In this document: piece after piece, positions 1 to 64,000 of the stretch
How positions within the stretch are numbered: position 1 is the first letter of the stretch
Layout of the letters: the number at the start of each line of letters is the position of its first letter
Origin: Planctomycetota bacterium
Lineage (GTDB): Bacteria > Planctomycetota > Planctomycetia > Pirellulales > Pirellulaceae
Length of the DNA stretch: 64,000 nt
Reading direction: 5' to 3'
Assembly (NCBI GenBank): GCA_963204965.1
Contig: CAUJKA010000218.1
Coordinates: 17,464-81,463, forward strand
Notes under the pieces: model-generated
The model's database searches: none
Seen by the model: only the letters and a program-made list of their open reading frames with translations
What the model was told of the DNA's origin: nothing
Position numbers and translations under genes: made by a program

Positions 1-261
1 GGCGATGACACTGTTACACTGATCGATGTAGCAGCCAACGGTCAACGCATCGACATCAATACTCGCGATGGTGAAGACAAGGTCTCACTAACACGCGTCG
101 TGGCAGATCAGTTTTTTGCCAAGCTAGGGAATGGTCGCGACGAAATCCGCGTCCGCGATAGCAAGTTCCGCGTAACAAACTTGGATGGCGAGGCTGACTT
201 GGACAAGTTCTTCGATCTGCTTGGCAACGACTTTGGCACGCTGACTCTGACCAGCTTCTAG
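1..261 (+). CDS. 3' end of a CDS truncated by the window edge; acidic C-terminal tail of a probable large secreted repeat protein
   Basis: Frame +1 is open from nt 1 to TAG at 259-261 (86 codons). It is absent from the ORF track because it has no start in the window. The Asp/Gly-rich sequence (GDDTVTLIDVAANGQRIDINTRDGEDKV...LDGEADLDKFFDLLGNDF) resembles the tail of the 7079-aa protein in this window. Confidence 0.45.
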   Translation, partial: GDDTVTLIDVAANGQRIDINTRDGEDKVSLTRVVADQFFAKLGNGRDEIRVRDSKFRVTNLDGEADLDKFFDLLGNDFGTLTLTSF

Positions 262-936
262 TACCTTCGATCGTTTTTAAGCAACGAAATCTGTCTATAA
301 CCAGAACCAGGGCCTCACGCGAAGGCGCGAAGCCCGCTGGCTCTTCGTAGGGCGCGTGAAGAGGTCTCATACCACCTACTGAAATCAAGAACATTCTTGT
401 CCGAAGTTTGTTGGTCTGCACACCTTTATTCCGACCTCGCAACACGCCATTGCGCAACGGCTAATTCTGCCTCGACAGTCTTCTAACAAGGGGTTCGCTC
501 GTGATTCGCAGATGGTGCGTTCCGCATGCGGTCGTTCGGCGATTCGAACCTTTAGGTAAATCCGACTCAAACGTGATGCAACCTCAATTCGCAAATGCAC
601 GCTACACACACACTACGAAAACTGTTGGTGGACTCTAATGCCTGTATTGGTTGTTACATGGGGCGTTGAGTCGTTCTTTGCGAGTTCGAGAAATCGATTC
701 ACGGATTCCTCTTGCCTGGGTGAAGCTGCCGCATACGATTCGAGCGACGAAACTTGCGAAAAAATCTCGGGCTTGGCTGAGCCGCTACAAACGCTACAGA
801 CGGACCAACCGTTGAACCATCGAGAGAATTTTTCTAGTTCGAGTCAACTGATTGATTCCTGGCGTTGACGAAGCGGCGGGCGCTGGCATCAAGTGTATAC
901 GTAAATCTGTTTTTGGGCCCACCATTGGAGAGATCC

Positions 937-2772
937 ATGCAAACTCGCTCTTTCGCTCTATCAACGCTAGCTGCCGTAATTTTGGGCAGTCTTGCGTCCA
1001 CAGCGCAGGCTGGGCCTCTCATCGATTGGCTGTTTCGCGGCCGACAAACGCAACCTTCCTATCCGGTAGGCGCTCCAATCCCGCTGGGGAATGGCTACGC
1101 TGCAGGATACCCCGGTTACGCAGCAGGTTATCAAGGTTACCCTGGCTACGCCGCAGGTTACCCTGGTTACACAGCGGGATATCCAACAGCCGGATATGCT
1201 CAAATGCCGCCTGTTGGCCAGTATCCTGCTGCCCAATACAATCCAACTCCGTACAACCCCGTACCGCAATACCCTGCAGGGCAATATGCTGCTGGATATG
1301 CGCCTTCGAGTGGTTATGCGCCGAACGGTTATGCAGCGAACATGGGAAATTACTACGGTACACGTCTACCGGTGATTGGACCTAATGGCGCTGGCTACAC
1401 TGCGCAGATGCCGACTGGAATCGCTGCGGCCACTCTTCCGCAAGCTGCGATGCCGCCGAGTGCGTTGCCACAGACCGCATGGCCACAGCCGATGAGCTAT
1501 GTGCCGAACTACAACAGCAACGCTCTACGAGCTCCTGTGACCTACTACCGCCCATTGCTGACCACTGATCCCAACACGGGAGCTCAAGTCGTGGCCATGG
1601 CGCCGTGCACTTCTTACCAGTATTTGACTCAACGTGTTCCAGCTTTGGGTCAGACAGCACTCTACGGCAGCTATCAACCGCCGCAGCCCATGCTCCAAAC
1701 GACACCAACCTACACGTTGCCAAGCGGTGGAATACCTCTAGCGTCGGGATCGGTTGCTCCATCAACGATGGGATCGGGTGCCGTCTTGGGATACAGTCCG
1801 TATTCGACCTACCAAGTTAGTCCAACGGTTTCATCACCGGCCATTGTGGGCTCGTCCACCTATCCGACTACACCACTTGGATCGACCTATTCGGCTCAAA
1901 GCCACGCCTATCCAGCTCAGGTTTACAGCACGCCAAGCGGCGGGTCGACCGGCTCGTATTCACAGCCAATCCCTGGACTGGTCGCTCCACCGTCGCAAAG
2001 CTACCCTTCGTCTCCATCGAACATTAATCCATCGACCACAGCACCTGGATCGGTGATGCCGCCACCAGCAACTGGATCGAACTTTGATCCGGCCAACACT
2101 CCGCCAAGCTTGCCATTGAACAGTACACTTCGACCACGACTACAAAGCATCGTTCCAGAGGTTTCGTCGTCGCCATCGGGAGCCGAGTCGGCCCAGAAGT
2201 CGTCGGCTATCGAGCGTTCGTTGTTAAGCGAACCAACCAAGGACTTTCCTGTGACCAACCCAATCCCTGCACCAGAGGGAATGGAGAAACCCAGTTGGTC
2301 GCCAGGTTTGCTTCGCAATGAAGACATGACAGCTCTTCGACCTGCTGCTCGCCGAAACGAACTTGCAGGACAATCTAAGAAGATTCATTGGGCCAGCTTT
2401 GAACAAGATCTGAAGCTCAGCGATTCATCCAATAGTCAGCCTAAGCCGATGCAGTCTCAACCTCAATCGTCGTCGCCGATGCCATCGACCGCGCGTCCAA
2501 GTCAAGTAGAACAGCCAGTGCGTCAAACGCTAAGGCCAAGCACATCTAGCCTGGAATTAGGCGAACCACCAGTTGGTTCGCAAGAATCGCAAGTTAAGCA
2601 ACAGGTTCCGGCTAAGCAAGGAACGCCCATTGAGCAGAGGGCAACAGAGCAGCGGCCAACTGACCAGCGGCCAACTATGGTTCCACTGCGACCAAGTCCA
2701 GTTGGCCAGCCTGCTGCTAAGCCTTCGACTGGCACGTACGACAATAACGGCTGGACAGCAACGCGAAAGTAG
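937..2772 (+). CDS. Secreted Tyr/Gly/Pro/Ser-rich low-complexity protein (hypothetical)
   Basis: Track ORF 865..2772. I place the start at ATG 937 because GGAGAG lies just upstream and it exposes a signal-peptide-like MQTRSFALSTLAAVILGSLASTAQA. This is followed by GYAAGYPGY-type repeats and a long P/S/T/Q-rich region. No catalytic motif was recognised. Confidence 0.6.
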   Translation: MQTRSFALSTLAAVILGSLASTAQAGPLIDWLFRGRQTQPSYPVGAPIPLGNGYAAGYPGYAAGYQGYPGYAAGYPGYTAGYPTAGYAQMPPVGQYPAAQYNPTPYNPVPQYPAGQYAAGYAPSSGYAPNGYAANMGNYYGTRLPVIGPNGAGYTAQMPTGIAAATLPQAAMPPSALPQTAWPQPMSYVPNYNSNALRAPVTYYRPLLTTDPNTGAQVVAMAPCTSYQYLTQRVPALGQTALYGSYQPPQPMLQTTPTYTLPSGGIPLASGSVAPSTMGSGAVLGYSPYSTYQVSPTVSSPAIVGSSTYPTTPLGSTYSAQSHAYPAQVYSTPSGGSTGSYSQPIPGLVAPPSQSYPSSPSNINPSTTAPGSVMPPPATGSNFDPANTPPSLPLNSTLRPRLQSIVPEVSSSPSGAESAQKSSAIERSLLSEPTKDFPVTNPIPAPEGMEKPSWSPGLLRNEDMTALRPAARRNELAGQSKKIHWASFEQDLKLSDSSNSQPKPMQSQPQSSSPMPSTARPSQVEQPVRQTLRPSTSSLELGEPPVGSQESQVKQQVPAKQGTPIEQRATEQRPTDQRPTMVPLRPSPVGQPAAKPSTGTYDNNGWTATRK

Positions 2773-2884
2773 TTGTCCCTTGCCTCTAACCGATCGTGAA
2801 GACGGCAACCACATGAACCGCTGTCGCTATTTTTTGACGTTGCGCTATTCGGTTTTAGGGGTGAAGCCCTGTTCGTTTACCTAG

Positions 2885-2903
2885 CCCAGCCTGCAGGGCT
2901 GGG
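2885..2903. terminator. Short GC hairpin between convergent genes (possible bidirectional terminator)
   Basis: CCCAGCC-tgcag-GGCTGGG is a perfect 7-bp stem with a 5-nt loop. It sits between the stop of 937..2772 (+) and the stop of 2989..4035 (-). There is no clear U-run on either side. Confidence 0.25.
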
Positions 2904-2988
2904 TACTTCATGCGCGAGAAAAACAATGGACCAACGGCCCGAAATCCCAAAAACACTGCAACATCAAGACTAGCGACTGAGGTTCTAC

Positions 2989-4035
2989 CTAGCCGCCGTT
3001 CAGTTCTTGAAGCGTCTTCTCCATGGCCTCGGCAAGGACTTGCACGTTGGGTTCATGGATCACTGTCAAGTGATTGCCGGGGACGACGTGAAGTCGAGCG
3101 TCCGAGCACAATTGACTCCACTCCGAGAATGGCTGGCGGCGCGATGGCACAAGCTGTTCTGCTGCTTGATACAAATCCAAACGACCCGCGTAAGGTTTGG
3201 GACTGTAGTAGCAAACAGCTCGAACATTGCTTTGGAACAGTTCCATGATCCGAATGGCCACTTCATCGTCGGCCTCATCGGGGATCAACTTTGCTTCTGA
3301 GCTTAACTTGCGAAAGTCAACGATGTTCTGTTGCGCCGAACGGCCCATCATGGCCAAGACGCCAGCTCCTTCTGTAGGAGCCATCGCTTTGACAATTCCC
3401 ATCGTGTACAGCACACCGCTATCGATGATTCCGAGGTAGTCTACCTTCTCACCAGCGGCCGTAAGTTTTTGTGCGACTTCGTAGGCGATGACGCCGCCGG
3501 CGGACCAACCTGCGATATGGTAGGGACCATGCGGCTGGCGTTGACGAATTGCACTGCAATACTCTTCTGCCATTTCACTGATCGAGATCAGCGGCTGTCG
3601 GATGCCATCAACGCCTGGAGCTTGCAAGCCGTAGAATGGCTGATCTTCGCCGAGATACTTAGACAGTCGAATGTAACAAAGTACGTTGCCGCCACCGGGG
3701 TGAATGCAAAACAAAGGTGGCTTGCTGCCGTGTGCTTGAATGGGTACTAACGCGGACCATTGCGTAGGATCAGAGCTGGCGGTTAAAAGTTCGGCCATCT
3801 GTGCGATTGTCGGTGCTTGGAAAACGCCACCCGCTGGCAGTGGGCAACCGGTTTCTTGGGCGACTAATGCCAGTAGCGACATCGCGCTAATCGAATCACC
3901 ACCCAGTTTGAAGAAGTCGTCGCTCATGCTGATGGGCGAAACCGACAGGAGCTTTTCCCAAATCTGCTGTAGCTTAAGTTCAAGAGAGTTGCGTGGCGCT
4001 ATCAACGAGGGCTCGGGATCGAGTTCGGATGCCAT
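2989..4035 (-). CDS. Stand-alone carrier protein (PCP-type) fused to a type-I thioesterase domain
   Basis: The phosphopantetheine attachment motif FFKLGGDSISAMSLLA has its Ser codon at 3892-3894. The C-terminal alpha/beta-hydrolase TE has PLFCIHPGGG and the nucleophile elbow GWSAGG (Ser codon 3502-3504). The track ORF begins at TTG 4059; I prefer ATG 4035 (MASELDP...). Confidence 0.85.
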   Translation of the reverse strand: MASELDPEPSLIAPRNSLELKLQQIWEKLLSVSPISMSDDFFKLGGDSISAMSLLALVAQETGCPLPAGGVFQAPTIAQMAELLTASSDPTQWSALVPIQAHGSKPPLFCIHPGGGNVLCYIRLSKYLGEDQPFYGLQAPGVDGIRQPLISISEMAEEYCSAIRQRQPHGPYHIAGWSAGGVIAYEVAQKLTAAGEKVDYLGIIDSGVLYTMGIVKAMAPTEGAGVLAMMGRSAQQNIVDFRKLSSEAKLIPDEADDEVAIRIMELFQSNVRAVCYYSPKPYAGRLDLYQAAEQLVPSRRQPFSEWSQLCSDARLHVVPGNHLTVIHEPNVQVLAEAMEKTLQELNGG

Positions 4036-4377
4036 AGGGCTTTGACCTTGAAGGGGCAACGAGGTATCGCGCGGACGGATACGTAGGATTGGGCAAACTC
4101 ACGCCCAAAGTGATGTCCTTTGCGAGCAAGCATATAGGCTAAATGCTGGCAGCGACATGTTAAAGTCAAAAAACGCCCCTTTTTCGCAGAGTTTGCCGCT
4201 TGTTGCGCGGACCTGGAAAAATTGCGGGATTTGGCGGGCTATTACTCCCGCGTTCAGACGTCATATGTGGTGGAAAACCGACGAAGCGAGTGACACGCCA
4301 AAATGCCCCAGAGCTGCCTGAAAGTGTCCAGCAAACACGCTGATCGCAGTCGCGTTTTTCCGCTCTACGTTTTCGTT

Positions 4378-5394
4378 CTAAATTCGGACGATGCAGGCAT
4401 TCCAGGACAGCCCTACTCCGAACCCAACCAGCCCCAACCTCTGTCCAGGCTGGATCTTGCCGTAGTTTTGATACGATTCGATGGCCAATGGAATCGAGGC
4501 TGAAACGGTATTGCCAACTTGCTCCATCGCGTAAACCATCTTTGATTCTGGAACGCCGCAGCATCGTACTAGGTTTTCTAACATGAATCGATTGGCTTGA
4601 TGAAAGACCCACCAATCGACCGACTCCAATGAGAGCTTAGCTTCAGCCAGCAACCGCTTAATAGCCGCAGGAACGGTATTTAGCGCGAAGGAGAAGATAG
4701 CTTGCCCATCCATGTAGAGATCGTTCTGACTACGAACGCTACCGCTGGCATCGCGAACCTCTAACATTGTTTCAGCACTTCGTGGCATTCGAAACGCGCC
4801 GGCGGGTACAGTCAAGCATTGTGACATCGATCCATCGGTCCCCGTCACAAACGGACCAATTTGATCCTCCCCAAGATCGCTTCGGCCGATAATTGTTGCC
4901 GCAGCTCCGTCGCCAAACAAAGCTCGCACTGTTCGATCTTGTGGATGGATAAACTTCGAATAGGTATCCGCTGTGATCAGCAGAACGTTTCTTGCTGCGC
5001 CAGTTTCTACGAGAGCTTTGGCCAATTGCAAACCGCAGACGTAACCGCTACAACCCAAGCGATAATCAAACGCTCCGATGTGCTTACCAAGACCCAGCCG
5101 ATGTTGCAGAATGCAAGCGTCCGAAGGCAAGAAGTGATCTGGCGTTTGCGTCCCCACAATCAAATAGTCAATCTCGCCGGTCGGTACGATCTGTTTGGCC
5201 AGCAGTGCAGCCGCAGCCGCGTACCCTAAGTCACTCGCCGTTTCATCGACGGCGGCGATGTGTCGAGCGACGATTCCGGTCTTGCCAGCGATACGACTCA
5301 TGTCCCACTCGGGATTCTCTCTGGCGAGATCCTCGTTGGTCTCAACTTTGGCAGGAAGATAGCCTTGGATGCCTAGAATCTTAGCCGAAAACAT
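4378..5394 (-). CDS. 3-oxoacyl-(carrier protein) synthase III family (FabH-like KAS III / thiolase-fold condensing enzyme or acyltransferase)
   Basis: 338 aa, with the Cys-His-Asn triad context of KAS III: LGCSGYVCGL, WVFHQANRFM, VGNTVSASIP. Also carries DLYMDGQAIFSFA, typical of FabH-like proteins. Confidence 0.9.
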   Translation of the reverse strand: MFSAKILGIQGYLPAKVETNEDLARENPEWDMSRIAGKTGIVARHIAAVDETASDLGYAAAAALLAKQIVPTGEIDYLIVGTQTPDHFLPSDACILQHRLGLGKHIGAFDYRLGCSGYVCGLQLAKALVETGAARNVLLITADTYSKFIHPQDRTVRALFGDGAAATIIGRSDLGEDQIGPFVTGTDGSMSQCLTVPAGAFRMPRSAETMLEVRDASGSVRSQNDLYMDGQAIFSFALNTVPAAIKRLLAEAKLSLESVDWWVFHQANRFMLENLVRCCGVPESKMVYAMEQVGNTVSASIPLAIESYQNYGKIQPGQRLGLVGFGVGLSWNACIVRI

Positions 5395-5411
5395 TTAGCA
5401 AATCTCTTTCG

Positions 5412-6287
5412 TTAACCACCGACCGATTTACGAAGCACAAAGTCCATCCAACTTGTCGGCAGAATGTTATTAGCCAGAAAAGCGGCCCGCGTTCGCCAGC
5501 CGACTCGATAGTAGGGCCTAGGACGACGATGGTTGAGCGCATGCAAGACCGATCGAACGACCACTTCTGTAGCCAGCCCTGCTCGCTTATAAGACAAGCT
5601 TTGTCGTCGGGTGTTGCGCAACATCGACGCGTACAGTTGCTCTGCCTGGCCGTCGTCCTGGCTTTTCGACGGCTCCATGTTGCTACACGCTTTATCCCAA
5701 ATCGCCGTTGAGACACTATCCGGTTGAACTACAGAAACATCAATGTTCCAAGGAGACAATTCGCATCGCCATGCTTCTCCGAACGCCTCTAGCGCATGCT
5801 TCGAAGCTGCGTAGGCTCCAAAAAATGGCGGCGTAATGCGGCCGCTAATCGAACTGATCAACACCAATCGAGCTGACTGATTTTTGTTAGCCGCTTTCCG
5901 CAACAATGGTATCAATCGCTGAGTGAGTCGATGTGTACCAAAGACATTGACTTCGAACTGCTGTTGAAGCTGTTCTTGAGTAATCAACTCCAGCGGACCA
6001 GGAATCAAGATTCCCGCATTGTTGACCAAGGCATTTAGCCCGCGGTTTTGCGTTAGTTGTTCAATTGAATCGCAAGCAGTCTTTACCGACTCTTGGGAAG
6101 CGATATCGAGAATAATCGGAGTAAGATTCGCGGGTTGTTCCTGCAGCAACGACTTAGCATCCTCGTCGCGACGCACACCGGCGATCACATTCCAGCCAGA
6201 CTTAGCGAGTTCAATAGCGCTCATCCGACCAATGCCGGACGAACAACCTGTGACAACGACAGACTTACTGGGGCTCGACGCGTTCAT
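5412..6287 (-). CDS. Classical short-chain dehydrogenase/reductase (putative ketoreductase)
   Basis: Carries VVVTGCSSGIGR (TGxxxGIG cofactor loop), NNAG, and the catalytic YAASKHALEAF (YxxxK). Its ATG overlaps the upstream sulfotransferase stop as ATGA (6284-6287). Confidence 0.9.
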   Translation of the reverse strand: MNASSPSKSVVVTGCSSGIGRMSAIELAKSGWNVIAGVRRDEDAKSLLQEQPANLTPIILDIASQESVKTACDSIEQLTQNRGLNALVNNAGILIPGPLELITQEQLQQQFEVNVFGTHRLTQRLIPLLRKAANKNQSARLVLISSISGRITPPFFGAYAASKHALEAFGEAWRCELSPWNIDVSVVQPDSVSTAIWDKACSNMEPSKSQDDGQAEQLYASMLRNTRRQSLSYKRAGLATEVVVRSVLHALNHRRPRPYYRVGWRTRAAFLANNILPTSWMDFVLRKSVGG

Positions 6288-7492
6288 GTTGAGGCCTCGG
6301 TCGAATACCCATAGCGATCAAAATAGGCTCGCCAGCGAGTCACGATGGCCTCGCGCTGAGCGTCGGTGAGCTGGTGACGATTCTTTTCGTAGTTTTTGTG
6401 ATTAGCCGCGTATCGATTCCAAGCTTCACGAACCTCCGCGTTGATTGGCAATTGAAGGTGAGCGTACGTCTGCTCCAGTGCCGCGACAGGATCGGCTACC
6501 AAGCTCTCATAGCTCAACTGGTAAAGCTGCTCAGGAGGAATCGAGCGACTGTCATGATCGTAGGCTTCAAACATCTCGACGAAAGTTTGCAGGACCTCCT
6601 CTTCCAAGTGCTCGTACTTGGGAACTTGAAGAGCCTGATGCCAGTACATACGTTTCCAAGTGTGTACGGTGGACGGAAAGAGCACGAAAGGATCGCGACT
6701 GATGTGAATGAACTTGGCGTTGGGAAACTGCTCAAGAATGGCGGCGACGCGGAATGTGTGCAGCGGAGTCTTCAGCACGATGCGTTTGGGGTCGCGAATC
6801 GTCAAACACTTCATGAGCCACAACAGACCCTGCTGCCACTTACGTCGCTCGTCCGCAGGAAGAGTCTGCAAAGTTTGATAGTCGTGATCCACCATCGTTA
6901 GATTAGGAAACATGACTTTGAAATAGGGCGATGGCAGGCCCATGTTGCACAGTGCCCATTCGTCCTCTTGCGGCAGGTTCCAGCCAATCTTCATGTTGTC
7001 CATGGGCCGTTGCTTGGGCAAAAAGAACGTGACCAGGATCTTTAACCACGATTCGCTGATTAAGAAATGGTTCGGACAGAAGCAGGCATAGGTGTTGGGA
7101 AAAGTGAACGATTGGTCCAGCACAAGCAATTCATGTAGAAGCGTTGTTCCTGATCTCCAGTGACCCAGTACAAAAATTGGGGCAGCAGTTAATTCGGTCT
7201 TGGCAATCCGCCGCGAATAGAACAACCGCTGCAGTAGTGCCATCGCAGAATTCAAAACGCTCATACCGCCCAGAATTGTCGCCATGGGAGCCCTGGTGGG
7301 CGAAACGCGGAACTTGTGTCGCGACAGTGCATTCCACCAGCTCGACGCCGACATCCCGCTCCAGGCCCTCATATGCCATGGGCGATCTTTGCCCCCGGTC
7401 ACTTTGGGGCCTTGGTCTTTACGATTGGCATCAGACATTGAATGGGGGCTCGAGGCTCGCAGAATAGTTCCGAAGAGTGGGAGGTCAAACAA
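6284..7492 (-). CDS. PAPS-dependent sulfotransferase family protein
   Basis: A 5'-PSB-like loop GHWRSGTTLLHELL lies at about 7139-7172, and a 3'-PB-like HISRDPFVLFPS lies further on. The track start is TTG 7492; an alternative is ATG 7438 (MSDANRK...). Confidence 0.8.
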   Translation of the reverse strand: MFDLPLFGTILRASSPHSMSDANRKDQGPKVTGGKDRPWHMRAWSGMSASSWWNALSRHKFRVSPTRAPMATILGGMSVLNSAMALLQRLFYSRRIAKTELTAAPIFVLGHWRSGTTLLHELLVLDQSFTFPNTYACFCPNHFLISESWLKILVTFFLPKQRPMDNMKIGWNLPQEDEWALCNMGLPSPYFKVMFPNLTMVDHDYQTLQTLPADERRKWQQGLLWLMKCLTIRDPKRIVLKTPLHTFRVAAILEQFPNAKFIHISRDPFVLFPSTVHTWKRMYWHQALQVPKYEHLEEEVLQTFVEMFEAYDHDSRSIPPEQLYQLSYESLVADPVAALEQTYAHLQLPINAEVREAWNRYAANHKNYEKNRHQLTDAQREAIVTRWRAYFDRYGYSTEAST

Positions 7493-7914
7493 TGGGTAGT
7501 TTACCGCAAATTCAGAATAACCGAATAACCAACTGCCAGAGGTTGATTCAAATCCCTCCGAGAATCGGTTATTTGCAACGATTTGCCGACCCTACGGCAA
7601 TTGACAGTGACTTTAACGATTCGGACGTAGCTCTGAAGCAGTGCTCGTGAAATGTAGCTCTTAGGGAGCAGGCCGAACCTCGATCGAGCACCGACTGAAC
7701 ACCCGCGGGCAGTGGCAGCGTAATTGCTATAATCAGTCGCATAACGCCCGAAGAAGTTTTAGTTGGACTATCGTGATCGCCATTTCCCATGCCTCTCCCG
7801 CTCAATTGCCACGACATTTCCATCGTGCATGGAAGACGGGCCAAGGGCGGAGTTTCAGGTCGATCGCATCCTTGATGTTTTGGCGATGAATTTTCCACGC
7901 AAGCGGGTTGAGTA

Positions 7915-9075
7915 ATGCTTTCGCGAATTGTTGTGATCGTGGTAGTCGTAGCGGCACTTTTGGCGGGACTTTTGTACAGCCAGCGCAAGCCCAGTTCTGT
8001 TCAGGTCTCTGGGTTCATCGAGGCCGACGACATACACCTTGGATCGAGAGTCGGTGGGCGTGTGAAGTCGGTCTTAGTTCGTGAAGGGCAGCGAGTTCAA
8101 GCTGGCGACGTGCTGGTAGAGCTGGAGCCGCATGATCTCCAGGCCCGACTGAATGAAGCTGAAGCCAAACTTGCCGCGCAGAAGGCCAATGTCGATCGAC
8201 TGGAGGCTGGTTTGCTTCCGGAAGAAGTTGCGCAAGTTCAAGCAAGAATGGATCGGCTGTCATCCAAAGTCGAAATGCTGGTCGCAGGTGCTCGTCCTGA
8301 AGAGATCGAGACCGCTAGAGCTTGGCTAACTCTGGCCGAGGCTCAGGCGGATCGAGCTAAGAAGACGCATGCCCGCGCCATGGATCTATTCAATCGCGAT
8401 GCGCGAACCATTACTCGTGAGGATGTTGACAAAGCCATCGAAGATCTGCACGTGGCCGAGTCTACGATTCAAGCAAGGCAGGAGCAACTTCAGTTGCTCA
8501 CAAAGGGGACTCGTGAAGAAGAAGTTGCCGCCGCGCGCGCTGAACTAGCTGAAGCTAAAGCAGCGCTCGATTTAGCTAAGAAAGGGTACCGCAAAGAAGA
8601 GCTTCAACAGGCTCAAGCAGAAATGCGTGCCACAGAAGCAGCCTTGGCAGCAATTCAAGTTCAAATGCATGAACTCAAAATCGTCGCCAATATCGCAGGA
8701 ACGGTCGACGCCCTCGAGCTTCAGCCGGGTGATTTGGTGGCGCCCAATTCGCCGGTGCTAACTTTGCTGGACTTGGAAAATCTGTGGCTGCGAGCCTACA
8801 TCCCCGAAGACCAACTTTCCTGGCAGCCAGGCGATACTGTTGAGGTATCCGTCGATGGATTCCCCAATCAACGCATTCAAGGCACGATCAGCTTCATTGC
8901 TGGCCAAGGTGAATTCACGCCTCGCAACGTTCAGACTCCCGAAGAGCGAGCGAAACAAGTCTTCCGCATCAAAGTCAAACTGCCCAACCAAGCGGGGTTG
9001 CGAGTGGGAATGGGCGCGGACCTTTGGCTTCCGCCTGCACGGGAAAAGAGAGCGACAGCCGGAGACGGACAATGA
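7915..9075 (+). CDS. HlyD-family periplasmic adaptor / membrane fusion protein (YbhG/DevB-like)
   Basis: It has an N-terminal TM helix (IVVIVVVVAALLAGLLY), a barrel-sandwich lipoyl-like motif (VREGQRVQAGDVLVELE), a long Ala/Glu-rich coiled coil, and a C-terminal beta-barrel. Its stop overlaps the next start as ATGA (9072-9075). Confidence 0.85.
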   Translation: MLSRIVVIVVVVAALLAGLLYSQRKPSSVQVSGFIEADDIHLGSRVGGRVKSVLVREGQRVQAGDVLVELEPHDLQARLNEAEAKLAAQKANVDRLEAGLLPEEVAQVQARMDRLSSKVEMLVAGARPEEIETARAWLTLAEAQADRAKKTHARAMDLFNRDARTITREDVDKAIEDLHVAESTIQARQEQLQLLTKGTREEEVAAARAELAEAKAALDLAKKGYRKEELQQAQAEMRATEAALAAIQVQMHELKIVANIAGTVDALELQPGDLVAPNSPVLTLLDLENLWLRAYIPEDQLSWQPGDTVEVSVDGFPNQRIQGTISFIAGQGEFTPRNVQTPEERAKQVFRIKVKLPNQAGLRVGMGADLWLPPAREKRATAGDGQ

Positions 9076-11330
9076 CCGGCACTGAAAACGTCATCGAAGT
9101 TCGCAATCTCAGTCGCAATTTTGGCAAGCTGCGAGCTGTTCAAGATGTGTCGCTGTCGATATCTCGCGGATCTATTTACGGTCTGCTTGGTCCAAACGGC
9201 AGCGGAAAGTCAACGATCATTCGAATGCTATGCGGTGTGCTGATGCCTAGCTCGGGCGAGGCTAGCGTATTGGGATGGAACGTGCGTCGCGATGCCGAAG
9301 CAATCAAGCGGTCGATTGGTTATATGTCGCAGAAGTTCAGTTTGTATCCCGATTTGACCGTGCTGGAAAACCTAGACTTCTATGGCAGGATTTACGGGCT
9401 GTCCAGTCAACTTTTGCAACAGCGCAAGGACCAGTTGTTGACGCTAACGCGTTTGACGGATCGCACTTCTCAACTTGCTGGGAATTTGTCTGGCGGCTGG
9501 AAACAACGACTGGCCCTCGCCTGCTCATTGATTCACCATCCCGAAGTTCTCTTCTTGGATGAACCTACCGCTGGCATCGATCCCGTAGCTAGAAGACAGT
9601 TATGGGATCTCTTGTTTGAACTCTCCGGCCAAGGAATGACCTTGCTGGTTACGACACATTACATGGACGAGGCGGAGCGATGCAGCGAGGTAGGCTACAT
9701 CTATCAGTCGCGGATGATTGTTCAAGGTAAACCAGCTCAGCTTAAGACTCTTCCCACTGTCGCACCCAAGGGCAGCCAACGCTTTGAAATGGAAGTCGCA
9801 GGTGCTGCGCAAATGCTACCCAGCGTTCGAGCAATTCCGGGCATTCGCAGTGTGACACTGTTCGGAGAAAGACTGCATGTTTTAGCCGACGATGGTCTTT
9901 CGCCTCAGCAACTTGCGCACGAGATTGAAGGTGTTTCTGTTGAGTCGATTCGCCAAGTAGGAGCCAATTTGGAAGATGTGTTTGTTGCGATGACCGAGCG
10001 AGCGGACCAAGAAGGATTGGAGCCAATTGTTGGGAGCACGGCAGAGCCAAGTTCACCAAACACACTCCCAGGCAATGAAAGTGACGCACCTCGATCGCAT
10101 GAAGAACAAACTAAGACCACGATCTCTACCAAAGATCTCCTCGCTGATAACCGTCAAAGCCAACCGACAGGTCGTGCTTCCGGTCTTCGTGGGCTTTGGG
10201 CGGTCTTGCTTAAGGAGTTCTTTCATATTCGTCGACAACCGGCGACCATCTTCTTCATGCTTGTAGTGCCCGCACTGCAAACGATGATTTTTGGTTGGGC
10301 GATACGGACCGAAATTGAAAACGTTCCGACGGTGGTTTGGGATCAAGATGGTCGACGACATGGGCGCGAGTTGCAAGAGATGCTCACAAATTCTCGGCAA
10401 TTTCGTATCATCTCTCAGGTTCATAGCTCGGAGGAGTTTCACGCAGCTCTGAGATCGGGACAGGCTCGCGTGGGTCTGTTGATACCTGCAGACTATTCCG
10501 ATCGACTGCTGAGTGGTCAACAGGTACAGGTTCCCGTGTTGATAGACGGCAGTGACTCTCAAACGGCAACTGCATCGATGAACACAATCAACCTTCTAGG
10601 AACTCAGTTATCGATTCAAGTCGCCCGAGCAAAAGGCGAAGCGGCTCAGTTTGTTCCCGCTCGCGATCGTGCGGGCGAACTGGCGATGCCTGTCGAGATG
10701 CGACCTCGATTGATGTACAATCCAAATCTCGAAAGTGCTCGATTCTTCGTTCCAGGTTTGGTGGGAATCATCCTTCAGCTTGTAACCCTTTTCCTAACCA
10801 GCTTTGCCATCGTGCGCGAGCGTGAGATGGGAACGCTTGAGCAACTGTTCGTGACACCGGTGGGGCGCGCGGGGCTGATGTTGGGCAAATTGCTTCCCTA
10901 CGCGATCATTGGACTGGCCGAAGTGCTGATTGTGCTCAGTATCATGGTCTTCCTCTTTGACGTACCAATTCGCGGCAGTATCGGGTTGTTGCTCGCGCTA
11001 TCGGGACTTTTCATTGTCTGTAGCCTGAGCTTGGGACTCTACGTTTCTTCGATTGCGAAGACTCAGGTCGAAGCCTTGCAATTCAGTTTCATCATCATGC
11101 TGCCATCTGTGCTATTGTCGGGATTTATGTTTCCACGCGCCGAGATGCCGATGCCAGTCTTTCTTGCAACGCACTTGCTACCCGCGACCTACTTTATCGA
11201 GATCCTTCGCGGCATCATCCTGCGAGACACCGACTTCATTGACTTACTGCCTTGGATTGGTGGATTGACGGCGTGTTGCATCGGCCTTTTGATGCTCAGC
11301 ATTACTCGATTCCAAAAGCAGATCGAGTAG
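9072..11330 (+). CDS. Fused ABC transporter: N-terminal ATPase plus C-terminal ABC-2 type permease
   Basis: Walker A GLLGPNGSGKST, signature LSGGWKQRLALA and Walker B VLFLDEPTAGID are present, followed by about 6 predicted TM helices of ABC-2 type. I set the start to ATG 9072 (MTGTENVIEVRNL); the track ORF starts at 9024. Confidence 0.85.
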   Translation: MTGTENVIEVRNLSRNFGKLRAVQDVSLSISRGSIYGLLGPNGSGKSTIIRMLCGVLMPSSGEASVLGWNVRRDAEAIKRSIGYMSQKFSLYPDLTVLENLDFYGRIYGLSSQLLQQRKDQLLTLTRLTDRTSQLAGNLSGGWKQRLALACSLIHHPEVLFLDEPTAGIDPVARRQLWDLLFELSGQGMTLLVTTHYMDEAERCSEVGYIYQSRMIVQGKPAQLKTLPTVAPKGSQRFEMEVAGAAQMLPSVRAIPGIRSVTLFGERLHVLADDGLSPQQLAHEIEGVSVESIRQVGANLEDVFVAMTERADQEGLEPIVGSTAEPSSPNTLPGNESDAPRSHEEQTKTTISTKDLLADNRQSQPTGRASGLRGLWAVLLKEFFHIRRQPATIFFMLVVPALQTMIFGWAIRTEIENVPTVVWDQDGRRHGRELQEMLTNSRQFRIISQVHSSEEFHAALRSGQARVGLLIPADYSDRLLSGQQVQVPVLIDGSDSQTATASMNTINLLGTQLSIQVARAKGEAAQFVPARDRAGELAMPVEMRPRLMYNPNLESARFFVPGLVGIILQLVTLFLTSFAIVREREMGTLEQLFVTPVGRAGLMLGKLLPYAIIGLAEVLIVLSIMVFLFDVPIRGSIGLLLALSGLFIVCSLSLGLYVSSIAKTQVEALQFSFIIMLPSVLLSGFMFPRAEMPMPVFLATHLLPATYFIEILRGIILRDTDFIDLLPWIGGLTACCIGLLMLSITRFQKQIE

Positions 11331-11425
11331 GCTGAGCAGTGCGGCTTAGATCGACAGAGAGTTTTGGAATCGGAAGACAAGAAACAAACTAGTTAGTCGA
11401 ATTGCTGCCGACTCCCGATGCCTTG

Positions 11426-11719
11426 TCAAACTGAGGCGACGGCATTTGTCGCAAATGCTAAGTTGCCCACGACAATTGCAAGTGACAAAACCCCCAGAGT
11501 TAAAGTGTCTCTCCATCCAAGATGGTTCTTTCGAATGACAATATAGCAACCAATCCCGATCAAAAGCGGTGAGACCATCACGCAGGGAACGAGTAATCGC
11601 AACTTAGTCGCGATCAGCAATCCAAGGCAATCTGCAATTAAGAAGCCCATCGCCACACAGATCGCAAATGCTATTCCCAGTAGTGACTTGGACTCTTCTT
11701 TCATACTTTGAATCAACAT
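11426..11719 (-). CDS. Small integral membrane protein (hypothetical)
   Basis: 97 aa with three hydrophobic segments. The call rests on the ORF and hydrophobicity only. Confidence 0.4.
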   Translation of the reverse strand: MLIQSMKEESKSLLGIAFAICVAMGFLIADCLGLLIATKLRLLVPCVMVSPLLIGIGCYIVIRKNHLGWRDTLTLGVLSLAIVVGNLAFATNAVASV

Positions 11720-11780
11720 CTCGTTCTCAAGTGGTTATGGAGGCTGACAACGCGTTAGGGACGCTCGACTTTCTCAGAGG

Positions 11781-12566
11781 CTATTTGTTGAACTTGCGAG
11801 CGCTCCAAGGAAGTCCAAAGATACAATAATGTGCACCTTCTATCGTATTGGTTCGATAGCGTTTGCCAGTTTCGGAAATCAACTGACGCATCGCTATTAG
11901 CGTCTTGATATTCAGGTCGCGACGTCGATTGAATTCTGCTGCAGGTAAAGGCCGCGCATCTGGATGCCACGGTGGCTCGCGCTGAGCGTCTGCATTCTTA
12001 AAATACTCGAGCATTGCATCAATCGCCTCAATCTGAACCTTTGCCGCACCTCGACTTTTGTTCTTTCGCCAGTAGGTTGCTAAGTCCATTGCGGACTTGT
12101 CGGCCGGGGAAGTCTCTCGTGGAGGAAAAAGACCGAACTGTGATCGACTGACGACGTGCAGTTCGTTTTCGAAGCCGATCAACATCGCTTCGGCAATTGT
12201 GCGACACGCTTCTCCCACAGTGACGTTATAGTCGACATAGGAGTTGACCGAATAGGAATACCTCGGATCCTCTTCATGCTCAAGCAACAGGTCAATCGCG
12301 GCATCATCTTCTGCAAGCAGTGTTTGAATCGCGTTGTAAACCAGAACTTGGCGACTCTTATCGTAACTTTCAGGAAAACGAATTGTCTGATCCTCTCCGC
12401 GACGAGCGTTTCCAAGAATGGGGGGCGTATTGTTGCGAGAAGCGAGTTGTTCGATGAGTATTTCCACTCGCTTCCGAGTACGGTCAGGCATTGCGTCGAT
12501 TGGTTGTTGCGCATGAAGGGCATGTTCAAACAGCAGGAAAGCAAATATCAACAGGATGGTTCGCAT
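11781..12566 (-). CDS. Secreted hypothetical protein
   Basis: ATG start with signal-peptide-like MRTILLIFAFLLFEHALHAQQ. It lies 68 nt downstream of polX on the same strand. No motif was recognised. Confidence 0.6.
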   Translation of the reverse strand: MRTILLIFAFLLFEHALHAQQPIDAMPDRTRKRVEILIEQLASRNNTPPILGNARRGEDQTIRFPESYDKSRQVLVYNAIQTLLAEDDAAIDLLLEHEEDPRYSYSVNSYVDYNVTVGEACRTIAEAMLIGFENELHVVSRSQFGLFPPRETSPADKSAMDLATYWRKNKSRGAAKVQIEAIDAMLEYFKNADAQREPPWHPDARPLPAAEFNRRRDLNIKTLIAMRQLISETGKRYRTNTIEGAHYCIFGLPWSARKFNK

Positions 12567-12634
12567 AACCTAATGCCTTTGCAATTCGTACTTGCTTATT
12601 CGCTCGTCGACAGCCGGATGCTCAACAAGACAAA

Positions 12635-14368
12635 CTATCCTCTGTCGCACCAACGAAGAAACTGTTCCAGCGGCCAAGTGTTGAGCACTTGCGATTTCAA
12701 TAGCCCAGCTCGTCGAGCCTGGAGTACACCGTAGTGAATTACTTCCAAGCCATCGATCGAATGGGCGTCAGTGTTAATTGCGATGGGCACGCCAGCGGCC
12801 GAGGCTTGAATCAAATGCTGCTCGCACAAGTCAAGTCGATAGGGGCTCGAGTTCAGCTCAAGTGCTTTGCTATACTGAGCCGCCGTTGCAATCACTGCCT
12901 CCATGTCCACTTCATACGGCGGTCTGGTGCCCAGTAGTCTGCCGGTGGGGTGAGCGACGATATCCACGTTGGGATTCTGTAGAGCATCTACGATCCGTTT
13001 GGTAATCTCGTCGCGGCTTTGCTTCTGGCCATAGTGAACACTGGCGATGACCCAATCAGCTTGCGCCAGGACTTCATCGACGATATCCAATGGACCAGCT
13101 TCTAAAATGTCACATTCGACCGACTTGAGGACACGAAACGCACCTTCCAAAGTTGCGTTGATCTGATCGATCTCTTCCCACTGTTTCAAGAGTCGCTCTT
13201 CGTTCAACCCGCGAGCCATACTCACTCGCTTGGAATGGTCGGTGATCGCGATGTACTTGAGCCCGCGTTTTCTCGCTGCTGCAATCATTTCACCAATCGT
13301 ATTCGATCCATCCGACTCAGTGGTATGCATGTGCAAGTCGCACAAAATGGCTTCGACTGTGATCAAGTCTGGAATGGATGCACCCGATTCAGCCCACTCA
13401 ATCTCATGTCGACCTTCGCGAAGTTCGGGAGGAATCCAACTTAGACCGAGCTTTGAATAAAGTTCTTGTTCGGTAGTGCCATACATGGGAGGCTGGCTAC
13501 CATCTAAGTTAGTGATTCCGTATTCGTTCACCGACATTCCCATCTTACGAGCTCGTGAACGTATTGCCACGTTGTGCTCTTTCGATCCGGTGAAGTACTG
13601 CAAGGCGGCGCCAAAAGATTCCGCGGCAACGACTCGCAAATCGACTTGAAACTGAGCTTCGACTCGAATCGACATCTTCGTGTCACCTCGAGCAATCGTG
13701 CTCAATCGTCCAGGGAAAGACTCCAGTTGATCCATGACAACTGTAGGGCTGTCGCTCACAACCAAGATATCGACGTCGCCGACAGTCTCTTTTCCGCGAC
13801 GGTAGCTTCCCGCGAATTCAAGTTGCTTGATTGCCGTGCACAGCTCAAGATGGCCTCGCAAACGAAACACCAATCGCTCAGCCTGGTCGATACGTAGTCG
13901 CATCGAAGCTTGCTCGGCAATTGCCAGTCCATCTAAGATCTGTTGTTCGGACTTGGCGCCGAAGCCTTTCATGTCACGAACTTTGTGTTGCTCGCAAGCC
14001 TGGCGGAGTTCTTCAAGAGATTGAAGGTTCAGTTCCTTTTGAAGCGCCATGGCCTTCTTGGCACCGAGACCAGGAATGCGAGTCATCTGAATCAAGACTG
14101 GTGGAGTCTGAGCTCGCAGTTCTTCAAGCTGCGGAAGCTTGCCGGTTTCAATCAGCGTTTGACACTTCTGTGCAAGCGTATCGCCAATTCCAGCGATCGA
14201 TTGCAAGGGTGTCGTCGCGTCGGCCAGGATTTCTTTGACCGAGCGATTGAGTTCGAGAATAGCTTTCGCTCCCGTGCGATAGGCTCGTACTCGAAAAGCG
14301 TTTTCACCGCGGAGTTCAAGAAGGTCAGCAAGTTCTTCGAAAACTTGCGCAATATCGGCGTTGTTCAT
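12635..14368 (-). CDS. polX: Family X DNA polymerase with C-terminal PHP (polymerase/histidinol phosphatase) domain
   Basis: It shows N-terminal helix-hairpin-helix regions (GIGDTLAQK, IPGLGAKKA), a Pol-beta nucleotidyltransferase motif GSYRRGKETVGDVDILV, and PHP motifs DLHMHTTESDGS, ITDHS and NTDAHS. I set the start at ATG 14368 (MNNADIAQVFEE...); the track starts at 14392. Confidence 0.9.
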   Translation of the reverse strand: MNNADIAQVFEELADLLELRGENAFRVRAYRTGAKAILELNRSVKEILADATTPLQSIAGIGDTLAQKCQTLIETGKLPQLEELRAQTPPVLIQMTRIPGLGAKKAMALQKELNLQSLEELRQACEQHKVRDMKGFGAKSEQQILDGLAIAEQASMRLRIDQAERLVFRLRGHLELCTAIKQLEFAGSYRRGKETVGDVDILVVSDSPTVVMDQLESFPGRLSTIARGDTKMSIRVEAQFQVDLRVVAAESFGAALQYFTGSKEHNVAIRSRARKMGMSVNEYGITNLDGSQPPMYGTTEQELYSKLGLSWIPPELREGRHEIEWAESGASIPDLITVEAILCDLHMHTTESDGSNTIGEMIAAARKRGLKYIAITDHSKRVSMARGLNEERLLKQWEEIDQINATLEGAFRVLKSVECDILEAGPLDIVDEVLAQADWVIASVHYGQKQSRDEITKRIVDALQNPNVDIVAHPTGRLLGTRPPYEVDMEAVIATAAQYSKALELNSSPYRLDLCEQHLIQASAAGVPIAINTDAHSIDGLEVIHYGVLQARRAGLLKSQVLNTWPLEQFLRWCDRG

Positions 14369-14446
14369 GGATGGTGAGCTGAATAGAAACAATCGAGAGT
14401 GAAGCTAAATTGAGCTTTGGACTAAGCCTCAATTGTGGCGATTCCC

Positions 14447-14474
14447 CAGTGTTCCACAACCAGTGTTCCACATC
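14447..14474. repeat. Tandem direct repeat, 14-bp period (CAGTGTTCCACA-AC / CAGTGTTCCACA-TC)
   Basis: Read directly: the 12-nt core is identical at 14447-14458 and 14461-14472. It lies about 80 nt upstream of the polX start, in the polX/PKS divergent region. Confidence 0.9.
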
Positions 14475-14488
14475 CAGAACTGCCCCGC

Positions 14489-14520
14489 TAAGGATCGTTG
14501 GGGGTAAGAATCGTTGGGCA
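14489..14520. repeat. Tandem direct repeat, 16-bp period (TAAGGATCGTTGGGGG / TAAGAATCGTTGGGCA)
   Basis: Read directly; 13 of 16 positions are identical. It is adjacent to the previous repeat and to the hairpin at 14539-14566. Confidence 0.85.
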
Positions 14521-14522
14521 AC

Positions 14523-14566
14523 GTTTAGAAAAGAAAAAGGCAGCCAGACTAGAAAGTCTGGCTGCC
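14523..14566 (-). terminator. Intrinsic-terminator-like hairpin oriented for the minus strand, with no annotated gene upstream of it
   Basis: GGCAGCCAGACT-agaa-AGTCTGGCTGCC is a perfect 12-bp stem with a 4-nt loop (14539-14566). On the minus strand it is followed by TTTTTCTTTTCT (complement of 14527-14538). On the plus strand it has no U-tract. Confidence 0.5.
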
Positions 14567-14688
14567 CGGGGCATCTCGCGGGATGGGCATTTCCCGACCG
14601 GGCTTTAGCAAGCAGGTCTGATCGCAGAGAGCACAGTGTCCTGGTTTGAGATCCTCGCCGCGTTGGTTGACCTGCTTTGCCTAACGAC

Positions 14689-14720
14689 GGCATGCATTAC
14701 CAATGGCATGCATTACCAAT
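14689..14720. repeat. Perfect 16-bp tandem duplication GGCATGCATTACCAAT x2, bracketed by complementary arms
   Basis: Read directly: 14689-14704 equals 14705-14720. AACGACGG (14683-14690), CCGTCGTT (14731-14738) and CGACGG (14751-14756) could form mutually exclusive hairpins. Confidence 0.9.
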
Positions 14721-15198
14721 CAAGTGCATTCCGTCGTTCATTAAGTAATGCGACGGTTCCAGCAGACTGTGGGACAGGTTGCGGGATGGAATGTGGATCT
14801 TCATCGCCTGCTTTGGCCATTATCTCCGCGGGGCTGTGCAACTACGCCGCCGGGCCAAGTGAACGCTCTGCGAGCCCTAGTGACTTTGGGGTTTTGAGTT
14901 GTCGAACATGCGTTGATGGCCGTGGAAGTTCAGGTTGTAGCGGTTGTAGCAGTGATGACTGGCCTCGAACGAGCTCATACGAAACTTGCGGAAAACACAG
15001 TATCAAATCAGTCCCAAGCTAGTCGCCAAGTAACGCACTCACAGATGTCGGAGTATTTGCTTTGCAATCGAACTGAGCAAGATACGACACCGCGTGCAAC
15101 CGTACGGCCCAACGACCGCCGCGACAAAAGAAAACAACCAGAACGTTTACTGCAGTTTACGAAACGAATGATTCGCTTCACGAGGAAGAGCTGAAAAA

Positions 15199-18100
15199 AT
15201 GCCAAATGCCGGAAATCAGGTACAGCCCATCGCAATTGTTGGAATGGCTTGTCGCTATCCTGGAGAGTTGGAAGATATTCAAAAGCTCTGGGAAGGGCTG
15301 CGCAACAAATACAACGCTATCTCCGAAACGCCACCTGATCGCTGGTCCGCTGATCGTTATTACTCGGCGAACGAAGCTTCTCGAGGCAAAACATATGTTC
15401 GCCGCGGTGGTTATCTGAAGCGCGATCCGCGACTCTTTGACGCGGGATTTTTCGGCATTTCGCCGCGCGACGCAGAGAACATGGATCCGCAGCAACGTTT
15501 AATGCTGGAAGTTACTTGGGAGGCGTTTGAAAACGCAGGTCTCAATCTTCCCGAGCTTGCGCGCCGAAGTGTGGGTGTGTACGTCGGCGGCTTTATGCTG
15601 GACCACATGATCACACAGATGTCGTTTGCCAATCGATCTGCGATCAACCAATACAGCGCAGCGGGCATGATGATGACCATGTTGTCCAATCGTGTCTCCC
15701 ACACGTTTGACTTCCGCGGCCCCAGCCTTTCTATCGATACCGCCTGTTCATCATCACTCGTCGCATTTCACTACGCTTGCCAAGATATTTGGAAGTCGGC
15801 ATGTGAACTGGCCGTTGTTGGTGGCGTCAATGTGATGATGCGGCCCGAGTATCCCATTGGCATGTGCAAAGGCCATTTTCTTGCCAAAGACGGACAGTGC
15901 AAGTCGTTTGATGAACGAGGCGACGGATATGGCCGCGCCGAAGGTGCGGGCGTAGTTTTGCTCAAGCCTCTTTCGAAAGCAATCGAAGACGGCGATGACA
16001 TTTGGGCAACAGTCATTGCAACTGGAACCAATCAAGACGGTCACACTCCAGGTATTTCCATGCCTAACGGTGAGGCTCAAGCAGATTTGATCCGCGAGGT
16101 TTGTAGCAAATACAACGTAGATCCACGTTCGGTTCAATACGTCGAATGCCACGGAACCGGAACGGCTATCGGCGACCCGACCGAAGCTGGCGCAATCGGA
16201 ACGACCTATGGTGTTGGACGAAGCGAAGACAATCGAGTCATCATCGGCACGATCAAGAGCAATCTAGGACACATGGAAGCTGGTGCTGGTGTAGCCGGTA
16301 TCATCAAGGCGACGCTCACGTTACACCATCGAGAGACTTCGCCGCTAGCCAATCTACAAACGCCCAATCCAAACATCAATTTCGATGCCTTGGGTGTGAA
16401 GCTATCCGATGCAAAGTACCAGCTTGTATCTACCGACTCGACTCCAGTTCGCGCCGCGGTCAATTCCTTCGGATACGGCGGATCAAATGCTCACGCCATT
16501 CTTCAAGCCTTCGATCATTCTGTCGAACAGAACTCCGCTCAGCCGCGAAATGGCTTCGTCGGTGCCGACAATTCCGTCGAATCGTTGCCAATGATGTTGC
16601 CAATTACCGGGCGAAGCGTCAACGCGGTCAACGATTTGGCACGCTGCTACTACGAGATGCTCGAAGCAGGCACAAATCTCGACGATCTGATCTACAGCCT
16701 AATCCGCCGTCGCGCGCATTTGACTCAGCGACTCGTTGTGGCCGGACGTAATAGCGAAGATCTCAAAAAGAATCTGAAGGCTGTCCTCGATGGAGAAGTC
16801 GCCGGACAGTTCGCTCGGGGACAAAGTCCATACTCCGGCTCGGGTAAGCCAGTCTTTGTGTTCACTGGCATGGGCCCGCAGTGGTGGGCGATGGGTCAGG
16901 AACTTTACGCTCAAAACTCAGTCTATCGCAACGCAGTTGATAAAGCGGATCGAGTTTTCCAATCGATTGCTGGCTTCTCTGCTTTGGCTGAGATGATGAA
17001 GGACGAGCAAAGTTCGGAAATCACTAAGACTGAATTTGCACAGCCTGCGAACTTCTTGATTCAAATTGGACTCACTGAAGTACTTCGTTCACGCGGCATT
17101 GAACCAGCCGCATGCGTGGGACACTCAGTGGGTGAGCTAGCTTCGGCGTATGTCGCTGGAGTGCTTTCCTTAGAAGACGCGATGACGGTCTGCTACCATC
17201 GAAGCCAACAGCAAGCCAAAGCTCGCGGAGCTGGAAGCATGATCGCTGTTGGAGTCAATCTAGAACGCGCCAAAGAGTTGGTGGCAAACTGTGATGGAGC
17301 CGTTTCGATTGCCGCGATCAATGGTGAGACCAATATCACCTTAGCCGGTGAAACCGAATCAATCGTTGCCATCTCCGAAGAGCTCACTACACAAAACGTC
17401 TTCAATCGATTGTTGGAAGTCGAAGTTCCTTACCACGGTCCAGCTATGGACCCGTTGATGGAGCCATTGGCTTACGATCTCCGTTCGATTCAGCCTAAGC
17501 TTCCAACAATGCAGCTCTATTCGACCGTTACGGGACAACGAGTCGATGGTGTTGCCTATGGAGCAGGTTATTGGCCGAAGAACATTCGTCAGCCTGTCGA
17601 ATTCGTTCAGGCAATCCGCAGCGCGATCAACGACGGGCACACGATCTTCATCGAAGTCGGTCCTCACCCGGTTCTGGCAACGTCATTGAAAGAGTGCATC
17701 CAAAGCTCGGGCAAGGACTGTCGCCAACTTTTCACTCTCCGACGAAAAACCTCGGAAGTGGAAGCCATGGATCGCTCGGTGCTGGAGTACTACGCTTTTG
17801 GTGGACGACTAGCTTGGAATAAGATCATTCGTCCTGGCAAGATCATTGGCTTGCCGAATTACTCTTGGCAACGTGAATTGCTCTGGGTTGAAAACGATCG
17901 CGCGGGACAAGATCGCCGTGAAATTGTGACCCATCCTATCCTAGGTATCCAAGAAGCACCGGCGACGTGCGCCTATCGTAACGATTTCGATTTTGAATCG
18001 GTCAATTACCTTCGCGATCACCAAGTGATGGGGTTGCCGATCCTTCCTGCCGCTGGATACATCGAGGCGTTCATGGAGCTGGCAGGAATTGAGTTTTCGC

Positions 18101-21100
18101 AAAGCCCCGGTTTGGCACTTCGGAACTTTGAAATATCGGCGCCACTCATTCTCAAAGACGATCGCGGTATCGATTTTGTCACCTCTTATGATCCGCTAAC
18201 GCGTAAGATCGTTGGGCGAAGTTTGGACAATGGAAAGCTCGGACCTGGACAAACACATGCTCGAGCTGACGTGGGCGTCGTCTCGGTTGCCGGTGGAAGC
18301 CAATGCGATTTGACGAATTTGAAGAGCTTGATCTCATCGAAGATTGAAACCAAGCAGTTCTATCAGCAACTCTGGGCCATCGGTTTGCAATATGGCCCGG
18401 CTTTTCAAACAGTCTCTGAGCTCTACGTCGCCGACGACAAGATGCAGAGCTTGGCTCGACTGGAGCTCAATCAACTACATGCGAGCTATTTGGACAAATA
18501 CCGCATGCATCCTTCGCTTCTGGACGGATGCTTCCAAACATTGATGGCCATGATCGATACGCAATCGGCGACCTACTTGCCGACAAAGATCGACGAAATC
18601 CGTCTCTATGTTGACAGACTTCCTGAGCAGATCTGGTGTCACGGTCGCTTGCAAGAGATGAATCAGAGGTTCGTCGACTGCCACCTCGATCTTTACGATA
18701 TGGAAGGCAATCTCGTTGCCAGCGTGAAGCGACTTCGCGCCAACGCGGCCGCCAAGCGCCAACGTACGGACAAATGGGGTGACCCAGTCAAGCTACAGAT
18801 TCTCAAGTACATTTGGCAAGTTGGTGAGAACCTTCCTGAACCACGACGCTTAGGTAACTGGATGGTCATTGGTGACCAAGCCGACCTAAGTTCATTGGTG
18901 GTCCAGCAGCTTGAGAATTTCGGTGCGATTGTTGGTGCCCACGTTCGAGCCGGCAATCAACTAGAGTTCGATGGACGCGAAGTCACGCTACGACCTGAAT
19001 CGTTGGAAGATTGGTCTGAGGTTCTCTCGCAACATGATGAAATCGACGGCATTGTCTTTACCTGCACGCTCGATGCATGGCCTCAATCAGATGATCCGAC
19101 GGGGCAGTGGCAATTGCGACGAATTGTTACGGCGCTTCAGGCCTACTTCCGAACCAAGCGCAGCGACACTCCTCGTGTCTATCTGTTAACGCAGTCTGCC
19201 TTCCAAGTCATTCCAAGCGATACAGAACTCAATCCGGCACAAGCTTCGTTCAATGGATTTGCTCGTGTGGCCTTTAACGAGCTTGAAGTGGGGCGCGTTT
19301 CGACCATCGATCTTCCTAGCTCGATCGATCCCGCTAGCTTCGAAGCGCTGATCCAAGAGTTGATCTGTGACGGTGCCGAAGACGAAATCGCGATTCGCGA
19401 TGGTCAGCGTTTCGTTAGCGAATTAGCTTTGACTGAGGATCTAACAAAGGATATCTCTCGAGTTGGTTACTTCGACAAGGACAACCCAATTCTAATTCGT
19501 CCCAGCAATGCTGACAGCGATGTTGGCGTCGTTCGCGTGCTAGCAGACAAGCTTGAAGCCCTAAAGCCGAATCACGTTCGAGTCATGCTGGAAAAGTCGG
19601 CTGTGCCAATCGTCTTCCTTAAGGGAGCGCCTGACGAAATTGTCGAACGACCTTGGATGGAATTTGTCGGGACTATTCTGGAACTCGGTAGCGAAGTTCA
19701 GGGATTAGATGTCGGCTCACGCGTTTGTGGACTTGTACCTGCGGAAACAGCCAGCCACCTTACCGTACCAGCCAAATCCCTACATGTCGTTGAAATTGGT
19801 GCTGACGACAACGCGTCGAAATTGGTCGCTTCCTTGGGTGATCTAACCCGAGTGTCCGCGGCGATCGAGCAGTTGAACTTTGCATCTGGGCAAGTAGCCG
19901 CGATTGAAATCAGCAACATTGGACTTGAACTGGCTGATCAGCTTGAAGAGGCGGGAGTTAAAGTCCTGCTTCTGACGGACGACATCGACTCGGTTGAACC
20001 AGCCGTTCTGGCAACTCGAACAGTCGTACCGATGGATGCTCTGCGTATCGATCAGCTTGTTGCTGAACATACGCATGGCGAAGGCTTTGCAATCTTAGTA
20101 GTTCGAGCCAGTGCTTGGCAGGAAAAGCTTGGCTGGGGACACCTTGCTGTTGGTGGATCGGTGGTAGATATCGACAGCCAGACCAATGATCTTGCACTCT
20201 CGGGCAGCATCGGTTCAGTAATTCGAACTTCGCTAGCCATTCTCGCACACCAACCAGCCTTATTGCGAAGATCGATCTCGCGTGCGATTGATTTGATTCG
20301 GTCAGGTCAGCATCGCGAGTCAGGATACTTCGAGGTCTCGTTAGCGGATATCGCTTGGCAGAAGCTGCCGTTCAGCGATTCCCTAGGAGCTTTGGTTCTA
20401 TCGCTTGAGAAGCTGGATGCCGAGCTACCAGTGATTCAACGCGATGACTTTAGATTCAAGTCCGGTGGCACCTATCTGATCACTGGAGGCTTAGGAGGCT
20501 TTGGGCAACAGACTGCTAAGTGGCTTGTTGACAACGGAGTCACATCGATCGTATTGACTGGCCGAACTGGAGCTGACACACCTAATAAGCAAGCGTTTGT
20601 TAAGGACCTTGAGTCAACTGGGGCGAGCGTTTTTGCGGTTCCGTGCGATGCTTCGGATCGGCGAGCTGTCCGAGCATTGATTGAGAAAATCAATAGCGAG
20701 ACGGCTCCTCTGAAAGGCATCATTCACTCTGCGGCAGCCATCATCGATGAACCTATCGTTGATATTGATCTGAATAACTTGTCGACAGTGATGCGAAACA
20801 AAGCAGATGCTGCATGGATACTTCATGAGGAAACGAAGGATCTTCCCTTAGATCACTTCATCCTCTACTCGTCGGCCGCCAATCTTGTGGGCAATAGTCG
20901 ACAGTCGATTTACAGCGCTGCAAACGGCTTCCTCAACGGACTAGCCCACATGCGACGCCAGATGGGGTTGCCTGGTCTTTCGGTCAATTGGGGTGCGATC
21001 GGCGATGTGGGCATCGTTGCTCGCGATGAGAAGTTGGAGCAGTTTCTCCGCTATGTCGGCTTGAGTGGCATAGAGTCGCGTGAGGCACTTGAGTATCTGA

Positions 21101-21555
21101 AACTGGCCGTTGGTCGCGATGAAACTCAAGTCGGCGTTCTCATTATGAAGTCATGGGCCGACTGGGGACGCTTCGAAGTTCGCGCAGGTACCTCCGCTCG
21201 TTATCAAAAGCTCATCGCCAGCGATGCCAGCGGTGGTGATTCGGCGGCAAAGAATGCGCTTGTGGAAGAGCTTTCCAAATTGCAGCCCGATGAACAGCTG
21301 GAGGTCTTGGTCACTCTGATCACCGATGTGCTGGCCGGAATTCTCAAGACTGACGCGTCGCAGATTCATCCGTCACGTCCTATCAATGAGCTTGGTGTTG
21401 ACTCGTTAATGGCAACCGAGATTCAGATGAGTCTAGAACAAACGCTTGGACTTAAAGTGGCTGTTCTCGAACTGTTGGGCGATTCGACGATCATGTCACT
21501 TGCTAGAAGTTCGCTGACGTCCCTACAGCTAACCAGCCCTATTCCCGTCGGCTAA
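15199..21555 (+). CDS. Single-module, highly reducing type I polyketide synthase: KS-AT-DH-(degenerate ER)-KR-ACP, with no loading or release domain
   Basis: 2118 aa. An AGGAAG lies about 10 nt upstream of ATG 15199.
- KS: DTACSSS (Cys183, 15745-15747), ECHGTGT, GSNAH.
- AT: GHSVGE.
- DH: HPILG, LRDHQVMGLPILPAAG, LQYGPAFQ, LLDGCFQ.
- ER-like fold that lacks the GGVG NADPH loop.
- KR: LITGGLGGFG and SAANLVG...YSAANGF.
- ACP: LGVDSLMATEI (Ser2069, 21403-21405). Confidence 0.95.
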   Translation: MPNAGNQVQPIAIVGMACRYPGELEDIQKLWEGLRNKYNAISETPPDRWSADRYYSANEASRGKTYVRRGGYLKRDPRLFDAGFFGISPRDAENMDPQQRLMLEVTWEAFENAGLNLPELARRSVGVYVGGFMLDHMITQMSFANRSAINQYSAAGMMMTMLSNRVSHTFDFRGPSLSIDTACSSSLVAFHYACQDIWKSACELAVVGGVNVMMRPEYPIGMCKGHFLAKDGQCKSFDERGDGYGRAEGAGVVLLKPLSKAIEDGDDIWATVIATGTNQDGHTPGISMPNGEAQADLIREVCSKYNVDPRSVQYVECHGTGTAIGDPTEAGAIGTTYGVGRSEDNRVIIGTIKSNLGHMEAGAGVAGIIKATLTLHHRETSPLANLQTPNPNINFDALGVKLSDAKYQLVSTDSTPVRAAVNSFGYGGSNAHAILQAFDHSVEQNSAQPRNGFVGADNSVESLPMMLPITGRSVNAVNDLARCYYEMLEAGTNLDDLIYSLIRRRAHLTQRLVVAGRNSEDLKKNLKAVLDGEVAGQFARGQSPYSGSGKPVFVFTGMGPQWWAMGQELYAQNSVYRNAVDKADRVFQSIAGFSALAEMMKDEQSSEITKTEFAQPANFLIQIGLTEVLRSRGIEPAACVGHSVGELASAYVAGVLSLEDAMTVCYHRSQQQAKARGAGSMIAVGVNLERAKELVANCDGAVSIAAINGETNITLAGETESIVAISEELTTQNVFNRLLEVEVPYHGPAMDPLMEPLAYDLRSIQPKLPTMQLYSTVTGQRVDGVAYGAGYWPKNIRQPVEFVQAIRSAINDGHTIFIEVGPHPVLATSLKECIQSSGKDCRQLFTLRRKTSEVEAMDRSVLEYYAFGGRLAWNKIIRPGKIIGLPNYSWQRELLWVENDRAGQDRREIVTHPILGIQEAPATCAYRNDFDFESVNYLRDHQVMGLPILPAAGYIEAFMELAGIEFSQSPGLALRNFEISAPLILKDDRGIDFVTSYDPLTRKIVGRSLDNGKLGPGQTHARADVGVVSVAGGSQCDLTNLKSLISSKIETKQFYQQLWAIGLQYGPAFQTVSELYVADDKMQSLARLELNQLHASYLDKYRMHPSLLDGCFQTLMAMIDTQSATYLPTKIDEIRLYVDRLPEQIWCHGRLQEMNQRFVDCHLDLYDMEGNLVASVKRLRANAAAKRQRTDKWGDPVKLQILKYIWQVGENLPEPRRLGNWMVIGDQADLSSLVVQQLENFGAIVGAHVRAGNQLEFDGREVTLRPESLEDWSEVLSQHDEIDGIVFTCTLDAWPQSDDPTGQWQLRRIVTALQAYFRTKRSDTPRVYLLTQSAFQVIPSDTELNPAQASFNGFARVAFNELEVGRVSTIDLPSSIDPASFEALIQELICDGAEDEIAIRDGQRFVSELALTEDLTKDISRVGYFDKDNPILIRPSNADSDVGVVRVLADKLEALKPNHVRVMLEKSAVPIVFLKGAPDEIVERPWMEFVGTILELGSEVQGLDVGSRVCGLVPAETASHLTVPAKSLHVVEIGADDNASKLVASLGDLTRVSAAIEQLNFASGQVAAIEISNIGLELADQLEEAGVKVLLLTDDIDSVEPAVLATRTVVPMDALRIDQLVAEHTHGEGFAILVVRASAWQEKLGWGHLAVGGSVVDIDSQTNDLALSGSIGSVIRTSLAILAHQPALLRRSISRAIDLIRSGQHRESGYFEVSLADIAWQKLPFSDSLGALVLSLEKLDAELPVIQRDDFRFKSGGTYLITGGLGGFGQQTAKWLVDNGVTSIVLTGRTGADTPNKQAFVKDLESTGASVFAVPCDASDRRAVRALIEKINSETAPLKGIIHSAAAIIDEPIVDIDLNNLSTVMRNKADAAWILHEETKDLPLDHFILYSSAANLVGNSRQSIYSAANGFLNGLAHMRRQMGLPGLSVNWGAIGDVGIVARDEKLEQFLRYVGLSGIESREALEYLKLAVGRDETQVGVLIMKSWADWGRFEVRAGTSARYQKLIASDASGGDSAAKNALVEELSKLQPDEQLEVLVTLITDVLAGILKTDASQIHPSRPINELGVDSLMATEIQMSLEQTLGLKVAVLELLGDSTIMSLARSSLTSLQLTSPIPVG
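15220..16510 (+). other. PKS ketosynthase domain
   Basis: Runs from IAIVGMACRYPG to DTACSSS, ECHGTGT and GYGGSNAHAIL. The Cys-His-His catalytic set is visible. Confidence 0.9.
16850..17720 (+). other. PKS acyltransferase domain
   Basis: Carries VFVFTGMGPQWWAMG, GHSVGELASAYVAG and FIEVGPHPVL. The specificity-motif position reads VPYHGPAM rather than the canonical HAFHS or YASHS. Confidence 0.85.
17900..18760 (+). other. PKS dehydratase domain (all four hallmark motifs present)
   Basis: HPILG, HxxxGxxxxP (DHQVMGLPILP), GYxYGPxF-like (LQYGPAFQ) and DxxxQ (LLDGCFQ) are all present. Confidence 0.8.
19570..20290 (+). other. ER-like (medium-chain dehydrogenase fold) region with the NADPH-binding motif lost
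   Basis: HVRVMLEKSAV...EFVGTILELGSEVQGLDVGSRVCGLVP matches the N-terminal MDR/ER pattern. Where HAAAGGVG is expected, the sequence reads AAIEISNIGLELADQLEEAGVKVLLL (19891-19938). Confidence 0.6.
20460..21150 (+). other. PKS ketoreductase catalytic subdomain
   Basis: Carries GTYLITGGLGGFGQQTAKWL (Rossmann) and SSAANLVGNSRQSIYSAANGFLNGLA (Ser/Tyr/Asn). Confidence 0.85.
21300..21480 (+). other. PKS C-terminal acyl carrier protein domain
   Basis: Carries INELGVDSLMATEIQMSLEQ. The protein ends about 45 aa later with no TE, R or C domain. Confidence 0.9.
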
Positions 21556-21605
21556 TAGTAGGGAATTGATCTTCGATCGTTACTCAAAAATACAAAAAAA
21601 CAAAT

Positions 21606-22961
21606 ATGAGCATTCGAACCAGTATTGATAAACTTCGCGAAAATCTTCTCGCCAATAAGAAAACCGAAGGTAAAGCATCCGAGTCGCCGGATTCGGCGCC
21701 TTCCGTTCCTGCAGTTCCGTTGAGCGATATTCCCTCATCCAGCTACCAATTCGAGCATTTTCCTGAGTACAAGGAATATGCAACGATGATCTGGTATTGC
21801 GATAAGCAAAAGTTTCCACAGAACTTGTTTCAGCCTCACCTGGGCTCGTCAGATGCTACCGTTCAAATCAACGGCAGCACCTACATCAACTTCTCGACTT
21901 ACAACTACTTGGCACTTGGTTCCCACGAACGAGTTAAGAATGCCGCGATTGAAGCAGTCAAGACATATGGCGTCGGCACTGGATCGGGGCGTTCAATCAC
22001 TGGTGAGATTAGCCTTCACAGCGACTTCGAGCGAGAGATCAGCGAGGCTCTTGGTACCGAAGACGCTGTACTCTCTGTGGGTGGCTACAGCACCAACACT
22101 TTCACGATCGGATACCTTTGCCGCAACCAAGACTTGATTCTTTATGACGAGCTGATTCACAACTCGGCGTTGGCTGGATGCAAAATGACCGGCGCGCGTC
22201 GATTCAGCTTTCCACATAACGACTACGACGCGCTAGCCAAGCTGTTGGAGATTCATCGAGGCAAATTCGAACGCGTTCTGATTTTGGTCGAAGGCGTTTA
22301 CAGCATGGACGGCGACATTCCTGATGTCCCCAAGCTGATTGAGATTAAGAATAAATACAAAGCGACTTTGATGGTCGACGAAGCTCACTCGATGGGCGTT
22401 ATCGGTCCCAATGGCCTTGGCGTCTGCGACTACTTCGGAATCAAGGGATCCGAAATTGACATCCTTTATGGATCGCTGAGCAAGTCGTTTGGAACATGCG
22501 GAGGTTATGTCGCTGGTCCTAAGCCATTGATCGCGATTCTAAAGCACTATGCTCCAGGCGTTTTGCTGTACGGTGCCTCACCGACGCCAGCGAATGCAGC
22601 CGCTGCACTTGAGTCGCTGCGGATGATGCGCGAACATCCAGAATTGGCTCAACGACTTCAACAAAACGCCGCCTACTTTATTGAACGAGCCCAAGCTGCA
22701 GGACTTGATACTTATCACAGCAAGGACTCGGGGGTGGTGCCGATCATGATGCGAGACTCGGAACTGGCCCTATGGCTTTCCATGAAGCTCTGGGAGTCCC
22801 GGATTTGCAGCTATCCAATGATGCATCCGATAGTCCCTCGCGACAAAACGCGACTGCGATTCTTCCTCAATGTGAATCACACTCGCGAGCAGATCGATCA
22901 CACGATCGACGTCATCACCAGTAGTTTGCGAGTGGCTCCAAAGTCCAAAGGTCTTTTCTAG
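21606..22961 (+). CDS. Alpha-oxoamine synthase family PLP enzyme (SPT / BioF / KBL / CqsA-like acyl-thioester:amino-acid C-acyltransferase)
   Basis: Class-II aminotransferase fold with NFSTYNYLAL, SGRSITGE, MVDEAHSMG and the PLP-lysine motif GSLSKSFGTCGGYVAG (Lys293, 22482-22484). It has an N-terminal extension of about 70 aa. Confidence 0.9.
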   Translation: MSIRTSIDKLRENLLANKKTEGKASESPDSAPSVPAVPLSDIPSSSYQFEHFPEYKEYATMIWYCDKQKFPQNLFQPHLGSSDATVQINGSTYINFSTYNYLALGSHERVKNAAIEAVKTYGVGTGSGRSITGEISLHSDFEREISEALGTEDAVLSVGGYSTNTFTIGYLCRNQDLILYDELIHNSALAGCKMTGARRFSFPHNDYDALAKLLEIHRGKFERVLILVEGVYSMDGDIPDVPKLIEIKNKYKATLMVDEAHSMGVIGPNGLGVCDYFGIKGSEIDILYGSLSKSFGTCGGYVAGPKPLIAILKHYAPGVLLYGASPTPANAAAALESLRMMREHPELAQRLQQNAAYFIERAQAAGLDTYHSKDSGVVPIMMRDSELALWLSMKLWESRICSYPMMHPIVPRDKTRLRFFLNVNHTREQIDHTIDVITSSLRVAPKSKGLF

Positions 22962-23022
22962 TGTTGACGCTTGGCCAAATGATACGCCCCTTTCAACTGG
23001 CAGATAAATTCGAGAGACGCCG

Positions 23023-24036
23023 ATGAAACAGGTAGTGTATGAAAAATTTGGACCGCCATCGACGGTGGCTAAGTGCGTGGATGCGCCCGATCCGCAGGCC
23101 CCATCTGCTTGGGAAGTCATCGTTGCTGTTGACGCTTTTCCAATCAACCCAGCAGACTTGGCCATGATGTACGGGCAGTACGGCATCCTGAACAAGCCAC
23201 CTTCGACAATTGGAATGGAGGCGGTGGGTACTGTCGTAGAAAAGGGCAAGTCAGTCGCCAATCTGTCGATTGGCGACCGAGTTATCCTGCTTGCCAACAA
23301 TAACTGGGCAACCTTGCGAAAGGTACCAGCGACGCTTGCGATTAAAGTTCCTAGCGATTTGAACGTGTTGCAATTAGCAATGCTGAAAGTCTCGGGACTA
23401 ACGGCATATCAGATCCTCTCGCGGATTGAACTGCTCAAGTCAGGCCAGTACGTCATTCAAAACGCTCCACTATCCGCAGTGGGCCGTTATGTGATTCAGA
23501 TTGCAAAAGAGCTCGACCTTCGCACGATAAACCTCGTTCGTCGACCAGAGCAAATGGACCAAGTGACTAAGCTGGGTGGCGATCTGGTGTTCTTAGACGA
23601 AGGCTCTGTAGTTGATGCAGTCAAGCAGAAGATTGGTAGCGGTGCGGTCCGGATCGGCATTGATGCGGTCGCTGGCCCTTCGACTCATCGACTAGCTGAA
23701 TGCCTGCAAGATGGCTGCACAATAGTCAACTATGGCATGCTTTCGATGCAGCCTTGTCAAATCGATGCGTCGCAGACGATCTTTCGCGGGATTCGCTTGA
23801 TCGGTTTCTGGCTCAGCAGAGTACTCAACAAGCTCTCAGCACAAGATCGAGAGCAGCAACTGCTGCGCCTAGTGGGAATGATGACCGAAGGGAAGATCCA
23901 TGGGGCTATCGATTCGGTCTATTCCATTGAAAATATCAGCCAAGCCATTCGACGTGCAGAACAACCCGCACGAGCCGGAAAAGTTCTCGTGAGCATGAAC
24001 TCAGCGGATCACTCGTTGCCAGTGGGAGGCAACTAG
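23023..24036 (+). CDS. MDR-family 2-enoyl thioester reductase (MECR/Etr1-like); candidate trans-acting ER
   Basis: VIVAVDAFPINPADLAMMYGQYG matches the ETR-family PINP(A/S)D...G.Y motif. IGDRVILL is also present, with a Rossmann region VIQNAPLSAVGRYVIQIAK. No Zn-ligand Cys pattern is seen. Confidence 0.85.
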   Translation: MKQVVYEKFGPPSTVAKCVDAPDPQAPSAWEVIVAVDAFPINPADLAMMYGQYGILNKPPSTIGMEAVGTVVEKGKSVANLSIGDRVILLANNNWATLRKVPATLAIKVPSDLNVLQLAMLKVSGLTAYQILSRIELLKSGQYVIQNAPLSAVGRYVIQIAKELDLRTINLVRRPEQMDQVTKLGGDLVFLDEGSVVDAVKQKIGSGAVRIGIDAVAGPSTHRLAECLQDGCTIVNYGMLSMQPCQIDASQTIFRGIRLIGFWLSRVLNKLSAQDREQQLLRLVGMMTEGKIHGAIDSVYSIENISQAIRRAEQPARAGKVLVSMNSADHSLPVGGN

Positions 24037-26696
24037 TGCAACAACATTTGGGATCGAAGTCTGAAGCGGCAGCCGCTCAGGATTCTCCTGCGACAGGTAT
24101 TCAGTTTCAATTTGAGCTGAGTAAGCAAGTAGGCGAACCGGTAGAGGTTGCTCACGGAGTATGGTGGATTCGTTTACCGATAGATTCCTCGTTGGACTTT
24201 GTGAATGTCTACGCGTTGCGTGATGGCAATCGATTGACCCTGGTTGATGTAGGTGTCAACAGTGCTTCCAGCATTGCTGCCTTAGATGCGGCTTTAGCGT
24301 CGCCTACACTGGCACAATTGCCGCTCAAACGAGTTATCGTCACTCACTTTCATCCCGACCATATTGGTGCGGCAGGCATTTTGGCTCAACGCGGCATCGA
24401 GCTTTGGATGTCACGCACATGTTGGCTTTCTTGCAAGTTGCTCCTGCAAACGGCCGCGAGTGCGCCGAAGACTCCTGAAGTCGAGTTCATGCGTCGAGCA
24501 GGCCTGTCGGGAATCGAACTAGAAGCCTACAAGCGACAACCGCCTCACCGCTACCAGAAGCAAGTCGCAGCTCTTCCCGACGATTTTGTACCGCTATCCG
24601 ATGGCCAGCACCTGACAATTGGTGATCGTAGTTGGAAGATACTCGTAGGTAATGGTCACGCCGCTGAACATCTAACGCTTTGGAGCGATGGCTTGGCGAT
24701 TGTCGGCGATCAGATTCTCCCTAGCATTTCCAGTAACCTGACAATCCCATTCACCGAACCCGAAGGCGACTTGGTCGCGGAGTGGTTGCTGAGCTGTCAG
24801 AAGCTATTGACCGTTGCCGACAACCAAATTCTAGGTTTGCCAGGGCATCAGCGACCGTTTACAGGTTTACAAAATCGACTGGTCCAAATTCAAAGCAACA
24901 TGGAAGGTGCAATGGAGCGATTGTCCAAGATCTTGGTTCGTCCAAGTTCAGCACTGGAGTGCATGGAGCAGTTTCACAATCGATCATTGACTTTTGATCA
25001 ACGCAAACAGATGCTCCCCGAGATCGTCGGATTCCTGAATCACCTTTATCGCAAAGGCGATGTAGAACGAAAGCAGTCTCCACAAGGCTCCTTTGTCTAC
25101 ACACGCAAACGCAACACGTTAGTCGAACTCTCCACTTCGCATCCAACGAAGGAAGATAAAATGAACTCTCCCATATTGCCTTCCAACACCCCGCCGACTG
25201 CGGTACAGTCGGCGCCGGAAGCTGTTGAGTCCACAGCGCAAGCCTTACCAGAGGCCGTCACTCCCGTTGCAGTTACTTCCACGCAGCAATTTTCAAGCGA
25301 GTCCGTCGCATCCAAGGCCAACACCTCTTGGCTTCAGCCGAAACGCTGGATAGCTGCTCTCAGCTTGGTTGGAATTCTTGGCGCTTGTTACGCCTATCGC
25401 GATCAGCTTCAAGTCTGGGGTAACGAAGCGTTCGATAAGCTCTCGCAAATTCAGCTTTTGGAAAAGCCTCAATCGGTCCGACAGGAACTCAGCACAACAG
25501 TCATGCCTGTTCAGGTAATGACCCTGAAGAACTTGTCGAGCACTGAATTGCCGCGTCGCTTCACTGGAGTCATTAAGCCCCGACGTGCCAGTGAGATTGG
25601 CTTTAATCGCGTCGGCACGATGGATGAGATTTTGGTTGAACGCGGCCAGCGAGTTGAAAAGGATGCGGTATTGGCCAAGTTGAATGTTGCATCGCTGCAA
25701 GCCAACATGAAAGCAGTTCAGGCACAATACAAAGCAGCAACGGCACGACTGGAAGAGATGATCGCTGGTCCGCGCTCTCAAACAATCGATTCGGCTAGAA
25801 ATCAATTCGATGCTGCAAGGGCAGAACTGGACTTGGCTAAGACCTCGTTGGGCCGAGCCGAGCGACTGGTCAGCATCGGGGCCGTTTCTAAGCAAGAGGT
25901 CGACAACGCTCAGACTATGGTCAAAGCGAAGCAAGAAGCTGTCAACGCGGCAGAGAATACATTGAACGAATTGAAGGAGGGCACCCGAACAGAACAAATT
26001 CGGGCACAACGAGCCGTACTGAACGAATTGGAAGCTGCTCAAGATCAAATGAAGGTACAGCTTGATGAAAGTGTGATTCGCGCGCCTTTTGCAGCGGCTG
26101 TGTCTGAGCGATTCCTTGATCCGGGTACAGTGTGCTCGCCTGGAGTTCCTGTGGTGCGATTGATCGAATTGGTCTCGCCTGAAGTCTGGATTGGTCTACC
26201 GCCGGAGTATTCCGCGGCAATGAATCAAAGCAATTCGTACTCGATCAAAGTCAATGGTCAGAGTTTTGATGCGAAGCTCAAGAGCGTTCTACCCGAGCTG
26301 GATAGTGGCACACGAACTAACACGGTAGTCTTCGAACTGGAGACGTCGGACAGCAATTCAATTTTTGGTCAAGTTGCTGAGATCGAGCTTTCTCGTCCTA
26401 TTCGTGAAAGTGGTTTCTGGCTGCCTATGTCAGCAATCGTCAAGGGAGATCATGGACTCTGGGGAGTGTTGGTCCTAGAAAAAGATCCAGAGAGTGGTAA
26501 CTCCAGATTGGTCAAGCAAGAGCTGGAAGTGGTTCACGTCGATTCCGACCGCGTTTATGCGCGTGGAACTATTGCCGATGGCGAACGAGTCGTAGCGACT
26601 GGGTTGCAGCGTTTGACGCCGGGCCAATTGGTGCGAGCGTTGGGTACCGATGATGGTCAACAAGTTGGTGTCAACGACGACGCCACGCTTCGCTAA
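24036..26696 (+). CDS. Fusion protein: N-terminal metallo-beta-lactamase-fold hydrolase, TM helix, then C-terminal RND/HlyD-type periplasmic adaptor (membrane fusion protein)
   Basis: The GTG start at 24036 overlaps the TAG of the previous gene. The MBL motif is THFHPDHIGAAG (HxHxDH at 24345-24362), followed by GHAAEH and LPGHQRPF. A P/T/A/S linker leads to the TM helix WIAALSLVGILGACYAY (25347-25397). The MFP part has lipoyl, coiled-coil and beta-barrel regions. An in-frame internal ATG at 25161 is preceded by GAAGGAAG. Confidence 0.8.
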   Translation: MQQHLGSKSEAAAAQDSPATGIQFQFELSKQVGEPVEVAHGVWWIRLPIDSSLDFVNVYALRDGNRLTLVDVGVNSASSIAALDAALASPTLAQLPLKRVIVTHFHPDHIGAAGILAQRGIELWMSRTCWLSCKLLLQTAASAPKTPEVEFMRRAGLSGIELEAYKRQPPHRYQKQVAALPDDFVPLSDGQHLTIGDRSWKILVGNGHAAEHLTLWSDGLAIVGDQILPSISSNLTIPFTEPEGDLVAEWLLSCQKLLTVADNQILGLPGHQRPFTGLQNRLVQIQSNMEGAMERLSKILVRPSSALECMEQFHNRSLTFDQRKQMLPEIVGFLNHLYRKGDVERKQSPQGSFVYTRKRNTLVELSTSHPTKEDKMNSPILPSNTPPTAVQSAPEAVESTAQALPEAVTPVAVTSTQQFSSESVASKANTSWLQPKRWIAALSLVGILGACYAYRDQLQVWGNEAFDKLSQIQLLEKPQSVRQELSTTVMPVQVMTLKNLSSTELPRRFTGVIKPRRASEIGFNRVGTMDEILVERGQRVEKDAVLAKLNVASLQANMKAVQAQYKAATARLEEMIAGPRSQTIDSARNQFDAARAELDLAKTSLGRAERLVSIGAVSKQEVDNAQTMVKAKQEAVNAAENTLNELKEGTRTEQIRAQRAVLNELEAAQDQMKVQLDESVIRAPFAAAVSERFLDPGTVCSPGVPVVRLIELVSPEVWIGLPPEYSAAMNQSNSYSIKVNGQSFDAKLKSVLPELDSGTRTNTVVFELETSDSNSIFGQVAEIELSRPIRESGFWLPMSAIVKGDHGLWGVLVLEKDPESGNSRLVKQELEVVHVDSDRVYARGTIADGERVVATGLQRLTPGQLVRALGTDDGQQVGVNDDATLR

Positions 26697-26723
26697 TACG
26701 AATCAATTGCAAGAGAGACTTCC

Positions 26724-29700
26724 ATGATTACCCAGTGGTTCGTTACCAATCCTCGTCTGCTCGTGATGACTATCGTTCTGATTGTTGTCGCTGGCGTAAC
26801 GTCCTTTATCGCTCTGCCGCGAATGGAAGATCCCATTCTGACGGCGCGATTCGCTATTGTTACCACAGTGTTTCCCGGTGCATCGCCTGATAGAGTCGAA
26901 GCACTCGTTTCCAAAGGACTCGAGCAACAGCTCATCGATATCAAGGAAATTCGTGAAACCACGTCGATCAGCCGCACAGGCGTCTCAGTTTTGGTTATCG
27001 AACTCAATGAAGAGCTCAAGAAGGACCAGGTCGCCACAACTTGGGGCGTGATTCGCGAACGACTCAACGCCGCGCACGGAGTTATGCCAGAATTGGTGAT
27101 GAAGCCCAAGCTCAGAGAGCTGGATGCTAAGGCGAACGTGATGTTGGTGGCGGTTCGTTGGGACAGCCAAAGCGAACCTAGCTACTCCATTCTTCGACGT
27201 CTTGCCAAGCGATTGCAGGAACGCATCGACCTGATCCAAGGTACAGAAAAAACCTCACTCTTTGGCGATCCCGAAGAGGAATTCCTTGTCGAAGTTCAGC
27301 GAGAGAAAGCCAACAGTCTAGGTCTGAGTGCTTTTCAAATCTCCCAAATGATTTCTGGGAACGATACCAAGTTGCCAGCGGGTCGAGTCCAAGGGGCAAC
27401 CTCGGGGCTGACGCTTGAAGTGGTTGGAAACCTGGATACGAAGACTCGACTCAGCCATTTGCCAATTCGTCGAGATGTCTCGGGATCGATTGTCGAACTT
27501 GGCGATATCGCAACGGTGTCGCGAGCTACACCGGACCCTGCTCCTGCAAAAGCTTTTGCCAGTGGTAAAGCAGCAATCGTTGTTGGAGCTCAGCTGCAAG
27601 ATTCGTATCGTATCGACCATTGGCGAACCGATGCGGCCAAAACTCTGAAGGAGTTCGAAGCTGAACTGCCATCGGGAGTTGGGCTCGATGTGATGTTCGA
27701 TCAGGCTCCGTATGTCAGCGAGCGATTTGTCTCCTTGGAGCAGAACTTTTTGATGGGGTTAGTGTCCGTCTTCATCTGCACCGTGATTTGGATGAACCTT
27801 CGCAGTGCGATTATCGTTGGGGCTATGTTGCCCTTGAACTGCCTGCTCATTCTCCCAATCTTACTTGTGTTCGATATTCCGCTGCATCAAATGTCGGTTA
27901 GCGGTTTGGTCATCGCGATGGGAATGTTGGTAGATAACGCCATTGTTGTGGTCGATCACATCGAGCATAAGGTATCGCATGGCGACTCGGTCCTTGATGC
28001 CGCGCTAGACAGTTCAAAGTACCTTACCGTGCCCTTGTTGGGAGCAACGCTTACAACGGTCTTCTCATTCGCACCCATTGCGTTAATGCCTGGCGCGACC
28101 GGTGAATTCGTTGGCTCGATTGCCATGGTGACGATCATCACGGTAAGTCTGTCTTACTTTCTAGCACTGTCGGTAATTCCTGGTATTAGCTTGCTGGTAT
28201 TCAAGCCATCCAAGAAGAAAGCCAACTGGCTGACTAATCCCTTTCGCATTTCTGAGAACATCTATCGGCTTTTGCTGAGAGGACTACTTCGTTTTCCACT
28301 GTTCGGAGCACTCCTAACGGCTTCGACGGGAATTGCGGGGTTGTTTTTTGTTTTTGTACTGGAAGATCAATTCTTTCCGCCCGCCGATCGCGATCAATTC
28401 CATATCGAAGTAGATCTTGCGGCAAACGCATCAATGGCTGAGACGCAGCAACTGGCAGCCGACATTCGAAAGATTGCCTTGGACGATGAAGCTATAGAAG
28501 AAGTCCATTGGTTCATCGGCGAGAGTGCTCCTGTTTTCTACTACAACGTAGCCACAGTTCGGTCTAATCAGCCCAGTTATGGGCAAGCTATTGTGAAGTG
28601 CCGCAGCGCCAGCGTTGCCAGAGCAGCCATGTTGCGATTACAGCCCAAGTTAGTCGAGAAATTCCCACAGGCCAACATCTCGGTCCGACAACTTGAGCAG
28701 GGACCACCGTTCACCGCTCCAATTGAAGTTCGCGTGACAGGGCCAGACATCGAACGATTGAAGTCACTGGCTGCTAAGGTTCGCTTGGTATTGGGTGGCA
28801 CGCCCGGAATTACCCATACTCGCTGCGATCTGGAAGAGATCGCAACCAAGGCTCGCGTCAACATCGACCAAACTGCCTCGTATGTTGCTGGTTATGACCT
28901 TTCAACCATTGCAATGTCGTTGAACAGTTCCTTGGACGGGATCGTGGGCGGATCGATTCTGGAGGGGACCGAAGAGATTCCAGTCCGCGTTCGCATGGCC
29001 AGTAACCAACGTGGTGATCTAAATGAGATCGTGTCGTTAGAGCTGCAGGCTCAAGGTCGCGGGGAAGCCTTCCGGCATCAAGGGATTCCTCTATCAGCAA
29101 TCGCTAATCTTTCGCTATCATCGGATGTGGGATCGATTGTTCGCGTGAACCGCGTTCGTTGCGCCGATGTGCACGGCTTTCTGCCTGCTGGCGTACTTCC
29201 GTCCGTAGTTCAAAAAGAGTTTAAGGAACGGCTTGCAAAGTCGGATTTCGAATTGCCAACAGGATATCGAGTTCAGTATCTGGGAGCAGCCGGAGAGCAG
29301 CAACAAGCCTTGGGGAACCTAACCGTTTATGCCACAGTCATGGGCGCTGCATTGGTCGCTACACTGGTGCTAAGTCTCAATTCATTTCGGATGGCAGGCT
29401 TGGTCGGAATGGTCAGCCTTTTGAGCGTAGGATACAGTCTGATGTCACTAGGCTTGTTGAACCTACCATTCGGCTTCATGGCTATCATCGGTATCGTGGG
29501 CATGTTGGGTGTTGCCGTTAATGATTCAATCTTGATTGTCACATCAATTGCTCTGGATTCTAAAGGAAGTCGAGGCGATAAAAAGCAGATCATCGAAATC
29601 CTGGTGGAGAATTCGCGGCACGTACTTGTAACTAGTATTACGACAATTGCCGGGTTCTTGCCTCTTTACCTTAGCGGCGGAGACTTTTGGCCGCCGACTG

Positions 29701-29828
29701 CTGTGTGTGTTTCGATGGGTGTGGCTGGGTCTACTTTTCTAGCTTTGTTCTTCGTGCCATGTGCGTTCATCGTATTGAACCGCTGGCCATCAGTTAAACT
29801 CTTTCGTCAATCTGGCGAGTCCAAATAA
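26724..29828 (+). CDS. RND-superfamily efflux permease (AcrB/AcrD/AcrF-like)
   Basis: 1034 aa. The N-terminus MITQWFVTNPRLLVMTIVLIVVAGVTSFIALPRMEDP is typical of RND pumps. Two large periplasmic loops alternate with two TM bundles. It sits directly after the MFP. Confidence 0.9.
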   Translation: MITQWFVTNPRLLVMTIVLIVVAGVTSFIALPRMEDPILTARFAIVTTVFPGASPDRVEALVSKGLEQQLIDIKEIRETTSISRTGVSVLVIELNEELKKDQVATTWGVIRERLNAAHGVMPELVMKPKLRELDAKANVMLVAVRWDSQSEPSYSILRRLAKRLQERIDLIQGTEKTSLFGDPEEEFLVEVQREKANSLGLSAFQISQMISGNDTKLPAGRVQGATSGLTLEVVGNLDTKTRLSHLPIRRDVSGSIVELGDIATVSRATPDPAPAKAFASGKAAIVVGAQLQDSYRIDHWRTDAAKTLKEFEAELPSGVGLDVMFDQAPYVSERFVSLEQNFLMGLVSVFICTVIWMNLRSAIIVGAMLPLNCLLILPILLVFDIPLHQMSVSGLVIAMGMLVDNAIVVVDHIEHKVSHGDSVLDAALDSSKYLTVPLLGATLTTVFSFAPIALMPGATGEFVGSIAMVTIITVSLSYFLALSVIPGISLLVFKPSKKKANWLTNPFRISENIYRLLLRGLLRFPLFGALLTASTGIAGLFFVFVLEDQFFPPADRDQFHIEVDLAANASMAETQQLAADIRKIALDDEAIEEVHWFIGESAPVFYYNVATVRSNQPSYGQAIVKCRSASVARAAMLRLQPKLVEKFPQANISVRQLEQGPPFTAPIEVRVTGPDIERLKSLAAKVRLVLGGTPGITHTRCDLEEIATKARVNIDQTASYVAGYDLSTIAMSLNSSLDGIVGGSILEGTEEIPVRVRMASNQRGDLNEIVSLELQAQGRGEAFRHQGIPLSAIANLSLSSDVGSIVRVNRVRCADVHGFLPAGVLPSVVQKEFKERLAKSDFELPTGYRVQYLGAAGEQQQALGNLTVYATVMGAALVATLVLSLNSFRMAGLVGMVSLLSVGYSLMSLGLLNLPFGFMAIIGIVGMLGVAVNDSILIVTSIALDSKGSRGDKKQIIEILVENSRHVLVTSITTIAGFLPLYLSGGDFWPPTAVCVSMGVAGSTFLALFFVPCAFIVLNRWPSVKLFRQSGESK

Positions 29829-31385
29829 ATGATCAAAATACAGCCTACTGAAAACTATGATGCCATCGTGATTGGGTCAGGAATTGGCGGTATGACCGTC
29901 GCCAGCCTGTTGACTCAACTTGGCAAAAAGCGAGTGCTCTTACTTGAACGCCACTTTAAGTTGGGAGGGTACACCCATGCGTTTCGACGTGGCAAGTACG
30001 AGTGGGATGTTGGTGTGCACTACATCGGCGAAATGCATGCTGACAAGCTTTGTCGACGCGTGATGGATTTAGTCACCAATAGCCAAGTCCTTTGGCATCG
30101 CTGTGGACCAATCGTCGAGCGATTTCATTTTCCCGAAGGCACTTTTGAAGTACCCGATGATCCAGCTAAGTTTAAAGAGCGACTCATCGAGCGATTTCCA
30201 GAGGAACGCGAGAACATCATTCGTTATTTTCGAGATGTGAAACGCTGCCAAAGCTGGTTCGCACGATTTTTCATGTCGAAAATGCTGCCGCCTTTTCTCG
30301 CCAAGCTACTGACGCTCCCGGGGCGGCGATTGGCTGAAACCGTAACGGCTGATTATCTTGAGAATTTCAGTTCGCAATTCCTTAAGGGCATCCTTACCGC
30401 ACAATGGCCCGACTTTGGTGCTCCGCCGGAGGAAAGTGCGTTTGCATTTCACTCTGCTGTGACGGCAGACTTCTTTCATGGTTCGTTTTATCCCTTAGGC
30501 GGTTCCGCTGTTATTGCTGAATCGGTAGAGAAGATCGTGAACGATGGCGGTGGAGCCTGTTTGGTCAATCATGATGTTCAAGAGATCATCGTAGAGAATG
30601 GAAAAGCGGTCGGTGTGCGCGCTACGCACAAGAATCGAGAGGTCGTGTTTCGCGCTCCAGTAATCGTTTCTAACGCCAATTCGATTGCGACCTTTGGCAA
30701 GTTTGTTCCAGAGGGATACTGCAAAGCGGAGAAGGAACAGGCGAAGCGAGTCAAGCACGGAACTTCGGCTATGGCACTGTTTATCGGACTCAAGGATGAT
30801 CCTCGCAATCATGGTTTTGACGATGCCAACTACTGGTTCTATTCAAGCTCGGATCATGACAGTCAACCCTCGAAGACTCATCCATATGGGGTTCACGGAG
30901 GCTATCTATCGTTCGGTTCACTTCGCAACCCTGGCATGCAGGCCCACACGGCACAAATCGTGACTTTCAGCCAATATGACTTGTGGAAGCAATTCGCCGA
31001 CAGTCCCTGGAAACGCCGCGGCGAAGAATACGAGAAGCTCAAAGCGGAAATGACGGAGAAGATACTCCAATTCGCCGAGCGTTATGTGCCCCAGTTAAGG
31101 TCAATTATTGACTACGTCGAATTATCAACACCTGTAACGTTTGAGACATTTTCGGGACATCCTTCGGGAATGGTGTACGGGCAAATGGCCGATCCAAATC
31201 GTCTAAATCGCGATCAATGGCGGATTTCGACCAGCTTGCCCAATCTCTATCTCGCCGGAAGCGACATTGGTTCACCTGGCGTCAATGGTTCCCTAATGGC
31301 TTCGGTGTTTACAGCAGTCAAACTTTTGGGACCTTCCGCCTTCCTGAAGATCTTTGGGTCCGATAAACCTAAAAAAACGCCGTAA
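29829..31385 (+). CDS. FAD-dependent oxidoreductase of the phytoene desaturase (CrtI) / retinol saturase-like family
   Basis: The dinucleotide-binding motif is YDAIVIGSGIGGMTVASLL...LLLERHFKLGGY. WDVGVHYIGEM and the C-terminal LYLAGSDIGSPGVNG are also present. The ATG abuts the RND stop (TAAATG). Confidence 0.85.
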   Translation: MIKIQPTENYDAIVIGSGIGGMTVASLLTQLGKKRVLLLERHFKLGGYTHAFRRGKYEWDVGVHYIGEMHADKLCRRVMDLVTNSQVLWHRCGPIVERFHFPEGTFEVPDDPAKFKERLIERFPEERENIIRYFRDVKRCQSWFARFFMSKMLPPFLAKLLTLPGRRLAETVTADYLENFSSQFLKGILTAQWPDFGAPPEESAFAFHSAVTADFFHGSFYPLGGSAVIAESVEKIVNDGGGACLVNHDVQEIIVENGKAVGVRATHKNREVVFRAPVIVSNANSIATFGKFVPEGYCKAEKEQAKRVKHGTSAMALFIGLKDDPRNHGFDDANYWFYSSSDHDSQPSKTHPYGVHGGYLSFGSLRNPGMQAHTAQIVTFSQYDLWKQFADSPWKRRGEEYEKLKAEMTEKILQFAERYVPQLRSIIDYVELSTPVTFETFSGHPSGMVYGQMADPNRLNRDQWRISTSLPNLYLAGSDIGSPGVNGSLMASVFTAVKLLGPSAFLKIFGSDKPKKTP

Positions 31386-31509
31386 CATAGATGTACAGTT
31401 TCAACGTAGTGGGAATCGCCAGAATTCCTAATGCCACAGAAATCACTGAGCTGCAGGTTTTCTGACGAATTCCACTATCCCCATCAAGAGTTGAAAAGCG
31501 ACTAACTGT

Positions 31510-34500
31510 TTACTTTGCTTTCAGTTGTTCAACCAGTGCATCGAAGCTCGGATCACCACGAAGAGGCTTGAGGTCTACTTCGCTAGTGATCGCGAATGGA
31601 TCTTTCAGTCCATCAGAGATCGCTTGCGTTAGCGACGCAAACGCTTGAGTTCGCAGGAGCTCTTTTTTCTCAACATCAGCCTCTTGGTCGGATAACTGCG
31701 CTTGTGCCCGAGCTAGGTCGAGCCGAAGGTCGGGATCCTTAGCCGTGATCTTCGACAGCTCGCCAATCCACTTTTCAGCAGCCTCGCGGTTTCCGAGTCG
31801 TCCTTCAACCAGCATAAGATTCACTTTGTTGACTTGATCGGGACTGGTGTCAAACAACTCCTGTCGTAGTGCACGGGCTCGTTCAAAAAGCGCCAGTGCG
31901 TTGGAAGCTTGGCCCGCTTCGGCTCGTGCAACTCCCCAATAGTAAAGGCTATAGCTGTGAGTTCGCTTGAATGTTGCACTTTTCGAATCGAAATTGTAGT
32001 TCTGTTCAGTGAGATCATGAGCTTCGCCGATTAGTCGAACTGCATCGTCCGTTCTTCCAACGCGAAGCATGTTTTGCCCATAGTTGCGAAGCTGCAAGGC
32101 TAGTTGATCGCGAGTGTTCGTGTCGTTGGGCTGAGCTTTGTAGTTATTGCGGCGAGTCTCAAGTACTTGGTCATAGATGGGAATTGCAAGTTCCGTCTTT
32201 CCTTGTCGGTTGAGAATGTTGGCTTGGCCAGTCTTGCCGATATCAACACTTTGTTGAAAGTACGATTTAATGAGCGTTTTCCTCCCGTCAGGCATTGGTT
32301 GATACCAAGCAGCGTCTGCATTGATTTCATCCAAGACCTTTTGGCAAAGCGTCTGCACCTCCCCGAAGAGATTGGAAGCCTTATCCAGAAGTCCAGTCTT
32401 CAAGCTAGAGTTCGCGCGACGGAGCAGTGACTGTTGGAGGAGATCGGTAATCTCAAACATCTGCGGACTGCCTGGTTGCGGCCGCGGCACAGCCAACACA
32501 TCGCGAAGCAATTCCTCAGCCTCAACAACCAACTTCTCTCCTTCTGCTGGATCGCCAGTTAGACGTTGACGTACAGGTGCCATGCGAAGCAGAATTCGAG
32601 AGAGATTCACTCGCGACGCGTCACTGCGGTCTTTATCGATCAACCGTTGACGTCCCATTTTTTCAATCGTATCGAATTGCAAGCTGGCTTTTTCAAGACG
32701 ATCTAGGCTTTCCCAAGCCTCTGCAATCTTGAAACGAACGGCCATCAAAGTTGGGACCGCTTCTCCCTTGATTCCACCCGCTAGTTCGGCATCCAATTCG
32801 TCCCACTTCTTTTCGAGCACTTCCAAGAGACCGATACGCAACTCGGCCGTACCGGGCTGTTTCGCCATTCGCTCATCGACTTCTGTAATGAAGAACTGGA
32901 TGTTTTGAAGCGAGAGCATTGCTTGGCGTTCCGCGATCTTTTCGTTGGCTTCAGCCCGAGCTTTAGCTTCGTTGGCAAGAATGCGTTGGCGTTCGGCTTC
33001 TTCCTTTTCTTGCTGAGCCTTTTCCTCATTAGCAACAGCGACCAAGCGTTGTTTGTCCGCTTCCTGTCGCTGCTTGTTGGCTTCATCGCGTTGAGTATTC
33101 GCATTGTCTCGCTCGTCCGCGATGGTTACAGCCTGAGCCGATATCTGTAGAAATGACCAAGTTGAGATAACTGCGGTCGCAACTAGCAGCATCGTAGCTA
33201 GGGCAGAGGGTGCTGCTACCAGCGGATTGCGTTTACACCATCTCCACGCTCGTTCGAATTTGCTCACTGGTCTGGCGATAATCGGTTCACCGCGAAGGAA
33301 TCGCCCCAGATCGTCTGCCATCTCATCACAGTTGGCGTATCGTTTGTCGGGCGTCTTTTGCAACGCTTTGAGGCAAATGGTATCGATATCTACAGGCATT
33401 TTCTCCTGAAGTTGACAGGGTGGTACAGGCTCCTTGTGAACCACTTGCGAGATCGTGTCAAACGCCTTCGTTCCCAAGAACGGCGGTCGCCCTGTTAGCA
33501 ATTCATACAACAGCGCACCCAATGAATACTGATCGCTGGCAGGAGACAGCTCGTCGACCAACCCTTGAGCCTGCTCGGGAGACATATAACTGGGCGTCCC
33601 CATGATCGTCCCAGCTTTAGTACTGAGCGAATCTTCGTCGTCGAGTTGCTTGGCGAGTCCAAAGTCTGTAACTTTGGGCTGTTGATCTTTGGTCAAGAGA
33701 ATATTGGCTGGCTTGATATCTCGATGCAAGATCCCCCGATCGTGGGCGTACTGCATGGCACGGCAAATCTTCTCAGCAATCTTCGCGGCTTCGCGAGGCG
33801 GCAAAGGCTTGCCTCCGAGCAAGTGATCCAAGCTTACGCCATCAACAAACTCAAGGGAGAAGTAAGGCAGTCCCTGATGTTCGCCAACCTCAAAGACCTG
33901 GACAATATTTGGGTGTTGCAGTTGAGCTACAGCCCGAGCCTCGGCTTGAAAGCGTGTAAGTTGATTCTTTGAGGCATGGTTACCTGCAAGCACCATCTTG
34001 AGAGCAACATCGCGATTGAGCGCAGCTTGTCTCGCGAGATAAACGACTCCCATCCCGCCGCGACCAAGCTCTTTCTTGATCTGATAGTTGCCTACAGTTT
34101 CGGGAAGAGGCAGTTCGCTTGCCTGGCTGCCTCCTGATCGGACAGTGTTGCGTTGCGTAGGGCGCTGGGTCCCATGCGGATTGGCCGTTGCGCCACTTAC
34201 GCTAAACTCCCCAGTCGCATCGTTAGCAGCAACTGTTCCCGTCGCTTTCGACGATTCCACGCTAAACTCGCCGGTCTCTTGACCCTTCAGATCGACTGTT
34301 AGATTTGCAAGATCGATCTGCGATTCTGACGAGCTTGAACTCGTTGCTAGGGAATCTACTTGAGTCGCCCCAGCAGGCTGCACGATCGTCTCCTGCAGTC
34401 CGCGCGGGTCCATCGAATCCGATGGATTCTCTACGCTACGCTGGGGTGGAAGCTTGCCGCTATTGGCATCGTCCGCTACTCGAAGGCGAGTAGCATTGGG

Positions 34501-34536
34501 GTTGGAATTATCTTCAGGCATTGTGTTTGGAGCCAT
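31510..34536 (-). CDS. Membrane Ser/Thr protein kinase with extracytoplasmic coiled-coil and TPR-like domain
   Basis: Hanks kinase motifs are present: GRGGMGVVYLA, VALK, HRDIKPANILL, DFGLAK, GTPSYMSPEQ. These are followed by the TM helix VAAPSALATMLLVATAVISTW, a Lys/Glu/Gln/Ala-rich coiled coil, and about 450 aa of TPR-like helical repeats. The start lies 3 nt after the stop of the giant gene. Confidence 0.9.
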   Translation of the reverse strand: MAPNTMPEDNSNPNATRLRVADDANSGKLPPQRSVENPSDSMDPRGLQETIVQPAGATQVDSLATSSSSSESQIDLANLTVDLKGQETGEFSVESSKATGTVAANDATGEFSVSGATANPHGTQRPTQRNTVRSGGSQASELPLPETVGNYQIKKELGRGGMGVVYLARQAALNRDVALKMVLAGNHASKNQLTRFQAEARAVAQLQHPNIVQVFEVGEHQGLPYFSLEFVDGVSLDHLLGGKPLPPREAAKIAEKICRAMQYAHDRGILHRDIKPANILLTKDQQPKVTDFGLAKQLDDEDSLSTKAGTIMGTPSYMSPEQAQGLVDELSPASDQYSLGALLYELLTGRPPFLGTKAFDTISQVVHKEPVPPCQLQEKMPVDIDTICLKALQKTPDKRYANCDEMADDLGRFLRGEPIIARPVSKFERAWRWCKRNPLVAAPSALATMLLVATAVISTWSFLQISAQAVTIADERDNANTQRDEANKQRQEADKQRLVAVANEEKAQQEKEEAERQRILANEAKARAEANEKIAERQAMLSLQNIQFFITEVDERMAKQPGTAELRIGLLEVLEKKWDELDAELAGGIKGEAVPTLMAVRFKIAEAWESLDRLEKASLQFDTIEKMGRQRLIDKDRSDASRVNLSRILLRMAPVRQRLTGDPAEGEKLVVEAEELLRDVLAVPRPQPGSPQMFEITDLLQQSLLRRANSSLKTGLLDKASNLFGEVQTLCQKVLDEINADAAWYQPMPDGRKTLIKSYFQQSVDIGKTGQANILNRQGKTELAIPIYDQVLETRRNNYKAQPNDTNTRDQLALQLRNYGQNMLRVGRTDDAVRLIGEAHDLTEQNYNFDSKSATFKRTHSYSLYYWGVARAEAGQASNALALFERARALRQELFDTSPDQVNKVNLMLVEGRLGNREAAEKWIGELSKITAKDPDLRLDLARAQAQLSDQEADVEKKELLRTQAFASLTQAISDGLKDPFAITSEVDLKPLRGDPSFDALVEQLKAK

Positions 34537-34539
34537 GTT

Positions 34540-37500
34540 CTACCACCACTTATCTAGATCTTCTGTTAGTTCGCTGCCATTGCGATCTCGGATATCATCA
34601 AGGACATTCCCTAAATCGCCCAGCGTGTTCGCAAAGAACCAATCTGTTCCTGAATCGCCCCACAACCGGTCAACCGCTGCATCGTCAAACACAGTGTTTT
34701 GTGTCATGCTCGAGTTACTGGTCTTCAAGAAGTAGGTCCCGTTGTTCCTCGGACCAGTTCCCGTTCCCAAAATATTCTGCCGACGTGTTGCATAGTTCCG
34801 GTTGCTGGTCCATTCAGCGAGAATGGCCTCAAGAGCGACTCGCTGTTGTTCCAGTGTCATTGAGGTTGTCGAACCAAATGCGGCAGGAGCCGACGTCGCA
34901 AAACTTGCCTCGTACATCGTAAATCCGGCAATCAATATATCATCGTTAGCATCACCATGGATTCGATCTGCGCCCAATCCACCAATTACGATGTCGCGAC
35001 CATCCCCTCCCCAGAGATTATCATCTCCAGCTTCTCCAAGGATGATATCGCTGCCGGATCCGCCCTTGATGTCGTCATCGCCGGATCCGCCCCAAATTTC
35101 AGCGGTCTCGCAAATATCATCGTCAATGGTCACCTTGTCGTTGCCTGCGTAGGCAAAGACCAAGATTCTATCGACGTTGCCGTGTACTGTACCACGTCTT
35201 TGAATATCCTCGTCGCGATCGACAATACGTACTTTGTAATAGTCGTCGTCGCGTAATTTAAGTTTGATATTGTCACTTCCTTGAGATCCTACCAGAACGA
35301 GAATCGCTTTTCCGGCATTCACCGGATCCGCCATTAGCGTCCATCCACCTACCACAAAGGACTTCGTTGCAAACGTACTCACCGCTCCACGTGGGTCCGT
35401 AACCTGTGCCGTGATCTGGAATTGACCGCGGCTGGAGACATTGGGGTAAGCGTAGGAAACTGACTTGGTACGAGACCCTGTTACCGTCGTGGTTGCGCCG
35501 TTACCCCAATTGATCAGATAGGTGTAGACACCTGACTGATCCACTGCATCTGGATCAGTTGCCGTAAACACGAACGTCGAAGCAAGATTCATGAAACCAT
35601 CGGTAGGTGTACTGATGGAAACAGTCGGTGGGTTGTTCACGATCGATCCTGTGATCGTTAGCGTATTACTCACATAGACTAGCGAGTAATTGGCGTTAGT
35701 TGCAATCGTTCCTGGCAGTATGTTGTAGACGCCCGCAGTCTCACCAGGCTGACGCGTCAAACTTCCTGACACTACAGTCGAGGCTGTATCGCTAAACTTG
35801 AGACCGCTCACTTGATAAGTCAAGGCGGGATCAACCTGCCCCACTAACTTGCTCTTCGAGTCAGCCGAGATGGTTAGCGGTGCTGCCGAGATGGTAAACA
35901 GCGTCCCAACATAGTTTACAGTGTAGTTCGCACCAGCACTTAGAGTGTTCTGAAGAATGTTGTAGTTGCCAACGTTCTCTCCAGTGGTACGAGATAGAGA
36001 TCCAACAAACACGTTGCTTGTATCACCATTGACCAATGGGCTGTAGATGTAAGTCAACGTCGGATCGCTGTCACCGTAGAGCTTGGTTCGAGAATTTGCC
36101 GAAACCGTAAGGCTCTTCGGAGTAATCGCAAGGTCGGCTGCCGCATAGGCGATAGTGTAGTTTGAACCAGCGGCAAGCGTACCTTGATTGATTGCGTAGG
36201 TTCCTACAGTTTCACCGGCAGTTCGCGAGAGAGCTCCTGTGAAGACACTCGAGGTATCGCCGTTGTATAGAGTTCCAAAGGTAAACGTCAGTGCCGGATC
36301 GGCATCACCGTAGATCTTCGACTTTGAATCGGCCGTCACTGTAAGGCTTCGCGGTGTAATCGCTAAGTCGGCGCCCGCATAAGCGATTGTGTAGTTTGAT
36401 CCAGCGGCAAGCGTACCTTGATTGATTGCGTAGGTTCCGACGTTCTCACCAGCAGTTCGCGAGAGAGCCCCTGTGAAGACACTCAAGGTATCGCCGTTGT
36501 ACAGCGCACCGAACGCAAACGTCAGTGCCGGCTCAGTGTCGCCATAGATCTTGGTTTTCGATTCAGCTGTTACCGTGAGTAAGCGAGGCAAGACGTTGAT
36601 CATGCTGGTGTACTGCGTATAACCACCATCTTTATCGATGACTCGAGCGTAAAGCGTGTTTTCACCTACTACCAAACCGTTCAAGATCGCGTTGTTAGCG
36701 GTCGAAGAGCTTGCGTATGTAACTGAGGTCAGATCTCCGGCATTCAACGCAAATGCGTAACGAATACCGGCAACTGTGTCGGATGATGATACATCGAAAG
36801 CACCGTTCAAACTTGCCGTTGCGCTATCACCATAAACGATGGTTGAACCAAGAAGAGTTGCGGTTGGAGCGATATTCTGAGCGGTAATATCTAGGGTTTG
36901 GGTAAGCGTCTGACCAATGTCATCAACGATAGTCACTATAACGGTGTAGCTTCCGTTGTCGTCATACCGATGATTTAGCTCGAAGACGCCCGAGGCGTTG
37001 ACGACAAGCGGCTGAGCGCCCGTTCCATCACCATAATCGACCGTGCTAAGGCTCCAGTTCGAGGCTGCAGGATCAAAGACGGTAACGGATCGAGCAAACG
37101 TTGCCCCTTCGTCGATCGTAACTGTTGAACCAAGTGAATAGCTAAGGACATAGTCTTCGCCAACGCCACCAGCGATCGTGTCAGTACCACCGAAACCTTT
37201 AAGATCATCAATTCCATCTGACGAACTAGCCTTGCGGAACTTGAACATCAACAATTGGTACTTGCCAGTATCCGTATCGTTGACGCTGTCACCAAATCTT
37301 GCCACTCGTTCAGCATCAGAAAAGATGTTATTGGGATTAAGCGGATTCAGCGGGCTGATCGGGTTCTGAGGATCGCCCAAAACATCACCGAATCGATTGA
37401 ACGTATCGACTTCAATGTAATACAATCCATTTGAAGGCAAACGCAGGTCAACAATACTTGAATCGGTTGGCTCAAAGGTATCATCATTTTCAGCTAAGCC

Positions 37501-40500
37501 GTTGTAATACGGTACCAATTGCGGAACGCCTTCAACGACATACCAAACTCGAACGATCGAATCTACGAAGTCGTCGCTTGTCAGCTCACCGCCAACGCCT
37601 GTGCCGAAGCGGCTGACCGAGTTCGAGAATAGATCAATATTGATCAGCTCACCCGCACTGCCGTTAAATGCATACCAATCACTTTGGCTCCGGCCTGTCG
37701 AGCTATCTATTTCAATTTGGCCGTTGATTGAGGCAATTTGTACAAAGAAGTCTTTGGACTGATTAACGCCTCGACTCAGTGTGTTGGGGACCGCTAGCGA
37801 GACGGGGGAAATCAGATCTGCTGTTTCCAGTGCACCGTGAGAGCTGCTCGTTTCCACACGCGTGGTCACGTTTGGATCACTTCCGGCAAAAGCAAGTTTG
37901 ATCGCTTCGCGTTCGCCAAAGAAAAGATCGTTGAGGTCATTGAACCGATTGGATCCTATCGATGCCGGCGAGCCAATAATGTGGTCGAAAGTCTCGAAGC
38001 CACCGGCTGGGCCTGTGTAGACCGGCGCGTATCCTGACGGTCCAGGTGGATCATGAAGCCCAGATCCAATTGGACCAAAGGCATCCTGGTGCCTTAGCCC
38101 CAGCAGGTGCCCCAGTTCGTGCGCGGCAATCTTGGATGAAAGCAATACAAAATTCTCTCGGGTCGCATCAGGCTTCGAGTCACCTGCTGCGATATCCAGC
38201 AAGAGTCCTTTGCAAATCGCGCAGTTGCATCCTGAGCCGTGTTTGACGCCCTCACTGTCATCTTCGGGTTGCACAGCCGCAAGCGTATCAGCGATGGAAA
38301 CCACACCACCCAGCAATCCATTAACCTGAGTAAATGCGTAACCGTTTAGGTTCACATTGCCTGGATCGATTTCACTTGCAAGTCCCCCTGGCCGCCCTGA
38401 TGTAGGTGTACGGTTGAAGAAGATCGTAGTGAACTGACCGTTGGTTGAATACTCTTGTGGAATTTCAGCCAAGCTAGTTACAACACGCACGTCGAACCAC
38501 GGCGCACCAACATTCGGACCTCGATAAACCGCTTCAACGCGTTGCCGAATGGCTTCACGATCCAAGCTTGAGTAGACGTACTCCCCATTGTCAATCGTTC
38601 CCGTTTCAAGATCCGCCGCGTTCGTATTCGTGTAGGTATCGAAATCTAGCAGTACCCACTGTGTAACACCACGAGGCGCAGCAACAGGGCCAGAAAATGG
38701 CTGATCGAAATCTGCTCCACCAATGTAATTGCTACGAGGATTTCCGTAGATTGTATCCGCGAATGTCGTTCCAATTACATTCTCGATACTCATGTCGTCG
38801 GCAAGAGCTAATCGCAATTGCCCCGTGCCCTGGGACTGCCAAAGGGTCACTTTGCGCAAGTCCAGATTTGCTGCACCACCTGTAAAGCTACTGAAGTCAA
38901 AGGTATCGGCGGAGAGATCGCCAGAACCAGTGTACGCTTCGCTGATCGTTACATCAGCTATCGGATTGGATACAAAGGTGTAGCGATCATTGCCTTCTTG
39001 GCCATTGATGTCCATCGTGCCGGAGCCGATGATCATAACTTGGTCGTTCCCTTGCCCACCGCGGAACAGAATGGAATTGGCAACTCCTCGCATCGCAAAA
39101 AAGTCGTCCCCAGTATCACCATAGAATTCCACGGTTGAAGTGGATGTCCCTACTGCGTTATACGTGAAGGAATCTGCGTCTGCGCCGCCCACGAAGTTAA
39201 CTGATCCAATATTTGTTCCGCTAACGCGAAGGGTATCGCTATCGGCACCACCAACAAATGTCAATTGAACTAAATCATTACCATTGTTAATCAGCGTGTC
39301 AGCGCCTTCATCGCCTCCAAAGTTAATCGATGCGATATCATTTCCATTGTTAATCAGCAGGTCACTATCTGCTCCGCCAACGAATACGAGTGAGCTAACT
39401 GTCGCGTTGTTCTGAAGTAGATCGTCATCCGCTCCGCCAGAAAAATTCAACGTAACCATTTCAGCGTTATTGACTAAGGTATCGGTCCCTTCGTCGCCTA
39501 GGAAACTGAGCGTTGTTACTTGAGCCGAGTTCTGCAACGTATCGTTATCAGCTCCGCCGGTGAAAAGAATTGAATCAACGACGCCTCCATTGACTAGCAG
39601 ATCGGCACCGCCGTCTCCTTGAAAGTCTATCGAGCCAATCAGCGTGCCGCGATTGACCAGAGTGTCATCATCAGCGCCTCCAGTGAATTCAACGGTACCT
39701 AGCGATCCCGAGTTAACTAGAAAATCATCGTCAGCGCCACCGGCGAACACCAAAGCGGTGACTTGTCCGTTGTTTTGAAGTGCATCGGAACCACTATCGC
39801 CCGTGAAGTCGATGGCACCGATCTGAACAGCGTCGTTAACTAAAACATCTGCTCCATCATCACCCGTATAAACTATTGATCCAATTCCAACACCAGTCTT
39901 GCGATTCCACAAGCGATCGTTGCCGCCAGATTGACCAACTTGAAGGCCTTGGTCTCCGCCGAATTGAATTGTCGCAATAAACGCACCATCGTTAATCAAT
40001 AGATCATCATCGGCGCCTCCCGAAAAGTTCAACGATCCAAGTGAGTTTCCTGAGTTGACAATAAGGTCGTCATCAGCTCCACCACTAAAGTCGATCGCGC
40101 CAATTTGATGGCCACTGTTAACTAGCAGGTCCTCATCGGCTCCTCCCGAGAAATTCAGCGTTACAATCGAATCGCCATCGTTAACCAAAACGTCGTCGTC
40201 AGCTCCACCTGTGAAGACGAGCGAACTAATCGTGTCGCCGTGGTTGACCAGAACATCTTCACCACTATCACCAACAAAACTCAACGAGTTTAGGGTGCTG
40301 GCGTTGTTTAGCATTGCATCGCCATCGGCTCCACCCAGGAACGTGATGGTTGCAAATCCGCCCGCATTATTCTCAAAAGCATCAGAATCGTAGCCACCTT
40401 CGAAGAGCACTGACGATGTCGGGCTCGCGTTGCCCGATCCGCGAACAATCATTGTGTCCCGACTCGACTGGCCCACGACCAAACTTCCGCTATCGCCGTT

Positions 40501-43500
40501 GAAGACGATCGATCCCATTCCCTTTCCATTGCTGACCAATACATCGTCATCAGCACCGCCCGCAAACGTCAATGTGGATATGCTTCCACCGTTGTTGATC
40601 AGAACATCGTCTCCGCTATCTCCCTGAAAATTGATTAGACCAATCAGGCTGCCATGATTCGAAAGGACGTCATCATCGGCCCCCCCAATAAATGTCAGCG
40701 AAGTCATCGTCGAGTTGTTAAGCAGGATGTCATCATCGGCGCCTCCGGTGAATGAGATGCTGCCCACGGCGCCGCGATTTATCAGCGAGTCCGCGCCCTC
40801 ATCACCTTGGAAATTCAACGCTCCAATAACTGAACCGGAATTCTCCAAGCGATCGCTGTCAGCACCGCCGGTAAACTGTACTGATCCAGCCGAACCAAGA
40901 TTGACGAGTGTGTCAGCGCCTTGGTCACCCACAAAGTGAATCAATGAAACGCTGCTAGGGCCAACCAAGATGTCGTCATCTCCACCAAAGATCAGTCCGC
41001 CAGTGATCGTCCCACGGTTGACCAACAGGTCATCGTCCGCGCCTCCACCGAAGGTTAGCGATGCAATGGTGCCCGAGTTCTGGAGATTGTCGGCTCCATC
41101 GTCACCTCCAAAGCTGAGTGAACTAAAGATTTGCCCCACGTTGGCGAGTGTGTCATCATCGGCGCCTCCATTAAAGAGTACGCCCGATAGTGAGCCAGTG
41201 TTAACTATCGCGTCCGCTCCATCATCGCCTCCAAAGTTCAGCTGACCGGTAATTGAGCCACTGTTTCGAATCAAGTCGTCATCAGCACCGCCAAAGAAGT
41301 TTACGGTACCGATTGAAGCAATATTTACAAGCGAATCTGAACCACTATCACCACTAAAAGAAAGTGTGGCAACGCCTGAACCTGAAACAAGCAAATCGTC
41401 ATCGCCGCCGAAGGTCAACGTCCCAAGAATTACGCCCTGATTGACGATAATGTCGTCATCAGCGCCGCCTCCGAAGGTTAAGTTGGAGATCGTGCCAGAG
41501 TTCTGAACAAGGTCGGCCCCATCGTCTCCTCCGAAGTTCAACGTTGTGACCGTTGCTGTGCCGCTTACCAAGATATCATCGTCGCCAGCAAAACTAAGCG
41601 AAGTAACAAGAGTTCCGGCGTTGACGAATCGATCGTCGTCAGCACCGCCCGCGAAATTGATAGTTCCGGCGGTCCCCAAATTCACTAAGAGATCGGCACC
41701 ATCATCACCGCCAAAGTTCAACGTGGCTATCGTCCCAAGCCCCGTTAGTACATCGTCGTCACCACCGAAGTGAATCGTCGTCGAAACAGGCCCATTGTTA
41801 ATCAAGATATCGTCGTCAGCACCACCCACAAATGTAAGCGCGGCGATTGAACCGGTATTAAACAGACCGTCAATTCCATCGTCGCCACCAAAGTTGAGTG
41901 ATGCCGTAATGGTCCCGCTATTAGCGAGCAGATCGTCATCTGCGCCGCCACCAAAGGTTAGGTCAGCGATGGTTCCAAGGTTGCGGAGTTCGTCTAACCC
42001 GCTGTCGCCCTGAAAACTCAGCGATCCAATTGCCCCCAGCCCAACAAGCTGATCGTTATCTCCCCCAAAATTCAAACTGGTTGCTGCAGTCCCGTGATTG
42101 ACGAAGAGATCATCATCAGCTCCACCACTGAATGTTAGAGTCGTGATTGTACTGAGGTTGACGAAGACATCCGCTCCATCATCGCCGCCAAAGTTCATGA
42201 CTCCGATCGTTCCCAACCCAGACAAGAGAATATCGTCATCGCCGATGAATGAGAGTGCGGTTGGTGTTGCTCCATTGTTGATAAACACATCGTCGTCTGC
42301 TCCACCTTGGAAAGTCAGTAAAGCGATCGACCCTGCATTAAGGAACGCGTCAACGCCTTCATCGCCTCCGAAATTCAAGCTTCCCGTCACGGAGCCACGG
42401 TTTTGCAATAGGTCTTCGTCCGCTCCGCCATTAAACTCAAGCGAAGCGATTGTTCCCTCGTTAAACAACTGATCGACGCCATCGTCGCCTCCAAAGTTCA
42501 GAAGGGCTAAGACAACGCCTTCGTTGGTCAAAACATCATCGTCGGCGCCACCTCTGAATGTTAAGCCTGTGATACTCCCCAGGTTGATCAACGAGTCCGT
42601 GCCTTCATCGCCGCCAAAATTTAGATTGGCGATGTCAACTCCAGTCGTTGTCAGCGTGTCGTCATCTGCTCCACCGGAGATAACTGCGCCCGTCGTTCCA
42701 GACTTGACATTCAAGATGTCGCTGCCTGCACCGCTAGATACGGTGGAGTTTGATGCCGCGGTTAATCGATCGCCAAAATTGCTTCCTACAAGACTGTTGA
42801 ACGATCCTAGTGTGCTTACAAAGTGCAATGAAGGCTGAGTGAAAGAAACGTCCTGTTGCGTTAGCGAAGTTGAGTTGGCGATTTGAAGGTCAAAAGTGAT
42901 ACCGCTATTGTCACCATAGTCAGCTAGACCAAAATCTAGAGTGTTATCGCCACTGCGGTCGATGACTGTTAGTTCACTGTTAGGCTTGAGCTTGTAGGTG
43001 TCACTTCCCAACTCAACTGGTGTTGGTCCGCTAACAATAGGCACGTTAGCTTTGTCATTGCCGCGCCAGAGATAGTAGATGTCATTGCCAGCTCCGCCAA
43101 ACAAATTATCTGTCCCGTCGCCCCCATCTAGGATTAATTGGTTCCCTGCGGCGGCAACTTGTGTGCCATCGATAACGTCATTACCACCAAGGCCCATGAC
43201 TAGAAGTTTGGAGACGCCTGCGGAAGTGAAGGTTACGTCGTTGATAGCGATGTTATCACTTGCAGCCGTTCCAACCAGCAAAGCTGTTTCGTATACAAAC
43301 GAACCGCCATCGTCGTCGGTGGCTTCCACACGAACTCGCCAAACACTATTGGGATAACTGGTTCGATCGACAGAGAAACTTAAACCGCTGCCAGTTTGAA
43401 CAGGCGCTCCTATGACCCCAGCGGGGTAAGCCTGCCAGGAAATTGCCACGGGATCGAAATCGCCTAGATCGCTGGATTGGGCCACCAACTGAATAAGGTT

Positions 43501-46500
43501 CGGATCATTGTTGTTCGTACTAGGCTGAACCAATAGACTTGGAGCGACATTGTCAACACGCTGAAGTTGAGCCGTCGACGTGGATGCACCGTCATCGTCC
43601 GTAACGGTAACGACGATCTCGGCCAGATAGTGTCCTGTTGGGTGAGGACCAGGACCGTTGTAGACCAAGCCGATCGCCCCATTGTCGCGATATCGGTGCG
43701 ACGCCGTAAATGTTCTAGTCGTTGGATCAACAGTTGCCAATGAGGTGGTGTTGTCGCCCCAGCTGACCGTGACTTGATGAGTGTCCAACGGAGATTCATC
43801 GGTATAGCTTCCGGTAATCGTCAATTCGTCGCCTTCGCTTACCGGTGCACCTATTCCAGCGATAGTTACGTTACCTACCAGCGGCAGAGTGTTGAGTACT
43901 TGAATAGGTAGCGTTGCGGTGGCTGAGAGAGGAGTGTCTTTGTCGGAAACACTCACGGTAATATTGTGAAATCCTGAAGCAGAATTATCTGCATAGAAGT
44001 GCTTAATGCCGGTGAATGCCCCTTGTCCCGCAGGTAGTTTTAAATTGGTTGTGGATGATCCATCGCCCCAATTGATCGATACACTGTGCGAATCCAAGAG
44101 CCCTGGATCAACAAAACTACCACTCAATAGAATCAAGCCGTTTTCTTGGATCGTGAGACTGTTGGCACTCAACGTCAGCCCCATCGGCACAACATTGCTT
44201 ACCGACAATAGACTCTCCATCAAGACCGGAGAGTTCGGTTGATCGTCGTCAGCTACTGAGACAGTGATCGTATACTGATCAGCGCCCACGGTTTGATCAT
44301 TAGCATAAACGTGCTGCAGCGCAGGAAGTCCACTAAAGCTACGAAGAGCGTTGCTGGAAGCAGGTAGATCGATCAACGTCTGAGTGCCGTCACCCCAGTC
44401 AACGACTAGCTTATGCGAGTCATCCCGTCCTGGATCCAAGAAACTGCCGCTGAGCGAGACAACTTGTCCTTCAGAAATACTCGAACTGCTTAAGTTGACT
44501 TGTAGATTTGAAGGCAACACATTGCGGATTTCCTCAAGGAACAAGCCGGTTGGTGTGACATCGATTCCCGCTCCATCCGACACGGTCACCACAACTCGGT
44601 AAACATCGCTCTCGGTAGCAGAACCCGATGGATTGAAGTCATCACGATAGACATGCGTCGCGCGTATTTCAAACTTGTTATTGCCAAGGCTCGTAATCTG
44701 GCCTTCTGAGCTGAATGCCTGAGTCAATGTGCTTGTTGAGCCGTCGCCCCAATCGATAGTTGCCGAGTACGATCCGCTAGTGTCTTCGAACTGACCTTTC
44801 AACTGAATTAATTGACCTTCCAGAGCTGGGCTCGTAATTTCGAAGAGATCAAAGCTCGCTGTGGGCGCTTCATTTTGTACTGAGACGTTTATTGTTCGCG
44901 ATGTTGAGACCGAGGTTTCATCGGTGATGCGAACCGTGATCGAATAAGTGCCATTTGTGGCATAGGAATGTCGCAACTGGAAGGATCGGTCGCTCTCCAA
45001 TTCCAGTGGTCGTGCTCCGCTACCGTCGCCGTAGTCTACGGTGGCAGTCCAAGAGGCCGAGTCTGGATCGTAGAAGCTTCCACCAATCTCGATCGACTCT
45101 TGTGCAGTTGTAGTTATTGTTGTCGCATCAAGAGAGATTTGTGGCGCCAATGAGCTTCCGACGTCTCCCACAAAGAAGATTGGGCTGAATTCGGAAGTCG
45201 AGCCAAGTGTGAGTGCAGTTAAAGCACTTCCGTAGGAGACTCCGCTTGATAGAGGTATCTGAAAGCGGAATGCATTGGACGCGACACTTCCAATCGAGAC
45301 GATGCGACCATTGACGGTTGGTCCGTAACTACCGGTTGAAATGTCTAAGTCGTCAACGGATCCTTCCGTAAGAGTAGCCAGTAATGACAATCCCTGGCCG
45401 ATGGCGTTAAGTGACGCACCAGATGTAAACAACTGAACTGTTCGGCCTGCACCGACAAACCCTTCAACAATCAAGTCGCTACCGACAATCGTGGTAGACG
45501 TAACCACCGGATAATTTAAAACGTCGTCGGTTTCGTCTTCATTCAAGGTAATTCCGGAGTTGCCCGCGTCGATGGCAAGGTTGTTGTTGAGCGCGAAGAA
45601 ATTGTTCAAGATAGTGCCGACTTGGGAGGTATTGCCTTCCAAACGAAGCCCCGTGTTAGAACTGTTGTAGATATAGTTCTTCGATGCCGCAGTTGTACCG
45701 CCAATTGTGTGGCCTGAACCTGCCGCGGCGATAATGCCGTAACTATTGGAGAGGGTAAGCTCGCGATTGCGATCGGTGCCAATGTAGTTCCCGGCGATGA
45801 GCGTGTTATCGCCACTGAACCAAATGCCGGCTCGTCCGCTACCTGCAATAACATTACCTTCGTTTTCGTCGTTCACTCCATCGCTGTTGGTTCCGACTCG
45901 CGTACTACCATAGGAGTTCAACTGCATCCCGTCGTTGGAGTTGCCTATGACTTTCTTACCATCCTTGTCTGTACCGATCTTATTGCCAGCGATGACCGTG
46001 CCTGTGATTGTACCGCCGCCAAACCCACCAAACATGATTCCATTGACGTTACCTGAGATGACGTTGCCTTCTGTGGCATCGTTAACACCGTTACTGTCTG
46101 TACCAATAACAACGCCGTTTTGCCAGTCGACCAACACACCCCAGTTGTTGCCGACTTTGAAGGAACCGGTCGGATCAGTGCCGATCAAGTTGCCTTGAAC
46201 CTTGTTGTTAGAGCCACCAACGTGCTGGATATGTACACCAAGTCCATTACCGACAGTACCTACATTGATGACGTTTCCTGCTCCAGGTTCACCGCCACCA
46301 ATCGTGATATCCGTTGCCGCCACATGCCCAAACATGGTGACACCCGTAGGATTGCCACTGGCAAGAACTCTGGTTCCAGTCACATCTGTTCCGATGTAGT
46401 TTCCGGATATACGAGTATTGAAAGAGGAGTTTAGTGAAACGCCCGACAATGGTGCGACGATGATGTTTCGCTCGGCTGCAGTGAAGCCTCCGATCAGCGA

Positions 46501-49500
46501 GTTGTTGCTATACGAAGAAATGCCGTTCTGTGCGTTTTGGATCGCGTCAGTACCATCCTTGTTGGTACCGATAAAGTTGCCCGCGATCGTGTTAGAGTCT
46601 CCGCCAATATCGATTCCACTTCGCAGGTTGCCGGAGATCACATTGCCAGAGCCAACATCAGACCCTCCGATTCTTGTTTCAAAAGAGTACCCATTGATGC
46701 CGTCAAGTGTGTTTCCAATGGGCTCTGTTCCCAAGGCATTGGTCCCGATCAAGTTGCCCTGGATTACCGTATTCGAGACACTATCTAAGAACACTCCATA
46801 ACCATTGTTTCCGCTGATCAAATTGCCGGCTCCGGTCGCAGCGCCGCCAATCAAGTTCCCGGGGGAGTTACTGCCAATCCTGATTCCACTTCCACTATTG
46901 CCTAAATCGACCGTTCCGTCTGCACTAGTTCCGATGTAGTTTCCGATCACTGTATTGCTGGTCTTACTTCCACCACCAATCGACACAATCTTTGCGATCT
47001 CAGTGGCGCTCAATGCACGACCATAAAGTGCAAAGTCATCAATACGACCAGCAAAGTGATGCGAAGGGGTTTCGAACTCAATGTCCGCAGCGAGTAACAC
47101 TGGATGTGAATCGTAGGCAATACTCATGCCAGTTGTAATGGATGCAGCCTCGATCCCATCGATATAGAGCTTGAGTTCGTCGACAGCATCATCAAAGCTC
47201 ATCGCTAGATGGTAACGCTGTCCGACGATAGGAGTAAATGCCTTCACCGCTTGCGAAACATTGGTGCCATCGCTGATCTCAGCAAGGAGGTTCGAGCCAT
47301 CGAACCTAAGTCCAAATGAATCCAAGAAGCCACTTCCAATCGTCTTGGAGAACAACACTCGAGCACCGTCACCAGCGGTAACAGAGTCAAAGTTGAACCA
47401 TCCATCAGCGGTCATACTTGTTGGACGGAGAATTGGTGCATCGGGAATGCTGAAATAGTCGTCTACTCCATCAAAATTAAACACCGTTCGACTTTGCCCC
47501 TTCCCTTGAGTTAGGATTGCCGCTCCATTGTTTAGTGTGCCTGTCAAACCGTTCACCGTGGAAGTTGTTGTATTTGAATTCCACAGACCGATCGTACCTT
47601 CGACAATGTTGACACTGTTGATGTAAATGCCTTCCAGAGCATTGCCGCTGATAATGTTGCTAGCCTGTCGAGTTGTACCACCAATCGTGGTGTTATGAAC
47701 GTTTCCTCCAAACGCGATTCCGTAACGACCGTTGCCAATAGCCGCATCGCCAGAAGCGTTGAGGCCAATGATGTTTCCGGCAATCACATTGAACTGGTGT
47801 GAGTCATTGATAAACACGCCTTCCTTGCCGTTTCCAGAGATGACGTTCCCCGCTCCCGACACCACGCCACCGATAGTGTTGCTTGGTCCGTTTACAAATA
47901 TGGCAATTTCGCTATTGGGCCGAGCAAACATCCCTGTACGATCCGTGCCAATGTAGTTGCCGCTGATAGTGTTCTGATAAGCACCAAAGTTCAGGAAGAC
48001 AGCGGAGTTGGAATTACCGCTTATGACATTACGAGCCGCCGCAGTAGTTCCGCCAATGGTGTTGCTGTAGCTGCCGTTCATCTGAACACCATTTACGTTG
48101 GCAACAATCGTAGTGCCGTCGACCCCTAAACCGATAGTATTACCGGCGACGGTGTTGTTCGTGACTCCATTGCCTTCAAGAGAGACTCCGACTCCATTAC
48201 CACCGATAACATTGCCAGCACCTGCGACTAAGCCGCCGATCACGTTCCCGAAAGCGACTGGCGCACCAAAGCCTTTGATCTCGACTCCCACAGCATTTCC
48301 GAGAGACTGAAGACCTGTGGAATCGGTTCCGATGAAATTACCCTGTACGAAGTTACCCGACACAGAGTCGATCATGATCCCACGATCGTTGCCGCTAATT
48401 ATGTTCCGGGTACCAATCGTTGTTCCGCCGATGGTATTGTTTGTAGCGCCATTCGAAAGAAGCAAACCATGTCTATTCGGAATCGCGGCAGAGCCGGATT
48501 CATTGACTCCGATGTAGTTACCTGACACAGTAATACCCGTTGCAAAGGATCCCGTGATTACAATTCCCTCGGTATCATTGCCACCAATGACATTGCGTGA
48601 AGCCGCGGTGATTCCTCCGATCGTAGTGTTGGGTTCTTCTACATAAATGCCGGGACCAGAGTTCCCGAGATCTAGAGTTCCCGAGATATCGGTACCGATG
48701 AAGTTTCCAGCGACCATATTGTTCGGAGAAGCGGGATAAGTTACTCCCAGGTAGGTTCTTACAATCGAGACTCCAGGGCCAGTGTTACCAGAGATTAAGT
48801 TCCCTGCTCCCGCTACCGTGCCACCGATAGTATTGAAAGTTGCGTTTGCACCCATCAGCAGGCCGCCGCGAGTGTTGGGAATGACTGCCGAGCCATCTGC
48901 GTTAGTTCCGATACGGTTACCAGAAATCGAGTTGAGCGACGATGCGTTGGCAACTAGCACTCCCCAGCCACCACTGGCTCCCACAACATTTGCTTCCAGT
49001 GCATCGGCGATGCCATCTGCGTTCGTTCCAACGCGAGTCCGCGACACAAGTTCAAGGGAAACTCCGTCTAGATTGTTACCGATGGCGCCAGTGCCAGTAG
49101 CGTTCAGGCCAATGTAGTTACCAGCGACCACGTTGTCGTTCGAGCCTCCCACGACATAGACGGCCACGCCTGAATGTCCGGAAATCACATTGCGTTCGCT
49201 GGCATTGAAGGCATCGTTGGATCCATCGGTGCCAATTCGGTTGAATGTTGCGTTGGTTGCAATGCGGACGCCACGGCCGCTGTTAGTCAATCCCGACTGA
49301 CCATCCGCGGTGGTACCAATGAAATTGCCCGCAACCACGTTATTCATGGTCCCAGCACCAAGAATATTGATATTCGCAGTCAATCCGCTGGCATTTCCAG
49401 AAATGACGTTCCTTTCACTTGTGTCGTTCAACCCGTCGCCATCCGTGCCGATCCGGTTATTGCTAGAAGCATTCTGAATCAGGATACCGTTAAGCGTATT

Positions 49501-52500
49501 CCCAATCCGTGCTGTGCCCAACGCATTTAGGCCAATATAATTGCCAATGATGATGTTGTTATCGGCGTCGTTGAATTCAATTCCATCGCCGTTGTTTCCA
49601 CTGATGACGTTTCTCGCAGCTTGTGTCAAACCTCCGATGGAGTTGTTCGAAGCTCCGCCAGAAACTAAGATACCATCCCCTGCGTTACCTTGATCCGCCG
49701 CACCCAAAACGTCCAACCCGATGTAGTTTCCGATCACAACATTACCGAGAGCTCCGCTGCCGGTGATGGCTACACCCGAGCCGGTAAATCGATTGATTGC
49801 TAGTCCTTCAAGAACACTGTCTGAGCTGGTGATGGTAAATCCACTCACGCTAGGTCCGGCGCCGTCTCCTCGAATTTCGATGACGGGTCGAGTTGTAAAT
49901 CCTGGCTGCGTTGTTCCGTCGATATGCACCGCTTCCGTGATTGTTGGAAGCGCAGCGGTTGTCGCAATCGACCAAGAAGTTGTTAATGAATCGTAATTTG
50001 GATCGCTAATCGCAATGTTAAAGGCGATTCGATCAAGACCAGGGTGAGCGTTTGTATCCAAGAGTGCCTGCCGTAGCGAGCCGGCTCCAGCATCGTTTGT
50101 CGTGGTCACATAATATGTCGTTGACAAGTTAGTTAGAACGACATCGTTTCCAGAGCCACCAACATAACTTATCGAAAGTTCGTTTCCGCCAAGCGTAATC
50201 GTCGCCCCTTCAGCAAGCCCGCTGAAGGTGCCTACAATCGCATCACTTCCATCGTTGTCAATGATCTTAAAGCTATTGCCCTGCGAGGGCACATAGCCAC
50301 CGAGCAAGATAACATTTAGCGTTCCATTCAAAACAACTGTGCCATTGACAATCAATTGATCGAATTCGGGCGTCGCAGCGTTTGTTCCTTCCAGCTCTAT
50401 ATCAAGAGCGGCGACAGCAGACTGTGTGTAATCTCCGTTGATCGTGATGATACCCGGTGAATTACCTGGGGCGATGGAACCTTGGTTGACGATGTTGCCA
50501 GTGAATAATCCAGTTCCTTTGAGAGTCGCGTTGGTTGCAACGTTCAAAGCTCCTGCACCGTTAAGTAGACTGGTGCTGCCATCGATCTTCACTCCAACGA
50601 GATTACCCTGCACCGTATTATCGGTGGATCCGAAGTCGAAGCGAAGACCGTAATCGACGTTACCGCTGATCACATTACGATCGACTGCGTTCGGACCGCC
50701 AATGATGTTGCCTGAGGTACCCACGCTGATGCCAATGAGATTGGGCCTTGCAAGCGTGCCGCTGGCATCGGTGCCGATGAAGTTTCCTGCGACAATCGTA
50801 CCCGTTGTTGTATCTTCCAGTCGCAAACCGGCGACGGTTGAACTTCCCGAGATCACATTGCCACGAATTGTGTTATTGTTGTCGCGGATGAACACGCCGA
50901 CTTGTGACATGCCAAAAGCAGTTACACCGTCCGCCGCGATACCGACATAGTTGCCTTCGAATGTGTTGCCAGGTTCATAAGTCTCAAATCCGCGAGTTCC
51001 ACCAACAATCACGTTGCGTGCGTCGGCAGCCGGCCCGCCAACAATGTTCCCTGATGCTCCAAAGACCGTCTGAATTCCTCGAACATCGCCAGTATTGCGA
51101 TTAAGTAGCCCCGTTTTGTCTGTACCGAAGTAATTGCCTTGAACCGTGTTGGTACCACCAAACATGATGTCTAGATAGCTGTTGCCGTTGAAGTTGGCTG
51201 CTCCATAACCAGCAAAGACATTTCGCGAACCAGATAAGGTGCCTCCAATCGTTGATCCGGCCGCTTCACTACGAATGCCGCTGGACGACTGAGTTGCCGA
51301 AACCGCAACATCTAGAATCGTCGTACCATCGATCTGCAAGCCAAAGGTATTGCCAAGAACCGTACTCTCGCCGGTCAGGTGCACAATACCTCCGAACAGA
51401 TTGCCTGCTCCAGTTCCAGGAATCGGCGTGAGGCCACCAATGGTGCCGCTGCCTGCGACGTCGATGGCATTATTGCCTATCGTATAGTTTGGCAATGGCG
51501 TCGTTCCCGATGCATTCACACCAAAATAGTTGCCTTGAATAGTAGTGCCGGACCCAGCTCCACCGCTGTCCAAGCCGCGGCCGTTACCACTAATTAGGTT
51601 GCGAGCAGAACCCGTCGCGCCGCCGATTGTATTATTCGGTGCGGAGCCGAAGACTGCGATGCCCGTGCCGTTCCCAATCGCAGTCGATCCGTCTACGTTG
51701 GTGCCGATGTAGTTGCCGGAGATCACGTTGTTGTGAGTCACTGATTCGCGAATCTGTAGGTTATCAATCGCTCCTCCGAATCGATTTGATCCCGGATTAT
51801 TAGTCGAAATCTTTACACGTACATCGCCGGTACCATCACCGGTATAGCTGAAAGTTCGATTGGAAAGTGCGTGAGCCCCCGGCCCTGTAGTCCATGTACC
51901 GGATAGTATTGTCTCGGTTTCCAAAACCGAATTATCTGATCGCAGAATCTCTACCACGATGCCGTCGGTAGCGAGCGTTGCCTGATTGAGATCTGCATAA
52001 ACCGTCGGCCCAATATCTAAAGAGACGCTGTAACTTAGTCCTGCGTCATTGGCTGCAATCGCAGACGCTAGCGAAATTGAATCGGTATGGAAGAAGTTTG
52101 GCGCAAAGTTGCCACCACCCTGATCGATTGCATGGACTGCATTGAATCCAGCTTTGTTCCATCCAGGCAAGTTACCAGCGTACGAGAGTGCCAATCCGGT
52201 TCCTGGCTGCGTCAGATTCTGGTTGCCACCGAAGTAACCATTGAAGTCGTCTGAATAGACTAGAGTCGAACTTCCAATGATCTCGACTCCAGAACCAGAG
52301 TTGCCACTGATCAGATTACGAGCCGCGGTCGTGGTGCCACCAATCGTGTTGCTAAATGCCCCATTCTGAATCGAGACTCCCACTGCGTTTCCGAAATCGA
52401 TTCCTGGGTAGTTTGCCGAAACGCGGTACTCATCGAAGCGGAGGGACGGAGTACTGTTAGTCTGAACTATCACGCCTGAGTTCACAGGAGCCGAGAAGGC

Positions 52501-55500
52501 AAAGTTTGCATCAATCACCCGAGTCGAATTGCTGGGGACGACACCAGGTGTTGGATTGACCCACATCTCCATGCGATCGTTGGCTCCGTCATCAGATGTT
52601 CCAGTGACTGTCAGCTTACCAACGATCCACACATTCTGACCCAGCGGAACGGTTGCTCCCTCGACAGTATCTCCGCTCCAAGCTCCACCGGTAAGAAAAA
52701 TCCCACCACCGTCGCTTAGCTCCATTCGCCCTATATTGTTGATTCCTGTAAATGCAACGAATGGATTGACTGAGAAATAACCGTTGCTAACGTTGTAGAG
52801 GAATGAGAACCAAAACTCACCGCGGTTAACGAGACCGTTGTAGGTTGTAGAGTCGTATTGCCGAGAATTACCGTCGTTAAACAGTGTGGGTAAGTCACCA
52901 GCAGAACCGCCTGACGTTGATAGCCCCGGGTAAGTCAGCCCAGATTGAATGGTAAAGCCATTGTCGCCAGAACTGTAGTCGCCCCAAGCTCCACTAAAGG
53001 ATTGGCCGCCAACTTGACCAAGAAGGTCACCGTTACTGTAGTCAAACGACTCGTAAATCTCCGTGCCATTTGACTTTGTACCGGTTATATCGGTGCCGAT
53101 ATAGTTCCCCAGTACGGAATTGTTCGTCGCGGTTGCATTTCGAATGCGAATGCCATCTCCAGAACTCGCACTTATCAAGTTTCTAGCCAACGAAGCGGTA
53201 CCACCCACAGTGATATTTGATCCTACGATGTCGATGCCTGTGCCATTGGGTAAAGGCTCAGTCCCTGTGATATTCGTACCGATGTAGTTCCCCGCAATCA
53301 CAGTGTTGGGGGCCGCCGCAAAGATACCAGTCGCAGCGCCGGCGATGATGTTGCGTTCGAGTACGTCGCTTGTCCCGTCACTATTGGTCCCGATCTGATT
53401 GCTACCAGCCGACTCGTCACGAATACCTAGACTGCTAGAACCAAGGATCGAATTGCCCAGTACGTTGGTGCCAATCAGATTCCCAGCCACAACAGATCCT
53501 GCAAGGCCCTGTAGGTCCACATTGACTGCCGCCCCTACAATGACATTGCCTTCGGTGGCATCGTTATTGCCGTCTCCGTCAGTTCCGATCAGCGCGCTCG
53601 ACGCGGCTAGAATAATACCTCGGTTAGCTAACGAAGCGGTTGTCGTCATACCGGTAACATCAGTTCCGATATAGTTTCCTTGGATTGTGATGTCGTTACT
53701 ATTCTGTAAAAAGATCCCATCGGAGTTCGCCCCTTGCATGATCACGTTGCGAGCTGCCGCTGAGCTTCCGCCAACTGTAACATCGCTGGTGAAGTAAACC
53801 ATCACGCCAGAGCCGCCACTACTCAGCCCTACAGTTCCAGCGGCATTTGTGCCTACATAATTGCCAATGATCTGCGTGCCAGGCGTGTTGCTGCTAGCGC
53901 TAATTCCAATGCTATTGGAAACCACCACATTTCGCTCGCCAGCGTTCGTGCCTCCAATCCTGGCATTCGACATTTCAAACACATTCACTCCCAGGCCCAA
54001 ATTCATGCGTGCCGCCGCTCCATCGGCCGTTAGCCCAACGTAGTTGCTGGTAACGATGGCACTTGCGCCTGTGTCGAACACAATCCCGGAGGCTCCGTTG
54101 CCCGAGACTACGTTTCTCGCACCGGCTGTTGATCCGCCAATCGTCGTATTTGCCGTAAAGACTCCGTAAAGGCCATTGTTGGTGTTACCAATTGTGGTTG
54201 TTCCATCTGCACCAAGTCCCACGTAGTTACCGACGATCGTATTCCCATCGCCTTGCAGGATCTTTACGCCATTGAGGTTGTTTCCGCTAATGACATTTCG
54301 ATCCGCGGCGGTTACACCACCAATGATGTTGTTTGGTGCGCTAACGATTTCTATGCCGTTAACACCATTGCCAAGATCTACAAGTCCCGTAACGTCAGTC
54401 CCGATATAGCTGCCGCGAATCACATTGCCGGACGCACTAATCCCATCAAGCAACACACCGCTGCCATCAAAGCGGTTGATCACCAGTCCTTCGATCACGC
54501 TTCCACTAGCTGTGATCCTAAGTCCGTTCACTCCAGTACCCGCGCTATCACCACGCAGCTCAACAATTGGATGTATAAAGCTTGACTGTGTTTTTCCATC
54601 GATATGGAGCGATTCAGTGATTGCTGGAAGAGCAGAAGCTAAAGCTATCGTCCACGCTCCTGTGCCCGAGTTGTACCCAGCATCTGCTGTAGGGATGCTG
54701 AAGTAGACTTTATCAGCACCTGTGTAGGTGTTGCCGTCGACAATCGACTGACGCAACGATCCAGCGCCAGTGTCTGCGGTTGAGGTCACAAACCACCGAT
54801 TCAACTCGGATTCGAACGCACCGATATCAGCTTGGCCAACTCGCGATTGCCCTCGCTGATCCGCATTACTTAGCAAAGGATCACCCGCGTTAAAGGCAGG
54901 GCTGTTAGCGCTGATTGGATGAGTCTGAGTTGGCCCACCGTAGTCGCCAAGTGGCCCGAGCAATGCGCTTTGTCCTAGAATGTTGCCAGTGGTGGTTCCT
55001 GTGACAGTCAGGCTGTTGGTGTTCTCGACCAAATTGTAACCACCGGACACGATGGTACCGAACAAGTCTGGACCAAACTGATTCGCCGTGTTGCCCGACA
55101 CGATGGAGTTGGAAATCGTCAAAGTTCCGTCGTTGCGAATTGCACCACCAGCGATGCCAGCGTGATTCTTGGAAAACGTGCTGTTGGAAATAGTCAACGT
55201 TCCATTGCTTCGAATCGAGCCGCCATCGTTGCTGGTCGAGTTGCCCGAAAACGTGCTATTCGAAATCACCAAAACTGAAAAATTAACAATTGCACCCGCG
55301 TCATCAGACGACTGATTTCCAGAAACCGTACTGCGATTGATAGTGGTTGTTCCACTGTTTTGAATCGCCGCACCGCTGCTAGGACTTGCTCCATCCGCTA
55401 GGGTCAGCGTGTCGATGGTGAAACTGACGGCATTGGCAACCGAAAACAGGCGTGTCGAGTTTCCGCCACTGACCTTGATACCCGGCGCGAATGTCGTTCC

Positions 55501-55779
55501 GTCGATGGTGACGTTGTCGGTGATGTTAATTTGACTGTTGAGCGTGATGGTCTGAGGATTGGTTCCCGATAGATTGAACACAATCGAGTCATCGCCTGCA
55601 CTTGTGTTCGCATCAAGAACGGCTTGACGCAAGGTGCCGACCCCTGCATCGTCAAGGCTCGAAACTTCATAGACCGCCAGATGATTTCTCGCTTCAAATG
55701 TCTCAAAGCGAAGCTGTCTTCGGAAAGCTGATGAGGTGACTTGAGTTCGTCGGGATGAACGTGAAGATCTTGAGCTCAT
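34540..55779 (-). CDS. Giant (7079 aa) secreted mosaic beta-helix / adhesin-like protein with an embedded zinc-metalloprotease motif
   Basis: A single uninterrupted 21,240-nt ORF with an ATG start at 55779. Reading from the N-terminus:
- An R/S-rich leader with FETFEARNHLAV.
- Pmp-like GGAI/FxxN repeats.
- Three heads of the form xGxGSLRQxxxDxN.
- Hundreds of RNVISGN...GI parallel beta-helix coils.
- LamG-like insertions.
- A PKD array.
- About 59 acidic 20-aa repeats.
- HELGHLLGLRH.
- A PPC-like domain.
- Four MBG units.
- RTX GGxGxD nonapeptides. Confidence 0.9.
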   Translation of the reverse strand: MSSRSSRSSRRTQVTSSAFRRQLRFETFEARNHLAVYEVSSLDDAGVGTLRQAVLDANTSAGDDSIVFNLSGTNPQTITLNSQINITDNVTIDGTTFAPGIKVSGGNSTRLFSVANAVSFTIDTLTLADGASPSSGAAIQNSGTTTINRSTVSGNQSSDDAGAIVNFSVLVISNSTFSGNSTSNDGGSIRSNGTLTISNSTFSKNHAGIAGGAIRNDGTLTISNSIVSGNTANQFGPDLFGTIVSGGYNLVENTNSLTVTGTTTGNILGQSALLGPLGDYGGPTQTHPISANSPAFNAGDPLLSNADQRGQSRVGQADIGAFESELNRWFVTSTADTGAGSLRQSIVDGNTYTGADKVYFSIPTADAGYNSGTGAWTIALASALPAITESLHIDGKTQSSFIHPIVELRGDSAGTGVNGLRITASGSVIEGLVINRFDGSGVLLDGISASGNVIRGSYIGTDVTGLVDLGNGVNGIEIVSAPNNIIGGVTAADRNVISGNNLNGVKILQGDGNTIVGNYVGLGADGTTTIGNTNNGLYGVFTANTTIGGSTAGARNVVSGNGASGIVFDTGASAIVTSNYVGLTADGAAARMNLGLGVNVFEMSNARIGGTNAGERNVVVSNSIGISASSNTPGTQIIGNYVGTNAAGTVGLSSGGSGVMVYFTSDVTVGGSSAAARNVIMQGANSDGIFLQNSNDITIQGNYIGTDVTGMTTTASLANRGIILAASSALIGTDGDGNNDATEGNVIVGAAVNVDLQGLAGSVVAGNLIGTNVLGNSILGSSSLGIRDESAGSNQIGTNSDGTSDVLERNIIAGAATGIFAAAPNTVIAGNYIGTNITGTEPLPNGTGIDIVGSNITVGGTASLARNLISASSGDGIRIRNATATNNSVLGNYIGTDITGTKSNGTEIYESFDYSNGDLLGQVGGQSFSGAWGDYSSGDNGFTIQSGLTYPGLSTSGGSAGDLPTLFNDGNSRQYDSTTYNGLVNRGEFWFSFLYNVSNGYFSVNPFVAFTGINNIGRMELSDGGGIFLTGGAWSGDTVEGATVPLGQNVWIVGKLTVTGTSDDGANDRMEMWVNPTPGVVPSNSTRVIDANFAFSAPVNSGVIVQTNSTPSLRFDEYRVSANYPGIDFGNAVGVSIQNGAFSNTIGGTTTAARNLISGNSGSGVEIIGSSTLVYSDDFNGYFGGNQNLTQPGTGLALSYAGNLPGWNKAGFNAVHAIDQGGGNFAPNFFHTDSISLASAIAANDAGLSYSVSLDIGPTVYADLNQATLATDGIVVEILRSDNSVLETETILSGTWTTGPGAHALSNRTFSYTGDGTGDVRVKISTNNPGSNRFGGAIDNLQIRESVTHNNVISGNYIGTNVDGSTAIGNGTGIAVFGSAPNNTIGGATGSARNLISGNGRGLDSGGAGSGTTIQGNYFGVNASGTTPLPNYTIGNNAIDVAGSGTIGGLTPIPGTGAGNLFGGIVHLTGESTVLGNTFGLQIDGTTILDVAVSATQSSSGIRSEAAGSTIGGTLSGSRNVFAGYGAANFNGNSYLDIMFGGTNTVQGNYFGTDKTGLLNRNTGDVRGIQTVFGASGNIVGGPAADARNVIVGGTRGFETYEPGNTFEGNYVGIAADGVTAFGMSQVGVFIRDNNNTIRGNVISGSSTVAGLRLEDTTTGTIVAGNFIGTDASGTLARPNLIGISVGTSGNIIGGPNAVDRNVISGNVDYGLRFDFGSTDNTVQGNLVGVKIDGSTSLLNGAGALNVATNATLKGTGLFTGNIVNQGSIAPGNSPGIITINGDYTQSAVAALDIELEGTNAATPEFDQLIVNGTVVLNGTLNVILLGGYVPSQGNSFKIIDNDGSDAIVGTFSGLAEGATITLGGNELSISYVGGSGNDVVLTNLSTTYYVTTTNDAGAGSLRQALLDTNAHPGLDRIAFNIAISDPNYDSLTTSWSIATTAALPTITEAVHIDGTTQPGFTTRPVIEIRGDGAGPSVSGFTITSSDSVLEGLAINRFTGSGVAITGSGALGNVVIGNYIGLDVLGAADQGNAGDGILVSGGASNNSIGGLTQAARNVISGNNGDGIEFNDADNNIIIGNYIGLNALGTARIGNTLNGILIQNASSNNRIGTDGDGLNDTSERNVISGNASGLTANINILGAGTMNNVVAGNFIGTTADGQSGLTNSGRGVRIATNATFNRIGTDGSNDAFNASERNVISGHSGVAVYVVGGSNDNVVAGNYIGLNATGTGAIGNNLDGVSLELVSRTRVGTNADGIADALEANVVGASGGWGVLVANASSLNSISGNRIGTNADGSAVIPNTRGGLLMGANATFNTIGGTVAGAGNLISGNTGPGVSIVRTYLGVTYPASPNNMVAGNFIGTDISGTLDLGNSGPGIYVEEPNTTIGGITAASRNVIGGNDTEGIVITGSFATGITVSGNYIGVNESGSAAIPNRHGLLLSNGATNNTIGGTTIGTRNIISGNDRGIMIDSVSGNFVQGNFIGTDSTGLQSLGNAVGVEIKGFGAPVAFGNVIGGLVAGAGNVIGGNGVGVSLEGNGVTNNTVAGNTIGLGVDGTTIVANVNGVQMNGSYSNTIGGTTAAARNVISGNSNSAVFLNFGAYQNTISGNYIGTDRTGMFARPNSEIAIFVNGPSNTIGGVVSGAGNVISGNGKEGVFINDSHQFNVIAGNIIGLNASGDAAIGNGRYGIAFGGNVHNTTIGGTTRQASNIISGNALEGIYINSVNIVEGTIGLWNSNTTTSTVNGLTGTLNNGAAILTQGKGQSRTVFNFDGVDDYFSIPDAPILRPTSMTADGWFNFDSVTAGDGARVLFSKTIGSGFLDSFGLRFDGSNLLAEISDGTNVSQAVKAFTPIVGQRYHLAMSFDDAVDELKLYIDGIEAASITTGMSIAYDSHPVLLAADIEFETPSHHFAGRIDDFALYGRALSATEIAKIVSIGGGSKTSNTVIGNYIGTSADGTVDLGNSGSGIRIGSNSPGNLIGGAATGAGNLISGNNGYGVFLDSVSNTVIQGNLIGTNALGTEPIGNTLDGINGYSFETRIGGSDVGSGNVISGNLRSGIDIGGDSNTIAGNFIGTNKDGTDAIQNAQNGISSYSNNSLIGGFTAAERNIIVAPLSGVSLNSSFNTRISGNYIGTDVTGTRVLASGNPTGVTMFGHVAATDITIGGGEPGAGNVINVGTVGNGLGVHIQHVGGSNNKVQGNLIGTDPTGSFKVGNNWGVLVDWQNGVVIGTDSNGVNDATEGNVISGNVNGIMFGGFGGGTITGTVIAGNKIGTDKDGKKVIGNSNDGMQLNSYGSTRVGTNSDGVNDENEGNVIAGSGRAGIWFSGDNTLIAGNYIGTDRNRELTLSNSYGIIAAAGSGHTIGGTTAASKNYIYNSSNTGLRLEGNTSQVGTILNNFFALNNNLAIDAGNSGITLNEDETDDVLNYPVVTSTTIVGSDLIVEGFVGAGRTVQLFTSGASLNAIGQGLSLLATLTEGSVDDLDISTGSYGPTVNGRIVSIGSVASNAFRFQIPLSSGVSYGSALTALTLGSTSEFSPIFFVGDVGSSLAPQISLDATTITTTAQESIEIGGSFYDPDSASWTATVDYGDGSGARPLELESDRSFQLRHSYATNGTYSITVRITDETSVSTSRTINVSVQNEAPTASFDLFEITSPALEGQLIQLKGQFEDTSGSYSATIDWGDGSTSTLTQAFSSEGQITSLGNNKFEIRATHVYRDDFNPSGSATESDVYRVVVTVSDGAGIDVTPTGLFLEEIRNVLPSNLQVNLSSSSISEGQVVSLSGSFLDPGRDDSHKLVVDWGDGTQTLIDLPASSNALRSFSGLPALQHVYANDQTVGADQYTITVSVADDDQPNSPVLMESLLSVSNVVPMGLTLSANSLTIQENGLILLSGSFVDPGLLDSHSVSINWGDGSSTTNLKLPAGQGAFTGIKHFYADNSASGFHNITVSVSDKDTPLSATATLPIQVLNTLPLVGNVTIAGIGAPVSEGDELTITGSYTDESPLDTHQVTVSWGDNTTSLATVDPTTRTFTASHRYRDNGAIGLVYNGPGPHPTGHYLAEIVVTVTDDDGASTSTAQLQRVDNVAPSLLVQPSTNNNDPNLIQLVAQSSDLGDFDPVAISWQAYPAGVIGAPVQTGSGLSFSVDRTSYPNSVWRVRVEATDDDGGSFVYETALLVGTAASDNIAINDVTFTSAGVSKLLVMGLGGNDVIDGTQVAAAGNQLILDGGDGTDNLFGGAGNDIYYLWRGNDKANVPIVSGPTPVELGSDTYKLKPNSELTVIDRSGDNTLDFGLADYGDNSGITFDLQIANSTSLTQQDVSFTQPSLHFVSTLGSFNSLVGSNFGDRLTAASNSTVSSGAGSDILNVKSGTTGAVISGGADDDTLTTTGVDIANLNFGGDEGTDSLINLGSITGLTFRGGADDDVLTNEGVVLALLNFGGDDGVDQLFNEGTIASLEFNGGADEDLLQNRGSVTGSLNFGGDEGVDAFLNAGSIALLTFQGGADDDVFINNGATPTALSFIGDDDILLSGLGTIGVMNFGGDDGADVFVNLSTITTLTFSGGADDDLFVNHGTAATSLNFGGDNDQLVGLGAIGSLSFQGDSGLDELRNLGTIADLTFGGGADDDLLANSGTITASLNFGGDDGIDGLFNTGSIAALTFVGGADDDILINNGPVSTTIHFGGDDDVLTGLGTIATLNFGGDDGADLLVNLGTAGTINFAGGADDDRFVNAGTLVTSLSFAGDDDILVSGTATVTTLNFGGDDGADLVQNSGTISNLTFGGGADDDIIVNQGVILGTLTFGGDDDLLVSGSGVATLSFSGDSGSDSLVNIASIGTVNFFGGADDDLIRNSGSITGQLNFGGDDGADAIVNTGSLSGVLFNGGADDDTLANVGQIFSSLSFGGDDGADNLQNSGTIASLTFGGGADDDLLVNRGTITGGLIFGGDDDILVGPSSVSLIHFVGDQGADTLVNLGSAGSVQFTGGADSDRLENSGSVIGALNFQGDEGADSLINRGAVGSISFTGGADDDILLNNSTMTSLTFIGGADDDVLSNHGSLIGLINFQGDSGDDVLINNGGSISTLTFAGGADDDVLVSNGKGMGSIVFNGDSGSLVVGQSSRDTMIVRGSGNASPTSSVLFEGGYDSDAFENNAGGFATITFLGGADGDAMLNNASTLNSLSFVGDSGEDVLVNHGDTISSLVFTGGADDDVLVNDGDSIVTLNFSGGADEDLLVNSGHQIGAIDFSGGADDDLIVNSGNSLGSLNFSGGADDDLLINDGAFIATIQFGGDQGLQVGQSGGNDRLWNRKTGVGIGSIVYTGDDGADVLVNDAVQIGAIDFTGDSGSDALQNNGQVTALVFAGGADDDFLVNSGSLGTVEFTGGADDDTLVNRGTLIGSIDFQGDGGADLLVNGGVVDSILFTGGADNDTLQNSAQVTTLSFLGDEGTDTLVNNAEMVTLNFSGGADDDLLQNNATVSSLVFVGGADSDLLINNGNDIASINFGGDEGADTLINNGNDLVQLTFVGGADSDTLRVSGTNIGSVNFVGGADADSFTYNAVGTSTSTVEFYGDTGDDFFAMRGVANSILFRGGQGNDQVMIIGSGTMDINGQEGNDRYTFVSNPIADVTISEAYTGSGDLSADTFDFSSFTGGAANLDLRKVTLWQSQGTGQLRLALADDMSIENVIGTTFADTIYGNPRSNYIGGADFDQPFSGPVAAPRGVTQWVLLDFDTYTNTNAADLETGTIDNGEYVYSSLDREAIRQRVEAVYRGPNVGAPWFDVRVVTSLAEIPQEYSTNGQFTTIFFNRTPTSGRPGGLASEIDPGNVNLNGYAFTQVNGLLGGVVSIADTLAAVQPEDDSEGVKHGSGCNCAICKGLLLDIAAGDSKPDATRENFVLLSSKIAAHELGHLLGLRHQDAFGPIGSGLHDPPGPSGYAPVYTGPAGGFETFDHIIGSPASIGSNRFNDLNDLFFGEREAIKLAFAGSDPNVTTRVETSSSHGALETADLISPVSLAVPNTLSRGVNQSKDFFVQIASINGQIEIDSSTGRSQSDWYAFNGSAGELINIDLFSNSVSRFGTGVGGELTSDDFVDSIVRVWYVVEGVPQLVPYYNGLAENDDTFEPTDSSIVDLRLPSNGLYYIEVDTFNRFGDVLGDPQNPISPLNPLNPNNIFSDAERVARFGDSVNDTDTGKYQLLMFKFRKASSSDGIDDLKGFGGTDTIAGGVGEDYVLSYSLGSTVTIDEGATFARSVTVFDPAASNWSLSTVDYGDGTGAQPLVVNASGVFELNHRYDDNGSYTVIVTIVDDIGQTLTQTLDITAQNIAPTATLLGSTIVYGDSATASLNGAFDVSSSDTVAGIRYAFALNAGDLTSVTYASSSTANNAILNGLVVGENTLYARVIDKDGGYTQYTSMINVLPRLLTVTAESKTKIYGDTEPALTFAFGALYNGDTLSVFTGALSRTAGENVGTYAINQGTLAAGSNYTIAYAGADLAITPRSLTVTADSKSKIYGDADPALTFTFGTLYNGDTSSVFTGALSRTAGETVGTYAINQGTLAAGSNYTIAYAAADLAITPKSLTVSANSRTKLYGDSDPTLTYIYSPLVNGDTSNVFVGSLSRTTGENVGNYNILQNTLSAGANYTVNYVGTLFTISAAPLTISADSKSKLVGQVDPALTYQVSGLKFSDTASTVVSGSLTRQPGETAGVYNILPGTIATNANYSLVYVSNTLTITGSIVNNPPTVSISTPTDGFMNLASTFVFTATDPDAVDQSGVYTYLINWGNGATTTVTGSRTKSVSYAYPNVSSRGQFQITAQVTDPRGAVSTFATKSFVVGGWTLMADPVNAGKAILVLVGSQGSDNIKLKLRDDDYYKVRIVDRDEDIQRRGTVHGNVDRILVFAYAGNDKVTIDDDICETAEIWGGSGDDDIKGGSGSDIILGEAGDDNLWGGDGRDIVIGGLGADRIHGDANDDILIAGFTMYEASFATSAPAAFGSTTSMTLEQQRVALEAILAEWTSNRNYATRRQNILGTGTGPRNNGTYFLKTSNSSMTQNTVFDDAAVDRLWGDSGTDWFFANTLGDLGNVLDDIRDRNGSELTEDLDKWW
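34925..35095 (-). repeat. RTX-type Ca-binding nonapeptide repeats near the C-terminus
   Basis: Reads GGSGDDDIKGGSGSDIILGEAGDDNLWGGDGRDIVIGGLGADRIHGDANDDILIAG. Confidence 0.75.
35648..36589 (-). repeat. Four tandem 78-aa MBG-type units (234-nt period); the first two are nearly identical at DNA level
   Basis: K(I/L)YGD.DP.LT...G.L.NGDT.SVF.G.L.R..GE.VG.Y.I.QGTLAAGSNYTI.Y occurs four times. Units 36122-36355 and 36356-36589 share long identical stretches, for example CCAGCGGCAAGCGTACCTTGATTGATTGCGTAGGTTCC. Confidence 0.8.
37400..37690 (-). other. Pre-peptidase C-terminal (PPC)-like domain after the protease region
   Basis: The pattern runs DWYAFNGSAGELINIDLFS...ENDD...GLYYIEVDTF. Confidence 0.55.
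38089..38121 (-). other. Metzincin-type zinc-binding motif HExxHxxGxxH
   Basis: The reverse complement of 38083-38127 reads AAHELGHLLGLRHQD (His5887, Glu5888, His5891, His5897). Confidence 0.75.
39000..42690 (-). repeat. About 59 tandem copies of an acidic 18-21-residue repeat (F-x-G-G-A-D-D-D-x-L-x-N-x-G-x-x-x-x-L-x alternating with F-G-G-D-x-G-x-D...)
   Basis: I counted the copies by hand in the translation, from ISGGADDDTLTTTG to FRGGQGNDQVMIIG. The 60-nt periodicity also produces the SSSAPP-rich antisense ORFs in the track (40211..42838). Confidence 0.8.
43255..45125 (-). repeat. Array of six PKD/Ig-like units inside the giant CDS
   Basis: There are six units of about 100 aa. Each carries (V/I)DWGDG(S/T) or DYGDGS, then H.Y, then Y.(I/V)TV.V.D. 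Confidence 0.7.
46990..47490 (-). other. LamG / concanavalin-like lectin domain inserted in the beta-helix
   Basis: TVFNFDGVDDYFSIPDAPILRPTSMTADGWFNF...YHLAMSFDDAVDELKLYIDGIEA...FAGRIDDFALYGRALSATEI matches the Laminin_G_3 pattern. Confidence 0.7.
55059..55377 (-). repeat. Polymorphic-membrane-protein (Pmp)-type repeats inside the giant CDS
   Basis: Carries GAAIQNSGTTTINRSTVSGN, GGSIRSNGTLTISNSTFSKN and GGAIRNDGTLTISNSIVSGN. These show the GGA(I/L/V) and FxxN signature periodicity. Confidence 0.6.
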
Positions 55780-56582
55780 GGATTTTCCGCAAAGGCTGGA
55801 GTGCAGATGGTAGCTGTCAAGTTGTCAATCGACTGCAAGTGTCGGATCGACTTTCAATAATTGAGTTTTCAAGGCAGGCTGACCAATCGCGTAGGCATTG
55901 ATCAGATTTGGGCAAGTTTGTTCCAACGAGAGTCCCGGGGCAAAGTCATCGCAGGTTTGCGTACCTGCAATTGGGACTCTCGCTGGTACAAACTCAATTT
56001 GTATGGAGAGGCTTACTTGGGGCAGTTTCCGAAACGGCCAAGCTATTCGCCAAGCGACCGAAATTGTCACCAACGCATGACATAAGGTCGGTCATCTGCA
56101 TCTCCGTCAGATAGGGCAAAGGACGGTAATTTCACACGGATGGAAGTGAGTAGGCGCGGCCGTATCTTACAAGAGGAGACCAGCAGTAGAAGATGATTTT
56201 TGTTGTTTATCGGGGGGTGTGCACAACTTCGATTTTCTTCGGAGAAATCGAAAAAACTCACGTCACAAACCGAAAAAGCTTGCAGTACTAGGAGTTTCTT
56301 TCGAGATTGAGACTTCGCGATTCTGAACGCTTGTCACGCTCATTTCGCGCATGCCACAAAGTTGGGCTCAAAGAATCGGTGAGCTGCTTGACCGCAACGA
56401 TTTGCTTCCTGCGGTTTTCAAAAGCGAGGTAGACTGCTCGGATTTCACCCAAGCCTAGATCGCTAATCAGTCGATTGAACTGAGTTCAATCAACTCGCAA
56501 TGAAGTCGTATTCTGATACCATATTCGAACTTACGGAATCGAAGGTCAAAGTGTTTATTGCTTCAAGTTAGGGAGAGTTCGA

Positions 56583-56783
56583 TTGAGCTTGATCATAATT
56601 GTTGCTTTAGCTGCAGTGGTTGCCACGTTGGCTAACAATAACTCAGATTCGCCTGTTCTGTGGGGACTCGTGACATTCATTTGTGGAATTATCGGCTTGT
56701 CAGTGTTTGGATTCTCGGGAGGACTGATCGGGGCTGTTGCTGGAGCCGCGATCTATCTCGTGAATCACGCAAGGTTTGGCTAG
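56583..56783 (+). CDS. Small two-TM membrane protein (hypothetical)
   Basis: The TTG start is preceded by GGGAGAG at a 6-nt spacing. The 66-aa product has two Gly/Ala-rich hydrophobic helices. Confidence 0.45.
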   Translation: MSLIIIVALAAVVATLANNNSDSPVLWGLVTFICGIIGLSVFGFSGGLIGAVAGAAIYLVNHARFG

Positions 56784-56894
56784 ACCAAGGTTGAGCCTTC
56801 AAGCCATCACAGGCTGCTCAGCACTCTACTCGAAAGTCGCGATTAGAACACAGTCATTAGAGCAACTTCAGTTCCGAAACCACGGACGACTCAT

Positions 56895-57305
56895 ATGCCA
56901 CCTTCCGCATTTGTATTGATATTCATCGCCATCGTCGTATCGATCATCATTCGCCTTTTCGCAGGTGGAATGGACAGTGATCGCGTTGGGGAATACATCC
57001 GCAGCCAAGGAGGCGAGTTGCTTGATTCGAAATGGAGTCCGTTTGGACGTGGTTGGTTTGGGGAGAAGAACGACAGGATCTATGAAGTCCGCTATCGAGA
57101 TCATTTGGGAAATGTGCATGAAGCTACCGTCAAGACTTCGCTCCTTTCTGGCGTGTACTTTACCGAAGATCGAATCGTAGCTCCGGCCGAAGTTACCGAA
57201 CAGGCAGTCCAAATTGACTCGCCAGACAATGTCGAGGAGTTGGAGCTCGAGAATGCCCGATTACGTGCTCGAATAGCTGAACTAGAAAACAAACAAGAAA
57301 ATTGA
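56895..57305 (+). CDS. N-terminally anchored membrane protein with C-terminal coiled coil (hypothetical)
   Basis: ATG start; TM helix AFVLIFIAIVVSIIIRLF; a small beta-rich core (WSPFGRGWFGEKNDRIYEVRYRDHLGNVHEATVKTS); and a C-terminal ELELENARLRARIAELENKQ. Confidence 0.55.
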   Translation: MPPSAFVLIFIAIVVSIIIRLFAGGMDSDRVGEYIRSQGGELLDSKWSPFGRGWFGEKNDRIYEVRYRDHLGNVHEATVKTSLLSGVYFTEDRIVAPAEVTEQAVQIDSPDNVEELELENARLRARIAELENKQEN

Positions 57306-57333
57306 ATCGATTGAGAAGTGCAAAGGAAGCCAA

Positions 57334-57951
57334 GTGAGAGCACTGAGATTCATACTGCTAGGGCTGGTTCCATTGGTCGCTCTAGTTTCATTTTTAGCCT
57401 CGGAGGTTCGCCAAGCTAACGTCCTCACCACGGATTGGCGTGACCTTACCGTCGTTGGACGCGGTTACATCAAGACCGTCGACGCTAGTTCTGAAAATCC
57501 GCTTTGGCTTCGCACCGTTCGGCTTGAAATTGATCCTCAAGGAATTCTATGCGCCAACTTCAACGGAAGTTTGCGGCCCATTGAGCCTGTCATTAACGTC
57601 CCCAGCGACTGGACCTATTTAGTGATCGAACCTTCAGGCCAGGTCTTCATAGGTAATTCTGGAGTAAGTGGCGATTCCGTCATTGGACAAATGTCGCTAT
57701 CACTCAATTACGCAAGTTCGGCGGAGCCAGAAGTTCTCAAACTATCCGACACATCGGCGCCGCTAGTCGAAGTTCAGCCAGGCGAAAGTGGATCTGGATT
57801 CTTAATGCAACGGATGACGACGCAGAAGTGCATTCCAATTGATGGAAGAACACTATCGTCGATCGTGCTGACCATCGTTGTTTGTGCCTTTGCCACATCT
57901 TATCTTTTCGCGTGGCGTATACGCCCGGATTTGTTGATCAAACAGACATGA
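57334..57951 (+). CDS. Hypothetical protein with hydrophobic N- and C-termini and a core faintly resembling flagellar rod/hook (FlgF/G) middle domains
   Basis: The GTG start is preceded by AGGAAG. N-terminal segment LRFILLGLVPLVALVSFLA and C-terminal segment LSSIVLTIVVCAFATSYLFAW are hydrophobic. The core carries GRGYIKT, IDPQG, IEPSGQVFIG, VIGQMSL and PGESGSGFLMQ. Confidence 0.5.
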   Translation: MRALRFILLGLVPLVALVSFLASEVRQANVLTTDWRDLTVVGRGYIKTVDASSENPLWLRTVRLEIDPQGILCANFNGSLRPIEPVINVPSDWTYLVIEPSGQVFIGNSGVSGDSVIGQMSLSLNYASSAEPEVLKLSDTSAPLVEVQPGESGSGFLMQRMTTQKCIPIDGRTLSSIVLTIVVCAFATSYLFAWRIRPDLLIKQT

Positions 57952-57971
57952 TTACGCAGCCGTGTGGCGAA

Positions 57972-58016
57972 GCGGAGCCTCGAAGACAGTGCGTTCCAAG
58001 GCAGAGCCTCAGAACG
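57972..58016. repeat. REP-like imperfect palindromic element in an intergenic region
   Basis: GCGGAGCCTCGAAGAC and GCAGAGCCTCAGAACG are direct half-sites. CGTTCCAAGG-cagagc-CCTCAGAACG is an imperfect hairpin at 57992-58016. As far as I recall, it resembles the ...GTTCCCAGGCAGAGCCTGGGAACGAG... class of intergenic repeats in Pirellulaceae genomes. Confidence 0.3.
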
Positions 58017-58312
58017 AGGGGATCTGACCTCCAAGATTGTGAAGAGTCATATTGAATCTCAAATTTCGAAAACTTTTGGCCGCAAATGGTTTGGCGTACG
58101 ATAGGCACTGTAGGCGAAGGCTGTGAATCGTTGTTGGAGGACGTTTGGCTTGTTAAAGCGAGTGTCGCTCGCGGCGTTAAAAGAAACTCGTTTTCTTTTC
58201 GAATATGCTGTTTCGAATCACAGTCGGTCGCATACGATGTGCAGATCGTTCTTGCCGCCAAATTCTTGGTGAGTTAAACGATTCAGCGAAAATAACTCTG
58301 GAGCCTTGGGTG

Positions 58313-60001
58313 ATGCTTTCCAAATTCAAATCAGTCTTAGCTTGTTTGGTTATCTTGTGTATTGGCCTAAATTGCTACGGCCAGAACATGCTGGTTAAGG
58401 ACGTCAAGCTACCCAAGGATGCGTCCGATGTGACCTACAACAAGAGCCGAGGCGATGTGCGCTTCAAGATTTCCATGGACATGAAAGCCGCTGGCGAGTT
58501 TTTTAAGGCCGAGCTGACCAAGGACCAATGGACGAAACCCAAGAAGGACAACTTGCAAAAGAGCTTTTGGGTACAAACATTCTCTAAGCAGGGTAAGACG
58601 CTTGAAGTTCGCACAGAGAACGCAGCCGGTGGCTGTGAAGTGCGATTAACGCCAACTGGTCTGCTTTGGGATGAAGATTTCGCGCCGCTCGTTAAGGACA
58701 TTCCGCTTCCTCCTGATGCGAGCGAGACTAAATACGATGACTTCTTCGAGTCGATTGAGTTTCAACACACGCTCACGACCAAAGAGCTATCCGATTTCTA
58801 TGCGCAGAAACTGGACTCGAAAGTTTGGAGCCCTTCTGGTGAAGACACTCTTAGCGAGCGGAGCGCATCACTCAAGAGAATTTCGGGGACTGCAACGCTA
58901 AGCATTACGATCTCCACTTCGGACCAACAGCGCAAGGTGAGAATCAAGACTAAGGGGATGTCCTGGGACGAGATCAAGAAGTCTAACGAAATGGCTGAGA
59001 AAAAGAAGGAAGCCAGCAAATCAGCTCCATCAGCCACTGCCTCTACCAAGAATACTGCACCACCACGAATAGCTAAGCCTGCCAAAGGCATCGACAAATT
59101 GGAAAAGCTCGTTTCCAAATGTACGCTGACTATGGATGGCGTGGCGATCGAGCTCAAGGAGATTACGGCCTATGAGGTGATCTCGTATGGAAAGTGGAAT
59201 ACTCATGTTATCGCCACCGCCGTTCCGCTCAAGCAGGAAGCCCTACTCGCACTGCTCAAGTCCAACACGCCCGAGCAAGACTGGGACCAAAAGTGGAAGT
59301 TGCCTTCCCCTTTCGTCAAGCTAGTTCTTGATGAAGCTGACAAACCAGATTCGATGCAGTTAGTGGCAAACAACGTTCCAGGCAGCGAATCGGACCGTCA
59401 GTTGCAAGGCGAGGCGATAGTAGAGAATGGTCGCGCACGTGGGACGGTCGCCATGCCCAAGGGCTCGTTCTTTAAGCATAATTTCTCGGTCGATTTCACC
59501 TTCGACGTAAACTTGCTTTCCAAAGATGCGGCCCCTCAAAGCCTGATTGCCAATTCCCCCAAACTTGAGAATAAGGGCACGATCGTCATGGCCGGTCGAA
59601 AAGTAGCTCTTCCGAATGTGGTTGCTTATCAACGCGAGCAAGGTAGTGAAAAAGTCACTTGTGTTCTGCTGACGGAAAAGGCTCTCGATACAAGCAAAAT
59701 CAAGGCTTCGCTAGTCAAATCGGGAGAGGTTGAAATGAGCGTCGTCGGATTTCAGCCGCAAATTGAATTCACGATCAACGCGTCGGATGAAATCCAGTCA
59801 GTCAACTTCTACTGCGATGGTGCATCGCTAAGCATGAGCGGAATGGACAAGCTGGATTCGACTATTCAAACTGAAGCTGATCGCGTTCGTGGCACAACCA
59901 AGCTGCGAGTTGCAGAGGACTTTTTTGGCAAGAAGATCGAGTTTCAGGCCAGCTTTGATACCAAGCTGCTGAATTCTGGTATCAAAAAGGGCTCGAAGTA
60001 A
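58313..60001 (+). CDS. Secreted hypothetical protein with an internally duplicated N-terminal domain
   Basis: I set the start to ATG 58313, which exposes the signal peptide MLSKFKSVLACLVILCIGLNCYG; the track starts at 58205. Two related modules of about 100 aa are present (VKDVKLPKDASDVTYNK... and VKDIPLPPDASETKYDD...), followed by a Lys/Ala/Ser linker and a C-terminal domain of about 300 aa. Confidence 0.7.
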   Translation: MLSKFKSVLACLVILCIGLNCYGQNMLVKDVKLPKDASDVTYNKSRGDVRFKISMDMKAAGEFFKAELTKDQWTKPKKDNLQKSFWVQTFSKQGKTLEVRTENAAGGCEVRLTPTGLLWDEDFAPLVKDIPLPPDASETKYDDFFESIEFQHTLTTKELSDFYAQKLDSKVWSPSGEDTLSERSASLKRISGTATLSITISTSDQQRKVRIKTKGMSWDEIKKSNEMAEKKKEASKSAPSATASTKNTAPPRIAKPAKGIDKLEKLVSKCTLTMDGVAIELKEITAYEVISYGKWNTHVIATAVPLKQEALLALLKSNTPEQDWDQKWKLPSPFVKLVLDEADKPDSMQLVANNVPGSESDRQLQGEAIVENGRARGTVAMPKGSFFKHNFSVDFTFDVNLLSKDAAPQSLIANSPKLENKGTIVMAGRKVALPNVVAYQREQGSEKVTCVLLTEKALDTSKIKASLVKSGEVEMSVVGFQPQIEFTINASDEIQSVNFYCDGASLSMSGMDKLDSTIQTEADRVRGTTKLRVAEDFFGKKIEFQASFDTKLLNSGIKKGSK

Positions 60002-60097
60002 CCGAAGTACTTAACAATTGTTGACTGGCAGCGGGCAACACTCGGAATCGTCGATGACTGCACCGTTGACTTCCACACTAAAGACGGGTTACTCTCC

Positions 60098-60136
60098 AAA
60101 AGCAGCGGAAGGCACATGGAATGTGTCTGCTGCTTT
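60098..60136 (+). terminator. Possible terminator hairpin downstream of 58313..60001
   Basis: AAAGCAGC...GCACAT-gga-ATGTGT...GCTGCTTT has outer 8-bp arms at 60098-60105 and 60129-60136. It ends in TTT, but the U-tract is weak. Confidence 0.25.
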
Positions 60137-60387
60137 GGGCCTGATACTTGTGTCTAGGCTGACGAAAGCAGCGTTGTTCGACTTAGCTGGGTTTCGCTTG
60201 GCCGTTAAATTGCTTGCGATCTAATACAAGTGCTGCCCCCTTGTTGGCCACTCAAATCCCAGCAAAATAGACACTTCTCAACGAATGCCACCATTCAACG
60301 CGACTGGCCCTCAGAGGCGATAAGCCTCGCCACTATCGGGCAAGCTGTGGGATTCTTCTACTTCAAGACTCAAGGATTACTCCGTCT

Positions 60388-63300
60388 ATGAATCTCGATA
60401 GCATTGCCGCACAACTCACCAAGTGTGACGCGAAGGACATTCGAAGTATCGCTCAAGCAGCCATCGTGCTCGCTCGACAGATTCAAGTGCGTGCTAAAGC
60501 TCTGCAGACACCTGCCGAACGTCGACAGCAGGCCGAACTTGACCGCATGGTTCAGCATCCACGCGACAAGGCCACGTTGACGCAGATGACGGATCAAGCT
60601 TTTCGTAGCCATCGATCAGCTCGCGCGGCGGATCAATTGACGCACATCTTGGACGTGCAGGGCATTCCGCGATTCTTTAGTCCGTTGGACCGCACGATGC
60701 TTCGCGGATTCCAATCCTTCGGTGGCTACCTACCAGGTGTCGCCGTTCCATTGGTAAAAGAGAAGATGCGCAGCGAAACGGCTAACGTGATTCTTCCAGC
60801 CGAACCCGAGCTGCTTGGCCAACACCTGCAGGAGCGAATCAACGAAGGCATTCGAATGAATGTCAACCTTTTGGGTGAAGCAATCTTAGGCGAACAAGAA
60901 GCCGAGCAGCGATTGGCGGCCTATCTCGCAGCCTTGCAGTTGCCTGAAATCGAGTGCGTATCGATCAAGGTCTCCACGCTCTACTCACAGATTTCGACCG
61001 TAGCACGAGCGGCCACGGTCAAGGTCTTGATGAAGCGGTTGGAACTGCTCTATCGCGCCGCAGCTCGACATCGCTTCAAGAAGGCTGATGGTACTGAAGT
61101 GCCCAAGTTCGTCTACTTGGACATGGAAGAATACCGAGACATGGAGCTAACGGGCGAAGTCTTTATGCGAACGCTCGATCAACCCGAGATGGCTCAAGTC
61201 CGAGCGGGAGTTGCACTTCAAGCTTACATCCCTGATAGCCATCGACTACAGCGAAGCATTACCGAGTGGGCTCGCAAGAGAGTCGCCGCCGGCGGCGCGG
61301 CGGTGACTGTTCGTATCGTCAAAGGTGCGAACATGGAAATGGAACGCGTGGAAGCTTCGCATCGAGGCTGGCCGCAAGCTCCCTACCAAAAGAAGATCGA
61401 TACCGATGCGAACTACAAACGCATGGTCGTGTATGGTTTGCAGCCAGAGAATATCGCGGCCGTTAAGCTGGGCATCGCCAGTCACAATCTGTTTGAAGTC
61501 GCCTTCGCAATCATCCTGGCAGCCAAGCTCGGCACGATTGAGCAGATTCAGTTTGAAATGCTGGAAGGAATGGCCAATCATCAGCGGCGAGCCCTGCATG
61601 AGCTGGTCGATAATCTGTTGCTATACGCGCCGGCTTGTCAAAAAGAGAATTTCATCAATGCGATCGGCTATCTGGTGCGTCGGATGGACGAGAATACTGG
61701 CCCAGAGAATTTTCTGCGGCATGCGTTTAAGATCGAAGTTGATGGTCCCGATTGGCAGTCGATGGAGAAGATCTTCATGGACTCGGTCGACCGCATGGCG
61801 ACAGTCAGCGATGCTCCACGACGCACACAGCTTCGCTCGATCCCTCCAGTTCAGCCTCCTGCGCCGACTGATTGGCGATCGTTAGAGAACGAAGCCGATA
61901 CGGACTTTACTTTGCCAGCCGCAGCAACGTGGGCTCAGTCAATCGTCGATAGTTGGAAGCATCGCTGTGATTCGCAAGCGACCGAAGTTCTACACTCGAT
62001 CGGCTCGGGCGATGAAGCCGGTCAGGGCGATAGCTGCCAGTCGTTAGATCCATCGCGACCGGGAGTCGTCGTTGCAAACTTCAAGATGGCCTCGGCTGAA
62101 CAGCTTCATCGCGCATTGCAATGCGCCTCTGACGATCCGTCGGGATGGCGAAGCATGGCTCCCGGCGATCGATATGAGTTGCTACGTCGAGTCGCTCAGA
62201 GAATTCGCGAGCGTCGCGCCGATCTGATGGGCGCTGCAATGGCCGATGCAGGTAAGACGTTGCCGGAGTCGGACCCAGAAGTCTCCGAAGCGATCGACTT
62301 CGCCGAGTTCTACGCAAAGACCGCTCTTGAGATTCAGCAGACCGCAGCATACTCCACCAAGCCGCGCGGTGTTGTTGTGGTCATCAGTCCTTGGAATTTT
62401 CCAATAGCCATTCCCTTTGGTGGAATCGCAGCGGCTCTAGCTGCCGGCAACACAGTGATCCTAAAGCCCGCGACAGAAACAGCCTTGGTGGCTCGCGTAC
62501 TTTGCGAGTGCATTTGGGAAGCCGGTGTGCCGCGTCAAGCTGTACAACTGGTTGTTTGTGACGGCCCTGAAGCGAGCAAGCATCTGCTTTCCAGCCCCAT
62601 CGTTTCGACATGCATCTTTACTGGAGGCACCGAAACGGCGCGGCGCATACTGTCGGCGCGACCTGACTTGCATCTGCTCGCTGAAACTGGTGGCAAGAAC
62701 GCAACGATCATCTCTTCGCTGAGCGACCGAGATTTGGCGATCAAGAACATTCTGCATTCCGCCTTTTCGCACGCGGGACAAAAATGTAGCGCTACCAGCC
62801 TGCTTCTGCTCGAAGACGAAGTCTTCCACGACAAACAGTTCCGCGAACTGTTGATGGACGCGGCCGGAAGTATTCGCGTTGGTTCAGCGTGGGATCTTAG
62901 AACCAAGATGGGGCCGTTGGTCAGACCACCGCAAGGTGCTCTGCTGCGAGGCTTGACCGAACTTGCGCCGATGGAACGTTGGGCCTTGATGCCTAGGAAT
63001 CTAGAAGAGAATCCGTGCATGTATTCGCCCGGTATCAAGTGGGAAGTTCAACCCGGCAGCTTCACGCATTTGACCGAGTTGTTCGGGCCGGTCCTAGGTG
63101 TGATGCATTTTGATCGTTTAGATGAAGCCATCGATCTCGTTCATCAAACCGGTTATGGACTAACCAGCGGACTGGAGAGCTTGGATGACCGCGAGCAAAC
63201 TCTGTGGGCTTCGCGACTTCAAGCGGGCAATCTTTACATCAATCGTTCGACCACCGGAGCCATCGTATTGCGACAACCTTTCGGTGGCATGGGTAAGAGT

Positions 63301-64000
63301 GCCTTTGGGCCAGGAATCAAAGCTGGTGGCCCTAACTATGTCGTACCGCTGATGGACTTTGATAAGGTCGCTAAAGTTCCAGAACAAACAGCATCGACTT
63401 CTAATGCAGATGCGATCGATTTGTTGCCGAATGTTGCGCCAAATATTTCCGGGCTAGCCGAGTTCTGGAGCGTAATAGTCTCGGATCATCCCGCCGCGCT
63501 GGTCCTGCGAAAACAATTGGGCAGCCAAGGGCTGAAGCTCTTGTGCGAAGCCGTTGCTGATTACAATCGATTTGCAACCGCCGAGATTCTTAAGTCGCAC
63601 GACACGCTTAAGCTGGTTGGCCAAGATAACATTCGTCGATACCAGAGCATTCCTCATCTGCGAATTCGACTGCACGAAAGCGATCAGTGGTTAGATATCC
63701 TCTGCCGCGCGGTCGCTGTGATTGCAACCGGTGGTCGAGCGGCCATTAGCCAACCACCGCACGTACATTCGGACAAAGTCGAGTTGTTGGAAACACTGAC
63801 ACATGCCTGGGCTGGTGATCTGGAGTTCGTTGAAGAGAGTGACGATGAGCTGGCTGATTCGATTGAACAAGGTTGGGTTGACCGAGTGCGCTATAGCTCG
63901 GCGACACACGTTCCCATCAATGTTCGCAAAGCCGCAACGGCTCGATTCGTTTACATCGCCGACTCCCCGGTGACAAGGATTGGTCGCGTTGAACTATTGT
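60388..64000 (+). CDS. putA: Bifunctional proline dehydrogenase / L-glutamate-gamma-semialdehyde (P5C) dehydrogenase, 3'-truncated by the window edge
   Basis: This ORF is not in the supplied track because it has no stop in the window. I translated it from ATG 60388 and found it open to nt 64000. PRODH motifs: VRIVKGANMEMERVEA, FEMLEGMANH, YLVRRMDENTGPENF. ALDH motifs: VISPWNFPIAIP, LAETGGKNATII, HAGQKCSATS. Confidence 0.9.
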   Translation, partial: MNLDSIAAQLTKCDAKDIRSIAQAAIVLARQIQVRAKALQTPAERRQQAELDRMVQHPRDKATLTQMTDQAFRSHRSARAADQLTHILDVQGIPRFFSPLDRTMLRGFQSFGGYLPGVAVPLVKEKMRSETANVILPAEPELLGQHLQERINEGIRMNVNLLGEAILGEQEAEQRLAAYLAALQLPEIECVSIKVSTLYSQISTVARAATVKVLMKRLELLYRAAARHRFKKADGTEVPKFVYLDMEEYRDMELTGEVFMRTLDQPEMAQVRAGVALQAYIPDSHRLQRSITEWARKRVAAGGAAVTVRIVKGANMEMERVEASHRGWPQAPYQKKIDTDANYKRMVVYGLQPENIAAVKLGIASHNLFEVAFAIILAAKLGTIEQIQFEMLEGMANHQRRALHELVDNLLLYAPACQKENFINAIGYLVRRMDENTGPENFLRHAFKIEVDGPDWQSMEKIFMDSVDRMATVSDAPRRTQLRSIPPVQPPAPTDWRSLENEADTDFTLPAAATWAQSIVDSWKHRCDSQATEVLHSIGSGDEAGQGDSCQSLDPSRPGVVVANFKMASAEQLHRALQCASDDPSGWRSMAPGDRYELLRRVAQRIRERRADLMGAAMADAGKTLPESDPEVSEAIDFAEFYAKTALEIQQTAAYSTKPRGVVVVISPWNFPIAIPFGGIAAALAAGNTVILKPATETALVARVLCECIWEAGVPRQAVQLVVCDGPEASKHLLSSPIVSTCIFTGGTETARRILSARPDLHLLAETGGKNATIISSLSDRDLAIKNILHSAFSHAGQKCSATSLLLLEDEVFHDKQFRELLMDAAGSIRVGSAWDLRTKMGPLVRPPQGALLRGLTELAPMERWALMPRNLEENPCMYSPGIKWEVQPGSFTHLTELFGPVLGVMHFDRLDEAIDLVHQTGYGLTSGLESLDDREQTLWASRLQAGNLYINRSTTGAIVLRQPFGGMGKSAFGPGIKAGGPNYVVPLMDFDKVAKVPEQTASTSNADAIDLLPNVAPNISGLAEFWSVIVSDHPAALVLRKQLGSQGLKLLCEAVADYNRFATAEILKSHDTLKLVGQDNIRRYQSIPHLRIRLHESDQWLDILCRAVAVIATGGRAAISQPPHVHSDKVELLETLTHAWAGDLEFVEESDDELADSIEQGWVDRVRYSSATHVPINVRKAATARFVYIADSPVTRIGRVELL

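Follow-up and report, generated by a model that had tools for sequence, protein, structure and literature searches.

At positions 2,989-7,438 of the window, the 64,000-nucleotide stretch of planctomycete DNA analysed here, four minus-strand genes encode a sulfotransferase (ST), a short-chain dehydrogenase/reductase (SDR), a FabH-type condensing enzyme (KAS III) and an NRPS-type carrier domain fused to a thioesterase (PCP-TE). The same activities occur in the terminal-olefin modules of CurM and cyanobacterial olefin synthase (Ols), and the initial annotation therefore proposed a split-up version of that machinery. Does the locus make a terminal alkene, or does it make something else? The genes form a real, conserved and so far undescribed operon of uncultured planctomycetes, of which we found no description in the literature that could be searched. 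The operon probably builds a small fatty-acid-derived molecule and then sulfates it, as judged from the families and conserved residues of its enzymes.

Gene structure and distribution of the cassette

The features of the locus are as follows.

2,928-2,940, minus strand: weak terminator-like hairpin, from a pattern scan only, about 50 nt beyond the PCP-TE stop
2,989-4,035, minus strand: PCP-TE didomain, 348 aa; Pfam PP-binding and Thioesterase
4,036-4,377, minus strand: intergenic spacer between KAS III and PCP-TE, 342 nt, read directly; no assigned function
4,378-5,394, minus strand: KAS III, FabH-type, 338 aa; Pfam ACP_syn_III and ACP_syn_III_C
5,412-6,287, minus strand: classical SDR, 291 aa; Pfam adh_short
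6,284-7,438, minus strand: Stf1/Stf9-like Sulfotransfer_3 PAPS-type sulfotransferase, 384 aa
15,199-22,961: PKS (KS-AT-DH-KR-ACP) with an AOS-type aminotransferase (PKS/AOS cluster)

The mechanically called frames are longer at two genes, spanning 6,284-7,492 (minus) for the ST, up to a TTG at 7,492, and 2,989-4,059 (minus) for the PCP-TE. The true starts are most likely the ATG codons at 7,438 and 4,035, because these match both the lengths of homologues (384 aa for the ST) and independent gene calls in other assemblies of the same organism. The genes had been described as tightly packed, which is true of the ST and SDR genes, overlapping as ATGA at 6,284-6,287, and of the gap of exactly 17 nt between the SDR stop and the KAS III ATG, both read in the sequence. 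It is not true of the KAS III/PCP-TE junction, since a PCP-TE start at 4,035 leaves about 342 nt between the two genes; in the orthologous cassettes of other species this gap ranges from 57 to 700 nt. The spacer has no Rfam match and its promoter or terminator signals are not above chance. Terminator-like sites in the region are no more numerous than in shuffled sequence; the hairpin at 2,928-2,940 could mark the end of the operon. The ATGA overlap predicts coupled translation of the SDR and ST genes.

The same four genes, in the same order and with unrelated flanks, recur in at least 13 distinct Planctomycetota metagenome lineages, every one of them an uncultured metagenome-assembled genome (MAG). 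Together with the open reading frames and the Pfam families, this recurrence bears out the enzyme classes and the operon first proposed, and it implies a self-contained unit rather than an appendage of the neighbouring PKS/AOS cluster. That cluster had suggested an alternative in which the SDR and ST tailor its amino-ketone while the KAS III transfers an acyl group to N or O, so that a sulfated ceramide-like lipid results. The cluster lies 7.7 kb away and has no ketoreductase of its own for the AOS product, and the SDR gives a sub-threshold match (143 bits, cutoff 400) to the bacterial 3-ketodihydrosphingosine reductase KdsR. But a divergent HlyD/ABC pair, a hypothetical gene and DNA polymerase X lie between the two units, no PKS or AOS occurs within 8-10 kb of any other cassette examined, and the Cys-His-Asn condensing triad of the KAS III is complete. 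With synteny so unsupportive, we regard this alternative as hardly plausible.

Besides the full cassettes, at least eight lineages carry KAS III and PCP-TE in varying orientation without ST and SDR, and one (L025) has the ST but not the SDR; in the trees, the lineages that lack ST and SDR are scattered among those with full cassettes. The KAS III gene adjoins the PCP-TE gene wherever enough sequence exists, in three orientations in all (divergent in L010, convergent in L104), and the neighbour-joining trees of the two proteins are congruent; in one MAG, the KAS III and a distant PCP-TE are unlinked. These patterns indicate that KAS III and PCP-TE belong together and co-evolve as the invariant core. 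Because at least eight lineages do without both other genes and one has only the ST, ST and SDR look like an add-on to this core. The case for an add-on would be weaker if, as is possible, the ST-less lineages carry these two genes at other sites in their genomes.

The condensing enzyme and the carrier-thioesterase

The KAS III has its catalytic residues intact (Cys115, His265, Asn295). Neither this triad nor the CoA-contacting Trp, Arg and Phe vary among 22 family members, and the protein passes the NCBIfam model NF006829 for beta-ketoacyl-ACP synthase 3 (288 bits, cutoff 249); it therefore looks like a true condensing enzyme. The analogy to the Ole pathway (OleA/OleD/OleB) drawn earlier did not hold, as the protein is FabH-like and matches OleA only partially, at about 1e-17.

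Could the KAS III simply be a FabH of primary metabolism, with its adjacency reflecting, for example, fatty-acid priming and an editing thioesterase? Thousands of planctomycete proteins are 55-62% identical to it, at least one of which (in L093) stands alone outside any cassette, and the generic FabH-family model is passed. The FabH equivalog model TIGR00747 is failed, however (252 bits, cutoff 292), and the nearest solved relative, PDB 3GWA (4.5e-105, with a 16-aa insertion common to both), is a Burkholderia FabH paralogue encoded outside the fab operon. In addition, the 22 members have Phe or Tyr where E. coli FabH has its AcpP-docking Arg249, consistent with a different carrier partner, and the KAS III co-evolves with a PCP-TE that it adjoins in three orientations. 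A primary FabH is thus very unlikely.

In the PCP-TE, Pfam detects PP-binding (8.8e-14) and Thioesterase (7e-35, GWSAGG). The carrier domain (about aa 17-90) is of NRPS type, as had been noted as an oddity from its GGDSI motif; the motif reads LGGDSIS, with the phosphopantetheine serine at Ser48. The type-I TE domain (about aa 105-345) has the triad Ser178, Asp205 and His322, the invariant residues being taken from the family alignment A1. The best PDB matches by sequence are AB3403, EntF and Pks13, and an AF2 model (pLDDT 85) gave AB3403, EntF and the Pks13, NocB and FASN TEs as top Foldseek matches, whereas the CurM TE is absent from the top 50. Sequence and model thus agree on an ordinary lidded Ser-Asp-His type-I TE like those of EntF, AB3403 and Pks13, and the resemblance to the CurM TE that the olefin proposal called for did not appear.

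Such relatives raise the idea that the TE transfers or cyclises the KAS III product, either onto an alcohol or sugar acceptor, like the Pks13 TE, or by oligomerisation or lactonisation, like the EntF, Vlm2 and ObiF TEs, after which SDR and ST decorate an ester or lactone lipid. By sequence and structure, the nearest relatives are indeed EntF, AB3403, Pks13, NocB, Vlm2 and ObiF1, and the NCBIfam Pks13 model matches the PCP-TE with 96 bits; in Pks13/CmrA, too, a keto group is reduced once the TE has made its transfer. We consider this distinctly unlikely, as no acceptor-making gene is conserved beside the KAS III/PCP-TE pair, the flanks differing in every lineage, and the TE of FASN, which is a simple hydrolase, matches just as well in structure.

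In the TE alignment, no residue that the ST-bearing cassettes conserve is changed in the cassettes without an ST. This suggests that the TE meets one and the same substrate whether or not an ST is present, which would place the ST after release.

The sulfotransferase and the reductase

As first annotated, the ST is of PAPS type, with the motifs GHWRSGTT and SRDP and a match to Sulfotransfer_3 (PF13469, 1.5e-32). Its best PDB sequence matches are 2zq5 (Stf1) and 2z6v (Stf9), with E = 4e-9 and 7e-8, and the match to the CurM ST is partial (E = 5.7e-3). Foldseek ranked Stf1 and Stf9 at the top for the AF2 model (pLDDT 91), with TM 0.60-0.67, followed by the CurM ST at rank 3 (TM 0.36-0.47, E 3.4e-7) and the Ols ST at rank 12 (TM 0.36-0.50 for the CurM and Ols STs together). 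By sequence and model, the protein thus resembles the mycobacterial Stf1/Stf9 far more than the CurM or Ols ST. Many homologues are named after Stf3 by JGI, and planctomycete STs with about 50% identity to the cassette ST are solitary genes that lack a carrier protein in their vicinity; together with the kinship to Stf1/Stf9, this points to a free acceptor.

The SDR (adh_short, 4e-42) has the motifs TGCSSGIG (TGxxxGIG), NNAG and YAASK (YxxxK), and an Arg-Arg following strand β2 suggests that it uses NADP(H). Its best NCBIfam matches, PRK05993, PRK06914 and PRK08017, are all under their own cutoffs, FabG scores 107 bits, and the best PDB matches are DHRS9 and 17β-HSD1. We therefore assign it, from these similarities, to the 17β-HSD/retinol-dehydrogenase type rather than the FabG or KR type. 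Because DHRS9, 17β-HSD, PRK08017 and KdsR act on free lipophilic carbonyls, its relatives point to a free substrate, although the family type of an SDR or ST is a weak predictor of whether the substrate is free or carrier-bound.

These results bear directly on the olefin proposal. In that pathway all steps would occur on the carrier: the KAS III would make 3-oxoacyl-S-PCP, the SDR would reduce it, the ST would sulfate the carrier-bound 3-hydroxyl, and the TE would hydrolyse the thioester and promote decarboxylative sulfate elimination to a 1-alkene. The five activities match KS-KR-ACP-ST-TE one-to-one within one conserved operon, the CurM ST comes directly after the two Stf proteins among the solved structures and belongs with the cassette ST to Sulfotransfer_3, and sulfation as leaving-group activation has several precedents among the Foldseek matches, including retinol dehydratase and LGS1. 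Thus the correspondence of domain sets stands, but the ST, the TE and the gene neighbourhood mostly argue against the pathway. The ST is much closer to Stf1/Stf9; the TE has a helical lid and clusters with canonical Ser-Asp-His enzymes, while the CurM TE has a Ser-His-Glu triad and a sulfate-recognising Arg; the TE family lacks an adjacent ST and SDR in at least eight lineages and has no ST-specific residue; one cassette with an ST has no SDR; and the SDR is not of KR or FabG type. A split-up curacin or cyanobacterial alkene machinery is therefore possible but not favoured, and we now consider it unlikely.

A proposed pathway and its closest known relatives

Our preferred reading, held tentatively and at somewhat less than even chances, is that the operon is a self-contained lipid-building and tailoring unit in which two genes form the core and two an add-on, and that its product is a sulfate ester. 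The KAS III would take an acyl-CoA primer and condense it decarboxylatively with malonyl on the phosphopantetheine arm of the PCP-TE, giving 3-oxoacyl-S-PCP, and the fused TE would free the product as a 3-oxo fatty acid, which can spontaneously lose CO2 to become a methyl ketone. With NADPH, the SDR would reduce the free ketone to a secondary alcohol (a 3-hydroxy acid or 2-alkanol), and the ST would transfer the PAPS sulfate to that hydroxyl. The end product would be a stable anionic sulfate-ester amphiphile, namely a sec-alkyl sulfate or a 3-sulfooxy fatty acid. The analysis establishes the gene structure, the domain identities, the intact catalytic residues, the conservation of the cassette and the modular occurrence of ST and SDR. 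The core steps are deduced from family membership and conserved residues; the add-on steps, the substrate identity, the chain length, the order of steps and the route of malonyl to the NRPS-type carrier are inferred as well. The cassette encodes no enzyme to load malonyl onto such a PCP, so loading by FabD or self-loading is assumed. It counts against the sulfate-ester model that it does not require a carrier-TE, while the olefin model predicts just the activities present here, those of KS-KR-ACP-ST-TE.

Among known systems, the CurM terminal module and Ols (KS-AT-KR-ACP-ST-TE) have the same set of activities. In the cassette, however, only PCP and TE are fused, and all other parts are separate proteins. 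Condensation falls to a KAS III rather than to a type-I KS and its AT, and the carrier is of NRPS type. The cassette ST is Stf1/Stf9-like, its canonical lidded TE does not have the CurM TE as a near structural neighbour, and related cassettes can dispense with ST and SDR.

Stf1 and Stf9 share with the ST an extended N-terminal helical region and the PAPS loops, at only 16-17% identity over the structural alignment, and their own substrates are not known. Stf3, which makes sulfomenaquinone S881, converts a free lipid alcohol to a stable sulfate ester. Unlike the cassette ST, the mycobacterial Stfs have no described KAS III or PCP-TE partner.

The logic of the proposed core is that of PqsD/PqsE of Pseudomonas aeruginosa, where a KAS III-like enzyme forms a β-ketoacyl thioester, a thioesterase liberates the β-keto acid from it, and loss of CO2 then yields a methyl ketone. 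PqsD is clearly related in sequence to the KAS III (PDB 3h76, 3.6e-41) but uses CoA thioesters without a carrier protein, PqsE has a metallo-β-lactamase fold rather than the α/β-hydrolase fold of the TE, and the pair has no SDR or ST. The full-length KAS III match BURPS1710b_0096 of Burkholderia pseudomallei (3GWA/3GWE), a FabH paralogue, also has the Phe87-to-Leu change in common; it comes from another phylum and is a structural-genomics target of uncharacterised function.

Finally, Pks13/CmrA of mycolic acid synthesis and OleABCD likewise combine thiolase-fold condensation, handling by an α/β-hydrolase or TE and β-keto reduction by an SDR, and the Pks13 TE is among the best matches of the PCP-TE. 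The cassette differs from OleABCD in having a FabH-like rather than OleA-like KAS III and no OleC/AMP-ligase, from Pks13/CmrA in having no FadD32/AccD4-type partner, and from both in having a sulfotransferase.

Organisation of the cassette and its surroundings

Four consecutive ORFs on the minus strand of the window make up the cassette.

6284-7492, minus strand: sulfotransferase (ST); Pfam Sulfotransfer_3, 1.5e-32
5412-6287, minus strand: SDR; Pfam adh_short, 4e-42
4378-5394, minus strand: KAS III; Pfam ACP_syn_III and ACP_syn_III_C
2989-4059, minus strand: PCP-TE, a carrier fused to a thioesterase (TE); Pfam PP-binding (8.8e-14) and Thioesterase (7.3e-35)

The translations bear out all the motifs quoted in the initial annotation: the ST has GHWRSGTT and SRDP, and the carrier has LGGDSIS. 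The TE has GWSAGG. Based on homologues and on gene calls in other assemblies of the same organism, the start of the ST was trimmed to the ATG at 7438 (384 aa) and that of the PCP-TE to the ATG at 4035 (348 aa). The genes had been described as tightly packed. Read directly from the sequence, this holds for the ST/SDR junction, where the stop of one gene and the start of the next share ATGA, and for the SDR/KAS III junction, where 17 nt separate the SDR stop from the KAS III ATG, but not for the KAS III/PCP-TE spacer, which is 342 nt long with the trimmed starts. The length of this spacer ranges from 57 to 700 nt in orthologous cassettes. Rfam searching at gathering thresholds gave no match anywhere in the window, the 342-nt gap included. 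A promoter/terminator scan of positions 2500-8200, again including the spacer, gave site counts no higher than those of shuffled sequence, so that boundaries of transcription units cannot be drawn from these sites.

The rest of the window contains the following genes.

7915-11330, plus strand: HlyD-type membrane-fusion protein and fused ABC ATPase::ABC-2 permease
12635-14392, minus strand, between clusters: DNA polymerase X/PHP gene
15199-31385, plus strand: separate cluster with a type-I PKS (KS-AT-DH-KR-ACP, 2118 aa), an α-oxoamine-synthase (AOS)-type aminotransferase, a Zn-ADH/enoyl-reductase-like protein, a metallo-β-lactamase::HlyD fusion, an AcrB-type RND pump and a flavin amine oxidase
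31510-34536, minus strand, between clusters: Ser/Thr kinase with TPR repeats
34540-55779, minus strand: giant ORF of 7079 aa, with four MBG_2 domains, a PKD domain and RTX repeats in its C-terminal half

The HlyD/ABC pair is divergent from the ST gene across a 476-nt intergenic region and could export the cassette product in the window organism; the adjacency is not kept in other lineages. The giant ORF was considered as an NRPS that loads the PCP and was rejected, as only MBG, PKD and RTX repeats were found. Its N-terminal 3500 aa gave no Pfam match, and the product resembles a giant surface protein or adhesin rather than an NRPS. ORFs at 865-2772 (plus), 11781-12566 (minus) and 57334-60001 (plus), with products of 635, 261, 205 and 598 aa, also gave no Pfam match.

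The likely product of the PKS/AOS cluster, which would also export it, is a long-chain lipid of the amino-ketone or amino-alcohol type. The initial annotation had offered, as its alternative, that the SDR and ST tailor this product. In other genomes the cluster and the ST cassette are unlinked, and the cassettes of other lineages have no PKS or AOS nearby, such genes being close only in the window's lineage; given this lack of support from synteny, we regard such tailoring as very improbable.

A conserved pair and an accessory pair

The window organism belongs to the Pirellulaceae, and its closest genome match was an uncultured Pirellulaceae MAG, with 96% identity over all four proteins. Stand-alone PCP-TEs of about 345 aa form a compact family whose members are between 98% and about 40% identical to the window protein, and matches below about 40% are pieces of ordinary NRPS or PKS termination modules. 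In a scan with one genome per species, all family members with at least 40% identity came from MAGs of Planctomycetota (Pirellulaceae, Planctomycetaceae, Thermoguttaceae and Aureliella). Gene architectures of the fetched loci were compared by tblastn.

Table. Architectures of fetched loci with homologues of the cassette genes (L numbers are locus handles)
ST-SDR-KAS III-PCP-TE, order kept: window, L013, L001, L002, L003, L008, L095, L020, L021, L023, L030, L033, L103
ST-KAS III-PCP-TE, SDR absent throughout 15 kb: L025
KAS III and PCP-TE only: L010 (divergent), L011, L018, L019, L022, L100
KAS III and PCP-TE only, two genes of unknown function in between: L016, L017
KAS III and PCP-TE, convergent: L104 (short contig)

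The co-occurrence of ST and carrier-TE, which the initial annotation had proposed to survey, was found in the 13 four-gene loci and L025, but at least eight lineages carry KAS III and PCP-TE with neither ST nor SDR within 7-10 kb, although an ST might be encoded elsewhere in their genomes. The genes flanking the cassette differ in each lineage. Neighbor-joining trees of KAS III and of PCP-TE agree with each other, and the ST-less pairs are scattered among the ST-bearing cassettes. We conclude that KAS III and PCP-TE are the invariant functional unit, and that ST and SDR form an accessory pair, coupled in translation and repeatedly lost or gained. Planctomycete STs about 50% identical to the window ST often stand alone, with carrier and KAS absent nearby.

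Several loci depart from the common arrangements. In L016 (5971-8010) and at the equivalent position of L017, both from Pirellulaceae MAGs lacking ST and SDR, two minus-strand ORFs of 514 and 163 aa with no Pfam match split KAS III from PCP-TE. The most distant PCP-TEs, with about 42% identity (L028:7902-10419 and L029:7875-10440), adjoin aroA (EPSP synthase), with KAS III absent nearby. A KAS III homologue with 59% identity (L093:8001-9017) lies on another contig of the same MAG as L028, so the pair can be unlinked. Outside Planctomycetota, an Ardenticatenaceae (Chloroflexota) MAG (L055:443-2585) has an NRPS-like PCP-TE (33% identity) followed directly by an ST homologue (34%), in a contig that ends just upstream. 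Beside the ST-less pairs of L016, L019 and L022 and the distant PCP-TEs of L028 and L029, no adenylating enzyme, acyltransferase, decarboxylase or second carrier was found; the neighbours there were unrelated (ThuA, DUF1501, HAD, integrase, aroA and unknown proteins).

Family placement of the four proteins

The initial annotation had proposed that the cassette is a dissociated CurM/Ols-type pathway, which would place the ST in the activating CurM/Ols clade. Both phmmer and Foldseek put the mycobacterial enzymes closer. In phmmer searches, Stf1 (4.4e-9) and Stf9 (7.3e-8) were matched far better than the CurM ST (5.7e-3, residues 235-357 only), and an AF2 model of the ST (pLDDT 91) had as its top Foldseek matches Stf1 (E 2e-13) and Stf9 (TM 0.67; range for the two, 0.60-0.67), with the CurM ST at rank 3 (E 3e-7, TM 0.36/0.47) and the Ols ST at rank 12. 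PF13469 scored 114 bits against a cutoff of 27; the 5'-PSB loop (GxxRSGTT) and the 3'-PB motif (RDP...S) are invariant in the alignment of the ST family, and the Stf9 alignment begins at residue 50, within the N-terminal helical extension. By these comparisons, the protein is a Stf1/Stf9-like PAPS sulfotransferase of the Sulfotransfer_3 family with an Stf-type N-terminal extension. Many of its homologues have been named by JGI after Stf3, the menaquinone sulfotransferase.

The SDR had been called ketoreductase-type, and this did not hold. Its best NCBIfam models were PRK05993 (205 bits) and PRK08017 (186 bits), with PRK06914 also among them, whereas FabG (NF009466, 107 bits) and Pfam KR (56 bits) scored well below, and the top PDB matches were DHRS9 and 17β-HSD1. 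It is a classical NADP(H)-type SDR outside the FabG/KR type, a family placement that does not fix the substrate used.

KAS III passed the NCBIfam model for beta-ketoacyl-ACP synthase 3 (NF006829, 287.9 bits, cutoff 249) and failed the fabH equivalog model (TIGR00747, 252 bits, cutoff 292), which makes it a family member but not a FabH equivalog. Thousands of planctomycete proteins are 55-62% identical to it and at least one homologue, L093, stands alone outside any cassette, as would be expected if it were the housekeeping (primary) FabH of the organism; we consider this improbable. We aligned 22 members of the family with E. coli FabH; residue numbers taken from this reference are only indicative. 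Cys115, His265 and Asn295 were invariant in 22/22 sequences, and by the triad and the family-model score KAS III is a FabH-type thiolase-fold enzyme. The CoA-contact residues Trp32, Arg151 and Phe213 (indicative E. coli numbering) are also invariant, while Phe87 is replaced by Leu and the AcpP-docking Arg249 by Phe or Tyr (same indicative numbering). All this fits a true decarboxylative condensing enzyme that would take acyl-CoA as its primer and work with a carrier different from AcpP.

Among solved structures, FabH proteins matched KAS III at 1e-40 to 1e-105 and PqsD at 1e-41, whereas OleA structures scored only 1e-15 to 1e-17 with partial matches, and DpsC and CerJ were absent among matches with E of 1e-10 or better. 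With FabH far closer and the triad unaltered, neither the suggested likeness to OleA nor a placement with DpsC or CerJ could be maintained. By far the best solved relative was 3GWA (4.5e-105), which has a 16-residue insertion in common with KAS III; the insertion and the two substitutions relative to E. coli FabH involve residues 89, 205-220 and 270 of the window protein. 3GWA is BURPS1710b_0096, a FabH paralogue with no assigned function, whose locus tag is distant from those of fabD and fabG (BURPS1710b_2906/2905), and the sole paper that our literature search found to mention 3GWA assigns it no function (PMC3561365).

That the carrier is of the NRPS type, as initially noted, was borne out by the PP-binding match, the GGDS serine and the alignment with the EntF PCP-TE didomain (2e-32, residues 19-334). 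The AF2 model (pLDDT 85) aligns with the didomain structures 3tej, 2roq and 8w2d, and the carrier serine and a canonical Ser178-Asp205-His322 triad are invariant in the alignment of the family. Motif and domain tests identify the protein as an NRPS-type PCP-TE termination didomain, atypical in that it stands alone and lacks C and A domains. CurM-type TEs have a Ser-His-Glu triad, a sulfate-binding Arg and a preference for β-sulfated substrates. The window TE, with Ser178, Asp205 and His322 in canonical positions, does not share this triad. Foldseek gave more than 1,100 significant hits; the top 50 were AB3403, EntF, Pks13, NocB, FASN and similar TEs, with the CurM TE absent from them. Both sequence and structure group the protein with NRPS termination didomains and the TEs of Pks13, NocB and FASN. 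These nearest relatives suggest that the TE might transfer or cyclise its substrate, which we think quite unlikely, as a conserved gene that would make the acceptor was not found. When ST-specific residues were sought as those conserved in at least 12/13 ST-bearing TEs and present in at most 1/7 ST-less ones, no alignment column separated the two groups.

A possible route and its relation to known systems

In a type II-like version of the CurM/Ols route, KAS III, SDR and the Stf-family ST would act on a substrate tethered to the PCP-TE, and the ordinary Ser-Asp-His TE would carry out hydrolysis together with decarboxylative elimination of sulfate, giving 1-alkenes. This route is attractive because all five activities correspond exactly and because a carrier-TE would otherwise be unusual for making a simple keto acid. 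It demands that an ordinary TE eliminate sulfate, that an ST of the Stf type and an SDR of the 17β-HSD type work on substrates tethered to the carrier, and that TEs of the same family handle unsulfated substrates elsewhere. The coupling of ST and TE also appears not to be obligatory, as the ST-less lineages indicate. Overall, we regard alkene formation as unlikely.

We tentatively favour another order of events, which in our judgement needs the fewest assumptions, although we hold it to be somewhat short of an even chance. KAS III would condense an acyl-CoA with PCP-bound malonyl to give a 3-oxoacyl-S-PCP, and the TE would free the chain as a 3-oxo acid. Acids of this kind decarboxylate readily to methyl ketones, a logic known from PqsD and PqsE. 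The SDR would then reduce the freed carbonyl, and the Stf-type ST would form a stable sulfate ester. The steps are proposed in this order because ST and SDR are dispensable, the TE bears no adaptation to the presence of the ST, the relatives of ST and SDR act on free lipophilic substrates, and close stand-alone ST paralogues exist.

The KAS III and stand-alone PCP-TE form a two-gene unit in which a condensing enzyme of the fatty-acid type is linked to a carrier of the NRPS type. If the sulfate ester is indeed the product, four genes would provide a compact and portable way of turning acyl-CoA into an anionic surfactant or signal, either an alkyl sulfate or a sulfooxy acid, in hosts whose phylum is mainly known for the breakdown of sulfated polymers; to our knowledge, there are apparently no genetically defined bacterial routes to aliphatic sulfates. 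It would also give the large family of Stf-like sulfotransferases its first physiological acceptor, the substrates of mycobacterial Stf1 and Stf9 being, as far as we know, still not known. If alkenes are formed instead, sulfate-activated decarboxylative alkene formation would have been reinvented independently in Planctomycetota from dissociated parts, providing small mix-and-match enzymes for α-olefin production. Either outcome would be useful, and the cassette is a clean, compact and testable target for genome mining.

Literature searches on ST with KAS III and TE in Planctomycetes found no description of the cassette, nor did those on Planctomycete sulfated lipids, discrete ST/TE alkene systems or bacterial alkyl sulfate biosynthesis. 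The cassette falls outside the CurM/Ols ST-TE family, from which it differs in three defining features: the ST clade, the TE type and the ST-TE coupling. Nor is it an Ole system, a likeness raised initially, since OleA is matched only partially at about 1e-17. What it resembles is a hybrid in which a type II system primed by a FabH is combined with an NRPS termination didomain and with lipid sulfation of the Stf type. We regard it as a variation on known enzymology, and all the carriers of the cassette are uncultured Planctomycetota.

Follow-up and report, generated by a model that had tools for sequence, protein, structure and literature searches.

A six-gene, operon-like cluster of a planctomycete of the family Pirellulaceae probably serves the biosynthesis and export of a long-chain, nitrogen-containing, sphingoid-base-like lipid. 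The cluster lies in a window of 64,000 nucleotides, the whole stretch of DNA that was analyzed (assembly GCA_963204965.1, contig CAUJKA010000218.1, forward-strand positions 17,464 to 81,463). In the pathway that we propose, a single-module polyketide synthase (PKS) would iterate with malonyl units while a neighboring MECR-like reductase acts in trans on the enoyl intermediates in place of a dead enoyl reductase (ER) remnant, leaving a long, largely saturated acyl chain on the ACP. An alpha-oxoamine synthase (AOS) would then carry out a decarboxylative Claisen condensation of a small amino acid, for which serine is the leading candidate, with the acyl-ACP thioester, freeing a 2-amino-3-oxo long-chain base.

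Organization and conservation of the cluster

Six open reading frames (ORFs) occupy the plus strand between positions 15199 and 31385 in the order PKS, AOS, ER, MBL::MFP, RND and flavoprotein (Table 1), with junctions of 50, 61, -1, 27 and 0 nt. Domains were assigned to them with Pfam/NCBIfam models and, together with the ORF coordinates and gaps, these assignments bore out the operon-like layout and the domain calls of an initial annotation of this DNA. The flanking genes are unrelated to the cluster: those upstream encode PolX and an ABC transporter, those downstream a Ser/Thr kinase and a repeat protein of 7079 aa. We infer from spacing and synteny that the six genes probably form one transcript.

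Table 1. Genes and domains of the cluster, with positions in the window
Feature	Position	Strand	Basis
Reducing type I PKS, monomodular, 2118 aa	15199..21555	+	Pfam/NCBIfam and motifs
KS domain, residues 9-436	15223..16506	+	Active-site Cys within DTACSS
AT domain, residues 552-860	16852..17778	+	GHSVG and FabD-like VPYH motif
DH domain, residues 912-1188	17932..18762	+	HxxxGxxxxP and DxxxQ
ER0, degenerate enoyl-reductase-fold domain, residues ~1405-1757	19411..20469	+	hhalign
KR domain, residues 1757-1935	20467..21003	+	NADPH motif, catalytic Tyr/Asn intact
ACP domain, residues 2041-2103	21319..21507	+	GVDSL phosphopantetheine site
AOS, 451 aa, fold-type I PLP enzyme	21606..22961	+	Pfam/NCBIfam, alignment
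Trans-acting MDR enoyl-thioester reductase (trans-ER), 337 aa, MECR/Etr1-like	23023..24036	+	PDB matches
MBL::MFP ORF, GTG start	24036..26696	+	
MBL-fold metallo-hydrolase domain, cytoplasmic, fusion residues 1-360	24036..25115	+	Metal ligands intact
Pro/Ala/Ser/Thr low-complexity linker and one hydrophobic membrane anchor (residues ~437-455)	25116..25400	+	Sequence inspection
RND membrane-fusion (adaptor) domain, periplasmic	25401..26696	+	TIGR01730
RND inner-membrane permease, AcrB family, 1034 aa	26724..29828	+	PF00873, 445 bits
CrtI/RetSat-like FAD flavoprotein, 518 aa	29829..31385	+	Pfam/NCBIfam, Amino_oxidase/CrtI family

Synteny was compared across 16 orthologous loci. The order PKS-AOS-ER was kept in all 16, each with the trans-ER, and in 14 it was followed in the same order by the MBL and the flavoprotein, with the pump, where present, inserted between these two. 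The resulting core of five genes extends across Pirellulales and Phormidesmis cyanobacteria, and relatives of the cluster were also found in Proteobacteria. Judged from these gene orders, such conservation is far beyond chance. A Ser/Thr kinase gene adjoins the cluster in five loci.

RND pumps are generic and the pump varies among the relatives, which would be consistent with only PKS, AOS and ER being biosynthetic and the other three genes being an unrelated detoxification or efflux unit that merely lies next to them. We consider this highly improbable given that the MBL and flavoprotein hold their place behind PKS-AOS-ER in those 14 loci, that the MBL occurs fused both to the flavoprotein and to the MFP, and that junctions overlap or abut (-1 and 0 nt).

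The polyketide synthase and its trans-acting enoyl reductase

The domain order of the PKS is KS-AT-DH-psiKR-ER0-KR-ACP, within which the KS, AT, DH, KR and ACP were matched by Pfam/NCBIfam models. Its motifs DTACSS, HGTGT, GHSVG, HPILGIQEAP, DGCFQ, GGLGGFG, YSAAN and GVDSL are intact, and motif rules for GHSVG and VPYH predict malonyl as the extender of the AT. The Pfam/NCBIfam search identified no loading domain and, as previously noted, no TE, R or C release domain.

Between the psi-KR and the KR, a stretch of ~350 residues, here termed ER0, aligned with the trans-ER family in hhalign (probability 96.9%, E = 1.7e-10, 287 columns). ER0 has lost the nucleotide-binding (NADPH) Gly motif and is less conserved than any other part of the PKS, with ~30% identity versus 60-70% for the KS and KR; neither a Pfam ER match nor, likewise, an ER in the PDB search was obtained over this region. 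The description of the PKS as having no ER would thus be better restated as its having an inactive one. The degeneracy of this domain accounts for the separate reductase, whose top PDB matches were human MECR (142 bits) and yeast Etr1, in agreement with its initial assignment as a MECR-type trans-ER. An inactive ER complemented by a trans-acting enoyl reductase is known from the lovastatin nonaketide synthase, LovB/LovC (PMC7870829). Both systems pair a non-functional ER fold in the PKS with a neighboring MDR-superfamily enoyl reductase, although the likeness is of mechanism only: LovB/LovC comes from a fungus, has a condensation-like domain at its C-terminus, and differs in product and release route.

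Proposed chain release by the alpha-oxoamine synthase

The AOS matched Aminotran_1_2 of the BioF/KBL/SPT type and carries the lysine motif GSLSKSFG. An alignment with SPT, PfSgaB, BioF and Kbl showed that the whole catalytic set is kept, with His185, Asp258, His261, Lys293 and Arg418 invariant. Like SPTs, and in contrast to BioF and Kbl, the enzyme has a Ser just before the lysine, and the closest solved homologue is the SPT of Sphingobacterium. With PfSgaB, a verified SPT, the window AOS shares just 40% identity, and it falls in its own clade, separate from PfSgaB; serine is therefore a candidate substrate, and a true sphingoid product a prediction. Both enzymes scored under each of the curated AOS-subfamily cut-offs, and for the window AOS the weakest match was the CqsA-type model (152 bits versus a cut-off of 428).

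We propose that the AOS is the chain-releasing enzyme. Supporting off-loading by an AOS are natural PKS::AOS fusions, of the types KS-DH-KR-ACP-AOS and KS-AT-KR-DH-AOS, both of them carrying the AOS C-terminally; in one locus (L040) it is fused directly after the ACP and in another (L071) it forms the C-terminal end.

The coupled hydrolase and flavoprotein

The MBL and the flavoprotein co-occur without exception and in one lineage (L078) are fused to each other, making them conserved partners whose weight the initial annotation had underestimated. We envisage that they would act jointly on the chain or the head group. The flavoprotein model (pLDDT 90.9) had as its top fold match the carotenoid desaturase 4REP (TM 0.74), and its most plausible role would be the introduction, removal or isomerization of a C=C bond; that it sets chain saturation is conjecture. 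The MBL, whose metal ligands (H104, H106, D108, H109, H208, D225 and H271) are intact, would most plausibly perform a hydrolytic step, such as thioester/ester editing or maturation, at the inner membrane. Its closest structures are uncharacterized, and a match to the thioesterase PqsE was distant and weak (TM 0.54).

In fungi and in the biosynthesis of NFAT-133, thioesterases of the MBL type free the products of PKSs that have no TE (PMC4591646, PMC10265476). With its full set of ligands and the distant PqsE resemblance, the MBL could itself be the true release enzyme, a metallo-thioesterase freeing a fatty or polyenoic acid, with the AOS using another acyl-CoA or the re-activated acid. This is very unlikely, as two relatives (L016 and L017) have PKS-AOS-ER without any MBL, which is thus dispensable for release, the AOS follows the ACP directly in L040 and forms the PKS C-terminus in L071, the PfSgaAB pathway works without an MBL (PMC12134224) and the cluster encodes no acyl-CoA ligase; the nearest MBL structures, moreover, are uncharacterized and the PqsE match is weak.

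A second possibility is that the amino-ketone is an intermediate which the flavoprotein and MBL convert to another class of compound. This would then be a specialized metabolite and not an analogue of membrane sphingolipids, with an oxidized or cyclized N-heterocycle of the pyrazine or pyrroline type, an alpha-diketone and a polyunsaturated amino-lipid as examples. Consistent with this, neither a 3-ketoreductase (SDR/KDSR) nor a ceramide synthase or CerR was found in the window, the two proteins are strictly coupled and even fused, the flavoprotein has an amine-oxidase fold (TM ~0.6), and the AOS clade diverges from verified SPTs. In addition, L017, among the proteobacterial relatives without MBL and flavoprotein, has an SDR, which suggests alternative tailoring routes; the related Pseudomonas danubii locus has an SDR. 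We nevertheless regard a product of another class as unlikely, given that the flavoprotein is structurally nearest to carotenoid C-C desaturases and not amine oxidases, that the linked exporters (MMPL, LolA-like and RND) are of lipid type, and that no cyclase or further tailoring gene was conserved in the loci compared.

Proposed export

The MBL::MFP protein is a single 886-aa ORF that joins Lactamase_B to an RND membrane-fusion protein (160 bits for TIGR01730, cut-off 94.9), and this fusion was one open frame in seven genomes and split in two. For the sphingoid-base-like lipid, we envisage that the MFP/RND pump would take it from the inner membrane towards the envelope, with the adaptor bearing the MBL on its cytoplasmic end. 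No outer-membrane factor gene was found in the window; a TolC-like OEP accompanies RND/MFP in seven loci. The permease was present in 10 of the 16 loci, and in relatives the MFP/RND pair is missing, displaced or swapped for other exporters, which makes the pump an exchangeable accessory. PKS-AOS-ER is linked to three types of exporter, namely RND/MFP, MacB-ABC with a LolA-like protein, and MMPL with a LolA-like protein (MMPL transporters occur in L016 and L019), and the MacB-ABC/MMPL and LolA-like exporters of the relatives point to an exported hydrophobic lipid. The initial annotation took the MFP/RND pair to be dedicated, but it is not a constant part of the system.

CqsA and LqsA are AOS-family enzymes, and with an efflux pump present and a kinase gene adjoining five loci, the product could conceivably be a diffusible, pump-secreted quorum-sensing signal, a CAI-1/LAI-1-like alpha-hydroxyketone or amino-ketone. 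Against this, long chains are to be expected from a reducing PKS of 2118 aa that works with a trans-ER, many relatives do without the pump, no CqsS/LqsS-type sensor was seen in the flanks, the CqsA-type model matched the AOS least well, and the exporters of relatives include lipid-trafficking proteins of the MMPL and LolA-like kinds. On these last two grounds, the CAI-1-like option is the least supported part of the product class first suggested, and we judge such a signal to be highly unlikely. The other part, a long-chain 2-amino-3-keto sphingoid-like lipid, agrees with the PKS::AOS fusions and with the PfSgaAB pathway (PMC12134224).

Relationship to known systems

Fungal sphinganine-analogue pathways include those of fumonisin (Fum1/Fum8), AAL toxin, sphingofungin and myriocin. 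There, as proposed here, an AOS-family enzyme uses an amino acid to off-load the chain of a highly reducing iterative PKS as a 2-amino-3-keto polyketide. The fungal clusters have a cis-acting ER, methyltransferase, P450s, an SDR (Fum13) and tricarballylic ester genes, which the window lacks, whereas the MBL, CrtI-like enzyme and RND pump have no fungal counterpart.

In the mycobacterial Pks2-MmpL8 sulfolipid and Mas-MmpL7 PDIM systems, an iterative MAS-like reducing PKS is likewise coupled genetically to a lipid exporter of the RND superfamily. The Pks2 model spans the full window PKS (861 bits, second to PKS_plus_SDR and below its equivalog cut-off of 2400), but these systems use a methylmalonyl rather than the predicted malonyl extender and release by PapA-type acyltransferases, not an AOS.

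In the canonical bacterial pathway (Spt, bCerS, CerR), an AOS-family enzyme also forms the first committed amino-ketone, but there fatty-acid synthesis, and not a PKS, supplies the acyl donor (as a CoA or on a small ACP), and bCerS and CerR are absent from the window. Spt-like genes of planctomycetes were reported in Black Sea MAGs, and Planctomycetota are predicted sphingolipid producers (PMC11334938). Other, lone planctomycete AOSs are nearer to PfSgaB (52-58% identity) than is the window AOS.

The notion that PKS-AOS logic is mostly fungal is outdated, since a PKS-dependent sphingolipid pathway was shown in Pseudomonas fluorescens MYb115, where PfSgaA (PKS) and PfSgaB (an AOS with SPT activity) give C24-C28 sphinganines, and 6,101 homologous bacterial clusters were reported, two of them labelled Planctomycetaceae (Peters et al., Nat Commun 2025, PMC12134224). 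Like PfSgaAB(C), the window has a monomodular, presumably iterative type I PKS that lacks a release domain and lies directly upstream of a stand-alone AOS, with an N-terminal extension and Ser-Lys PLP motif common to both AOSs, and a 3-keto long-chain base would similarly arise from an amino acid and a long acyl chain. It differs from PfSgaAB(C) in its divergent AOS, in its degenerate PKS ER with a trans MECR-like ER always present, in lacking a KDSR-like SDR, and in its planctomycete host. Within the literature searched, neither such a pathway nor its product has been characterized in planctomycetes, as had been thought. The basic PKS-AOS logic was thus already known from Pseudomonas; what is new is a conserved variant with additional enzymes, in which an MBL hydrolase and a CrtI-like flavoprotein, together with a linked RND pump, have joined the PKS, AOS and trans-ER.

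Organization of the cluster and its flanks

The open reading frames of the cluster agreed exactly with the six co-directional genes and the junctions of 50, 61, -1, 27 and 0 nt reported in the initial annotation, and all of its domain calls were upheld by Pfam and NCBIfam, including the presence of Lactamase_B and an RND adaptor within the single MBL::MFP protein (MFP, the RND membrane-fusion adaptor). Base composition was uniform along the six-gene block. A scan for promoter and terminator consensus sequences was uninformative, as site counts were no greater than shuffle expectation and none fell in the intergenic gaps of the cluster, and consequently the presumed co-transcription of the six genes rests on their spacing and synteny.

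Positions of the cluster genes, their neighbors and counterparts in related loci from other genomes (L numbers)
Locus	Feature	Position	Strand	Remarks
Window	Fused ABC ATPase and ABC-2 permease	9024-11330	+	Upstream of cluster; not conserved with cluster
Window	PolX-type DNA polymerase with PHP domain	12635-14392	-	Upstream of cluster; not conserved with cluster
Window	PKS	15199-21555	+	ORF, 2118 aa
Window	Alpha-oxoamine synthase (AOS)	21606-22961	+	ORF, 451 aa
Window	ER (MDR reductase)	23023-24036	+	ORF, 337 aa
Window	MBL::MFP	24036-26696	+	ORF, 886 aa; GTG start overlapping ER stop
Window	RND permease, AcrB-family	26724-29828	+	ORF, 1034 aa
Window	Flavoprotein, Amino_oxidase/CrtI-family	29829-31385	+	ORF, 518 aa
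Window	Ser/Thr protein kinase with TPR repeats	31510-34536	-	Directly downstream of cluster
Window	Giant ORF	34540-55779	-	Downstream; 7079 aa; MBG (x4), PKD and RTX repeats in C-terminal half
L017	SDR and export genes	2403-3227, 12353-15130
L016	Export genes	12933-16045
L019	Export genes	11481-13823
L003	Kinase gene beside cluster	1391-3169	-
L011	Kinase gene beside cluster	19780-21309
L035	Kinase gene beside cluster	19872-21329
L078	Kinase gene beside cluster	1-641

The flanking genes are unrelated to the cluster, which is therefore a discrete block. An extension into the 7079-aa ORF was ruled out given the MBG, PKD and RTX repeats of that protein; it has no Pfam match in its N-terminal 3533 aa and seems to be a surface protein of the adhesin type rather than a megasynthase. 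A strong terminator-like hairpin (14538-14567, reverse strand; 13-bp stem with 8 G-C pairs and a T-rich tail) is located shortly before the cluster, on its upstream side, inside a small unannotated ORF (14325-14693) with no Pfam match. A Ser/Thr kinase gene directly adjoins the cluster in five examined loci, including the window, and in L078 the kinase is fused to an ECF sigma-factor domain. This kinase may be a dedicated regulator, or its adjacency may be due to chance, as planctomycetes encode many such kinases.

A PKS with a degenerate ER domain and a predicted trans-acting reductase

By Pfam and NCBIfam the PKS has the domain order KS-AT-DH-KR-ACP, and TE, R and C domains are all absent. 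Intact motifs were identified for the KS (DTACSS and HGTGT), the DH (HPILGIQEAP and DGCFQ) and the KR (GGLGGFG and YSAAN), along with the ACP motif GVDSL, and the AT motifs, GHSVG and a FabD-like VPYH, predict malonyl as the extender unit. Between the DH and KR domains are ~570 residues without a confident Pfam assignment, the first part of which is a psi-KR, while the other ~350 residues occupy the exact position of the ER in KS-AT-DH-ER-KR-ACP synthases. This latter stretch is constant in length among 16 orthologues, yet is the least conserved part of the protein: its identity is ~30% in pairs whose KS and KR domains are 60-70% identical. When its profile was compared to that of the adjacent stand-alone reductase family, the two matched with an hhalign probability of 96.9% (E = 1.7e-10) over 287 columns, and no GxGxxG-type nucleotide-binding motif was present in PKS residues 1190-1757. 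The stand-alone ER is nearest to human MECR and yeast Etr1, and is present in all 16 orthologous loci. The cluster thus has both features of a PKS with a degenerate ER (ER0) and an adjacent trans-ER, namely an ER-fold domain without the nucleotide-binding motif and a separate, adjoining MDR enoyl reductase. Based on the profile match, the lost glycine motif and the adjoining MECR-like enzyme, we read the PKS as KS-AT-DH-ER0-KR-ACP served by a trans-ER, a logic shared with LovB/LovC (PMC7870829), and infer that the activity of the ER0 domain has been lost.

In one related locus (L078, 1179-7560) the PKS is called as two genes with a ~50-nt overlap, one of 1686 aa that ends past the psi-KR region and one of 456 aa comprising KR-ACP, reflecting either a real split or an assembly frameshift.

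The AOS is a competent enzyme of a distinct lineage

An experimental precedent for a PKS acting with an AOS is found in Pseudomonas fluorescens MYb115, in which the iterative PKS PfSgaA and the AOS PfSgaB produce C24-C28 sphinganines and phosphoglycerol sphingolipids (Peters et al. 2025, PMC12134224). PfSgaB is a serine-specific serine palmitoyltransferase (SPT) with a KDSR-like SDR encoded nearby, and 6,101 homologous clusters were reported, mostly from Burkholderia, with only two "Planctomycetaceae" entries in the table (PMC12134224). The view in the initial annotation that PKS plus AOS logic is mainly fungal is thus outdated.

The window AOS (PF00155, 161 bits) has as its best solved homologue the SPT of Sphingobacterium multivorum (SmSPT; 226 bits), with BioF/KBL enzymes and eukaryotic SPT2 ranking next. 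In an alignment of the window AOS with SmSPT, PfSgaB (sequence from Fig. S6 of that paper) and the BioF and Kbl of E. coli, His185, Asp258, His261, Lys293 and Arg418 were invariant. The catalytic set of the family (PLP-stacking His, Asp-x-x-His, Schiff-base Lys and carboxylate-binding Arg) is complete, and the His/Asp/Lys residues singled out for checking in the initial annotation are all retained. A Ser precedes the PLP lysine in the window AOS, as it does in the SPTs, whereas BioF and Kbl have Gly at this position. This Ser-Lys motif, together with the best PDB match being SmSPT, provides weak hints of serine specificity.

Assignment by curated models was attempted and set aside. The window AOS scored under every NCBIfam AOS cut-off, including those of the SPT equivalogs NF047600 (282 of 640 bits), NF047599 (250 of 500) and NF047603 (187 of 670), bioF (317 of 426) and, weakest among the AOS subfamilies, the CqsA/LqsA model NF005526 (152 of 428). 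The verified SPT PfSgaB has a near-identical sub-threshold profile on the SPT equivalogs (269, 243 and 185 bits), and hence the cut-offs cannot decide the chemistry of the AOS and do not exclude an SPT. The neighbors of the AOS are the PKS, the ER and the other cluster genes, with no bio genes among them.

At 40% identity to PfSgaB, and in a separate clade of a neighbor-joining (NJ) tree, the window AOS does not qualify as a PfSgaB orthologue. In that tree, which has no bootstraps and sparse reference sampling so that its clades are indicative only, the window AOS, its orthologues, L016 and L017 form a clade of their own that coincides with the PKS-AOS-trans-ER arrangement. Members of the clade have their own C-terminal tail, VAPKSKGLF or similar (AOS residues 443-451, window 22932-22958; at the same position in L003, L007 and L017), which is missing from PfSgaB, SmSPT, BioF and Kbl and may be a docking element for the ACP of the PKS. 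Judged by its sequence, the window AOS is a genuine member of the family that is competent for catalysis and belongs to a separate lineage.

PfSgaB has closer counterparts than the window AOS in a large set of stand-alone planctomycete AOSs (52-58% identity), found in many Planctomycetota MAGs (L027, L036, L039, L042, L046, L052, L057, L066 and others, with the match at ~10001-11250 in each). These are candidate enzymes for a canonical sphingolipid pathway in Planctomycetota.

Conservation of the core and gene fusions

An AOS scan of 185,579 species genomes yielded 77 loci, onto which the six window proteins were mapped and in which all ORFs were clustered. The orthologue tier (AOS identity of at least 64%) comprised MAGs and isolates of Pirellulales, two Phormidesmis cyanobacteria and one Pseudomonadota MAG, the isolates being Neorhodopirellula pilleata Pla100 and strain SH449 (now Brakhagea baltica). 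Protein searches identified further carriers in Rosistilla, Stieleria, Rubripirellula, Mariniblastus and Granulosicoccus. The order PKS-AOS-ER is kept in 16/16 loci, and in 14/16 the MBL and flavoprotein genes are also present, again in the order seen in the window. As in PfSgaAB-type clusters, a TE-less monomodular reducing PKS is directly followed by a stand-alone AOS in every one of the 16; the window differs from PfSgaAB in its divergent AOS and in having no KDSR-like SDR (SgaC-type) among its six genes or in their immediate flanks. In L007 (Phormidesmis priestleyi) two CrtI-like flavoprotein paralogues lie back to back (13879-15576, forward; 15633-17261, reverse).

In two other loci the AOS is the C-terminal domain of the PKS. 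One fusion, from a Parachlamydiales MAG (L040, 37-6999, forward), is KS-DH-KR-ACP-AOS, with no AT detected and an MDR reductase gene preceding it, and the other, from a Myxococcales MAG (L071, 4490-11278, forward), is KS-AT-KR-DH-AOS. Such fusions speak for an AOS that acts last and releases the chain. The initial proposal that a PKS-built chain is off-loaded by the AOS to give a lipid is accordingly well backed by conserved synteny, fusions and the PfSgaAB precedent.

Export genes and the MBL-flavoprotein pair

The designation of the MFP and RND permease as a dedicated exporter did not hold up, since the pump is variable among relatives. Only closer relatives have their genes inserted between those for MBL and flavoprotein. 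The genes are absent from L007-L010 and L013 (L007 having an RND-like gene in another part of the locus, on the opposite strand and without an MFP), and L014 and L015 encode them upstream, on the other strand. The window encodes both permease and adaptor and no OEP/TolC outer-membrane factor anywhere in its 64 kb; a TolC-like factor adjoins the cluster in seven related loci. Proteobacterial relatives carry other systems: the Pseudomonas danubii locus (L017; AOS 53%) reads SDR-PKS-AOS-ER-MacB-type ABC-LolA-like, L016 reads PKS-AOS-ER-MMPL-LolA-like and the Methylobacter locus (L019) PKS-AOS-MMPL. That three unrelated lipid-export systems are tied to the same chemistry argues for a hydrophobic product that is moved toward the envelope. 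The SDR of L017 could be the missing 3-ketoreductase. We considered whether L017 is the published SgaAB cluster and rejected this, as it did not match the primers of that paper and its 42% protein identity to PfSgaB indicates a different lineage.

Seven genomes have MBL and MFP in one frame, and another two have them as a pair of overlapping genes. The MBL part lacks a signal peptide, and between it and the adaptor lie a low-complexity linker and then a single hydrophobic anchor; the hydrolase is therefore predicted to be cytoplasmic and tethered to an adaptor in the periplasm. Another lineage has the MBL fused to the flavoprotein instead (P0213, 889 aa), in a locus with the order PKS-AOS-ER-MBL::flavoprotein and no pump. 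The two types of fusion tie the MBL, the flavoprotein and the pump together.

AlphaFold models of the MBL and the flavoprotein each had a pLDDT of ~91. The metal ligands of the MBL (H104, H106, D108, H109, H208, D225 and H271; HxHxDH plus downstream His, Asp and His), as aligned to 5U8O, are invariant in 31 homologues. Its nearest structural matches are the uncharacterised Burkholderia proteins 5U8O, 6AO1 and 5I0P (TM 0.85), and LACTB2, a paraoxonase and PqsE are only remote relatives (the last at a TM of only 0.54). Hydrolytic editing or product release is a fair rival role for the MBL, as MBL-type thioesterases free products from TE-less PKSs; however, L016 and L017 have PKS, AOS and ER without any MBL, and the PfSgaAB pathway needs none. 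Release by the AOS remains our preferred reading.

The fold of the flavoprotein is nearest to a carotenoid desaturase (4REP, TM 0.74) and then CrtI (4DGK), with flavin amine oxidases farther away (TM ~0.6). It matches PF01593, and its scores for TIGR02734 (95 bits; cut-off 238) and CrtISO (128; cut-off 587) fall short; there are no carotenoid genes nearby, and its homologues are annotated at source as RetSat or phytoene-desaturase-like. The modeled fold and these names point to C-C (de)saturation or isomerisation rather than to amine oxidation, without proving it, and the earlier suggestion that this enzyme sets chain saturation stays conjectural. Our confidence in any specific reaction for the MBL or the flavoprotein is low.

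A probable route to an amino-lipid

We consider it probable that the PKS, ER and AOS jointly make a long-chain amino-ketone lipid, and we lean, with less assurance, towards the whole model including export. Nothing was found in the literature for the exact gene combination. A 2013 catalogue of assembly-line AOS domains includes one from Blastopirellula, and Spt-like genes have been reported from 138 Black Sea Planctomycetota MAGs. A 2025 review of the phylum does not mention sphingolipids and gives no product to any monomodular type I PKS, and in the description of strain SH449 type I PKS clusters are merely counted. What is new in this variant is the distinct AOS clade, the ER-dead PKS with its trans-ER, the lack of a ketoreductase, the strictly coupled MBL/CrtI-like pair and the hydrolase-adaptor fusion. 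A more speculative reading, which we put forward tentatively and hold to be rather doubtful in its entirety, is that the PKS-AOS-trans-ER-MBL-flavoprotein core is an undescribed route to a new class of exported envelope amino-lipids in Pirellulales, horizontally shared with some cyanobacteria and Proteobacteria. Its divergent AOS would take a non-serine amino acid or make a non-reduced amino-ketone, the metallo-hydrolase/CrtI-like desaturase pair would tailor the product in a manner without sphingolipid or polyketide precedent, and the tether of the hydrolase to the efflux adaptor would couple maturation and export.

Planctomycetes have large genomes and many orphan biosynthetic clusters, this one among them, with very few assigned products; lipid natural products in particular are scarcely known from the phylum. 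Neorhodopirellula pilleata Pla100, Brakhagea baltica SH449 and species of Rosistilla and Stieleria, in which the cluster family is conserved, are cultured and tractable. With this family the newly discovered route by which bacteria make sphingoid lipids on a PKS would reach a further phylum and take in a new enzyme set. The cluster also provides a bacterial case in which a trans-ER would make up for the dead ER of a PKS. The MBL and CrtI-like enzymes are a strictly coupled pair, and the joining of a cytoplasmic enzyme to an RND adaptor in one protein, a rare type of fusion, hints at maturation coupled to export. An exported amino-lipid common to marine Pirellulales, Phormidesmis and Proteobacteria could bear on biofilm or host-surface interactions, as Pseudomonas sphingolipids do.

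Follow-up and report, generated by a model that had tools for sequence, protein, structure and literature searches.

A predicted metallo-β-lactamase-fold hydrolase fused to an RND periplasmic adaptor in a polyketide operon of Pirellulaceae

The operon and its fused gene

The window analysed here is a stretch of 64,000 nt from a planctomycete of the family Pirellulaceae (contig CAUJKA010000218.1). It contains a six-gene operon (Table 1) whose order was the same in the five fused loci examined: a polyketide synthase (PKS) lacking a thioesterase (TE), an α-oxoamine synthase (AOS), an enoyl/quinone reductase, a metallo-β-lactamase (MBL)::adaptor fusion, an RND pump and a CrtI-like oxidase. The PKS terminates at its ACP, with neither a TE nor an R domain. 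The components of a PKS plus AOS cassette of the sphinganine-analogue type, namely a PKS without a release domain, a stand-alone AOS and a reductase, are all present. The AOS matches the bioF model (1e-94) and SPT models (6e-84) without reaching the equivalog cutoff of any of them, and shows 64–96% identity across cassettes.

Table 1. Genes, domains and sites of the operon in the window (residues are those of the fused protein)
Feature	Positions	Strand	Residues	Basis or remark
Type I PKS (KS-AT-DH-KR-ACP), first gene of operon	15199..21555	+		Pfam; syntenic in all related loci
AOS, BioF/Kbl/SPT family	21606..22961	+		Pfam and NCBIfam
MDR-family reductase (Zn-ADH/quinone oxidoreductase-like)	23023..24036	+		Stop overlaps start of fused gene
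MBL::adaptor fused gene	24036..26696	+	886 aa	GTG start; ORF, profile and homologue matches
Predicted cytoplasmic MBL-fold metallohydrolase domain, including C-terminal helical/winged subdomain	24096..25106	+	21-357	PDB, Foldseek, ligands
Disordered S/T/P/A-rich tether, predicted cytoplasmic	25107..25346	+	358-437	Low pLDDT, hypervariable
Internal GAAGGAAG and ATG	25148..25163	+	M376	Duplex energy -6.2 kcal/mol; 511-aa product if used
Single TM helix, predicted N-in	25347..25397	+	438-454	KD15 = 2.09; KR before, RD after
Periplasmic adaptor core: lipoyl, alpha-hairpin, beta-barrel and membrane-proximal domains	25503..26645	+	490-870
RND inner-membrane permease, AcrB family, partner of adaptor	26724..29828	+		Pfam and NCBIfam
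CrtI/amine-oxidase-like FAD oxidoreductase, last gene of operon in window	29829..31385	+		Pfam and NCBIfam

The start of the fused gene overlaps the stop of the reductase gene (TAGTG) and is served by a strong SD, GGGAGG, with a duplex energy of -10.2 kcal/mol. The protein runs from an MBL-fold hydrolase through a disordered linker of about 80 residues and one TM helix to a complete RND periplasmic adaptor. A single ORF joining an MBL domain to a full adaptor was the core of the original prediction, and this architecture is borne out by the ORF itself, by Pfam (Lactamase_B plus HlyD_3/HlyD_D23), by TIGR01730 and, for both domains, by an AlphaFold2 model and Foldseek. The positions first assigned to the motifs, the TM segment and the internal SD and ATG were all correct on re-checking.

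The MBL domain carries HFHPDH (24345-24362; H104-H109), GHAAEH (G207-H212) and GHQRPF (G270-F275). It belongs to PF00753 both by motif (HxHxDH plus downstream His, Asp and His) and by profile (E = 8e-14). The metal ligands H104, H106, D108, H109, H208, D225 and H271 are invariant in an alignment of 23 homologues and align with those of the solved homologue 5u8o; loss of ligands, which the original prediction had named as a possible undoing, was not seen on careful alignment. Sequence searches of the PDB return 5u8o, 6ao1 and 5i0p (E = 1e-45), and Foldseek gives target-normalized TM-scores of 0.79 to 5u8o, 5i0p and 6ao1 and 0.81 to 2zo4. The AlphaFold2 model supports the alpha-beta/beta-alpha sandwich fold, with a pLDDT of 80–95 in the core. 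A dN/dS of 0.045, at a dS of ~0.8, indicates strong purifying selection. Judged by these matches, the N-terminal half is a predicted dinuclear-metal MBL-fold hydrolase. It has no signal peptide, so the domain is expected to stay in the cytoplasm.

The linker has a pLDDT of ~30, varies from 56 to 97 aa among homologues and is hypervariable in sequence, with a majority fraction of 0.27 in the homologue alignment versus 0.72 in the domains; its dN/dS of 0.30 reflects relaxed constraint. The TM segment is the sole strong hydrophobic peak in the protein and is kept in every homologue, where the residues on its N side carry a net positive charge; the model places a helix at 435-453, after the disordered linker. 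Hydrophobicity, flanking charge and model thus agree with the topology proposed at the outset, in which a cytoplasmic MBL domain is predicted to be joined by the tether and an N-in TM helix to a periplasmic adaptor.

The adaptor scores 160 bits against the NCBIfam model TIGR01730 (RND_mfp; cutoff 94.9). TriAB and MexJ are its matches by sequence in the PDB, and AcrA, MexA and MacA its matches by Foldseek (alignments of 390–430 columns). It too is under strong purifying selection (dN/dS = 0.03, dS ~0.8), and the permease gene begins 27 nt downstream of its ORF. No OEP gene was found among the scanned ORFs of the window and none follows the operon there; an OEP gene follows the operon in three related loci (L001, L002 and L087) and precedes it in another (L091).

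Conservation and origin of the fusion

Full-length fused homologues number 23, with 45–92% identity, in Pirellulales, and synteny is identical in L001, L002, L085 and L087. It is extremely improbable that an error of assembly or sequencing has turned two ordinary genes into one by masking a stop codon or frameshift between them. Other lineages do carry the operon with two genes in place of the fusion, but the fused sequences are independent and come from NCBI genomes (including the isolates Pla100 and SH449), JGI, ENA and Logan assemblies; the same protein occurs on four contigs; and the codon alignment with L085 is in frame throughout, with a single 3-codon indel. Comparison of these sequences shows the fusion to be genuine and evolutionarily fixed.

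The original prediction asked whether orthologues are fused or split, and allowed that they might never be fused. Beside the 23 fused sequences, sister lineages have the two-gene arrangement: the MBL and adaptor genes overlap by ATGA in L089 and are separated by a 78-nt gap in L091. Both loci fall outside the fused clade, which has a bootstrap of 98.5%. Because the sister lineages carry MBL and adaptor as adjacent genes, the fusion probably goes back to a single event that joined two neighbouring genes in a Pirellulaceae clade; the earlier suggestion that it derives from two genes is thereby upheld. One locus of the fused clade, L083, encodes the MBL on its own, and neither an MFP nor an RND gene separates it from the oxidase gene.

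The junction also contains the internal SD and ATG from which, it had been proposed, the adaptor might be made as a separate 511-aa protein. The site is real: GAAGGAAG lies at 25148-25155, 5 nt upstream of the ATG at 25161, its duplex energy equals or beats that of most genuine starts in the window, and in L089, where the two genes are separate, the MFP start aligns with this ATG. The site would therefore sit where the ancestral separate adaptor gene began. Its strength is nevertheless unexceptional, as 16 of 287 in-frame internal ATGs in the long ORFs of the window (5.6%) pair with the anti-SD at least equally well. Nor is an internal start for a separate adaptor conserved across orthologues. 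The ATG is common only to relatives of 89–92% identity, and the SD is confirmed in the 89% relative L085, the sole one for which DNA was read; this conservation is judged from only about three synonymous positions in the comparison of the window with L085. A 60% relative has a linker ATG without an SD, the linker of N. pilleata has no ATG, and in 10 of the 23 homologues the linker lacks Met altogether. No promoter-like site was found inside the fused gene. The production of two proteins from the one ORF, the 886-aa fusion and a 511-aa adaptor tuning the ratio of enzyme to adaptor, is consequently unlikely, and the proposal of a separate adaptor has lost ground.

The cassette and a proposed link to export

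Every cassette examined has an MBL gene, whether or not a pump gene adjoins it; a cyanobacterial cassette is one of those without. The MBL gene is unfused in the cassettes L003, L004 (the cyanobacterial one), L083 and L092, and is fused to the reductase (ER::MBL) in L084. A homologue of the CrtI-like oxidase adjoins the MBL cassette in every related locus. This distribution marks the MBL gene as part of the core of the biosynthetic cassette rather than as a pump gene. An orthologous MFP (34% identity, E = 2e-66) and RND protein (40% identity over the full length) are encoded beside the cyanobacterial cassette, and in L092 an MFP gene lies divergently upstream. From such neighbourhoods the pump, too, is predicted to be dedicated to the cassette.

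As the fusion is real and conserved across a clade, it is a candidate link between the synthesis of a compound and its export. In the mechanism proposed, the PKS and the trans-acting reductase would build a long acyl chain, which the AOS would off-load by condensation with an amino acid to give a lipophilic compound of the sphinganine-analogue type, an amino-ketone or amino-alcohol. A late hydrolysis in the cytoplasm would then fall to the MBL domain, acting either on a membrane-partitioning intermediate or on an ACP/thioester-bound form. With one MBL per adaptor protomer, each RND trimer could be ringed at the inner leaflet by up to six hydrolase domains, and the finished product, probably membrane-active, would emerge next to the pump that removes it. 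Tethering would fix the stoichiometry of enzyme and pump and limit self-intoxication. As RND pumps load their substrates from the periplasm or outer leaflet, an enzyme in the cytoplasm has no direct way of feeding one, and coupling requires the product to enter the membrane and flip. Tethering is not essential, and this speaks against coupling: sister lineages run the same pathway with an unfused MBL, and L083 has its standalone enzyme.

The main alternative is that a small indel or the loss of a stop codon joined tightly packed, translationally coupled genes, leaving the MBL to act as the free enzyme would, only tethered to the membrane, and export uncoupled. The fusion may reflect gene packing only, since the MBL has also joined its other neighbour in L084, and the overlapping genes of L089, the hypervariable and weakly constrained linker and the many lineages with the pathway but no fusion all fit such an origin. 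Yet the fusion has been kept across a clade diverged to ~45% identity and its frame has survived many linker indels, while the sole unfused member of the clade, L083, is not a split gene, as its MFP and RND genes are missing from between MBL and oxidase. Confinement of a soluble enzyme to the membrane would also be costly if its substrate were cytosolic. A neutral fusion is rather unlikely.

A further possibility concerns the reaction. The original prediction saw the MBL as a release enzyme, and as a trans-acting thioesterase it could free the chain from the ACP of the PKS, the fusion then recruiting the PKS to the pump in the manner of MmpL7-PpsE (see below). MBL-fold thioesterases exist (the fungal ACTE/AptB class, PqsE and MBLAC2), the PKS has no release domain of its own, and the ER::MBL protein of L084 sets the MBL beside an enzyme whose expected substrates are ACP-bound intermediates. 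Against this, searches of PDB sequences and NCBIfam profiles detected no relationship to characterized MBL thioesterases, and an AOS, with which a hydrolytic TE would compete, is found in every cassette. In the fumonisin, sphingofungin and myriocin pathways, off-loading of chains from iterative PKSs that lack a TE is an established function of the AOS class. Given this fungal precedent and the constant presence of the AOS, the MBL is at least as likely to act further downstream as a hydrolase; the AOS is the likely candidate off-loader, and release by it appears more likely than release by the MBL. The release role is weakened accordingly and now seems improbable.

The preferred reading, that a late hydrolytic step is tethered beside a dedicated pump in a conserved PKS/AOS operon, is on balance the one we favour, and from it we infer release- or processing-coupled export. 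Its fullest form is more tentative: an RND tripartite pump that reaches from the cytoplasm to the outer membrane and possesses up to six built-in hydrolases, so that the last step on a lipophilic amino-polyketide could be coupled physically and stoichiometrically to its expulsion. If this is true, the fusion would be unprecedented among periplasmic adaptor proteins in having a catalytic domain in the cytoplasm, and would be a natural ‘Rosetta-stone’ proof of a biosynthetic enzyme and an efflux pump acting as one unit.

Comparison with known systems

The literature searched holds no described MBL::RND-adaptor fusion, in agreement with the statement in the original prediction that no example was known. 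The C-terminal 380 residues share the complete four-domain fold of AcrA, MexA, TriAB and MexJ, and, as in known RND systems, the gene lies directly upstream of an AcrB-family permease; an OMF gene adjoins in several relatives. Unlike those adaptors, the fusion is anchored by an N-terminal TM helix instead of lipid and bears a predicted catalytic domain of ~360 residues on its cytoplasmic side. The reviews of adaptors consulted describe the cytoplasmic regions of ABC, MFS and T1SS adaptors as small or uncharacterized, such as the substrate-binding tail of HlyD, and report no enzymatic domain.

The MBL domain resembles the MBL-fold ‘Zn-dependent hydrolases’ 5u8o, 5i0p, 6ao1 and TTHA1429 (2zo4; PF00753 plus PF21221), with ~30% identity and the same HxHxDH, H, D and H ligands, although these are soluble, standalone proteins. 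Among solved structures the nearest are uncharacterized structural-genomics entries, which give no reaction assignment. Proteobacterial relatives of these hydrolases, 30–43% identical to the MBL domain of the window, have no adjoining PKS cassette in the loci examined.

The combination of a TE-less iterative PKS, a trans-acting AOS and a reductase is that of the fungal fumonisin (Fum1/Fum8/Fum13), sphingofungin and myriocin (MyrB/MyrA/MyrF) clusters. The present cassette differs in being bacterial, in its MDR-type reductase, CrtI-like flavoenzyme and MBL hydrolase, and in predicted export by an RND tripartite pump rather than by an MFS or ABC transporter; the word ‘lactamase’ is absent from the fungal papers compared.

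A metagenomic protein, P0181, likewise has an N-terminal cytoplasmic globular domain fused to an MFP, 38% identical to the MFP described here. Its extra domain is a response-regulator receiver, for signalling, and not a biosynthetic enzyme, and it is known from a single short contig without context. The export of mycobacterial polyketide lipids offers a further parallel, in that the RND-superfamily transporter MmpL7 interacts with the PKS PpsE and so couples synthesis to export. In both cases a transporter of the RND superfamily has a physical connection with the machinery for a lipophilic polyketide, predicted as such in the present operon. The link between MmpL7 and PpsE is non-covalent and runs from a loop of the transporter to the PKS, whereas here it is covalent and joins a putative tailoring or release enzyme to the adaptor subunit.

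The fused gene and its operon

The 886-aa gene occupies the fourth place in an operon of six (see Table). Stop and start codons overlap (TAGTG) at its junction with the upstream reductase gene, and the GGGAGG preceding its start, with an anti-SD duplex energy of -10.2 kcal/mol, is the strongest SD among the gene starts of the window. The original prediction, that one ORF joins an MBL domain to an RND adaptor, is borne out by the reading frame itself, by Pfam (Lactamase_B at the N-terminus, HlyD_3/HlyD_D23 at the C-terminus) and by NCBIfam (RND_mfp TIGR01730, 160 bits against a cutoff of 94.9), and all its coordinates for the gene were correct on re-reading of the sequence. Both halves are ordinary members of their respective superfamilies. 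The metal ligands, whose presence the prediction had left to careful alignment, are all there: H104, H106, D108, H109, H208, D225 and H271 do not vary in either of two alignments, of 14 and 23 homologues, and they line up with the equivalent positions in 5u8o, a homologue of solved structure. Assignment of a reaction from solved structures or NCBIfam was dropped, as the closest matches are uncharacterised structural-genomics MBLs and the named relatives are weak: the Bacillus ‘paraoxonase’ 8zxg (E = 3e-12), the Strvi_7410 family (54 bits, cutoff 525) and, over the metal motif only, the AidB lactonase and GloB families.

Table. Features of the window around the fused gene
Feature	Position	Strand	Remarks
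ACP-thioesterase	2989-4059	-	
KAS III	4378-5394	-	
SDR	5412-6287	-	
Sulfotransferase	6284-7492	-	
HlyD-type adaptor	7915-9075	+	Divergent from upstream set
Fused ABC ATPase-permease	9024-11330	+	
PolX gene	12635-14392		Between upstream biosynthetic set and PKS operon
Type I PKS, KS-AT-DH-KR-ACP	15199-21555	+	Ends at ACP, no TE or R domain
Alpha-oxoamine synthase (AOS), BioF/Kbl/SPT family	21606-22961	+	
MDR-type reductase	23023-24036	+	
MBL::adaptor ORF	24036-26696	+	886 aa, GTG start, uninterrupted
HFHPDH motif	24345-24362	+	H104-H109
GHAAEH motif			G207-H212
GHQRPF motif			G270-F275
Internal SD GAAGGAAG	25148-25155	+	
Internal ATG	25161	+	M376
Hydrophobic stretch	25347-25397	+	aa 438-454
AcrB-family RND permease	26724-29828	+	
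CrtI/amine-oxidase-like flavoenzyme	29829-31385	+	
Ser/Thr protein kinase with TPR repeats	31510-34536	-	Convergent to operon end
Giant ORF, 7079 aa	34540-55779	-	C-terminal half: MBG_2, PKD, RTX calcium-binding repeats

The six-gene order is common to the window, Neorhodopirellula pilleata, Pirellulaceae bacterium SH449 and two further relatives. A sigma-70-type consensus, which may not fit planctomycetes, revealed no internal promoter or terminator on the + strand of the operon. An outer-membrane factor (OMF) gene lies directly downstream in three more distant fused relatives (L001, from N. pilleata, 17498-19006; L002 17395-18885; L087 17479-18966), and an OEP gene lies upstream of the operon in the unfused locus L091 (1-779). 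No such gene was found among the ORFs scanned in the window, including 31386-31509 after the oxidase gene, and an OEP gene is absent 3' of the oxidase gene in L085, the relative with 89% identity.

Protein kinase genes also flank the cassette upstream in N. pilleata (L001 1-768) and downstream in L084 (13262-15061), where an ECF sigma factor follows; such neighbours may point to a common regulation. Upstream, a further small biosynthetic set occupies the - strand (2989-7492), with divergent + strand genes (7915-11330); its sulfotransferase and thioesterase recall terminal-alkene formation of the CurM/Ols type. The giant ORF probably encodes a surface or adhesin-like protein; no part of its N-terminal 3593 residues matches Pfam.

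Topology and conservation of the fusion

The protein had been predicted to be a cytoplasmic hydrolase tethered across the membrane to a periplasmic adaptor. It has no signal-like hydrophobic segment at its N-terminus, and a single strongly hydrophobic segment (KD15 1.8-2.7) is present in every homologue examined. The net charge is +1 to +5 in the ten residues N-terminal to this segment and about 0 in the ten after it, a pattern that fits an N-in orientation. The helix was resolved with a 15-residue hydropathy window and missed with one of 19 residues, as charged residues bound the hydrophobic stretch at a length of just 17. The AlphaFold2 model (mean pLDDT 74) has a confident MBL domain (residues 21-357), a disordered region (361-433, pLDDT about 30), a helix (435-453) and a four-domain adaptor (490-869). 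In Foldseek searches of the PDB, the first half matched the uncharacterised Burkholderia MBLs 5u8o, 5i0p and 6ao1 (target-normalised TM-score 0.79) and the second half AcrA, MexA and MacA. Together, the signal-free N-terminus, the N-in helix, the model and the structural matches support the predicted topology. The linker between MBL domain and helix is S/T/P/A-rich and 56-97 residues long across homologues, with a majority-residue fraction of 0.27 against 0.72 in both domains.

The fusion is genuine and conserved, and it is easy to test. Searching 5.8 billion proteins gave 23 full-length proteins of the same two-domain architecture with 45-92% identity, drawn from assemblies of NCBI, JGI, ENA and Logan; every one that has a name or a context is from Pirellulales, including the isolates N. 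pilleata Pla100 and SH449. The MBL domain alone has 4616 relatives among 1.84 billion cluster representatives, and among the 150 best of these matches only five 50%-identity clusters are of fused length; these are the closest to the MBL domain of the window, one unfused protein excepted. A codon-by-codon comparison with L085 (dS about 0.8) gave dN/dS values of 0.045 for the MBL domain, 0.03 for the adaptor and 0.30 for the linker, with a three-codon indel as the sole interruption, so that selection maintains both halves and the frame is kept. An assembly error is ruled out by the 23 independent fused sequences and the in-frame codon alignment. The databases name the fused proteins either ‘MBL fold metallo-hydrolase’ or ‘efflux RND transporter periplasmic adaptor subunit’, and each of these one-sided automatic names hides half of the protein.

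The assembly GCA_036704275.1 (L085-L088) contains two fused homologues, 89% and 60% identical to that of the window, each on two contigs, and one PKS copy in L088 is split by a frameshift. It seems to hold two or more Pirellulaceae genomes and may be contaminated or host-associated.

A separate 511-aa adaptor starting at M376 had also been proposed. The site exists, and M376 falls near the presumed start of the ancestral adaptor, but its SD pairing (-6.2 kcal/mol) is unexceptional, being equalled or bettered at 16 of the 287 internal in-frame ATGs in the long ORFs of the window, and it is not conserved. Only L085 shares both ATG and SD with the window; L087, with 60% identity, keeps the ATG in the same position but no SD (-0.6 kcal/mol), the N. 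pilleata linker has no ATG anywhere, and 10 of the 23 homologues lack Met in the linker. The sigma-70-type scan likewise detected no internal promoter-like site. A conserved second start is therefore rejected for the family, although a separately translated adaptor is possible in this strain only.

Origin of the fusion and distribution of the cassette

The comparison of orthologous loci that had been recommended shows two-gene versions as well as fused ones. L089 and L091 keep the gene order of the window but encode MBL and adaptor separately. In L089 the TGA of the MBL gene (365 aa) overlaps the ATG of the adaptor gene (ATGA), and the 478-aa adaptor has a 25-residue S/T/P-rich cytoplasmic tail ahead of its TM helix; in L091 a gap of 78 nt separates the genes. 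A bootstrapped neighbour-joining tree of MBL domains places both loci outside a clade (98.5% bootstrap) of all the fused proteins and the unfused P0027, from L083; without P0027, the fused proteins form a clade of their own in 13% of replicates. In L083 the MBL and oxidase genes are not separated by any MFP or RND gene. The fusion thus probably derives from two neighbouring genes, as had been suggested, and the simplest reading is that adjacent genes fused once at the base of a Pirellulaceae clade.

PKS, AOS, reductase, a standalone MBL (359-377 aa) and at least one CrtI-like oxidase occur together in the uncultured L003, in L004 from the cyanobacterium Phormidesmis priestleyi and in L092. The same cassette is probably carried by L083, a 1.9-kb fragment limited to the genes for reductase, MBL and oxidase. 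The MBL of L084 is fused instead to the upstream MDR reductase (ER::MBL, P0032, 757 aa, 9197-11470) within a cassette otherwise alike (PKS, AOS, ER::MBL, amine oxidase). L004 encodes an MFP and an RND permease on the opposite strand, 5-10 kb from the cassette; the MFP is 34% identical to the adaptor of the window over the whole periplasmic part (E = 2e-66) and the permease shares 40% identity with its counterpart along the entire protein. L092 has an MFP gene that runs divergently from the PKS. The MBL thus belongs to the biosynthetic cassette and the pump to the product of the cassette, with which it travels even where MBL and adaptor are unfused. Among the matches listed, proteobacterial MBL relatives (30-43% identity) do not lie beside a PKS. 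AOS is 64-73% identical between the window and L003 and L004, PKS only 49-51% and MBL only 42-43%; transfer of the cassette between phyla is probable. The fusion is a Rosetta stone: it links a specific RND exporter to an orphan PKS/oxoamine-synthase cassette found in Pirellulaceae, several uncultured lineages and at least one cyanobacterium.

The adaptor orthologue of L004 (19213-20808, - strand) has, if its called start is right, an N-terminal cytoplasmic region of ~110 residues with tandem ‘LPQV[SN]’-like repeats ahead of the TM helix. A long tail on the cytoplasmic side may thus be an older trait of this line of adaptors.

Possible function and comparison with known systems

The sequences show how the fusion is built, oriented, conserved, placed in its operon and derived; its chemistry and any coupling of synthesis to export we infer. 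In fungal sphinganine-analogue pathways, a trans-acting alpha-oxoamine synthase off-loads a TE-less iterative PKS and the product is then reduced. On this precedent the AOS is the likelier chain releaser in the window, and the MBL, originally put forward for that role, would be displaced from it. The chain would be off-loaded by AOS and then reduced, probably giving a lipophilic amino-ketone or amino-alcohol. The MBL, by sequence a ligand-intact dinuclear hydrolase, would perform a later hydrolytic step; action on a thioester is less likely. The fusion marks this step as late and membrane-proximal.

The usual adaptor:permease ratio is 6:3, and on that assumption the adaptor would anchor up to six copies of the MBL at the inner leaflet around each RND trimer. 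The finished, membrane-partitioning product would then arise beside the pump that expels it, an arrangement that would fix stoichiometry and limit self-damage. RND pumps capture their substrates from the periplasm or outer leaflet, so such coupling needs the product to cross the bilayer, and a further caveat is that sister lineages manage with unfused genes. That the fusion is neutral we consider less likely; this explanation is kept alive by the ER::MBL of L084, which indicates that the MBL gene fuses readily with whichever neighbour it abuts. The sister lineages, in which the genes are fused, adjacent but separate, or accompanied by a divergently encoded pump, offer a natural experiment on whether flux or self-protection gains from placing a final biosynthetic step beside export.

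Two metagenomic relatives of the adaptor carry other N-terminal regions. P0181 (646 aa), whose adaptor is 38% identical to that of the window, begins with a response-regulator receiver domain (residues 4-115), and P0188 (587 aa) has a partial glutathione-synthetase N-domain; both sit on very short contigs and could be chimeras. On the evidence of P0181, cytoplasmic add-ons to adaptors are not unique to the MBL fusion.

Periplasmic adaptors are viewed as periplasmic connectors, and one with an enzyme on its cytoplasmic face would extend the roles of this subunit. Full-text searches gave no published description of the fusion, of which the original prediction likewise knew no example, or of the cassette in Planctomycetes or cyanobacteria. 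Recent reviews of adaptors consulted here describe cytoplasmic regions that are short or uncharacterised, such as the substrate-binding tail of HlyD, and no enzymatic domain. Substrate sensing by the short tail of HlyD is the only documented cytoplasmic function of an adaptor that we found, whereas the adaptor of the window carries a conserved, ligand-intact MBL enzyme on its cytoplasmic face.
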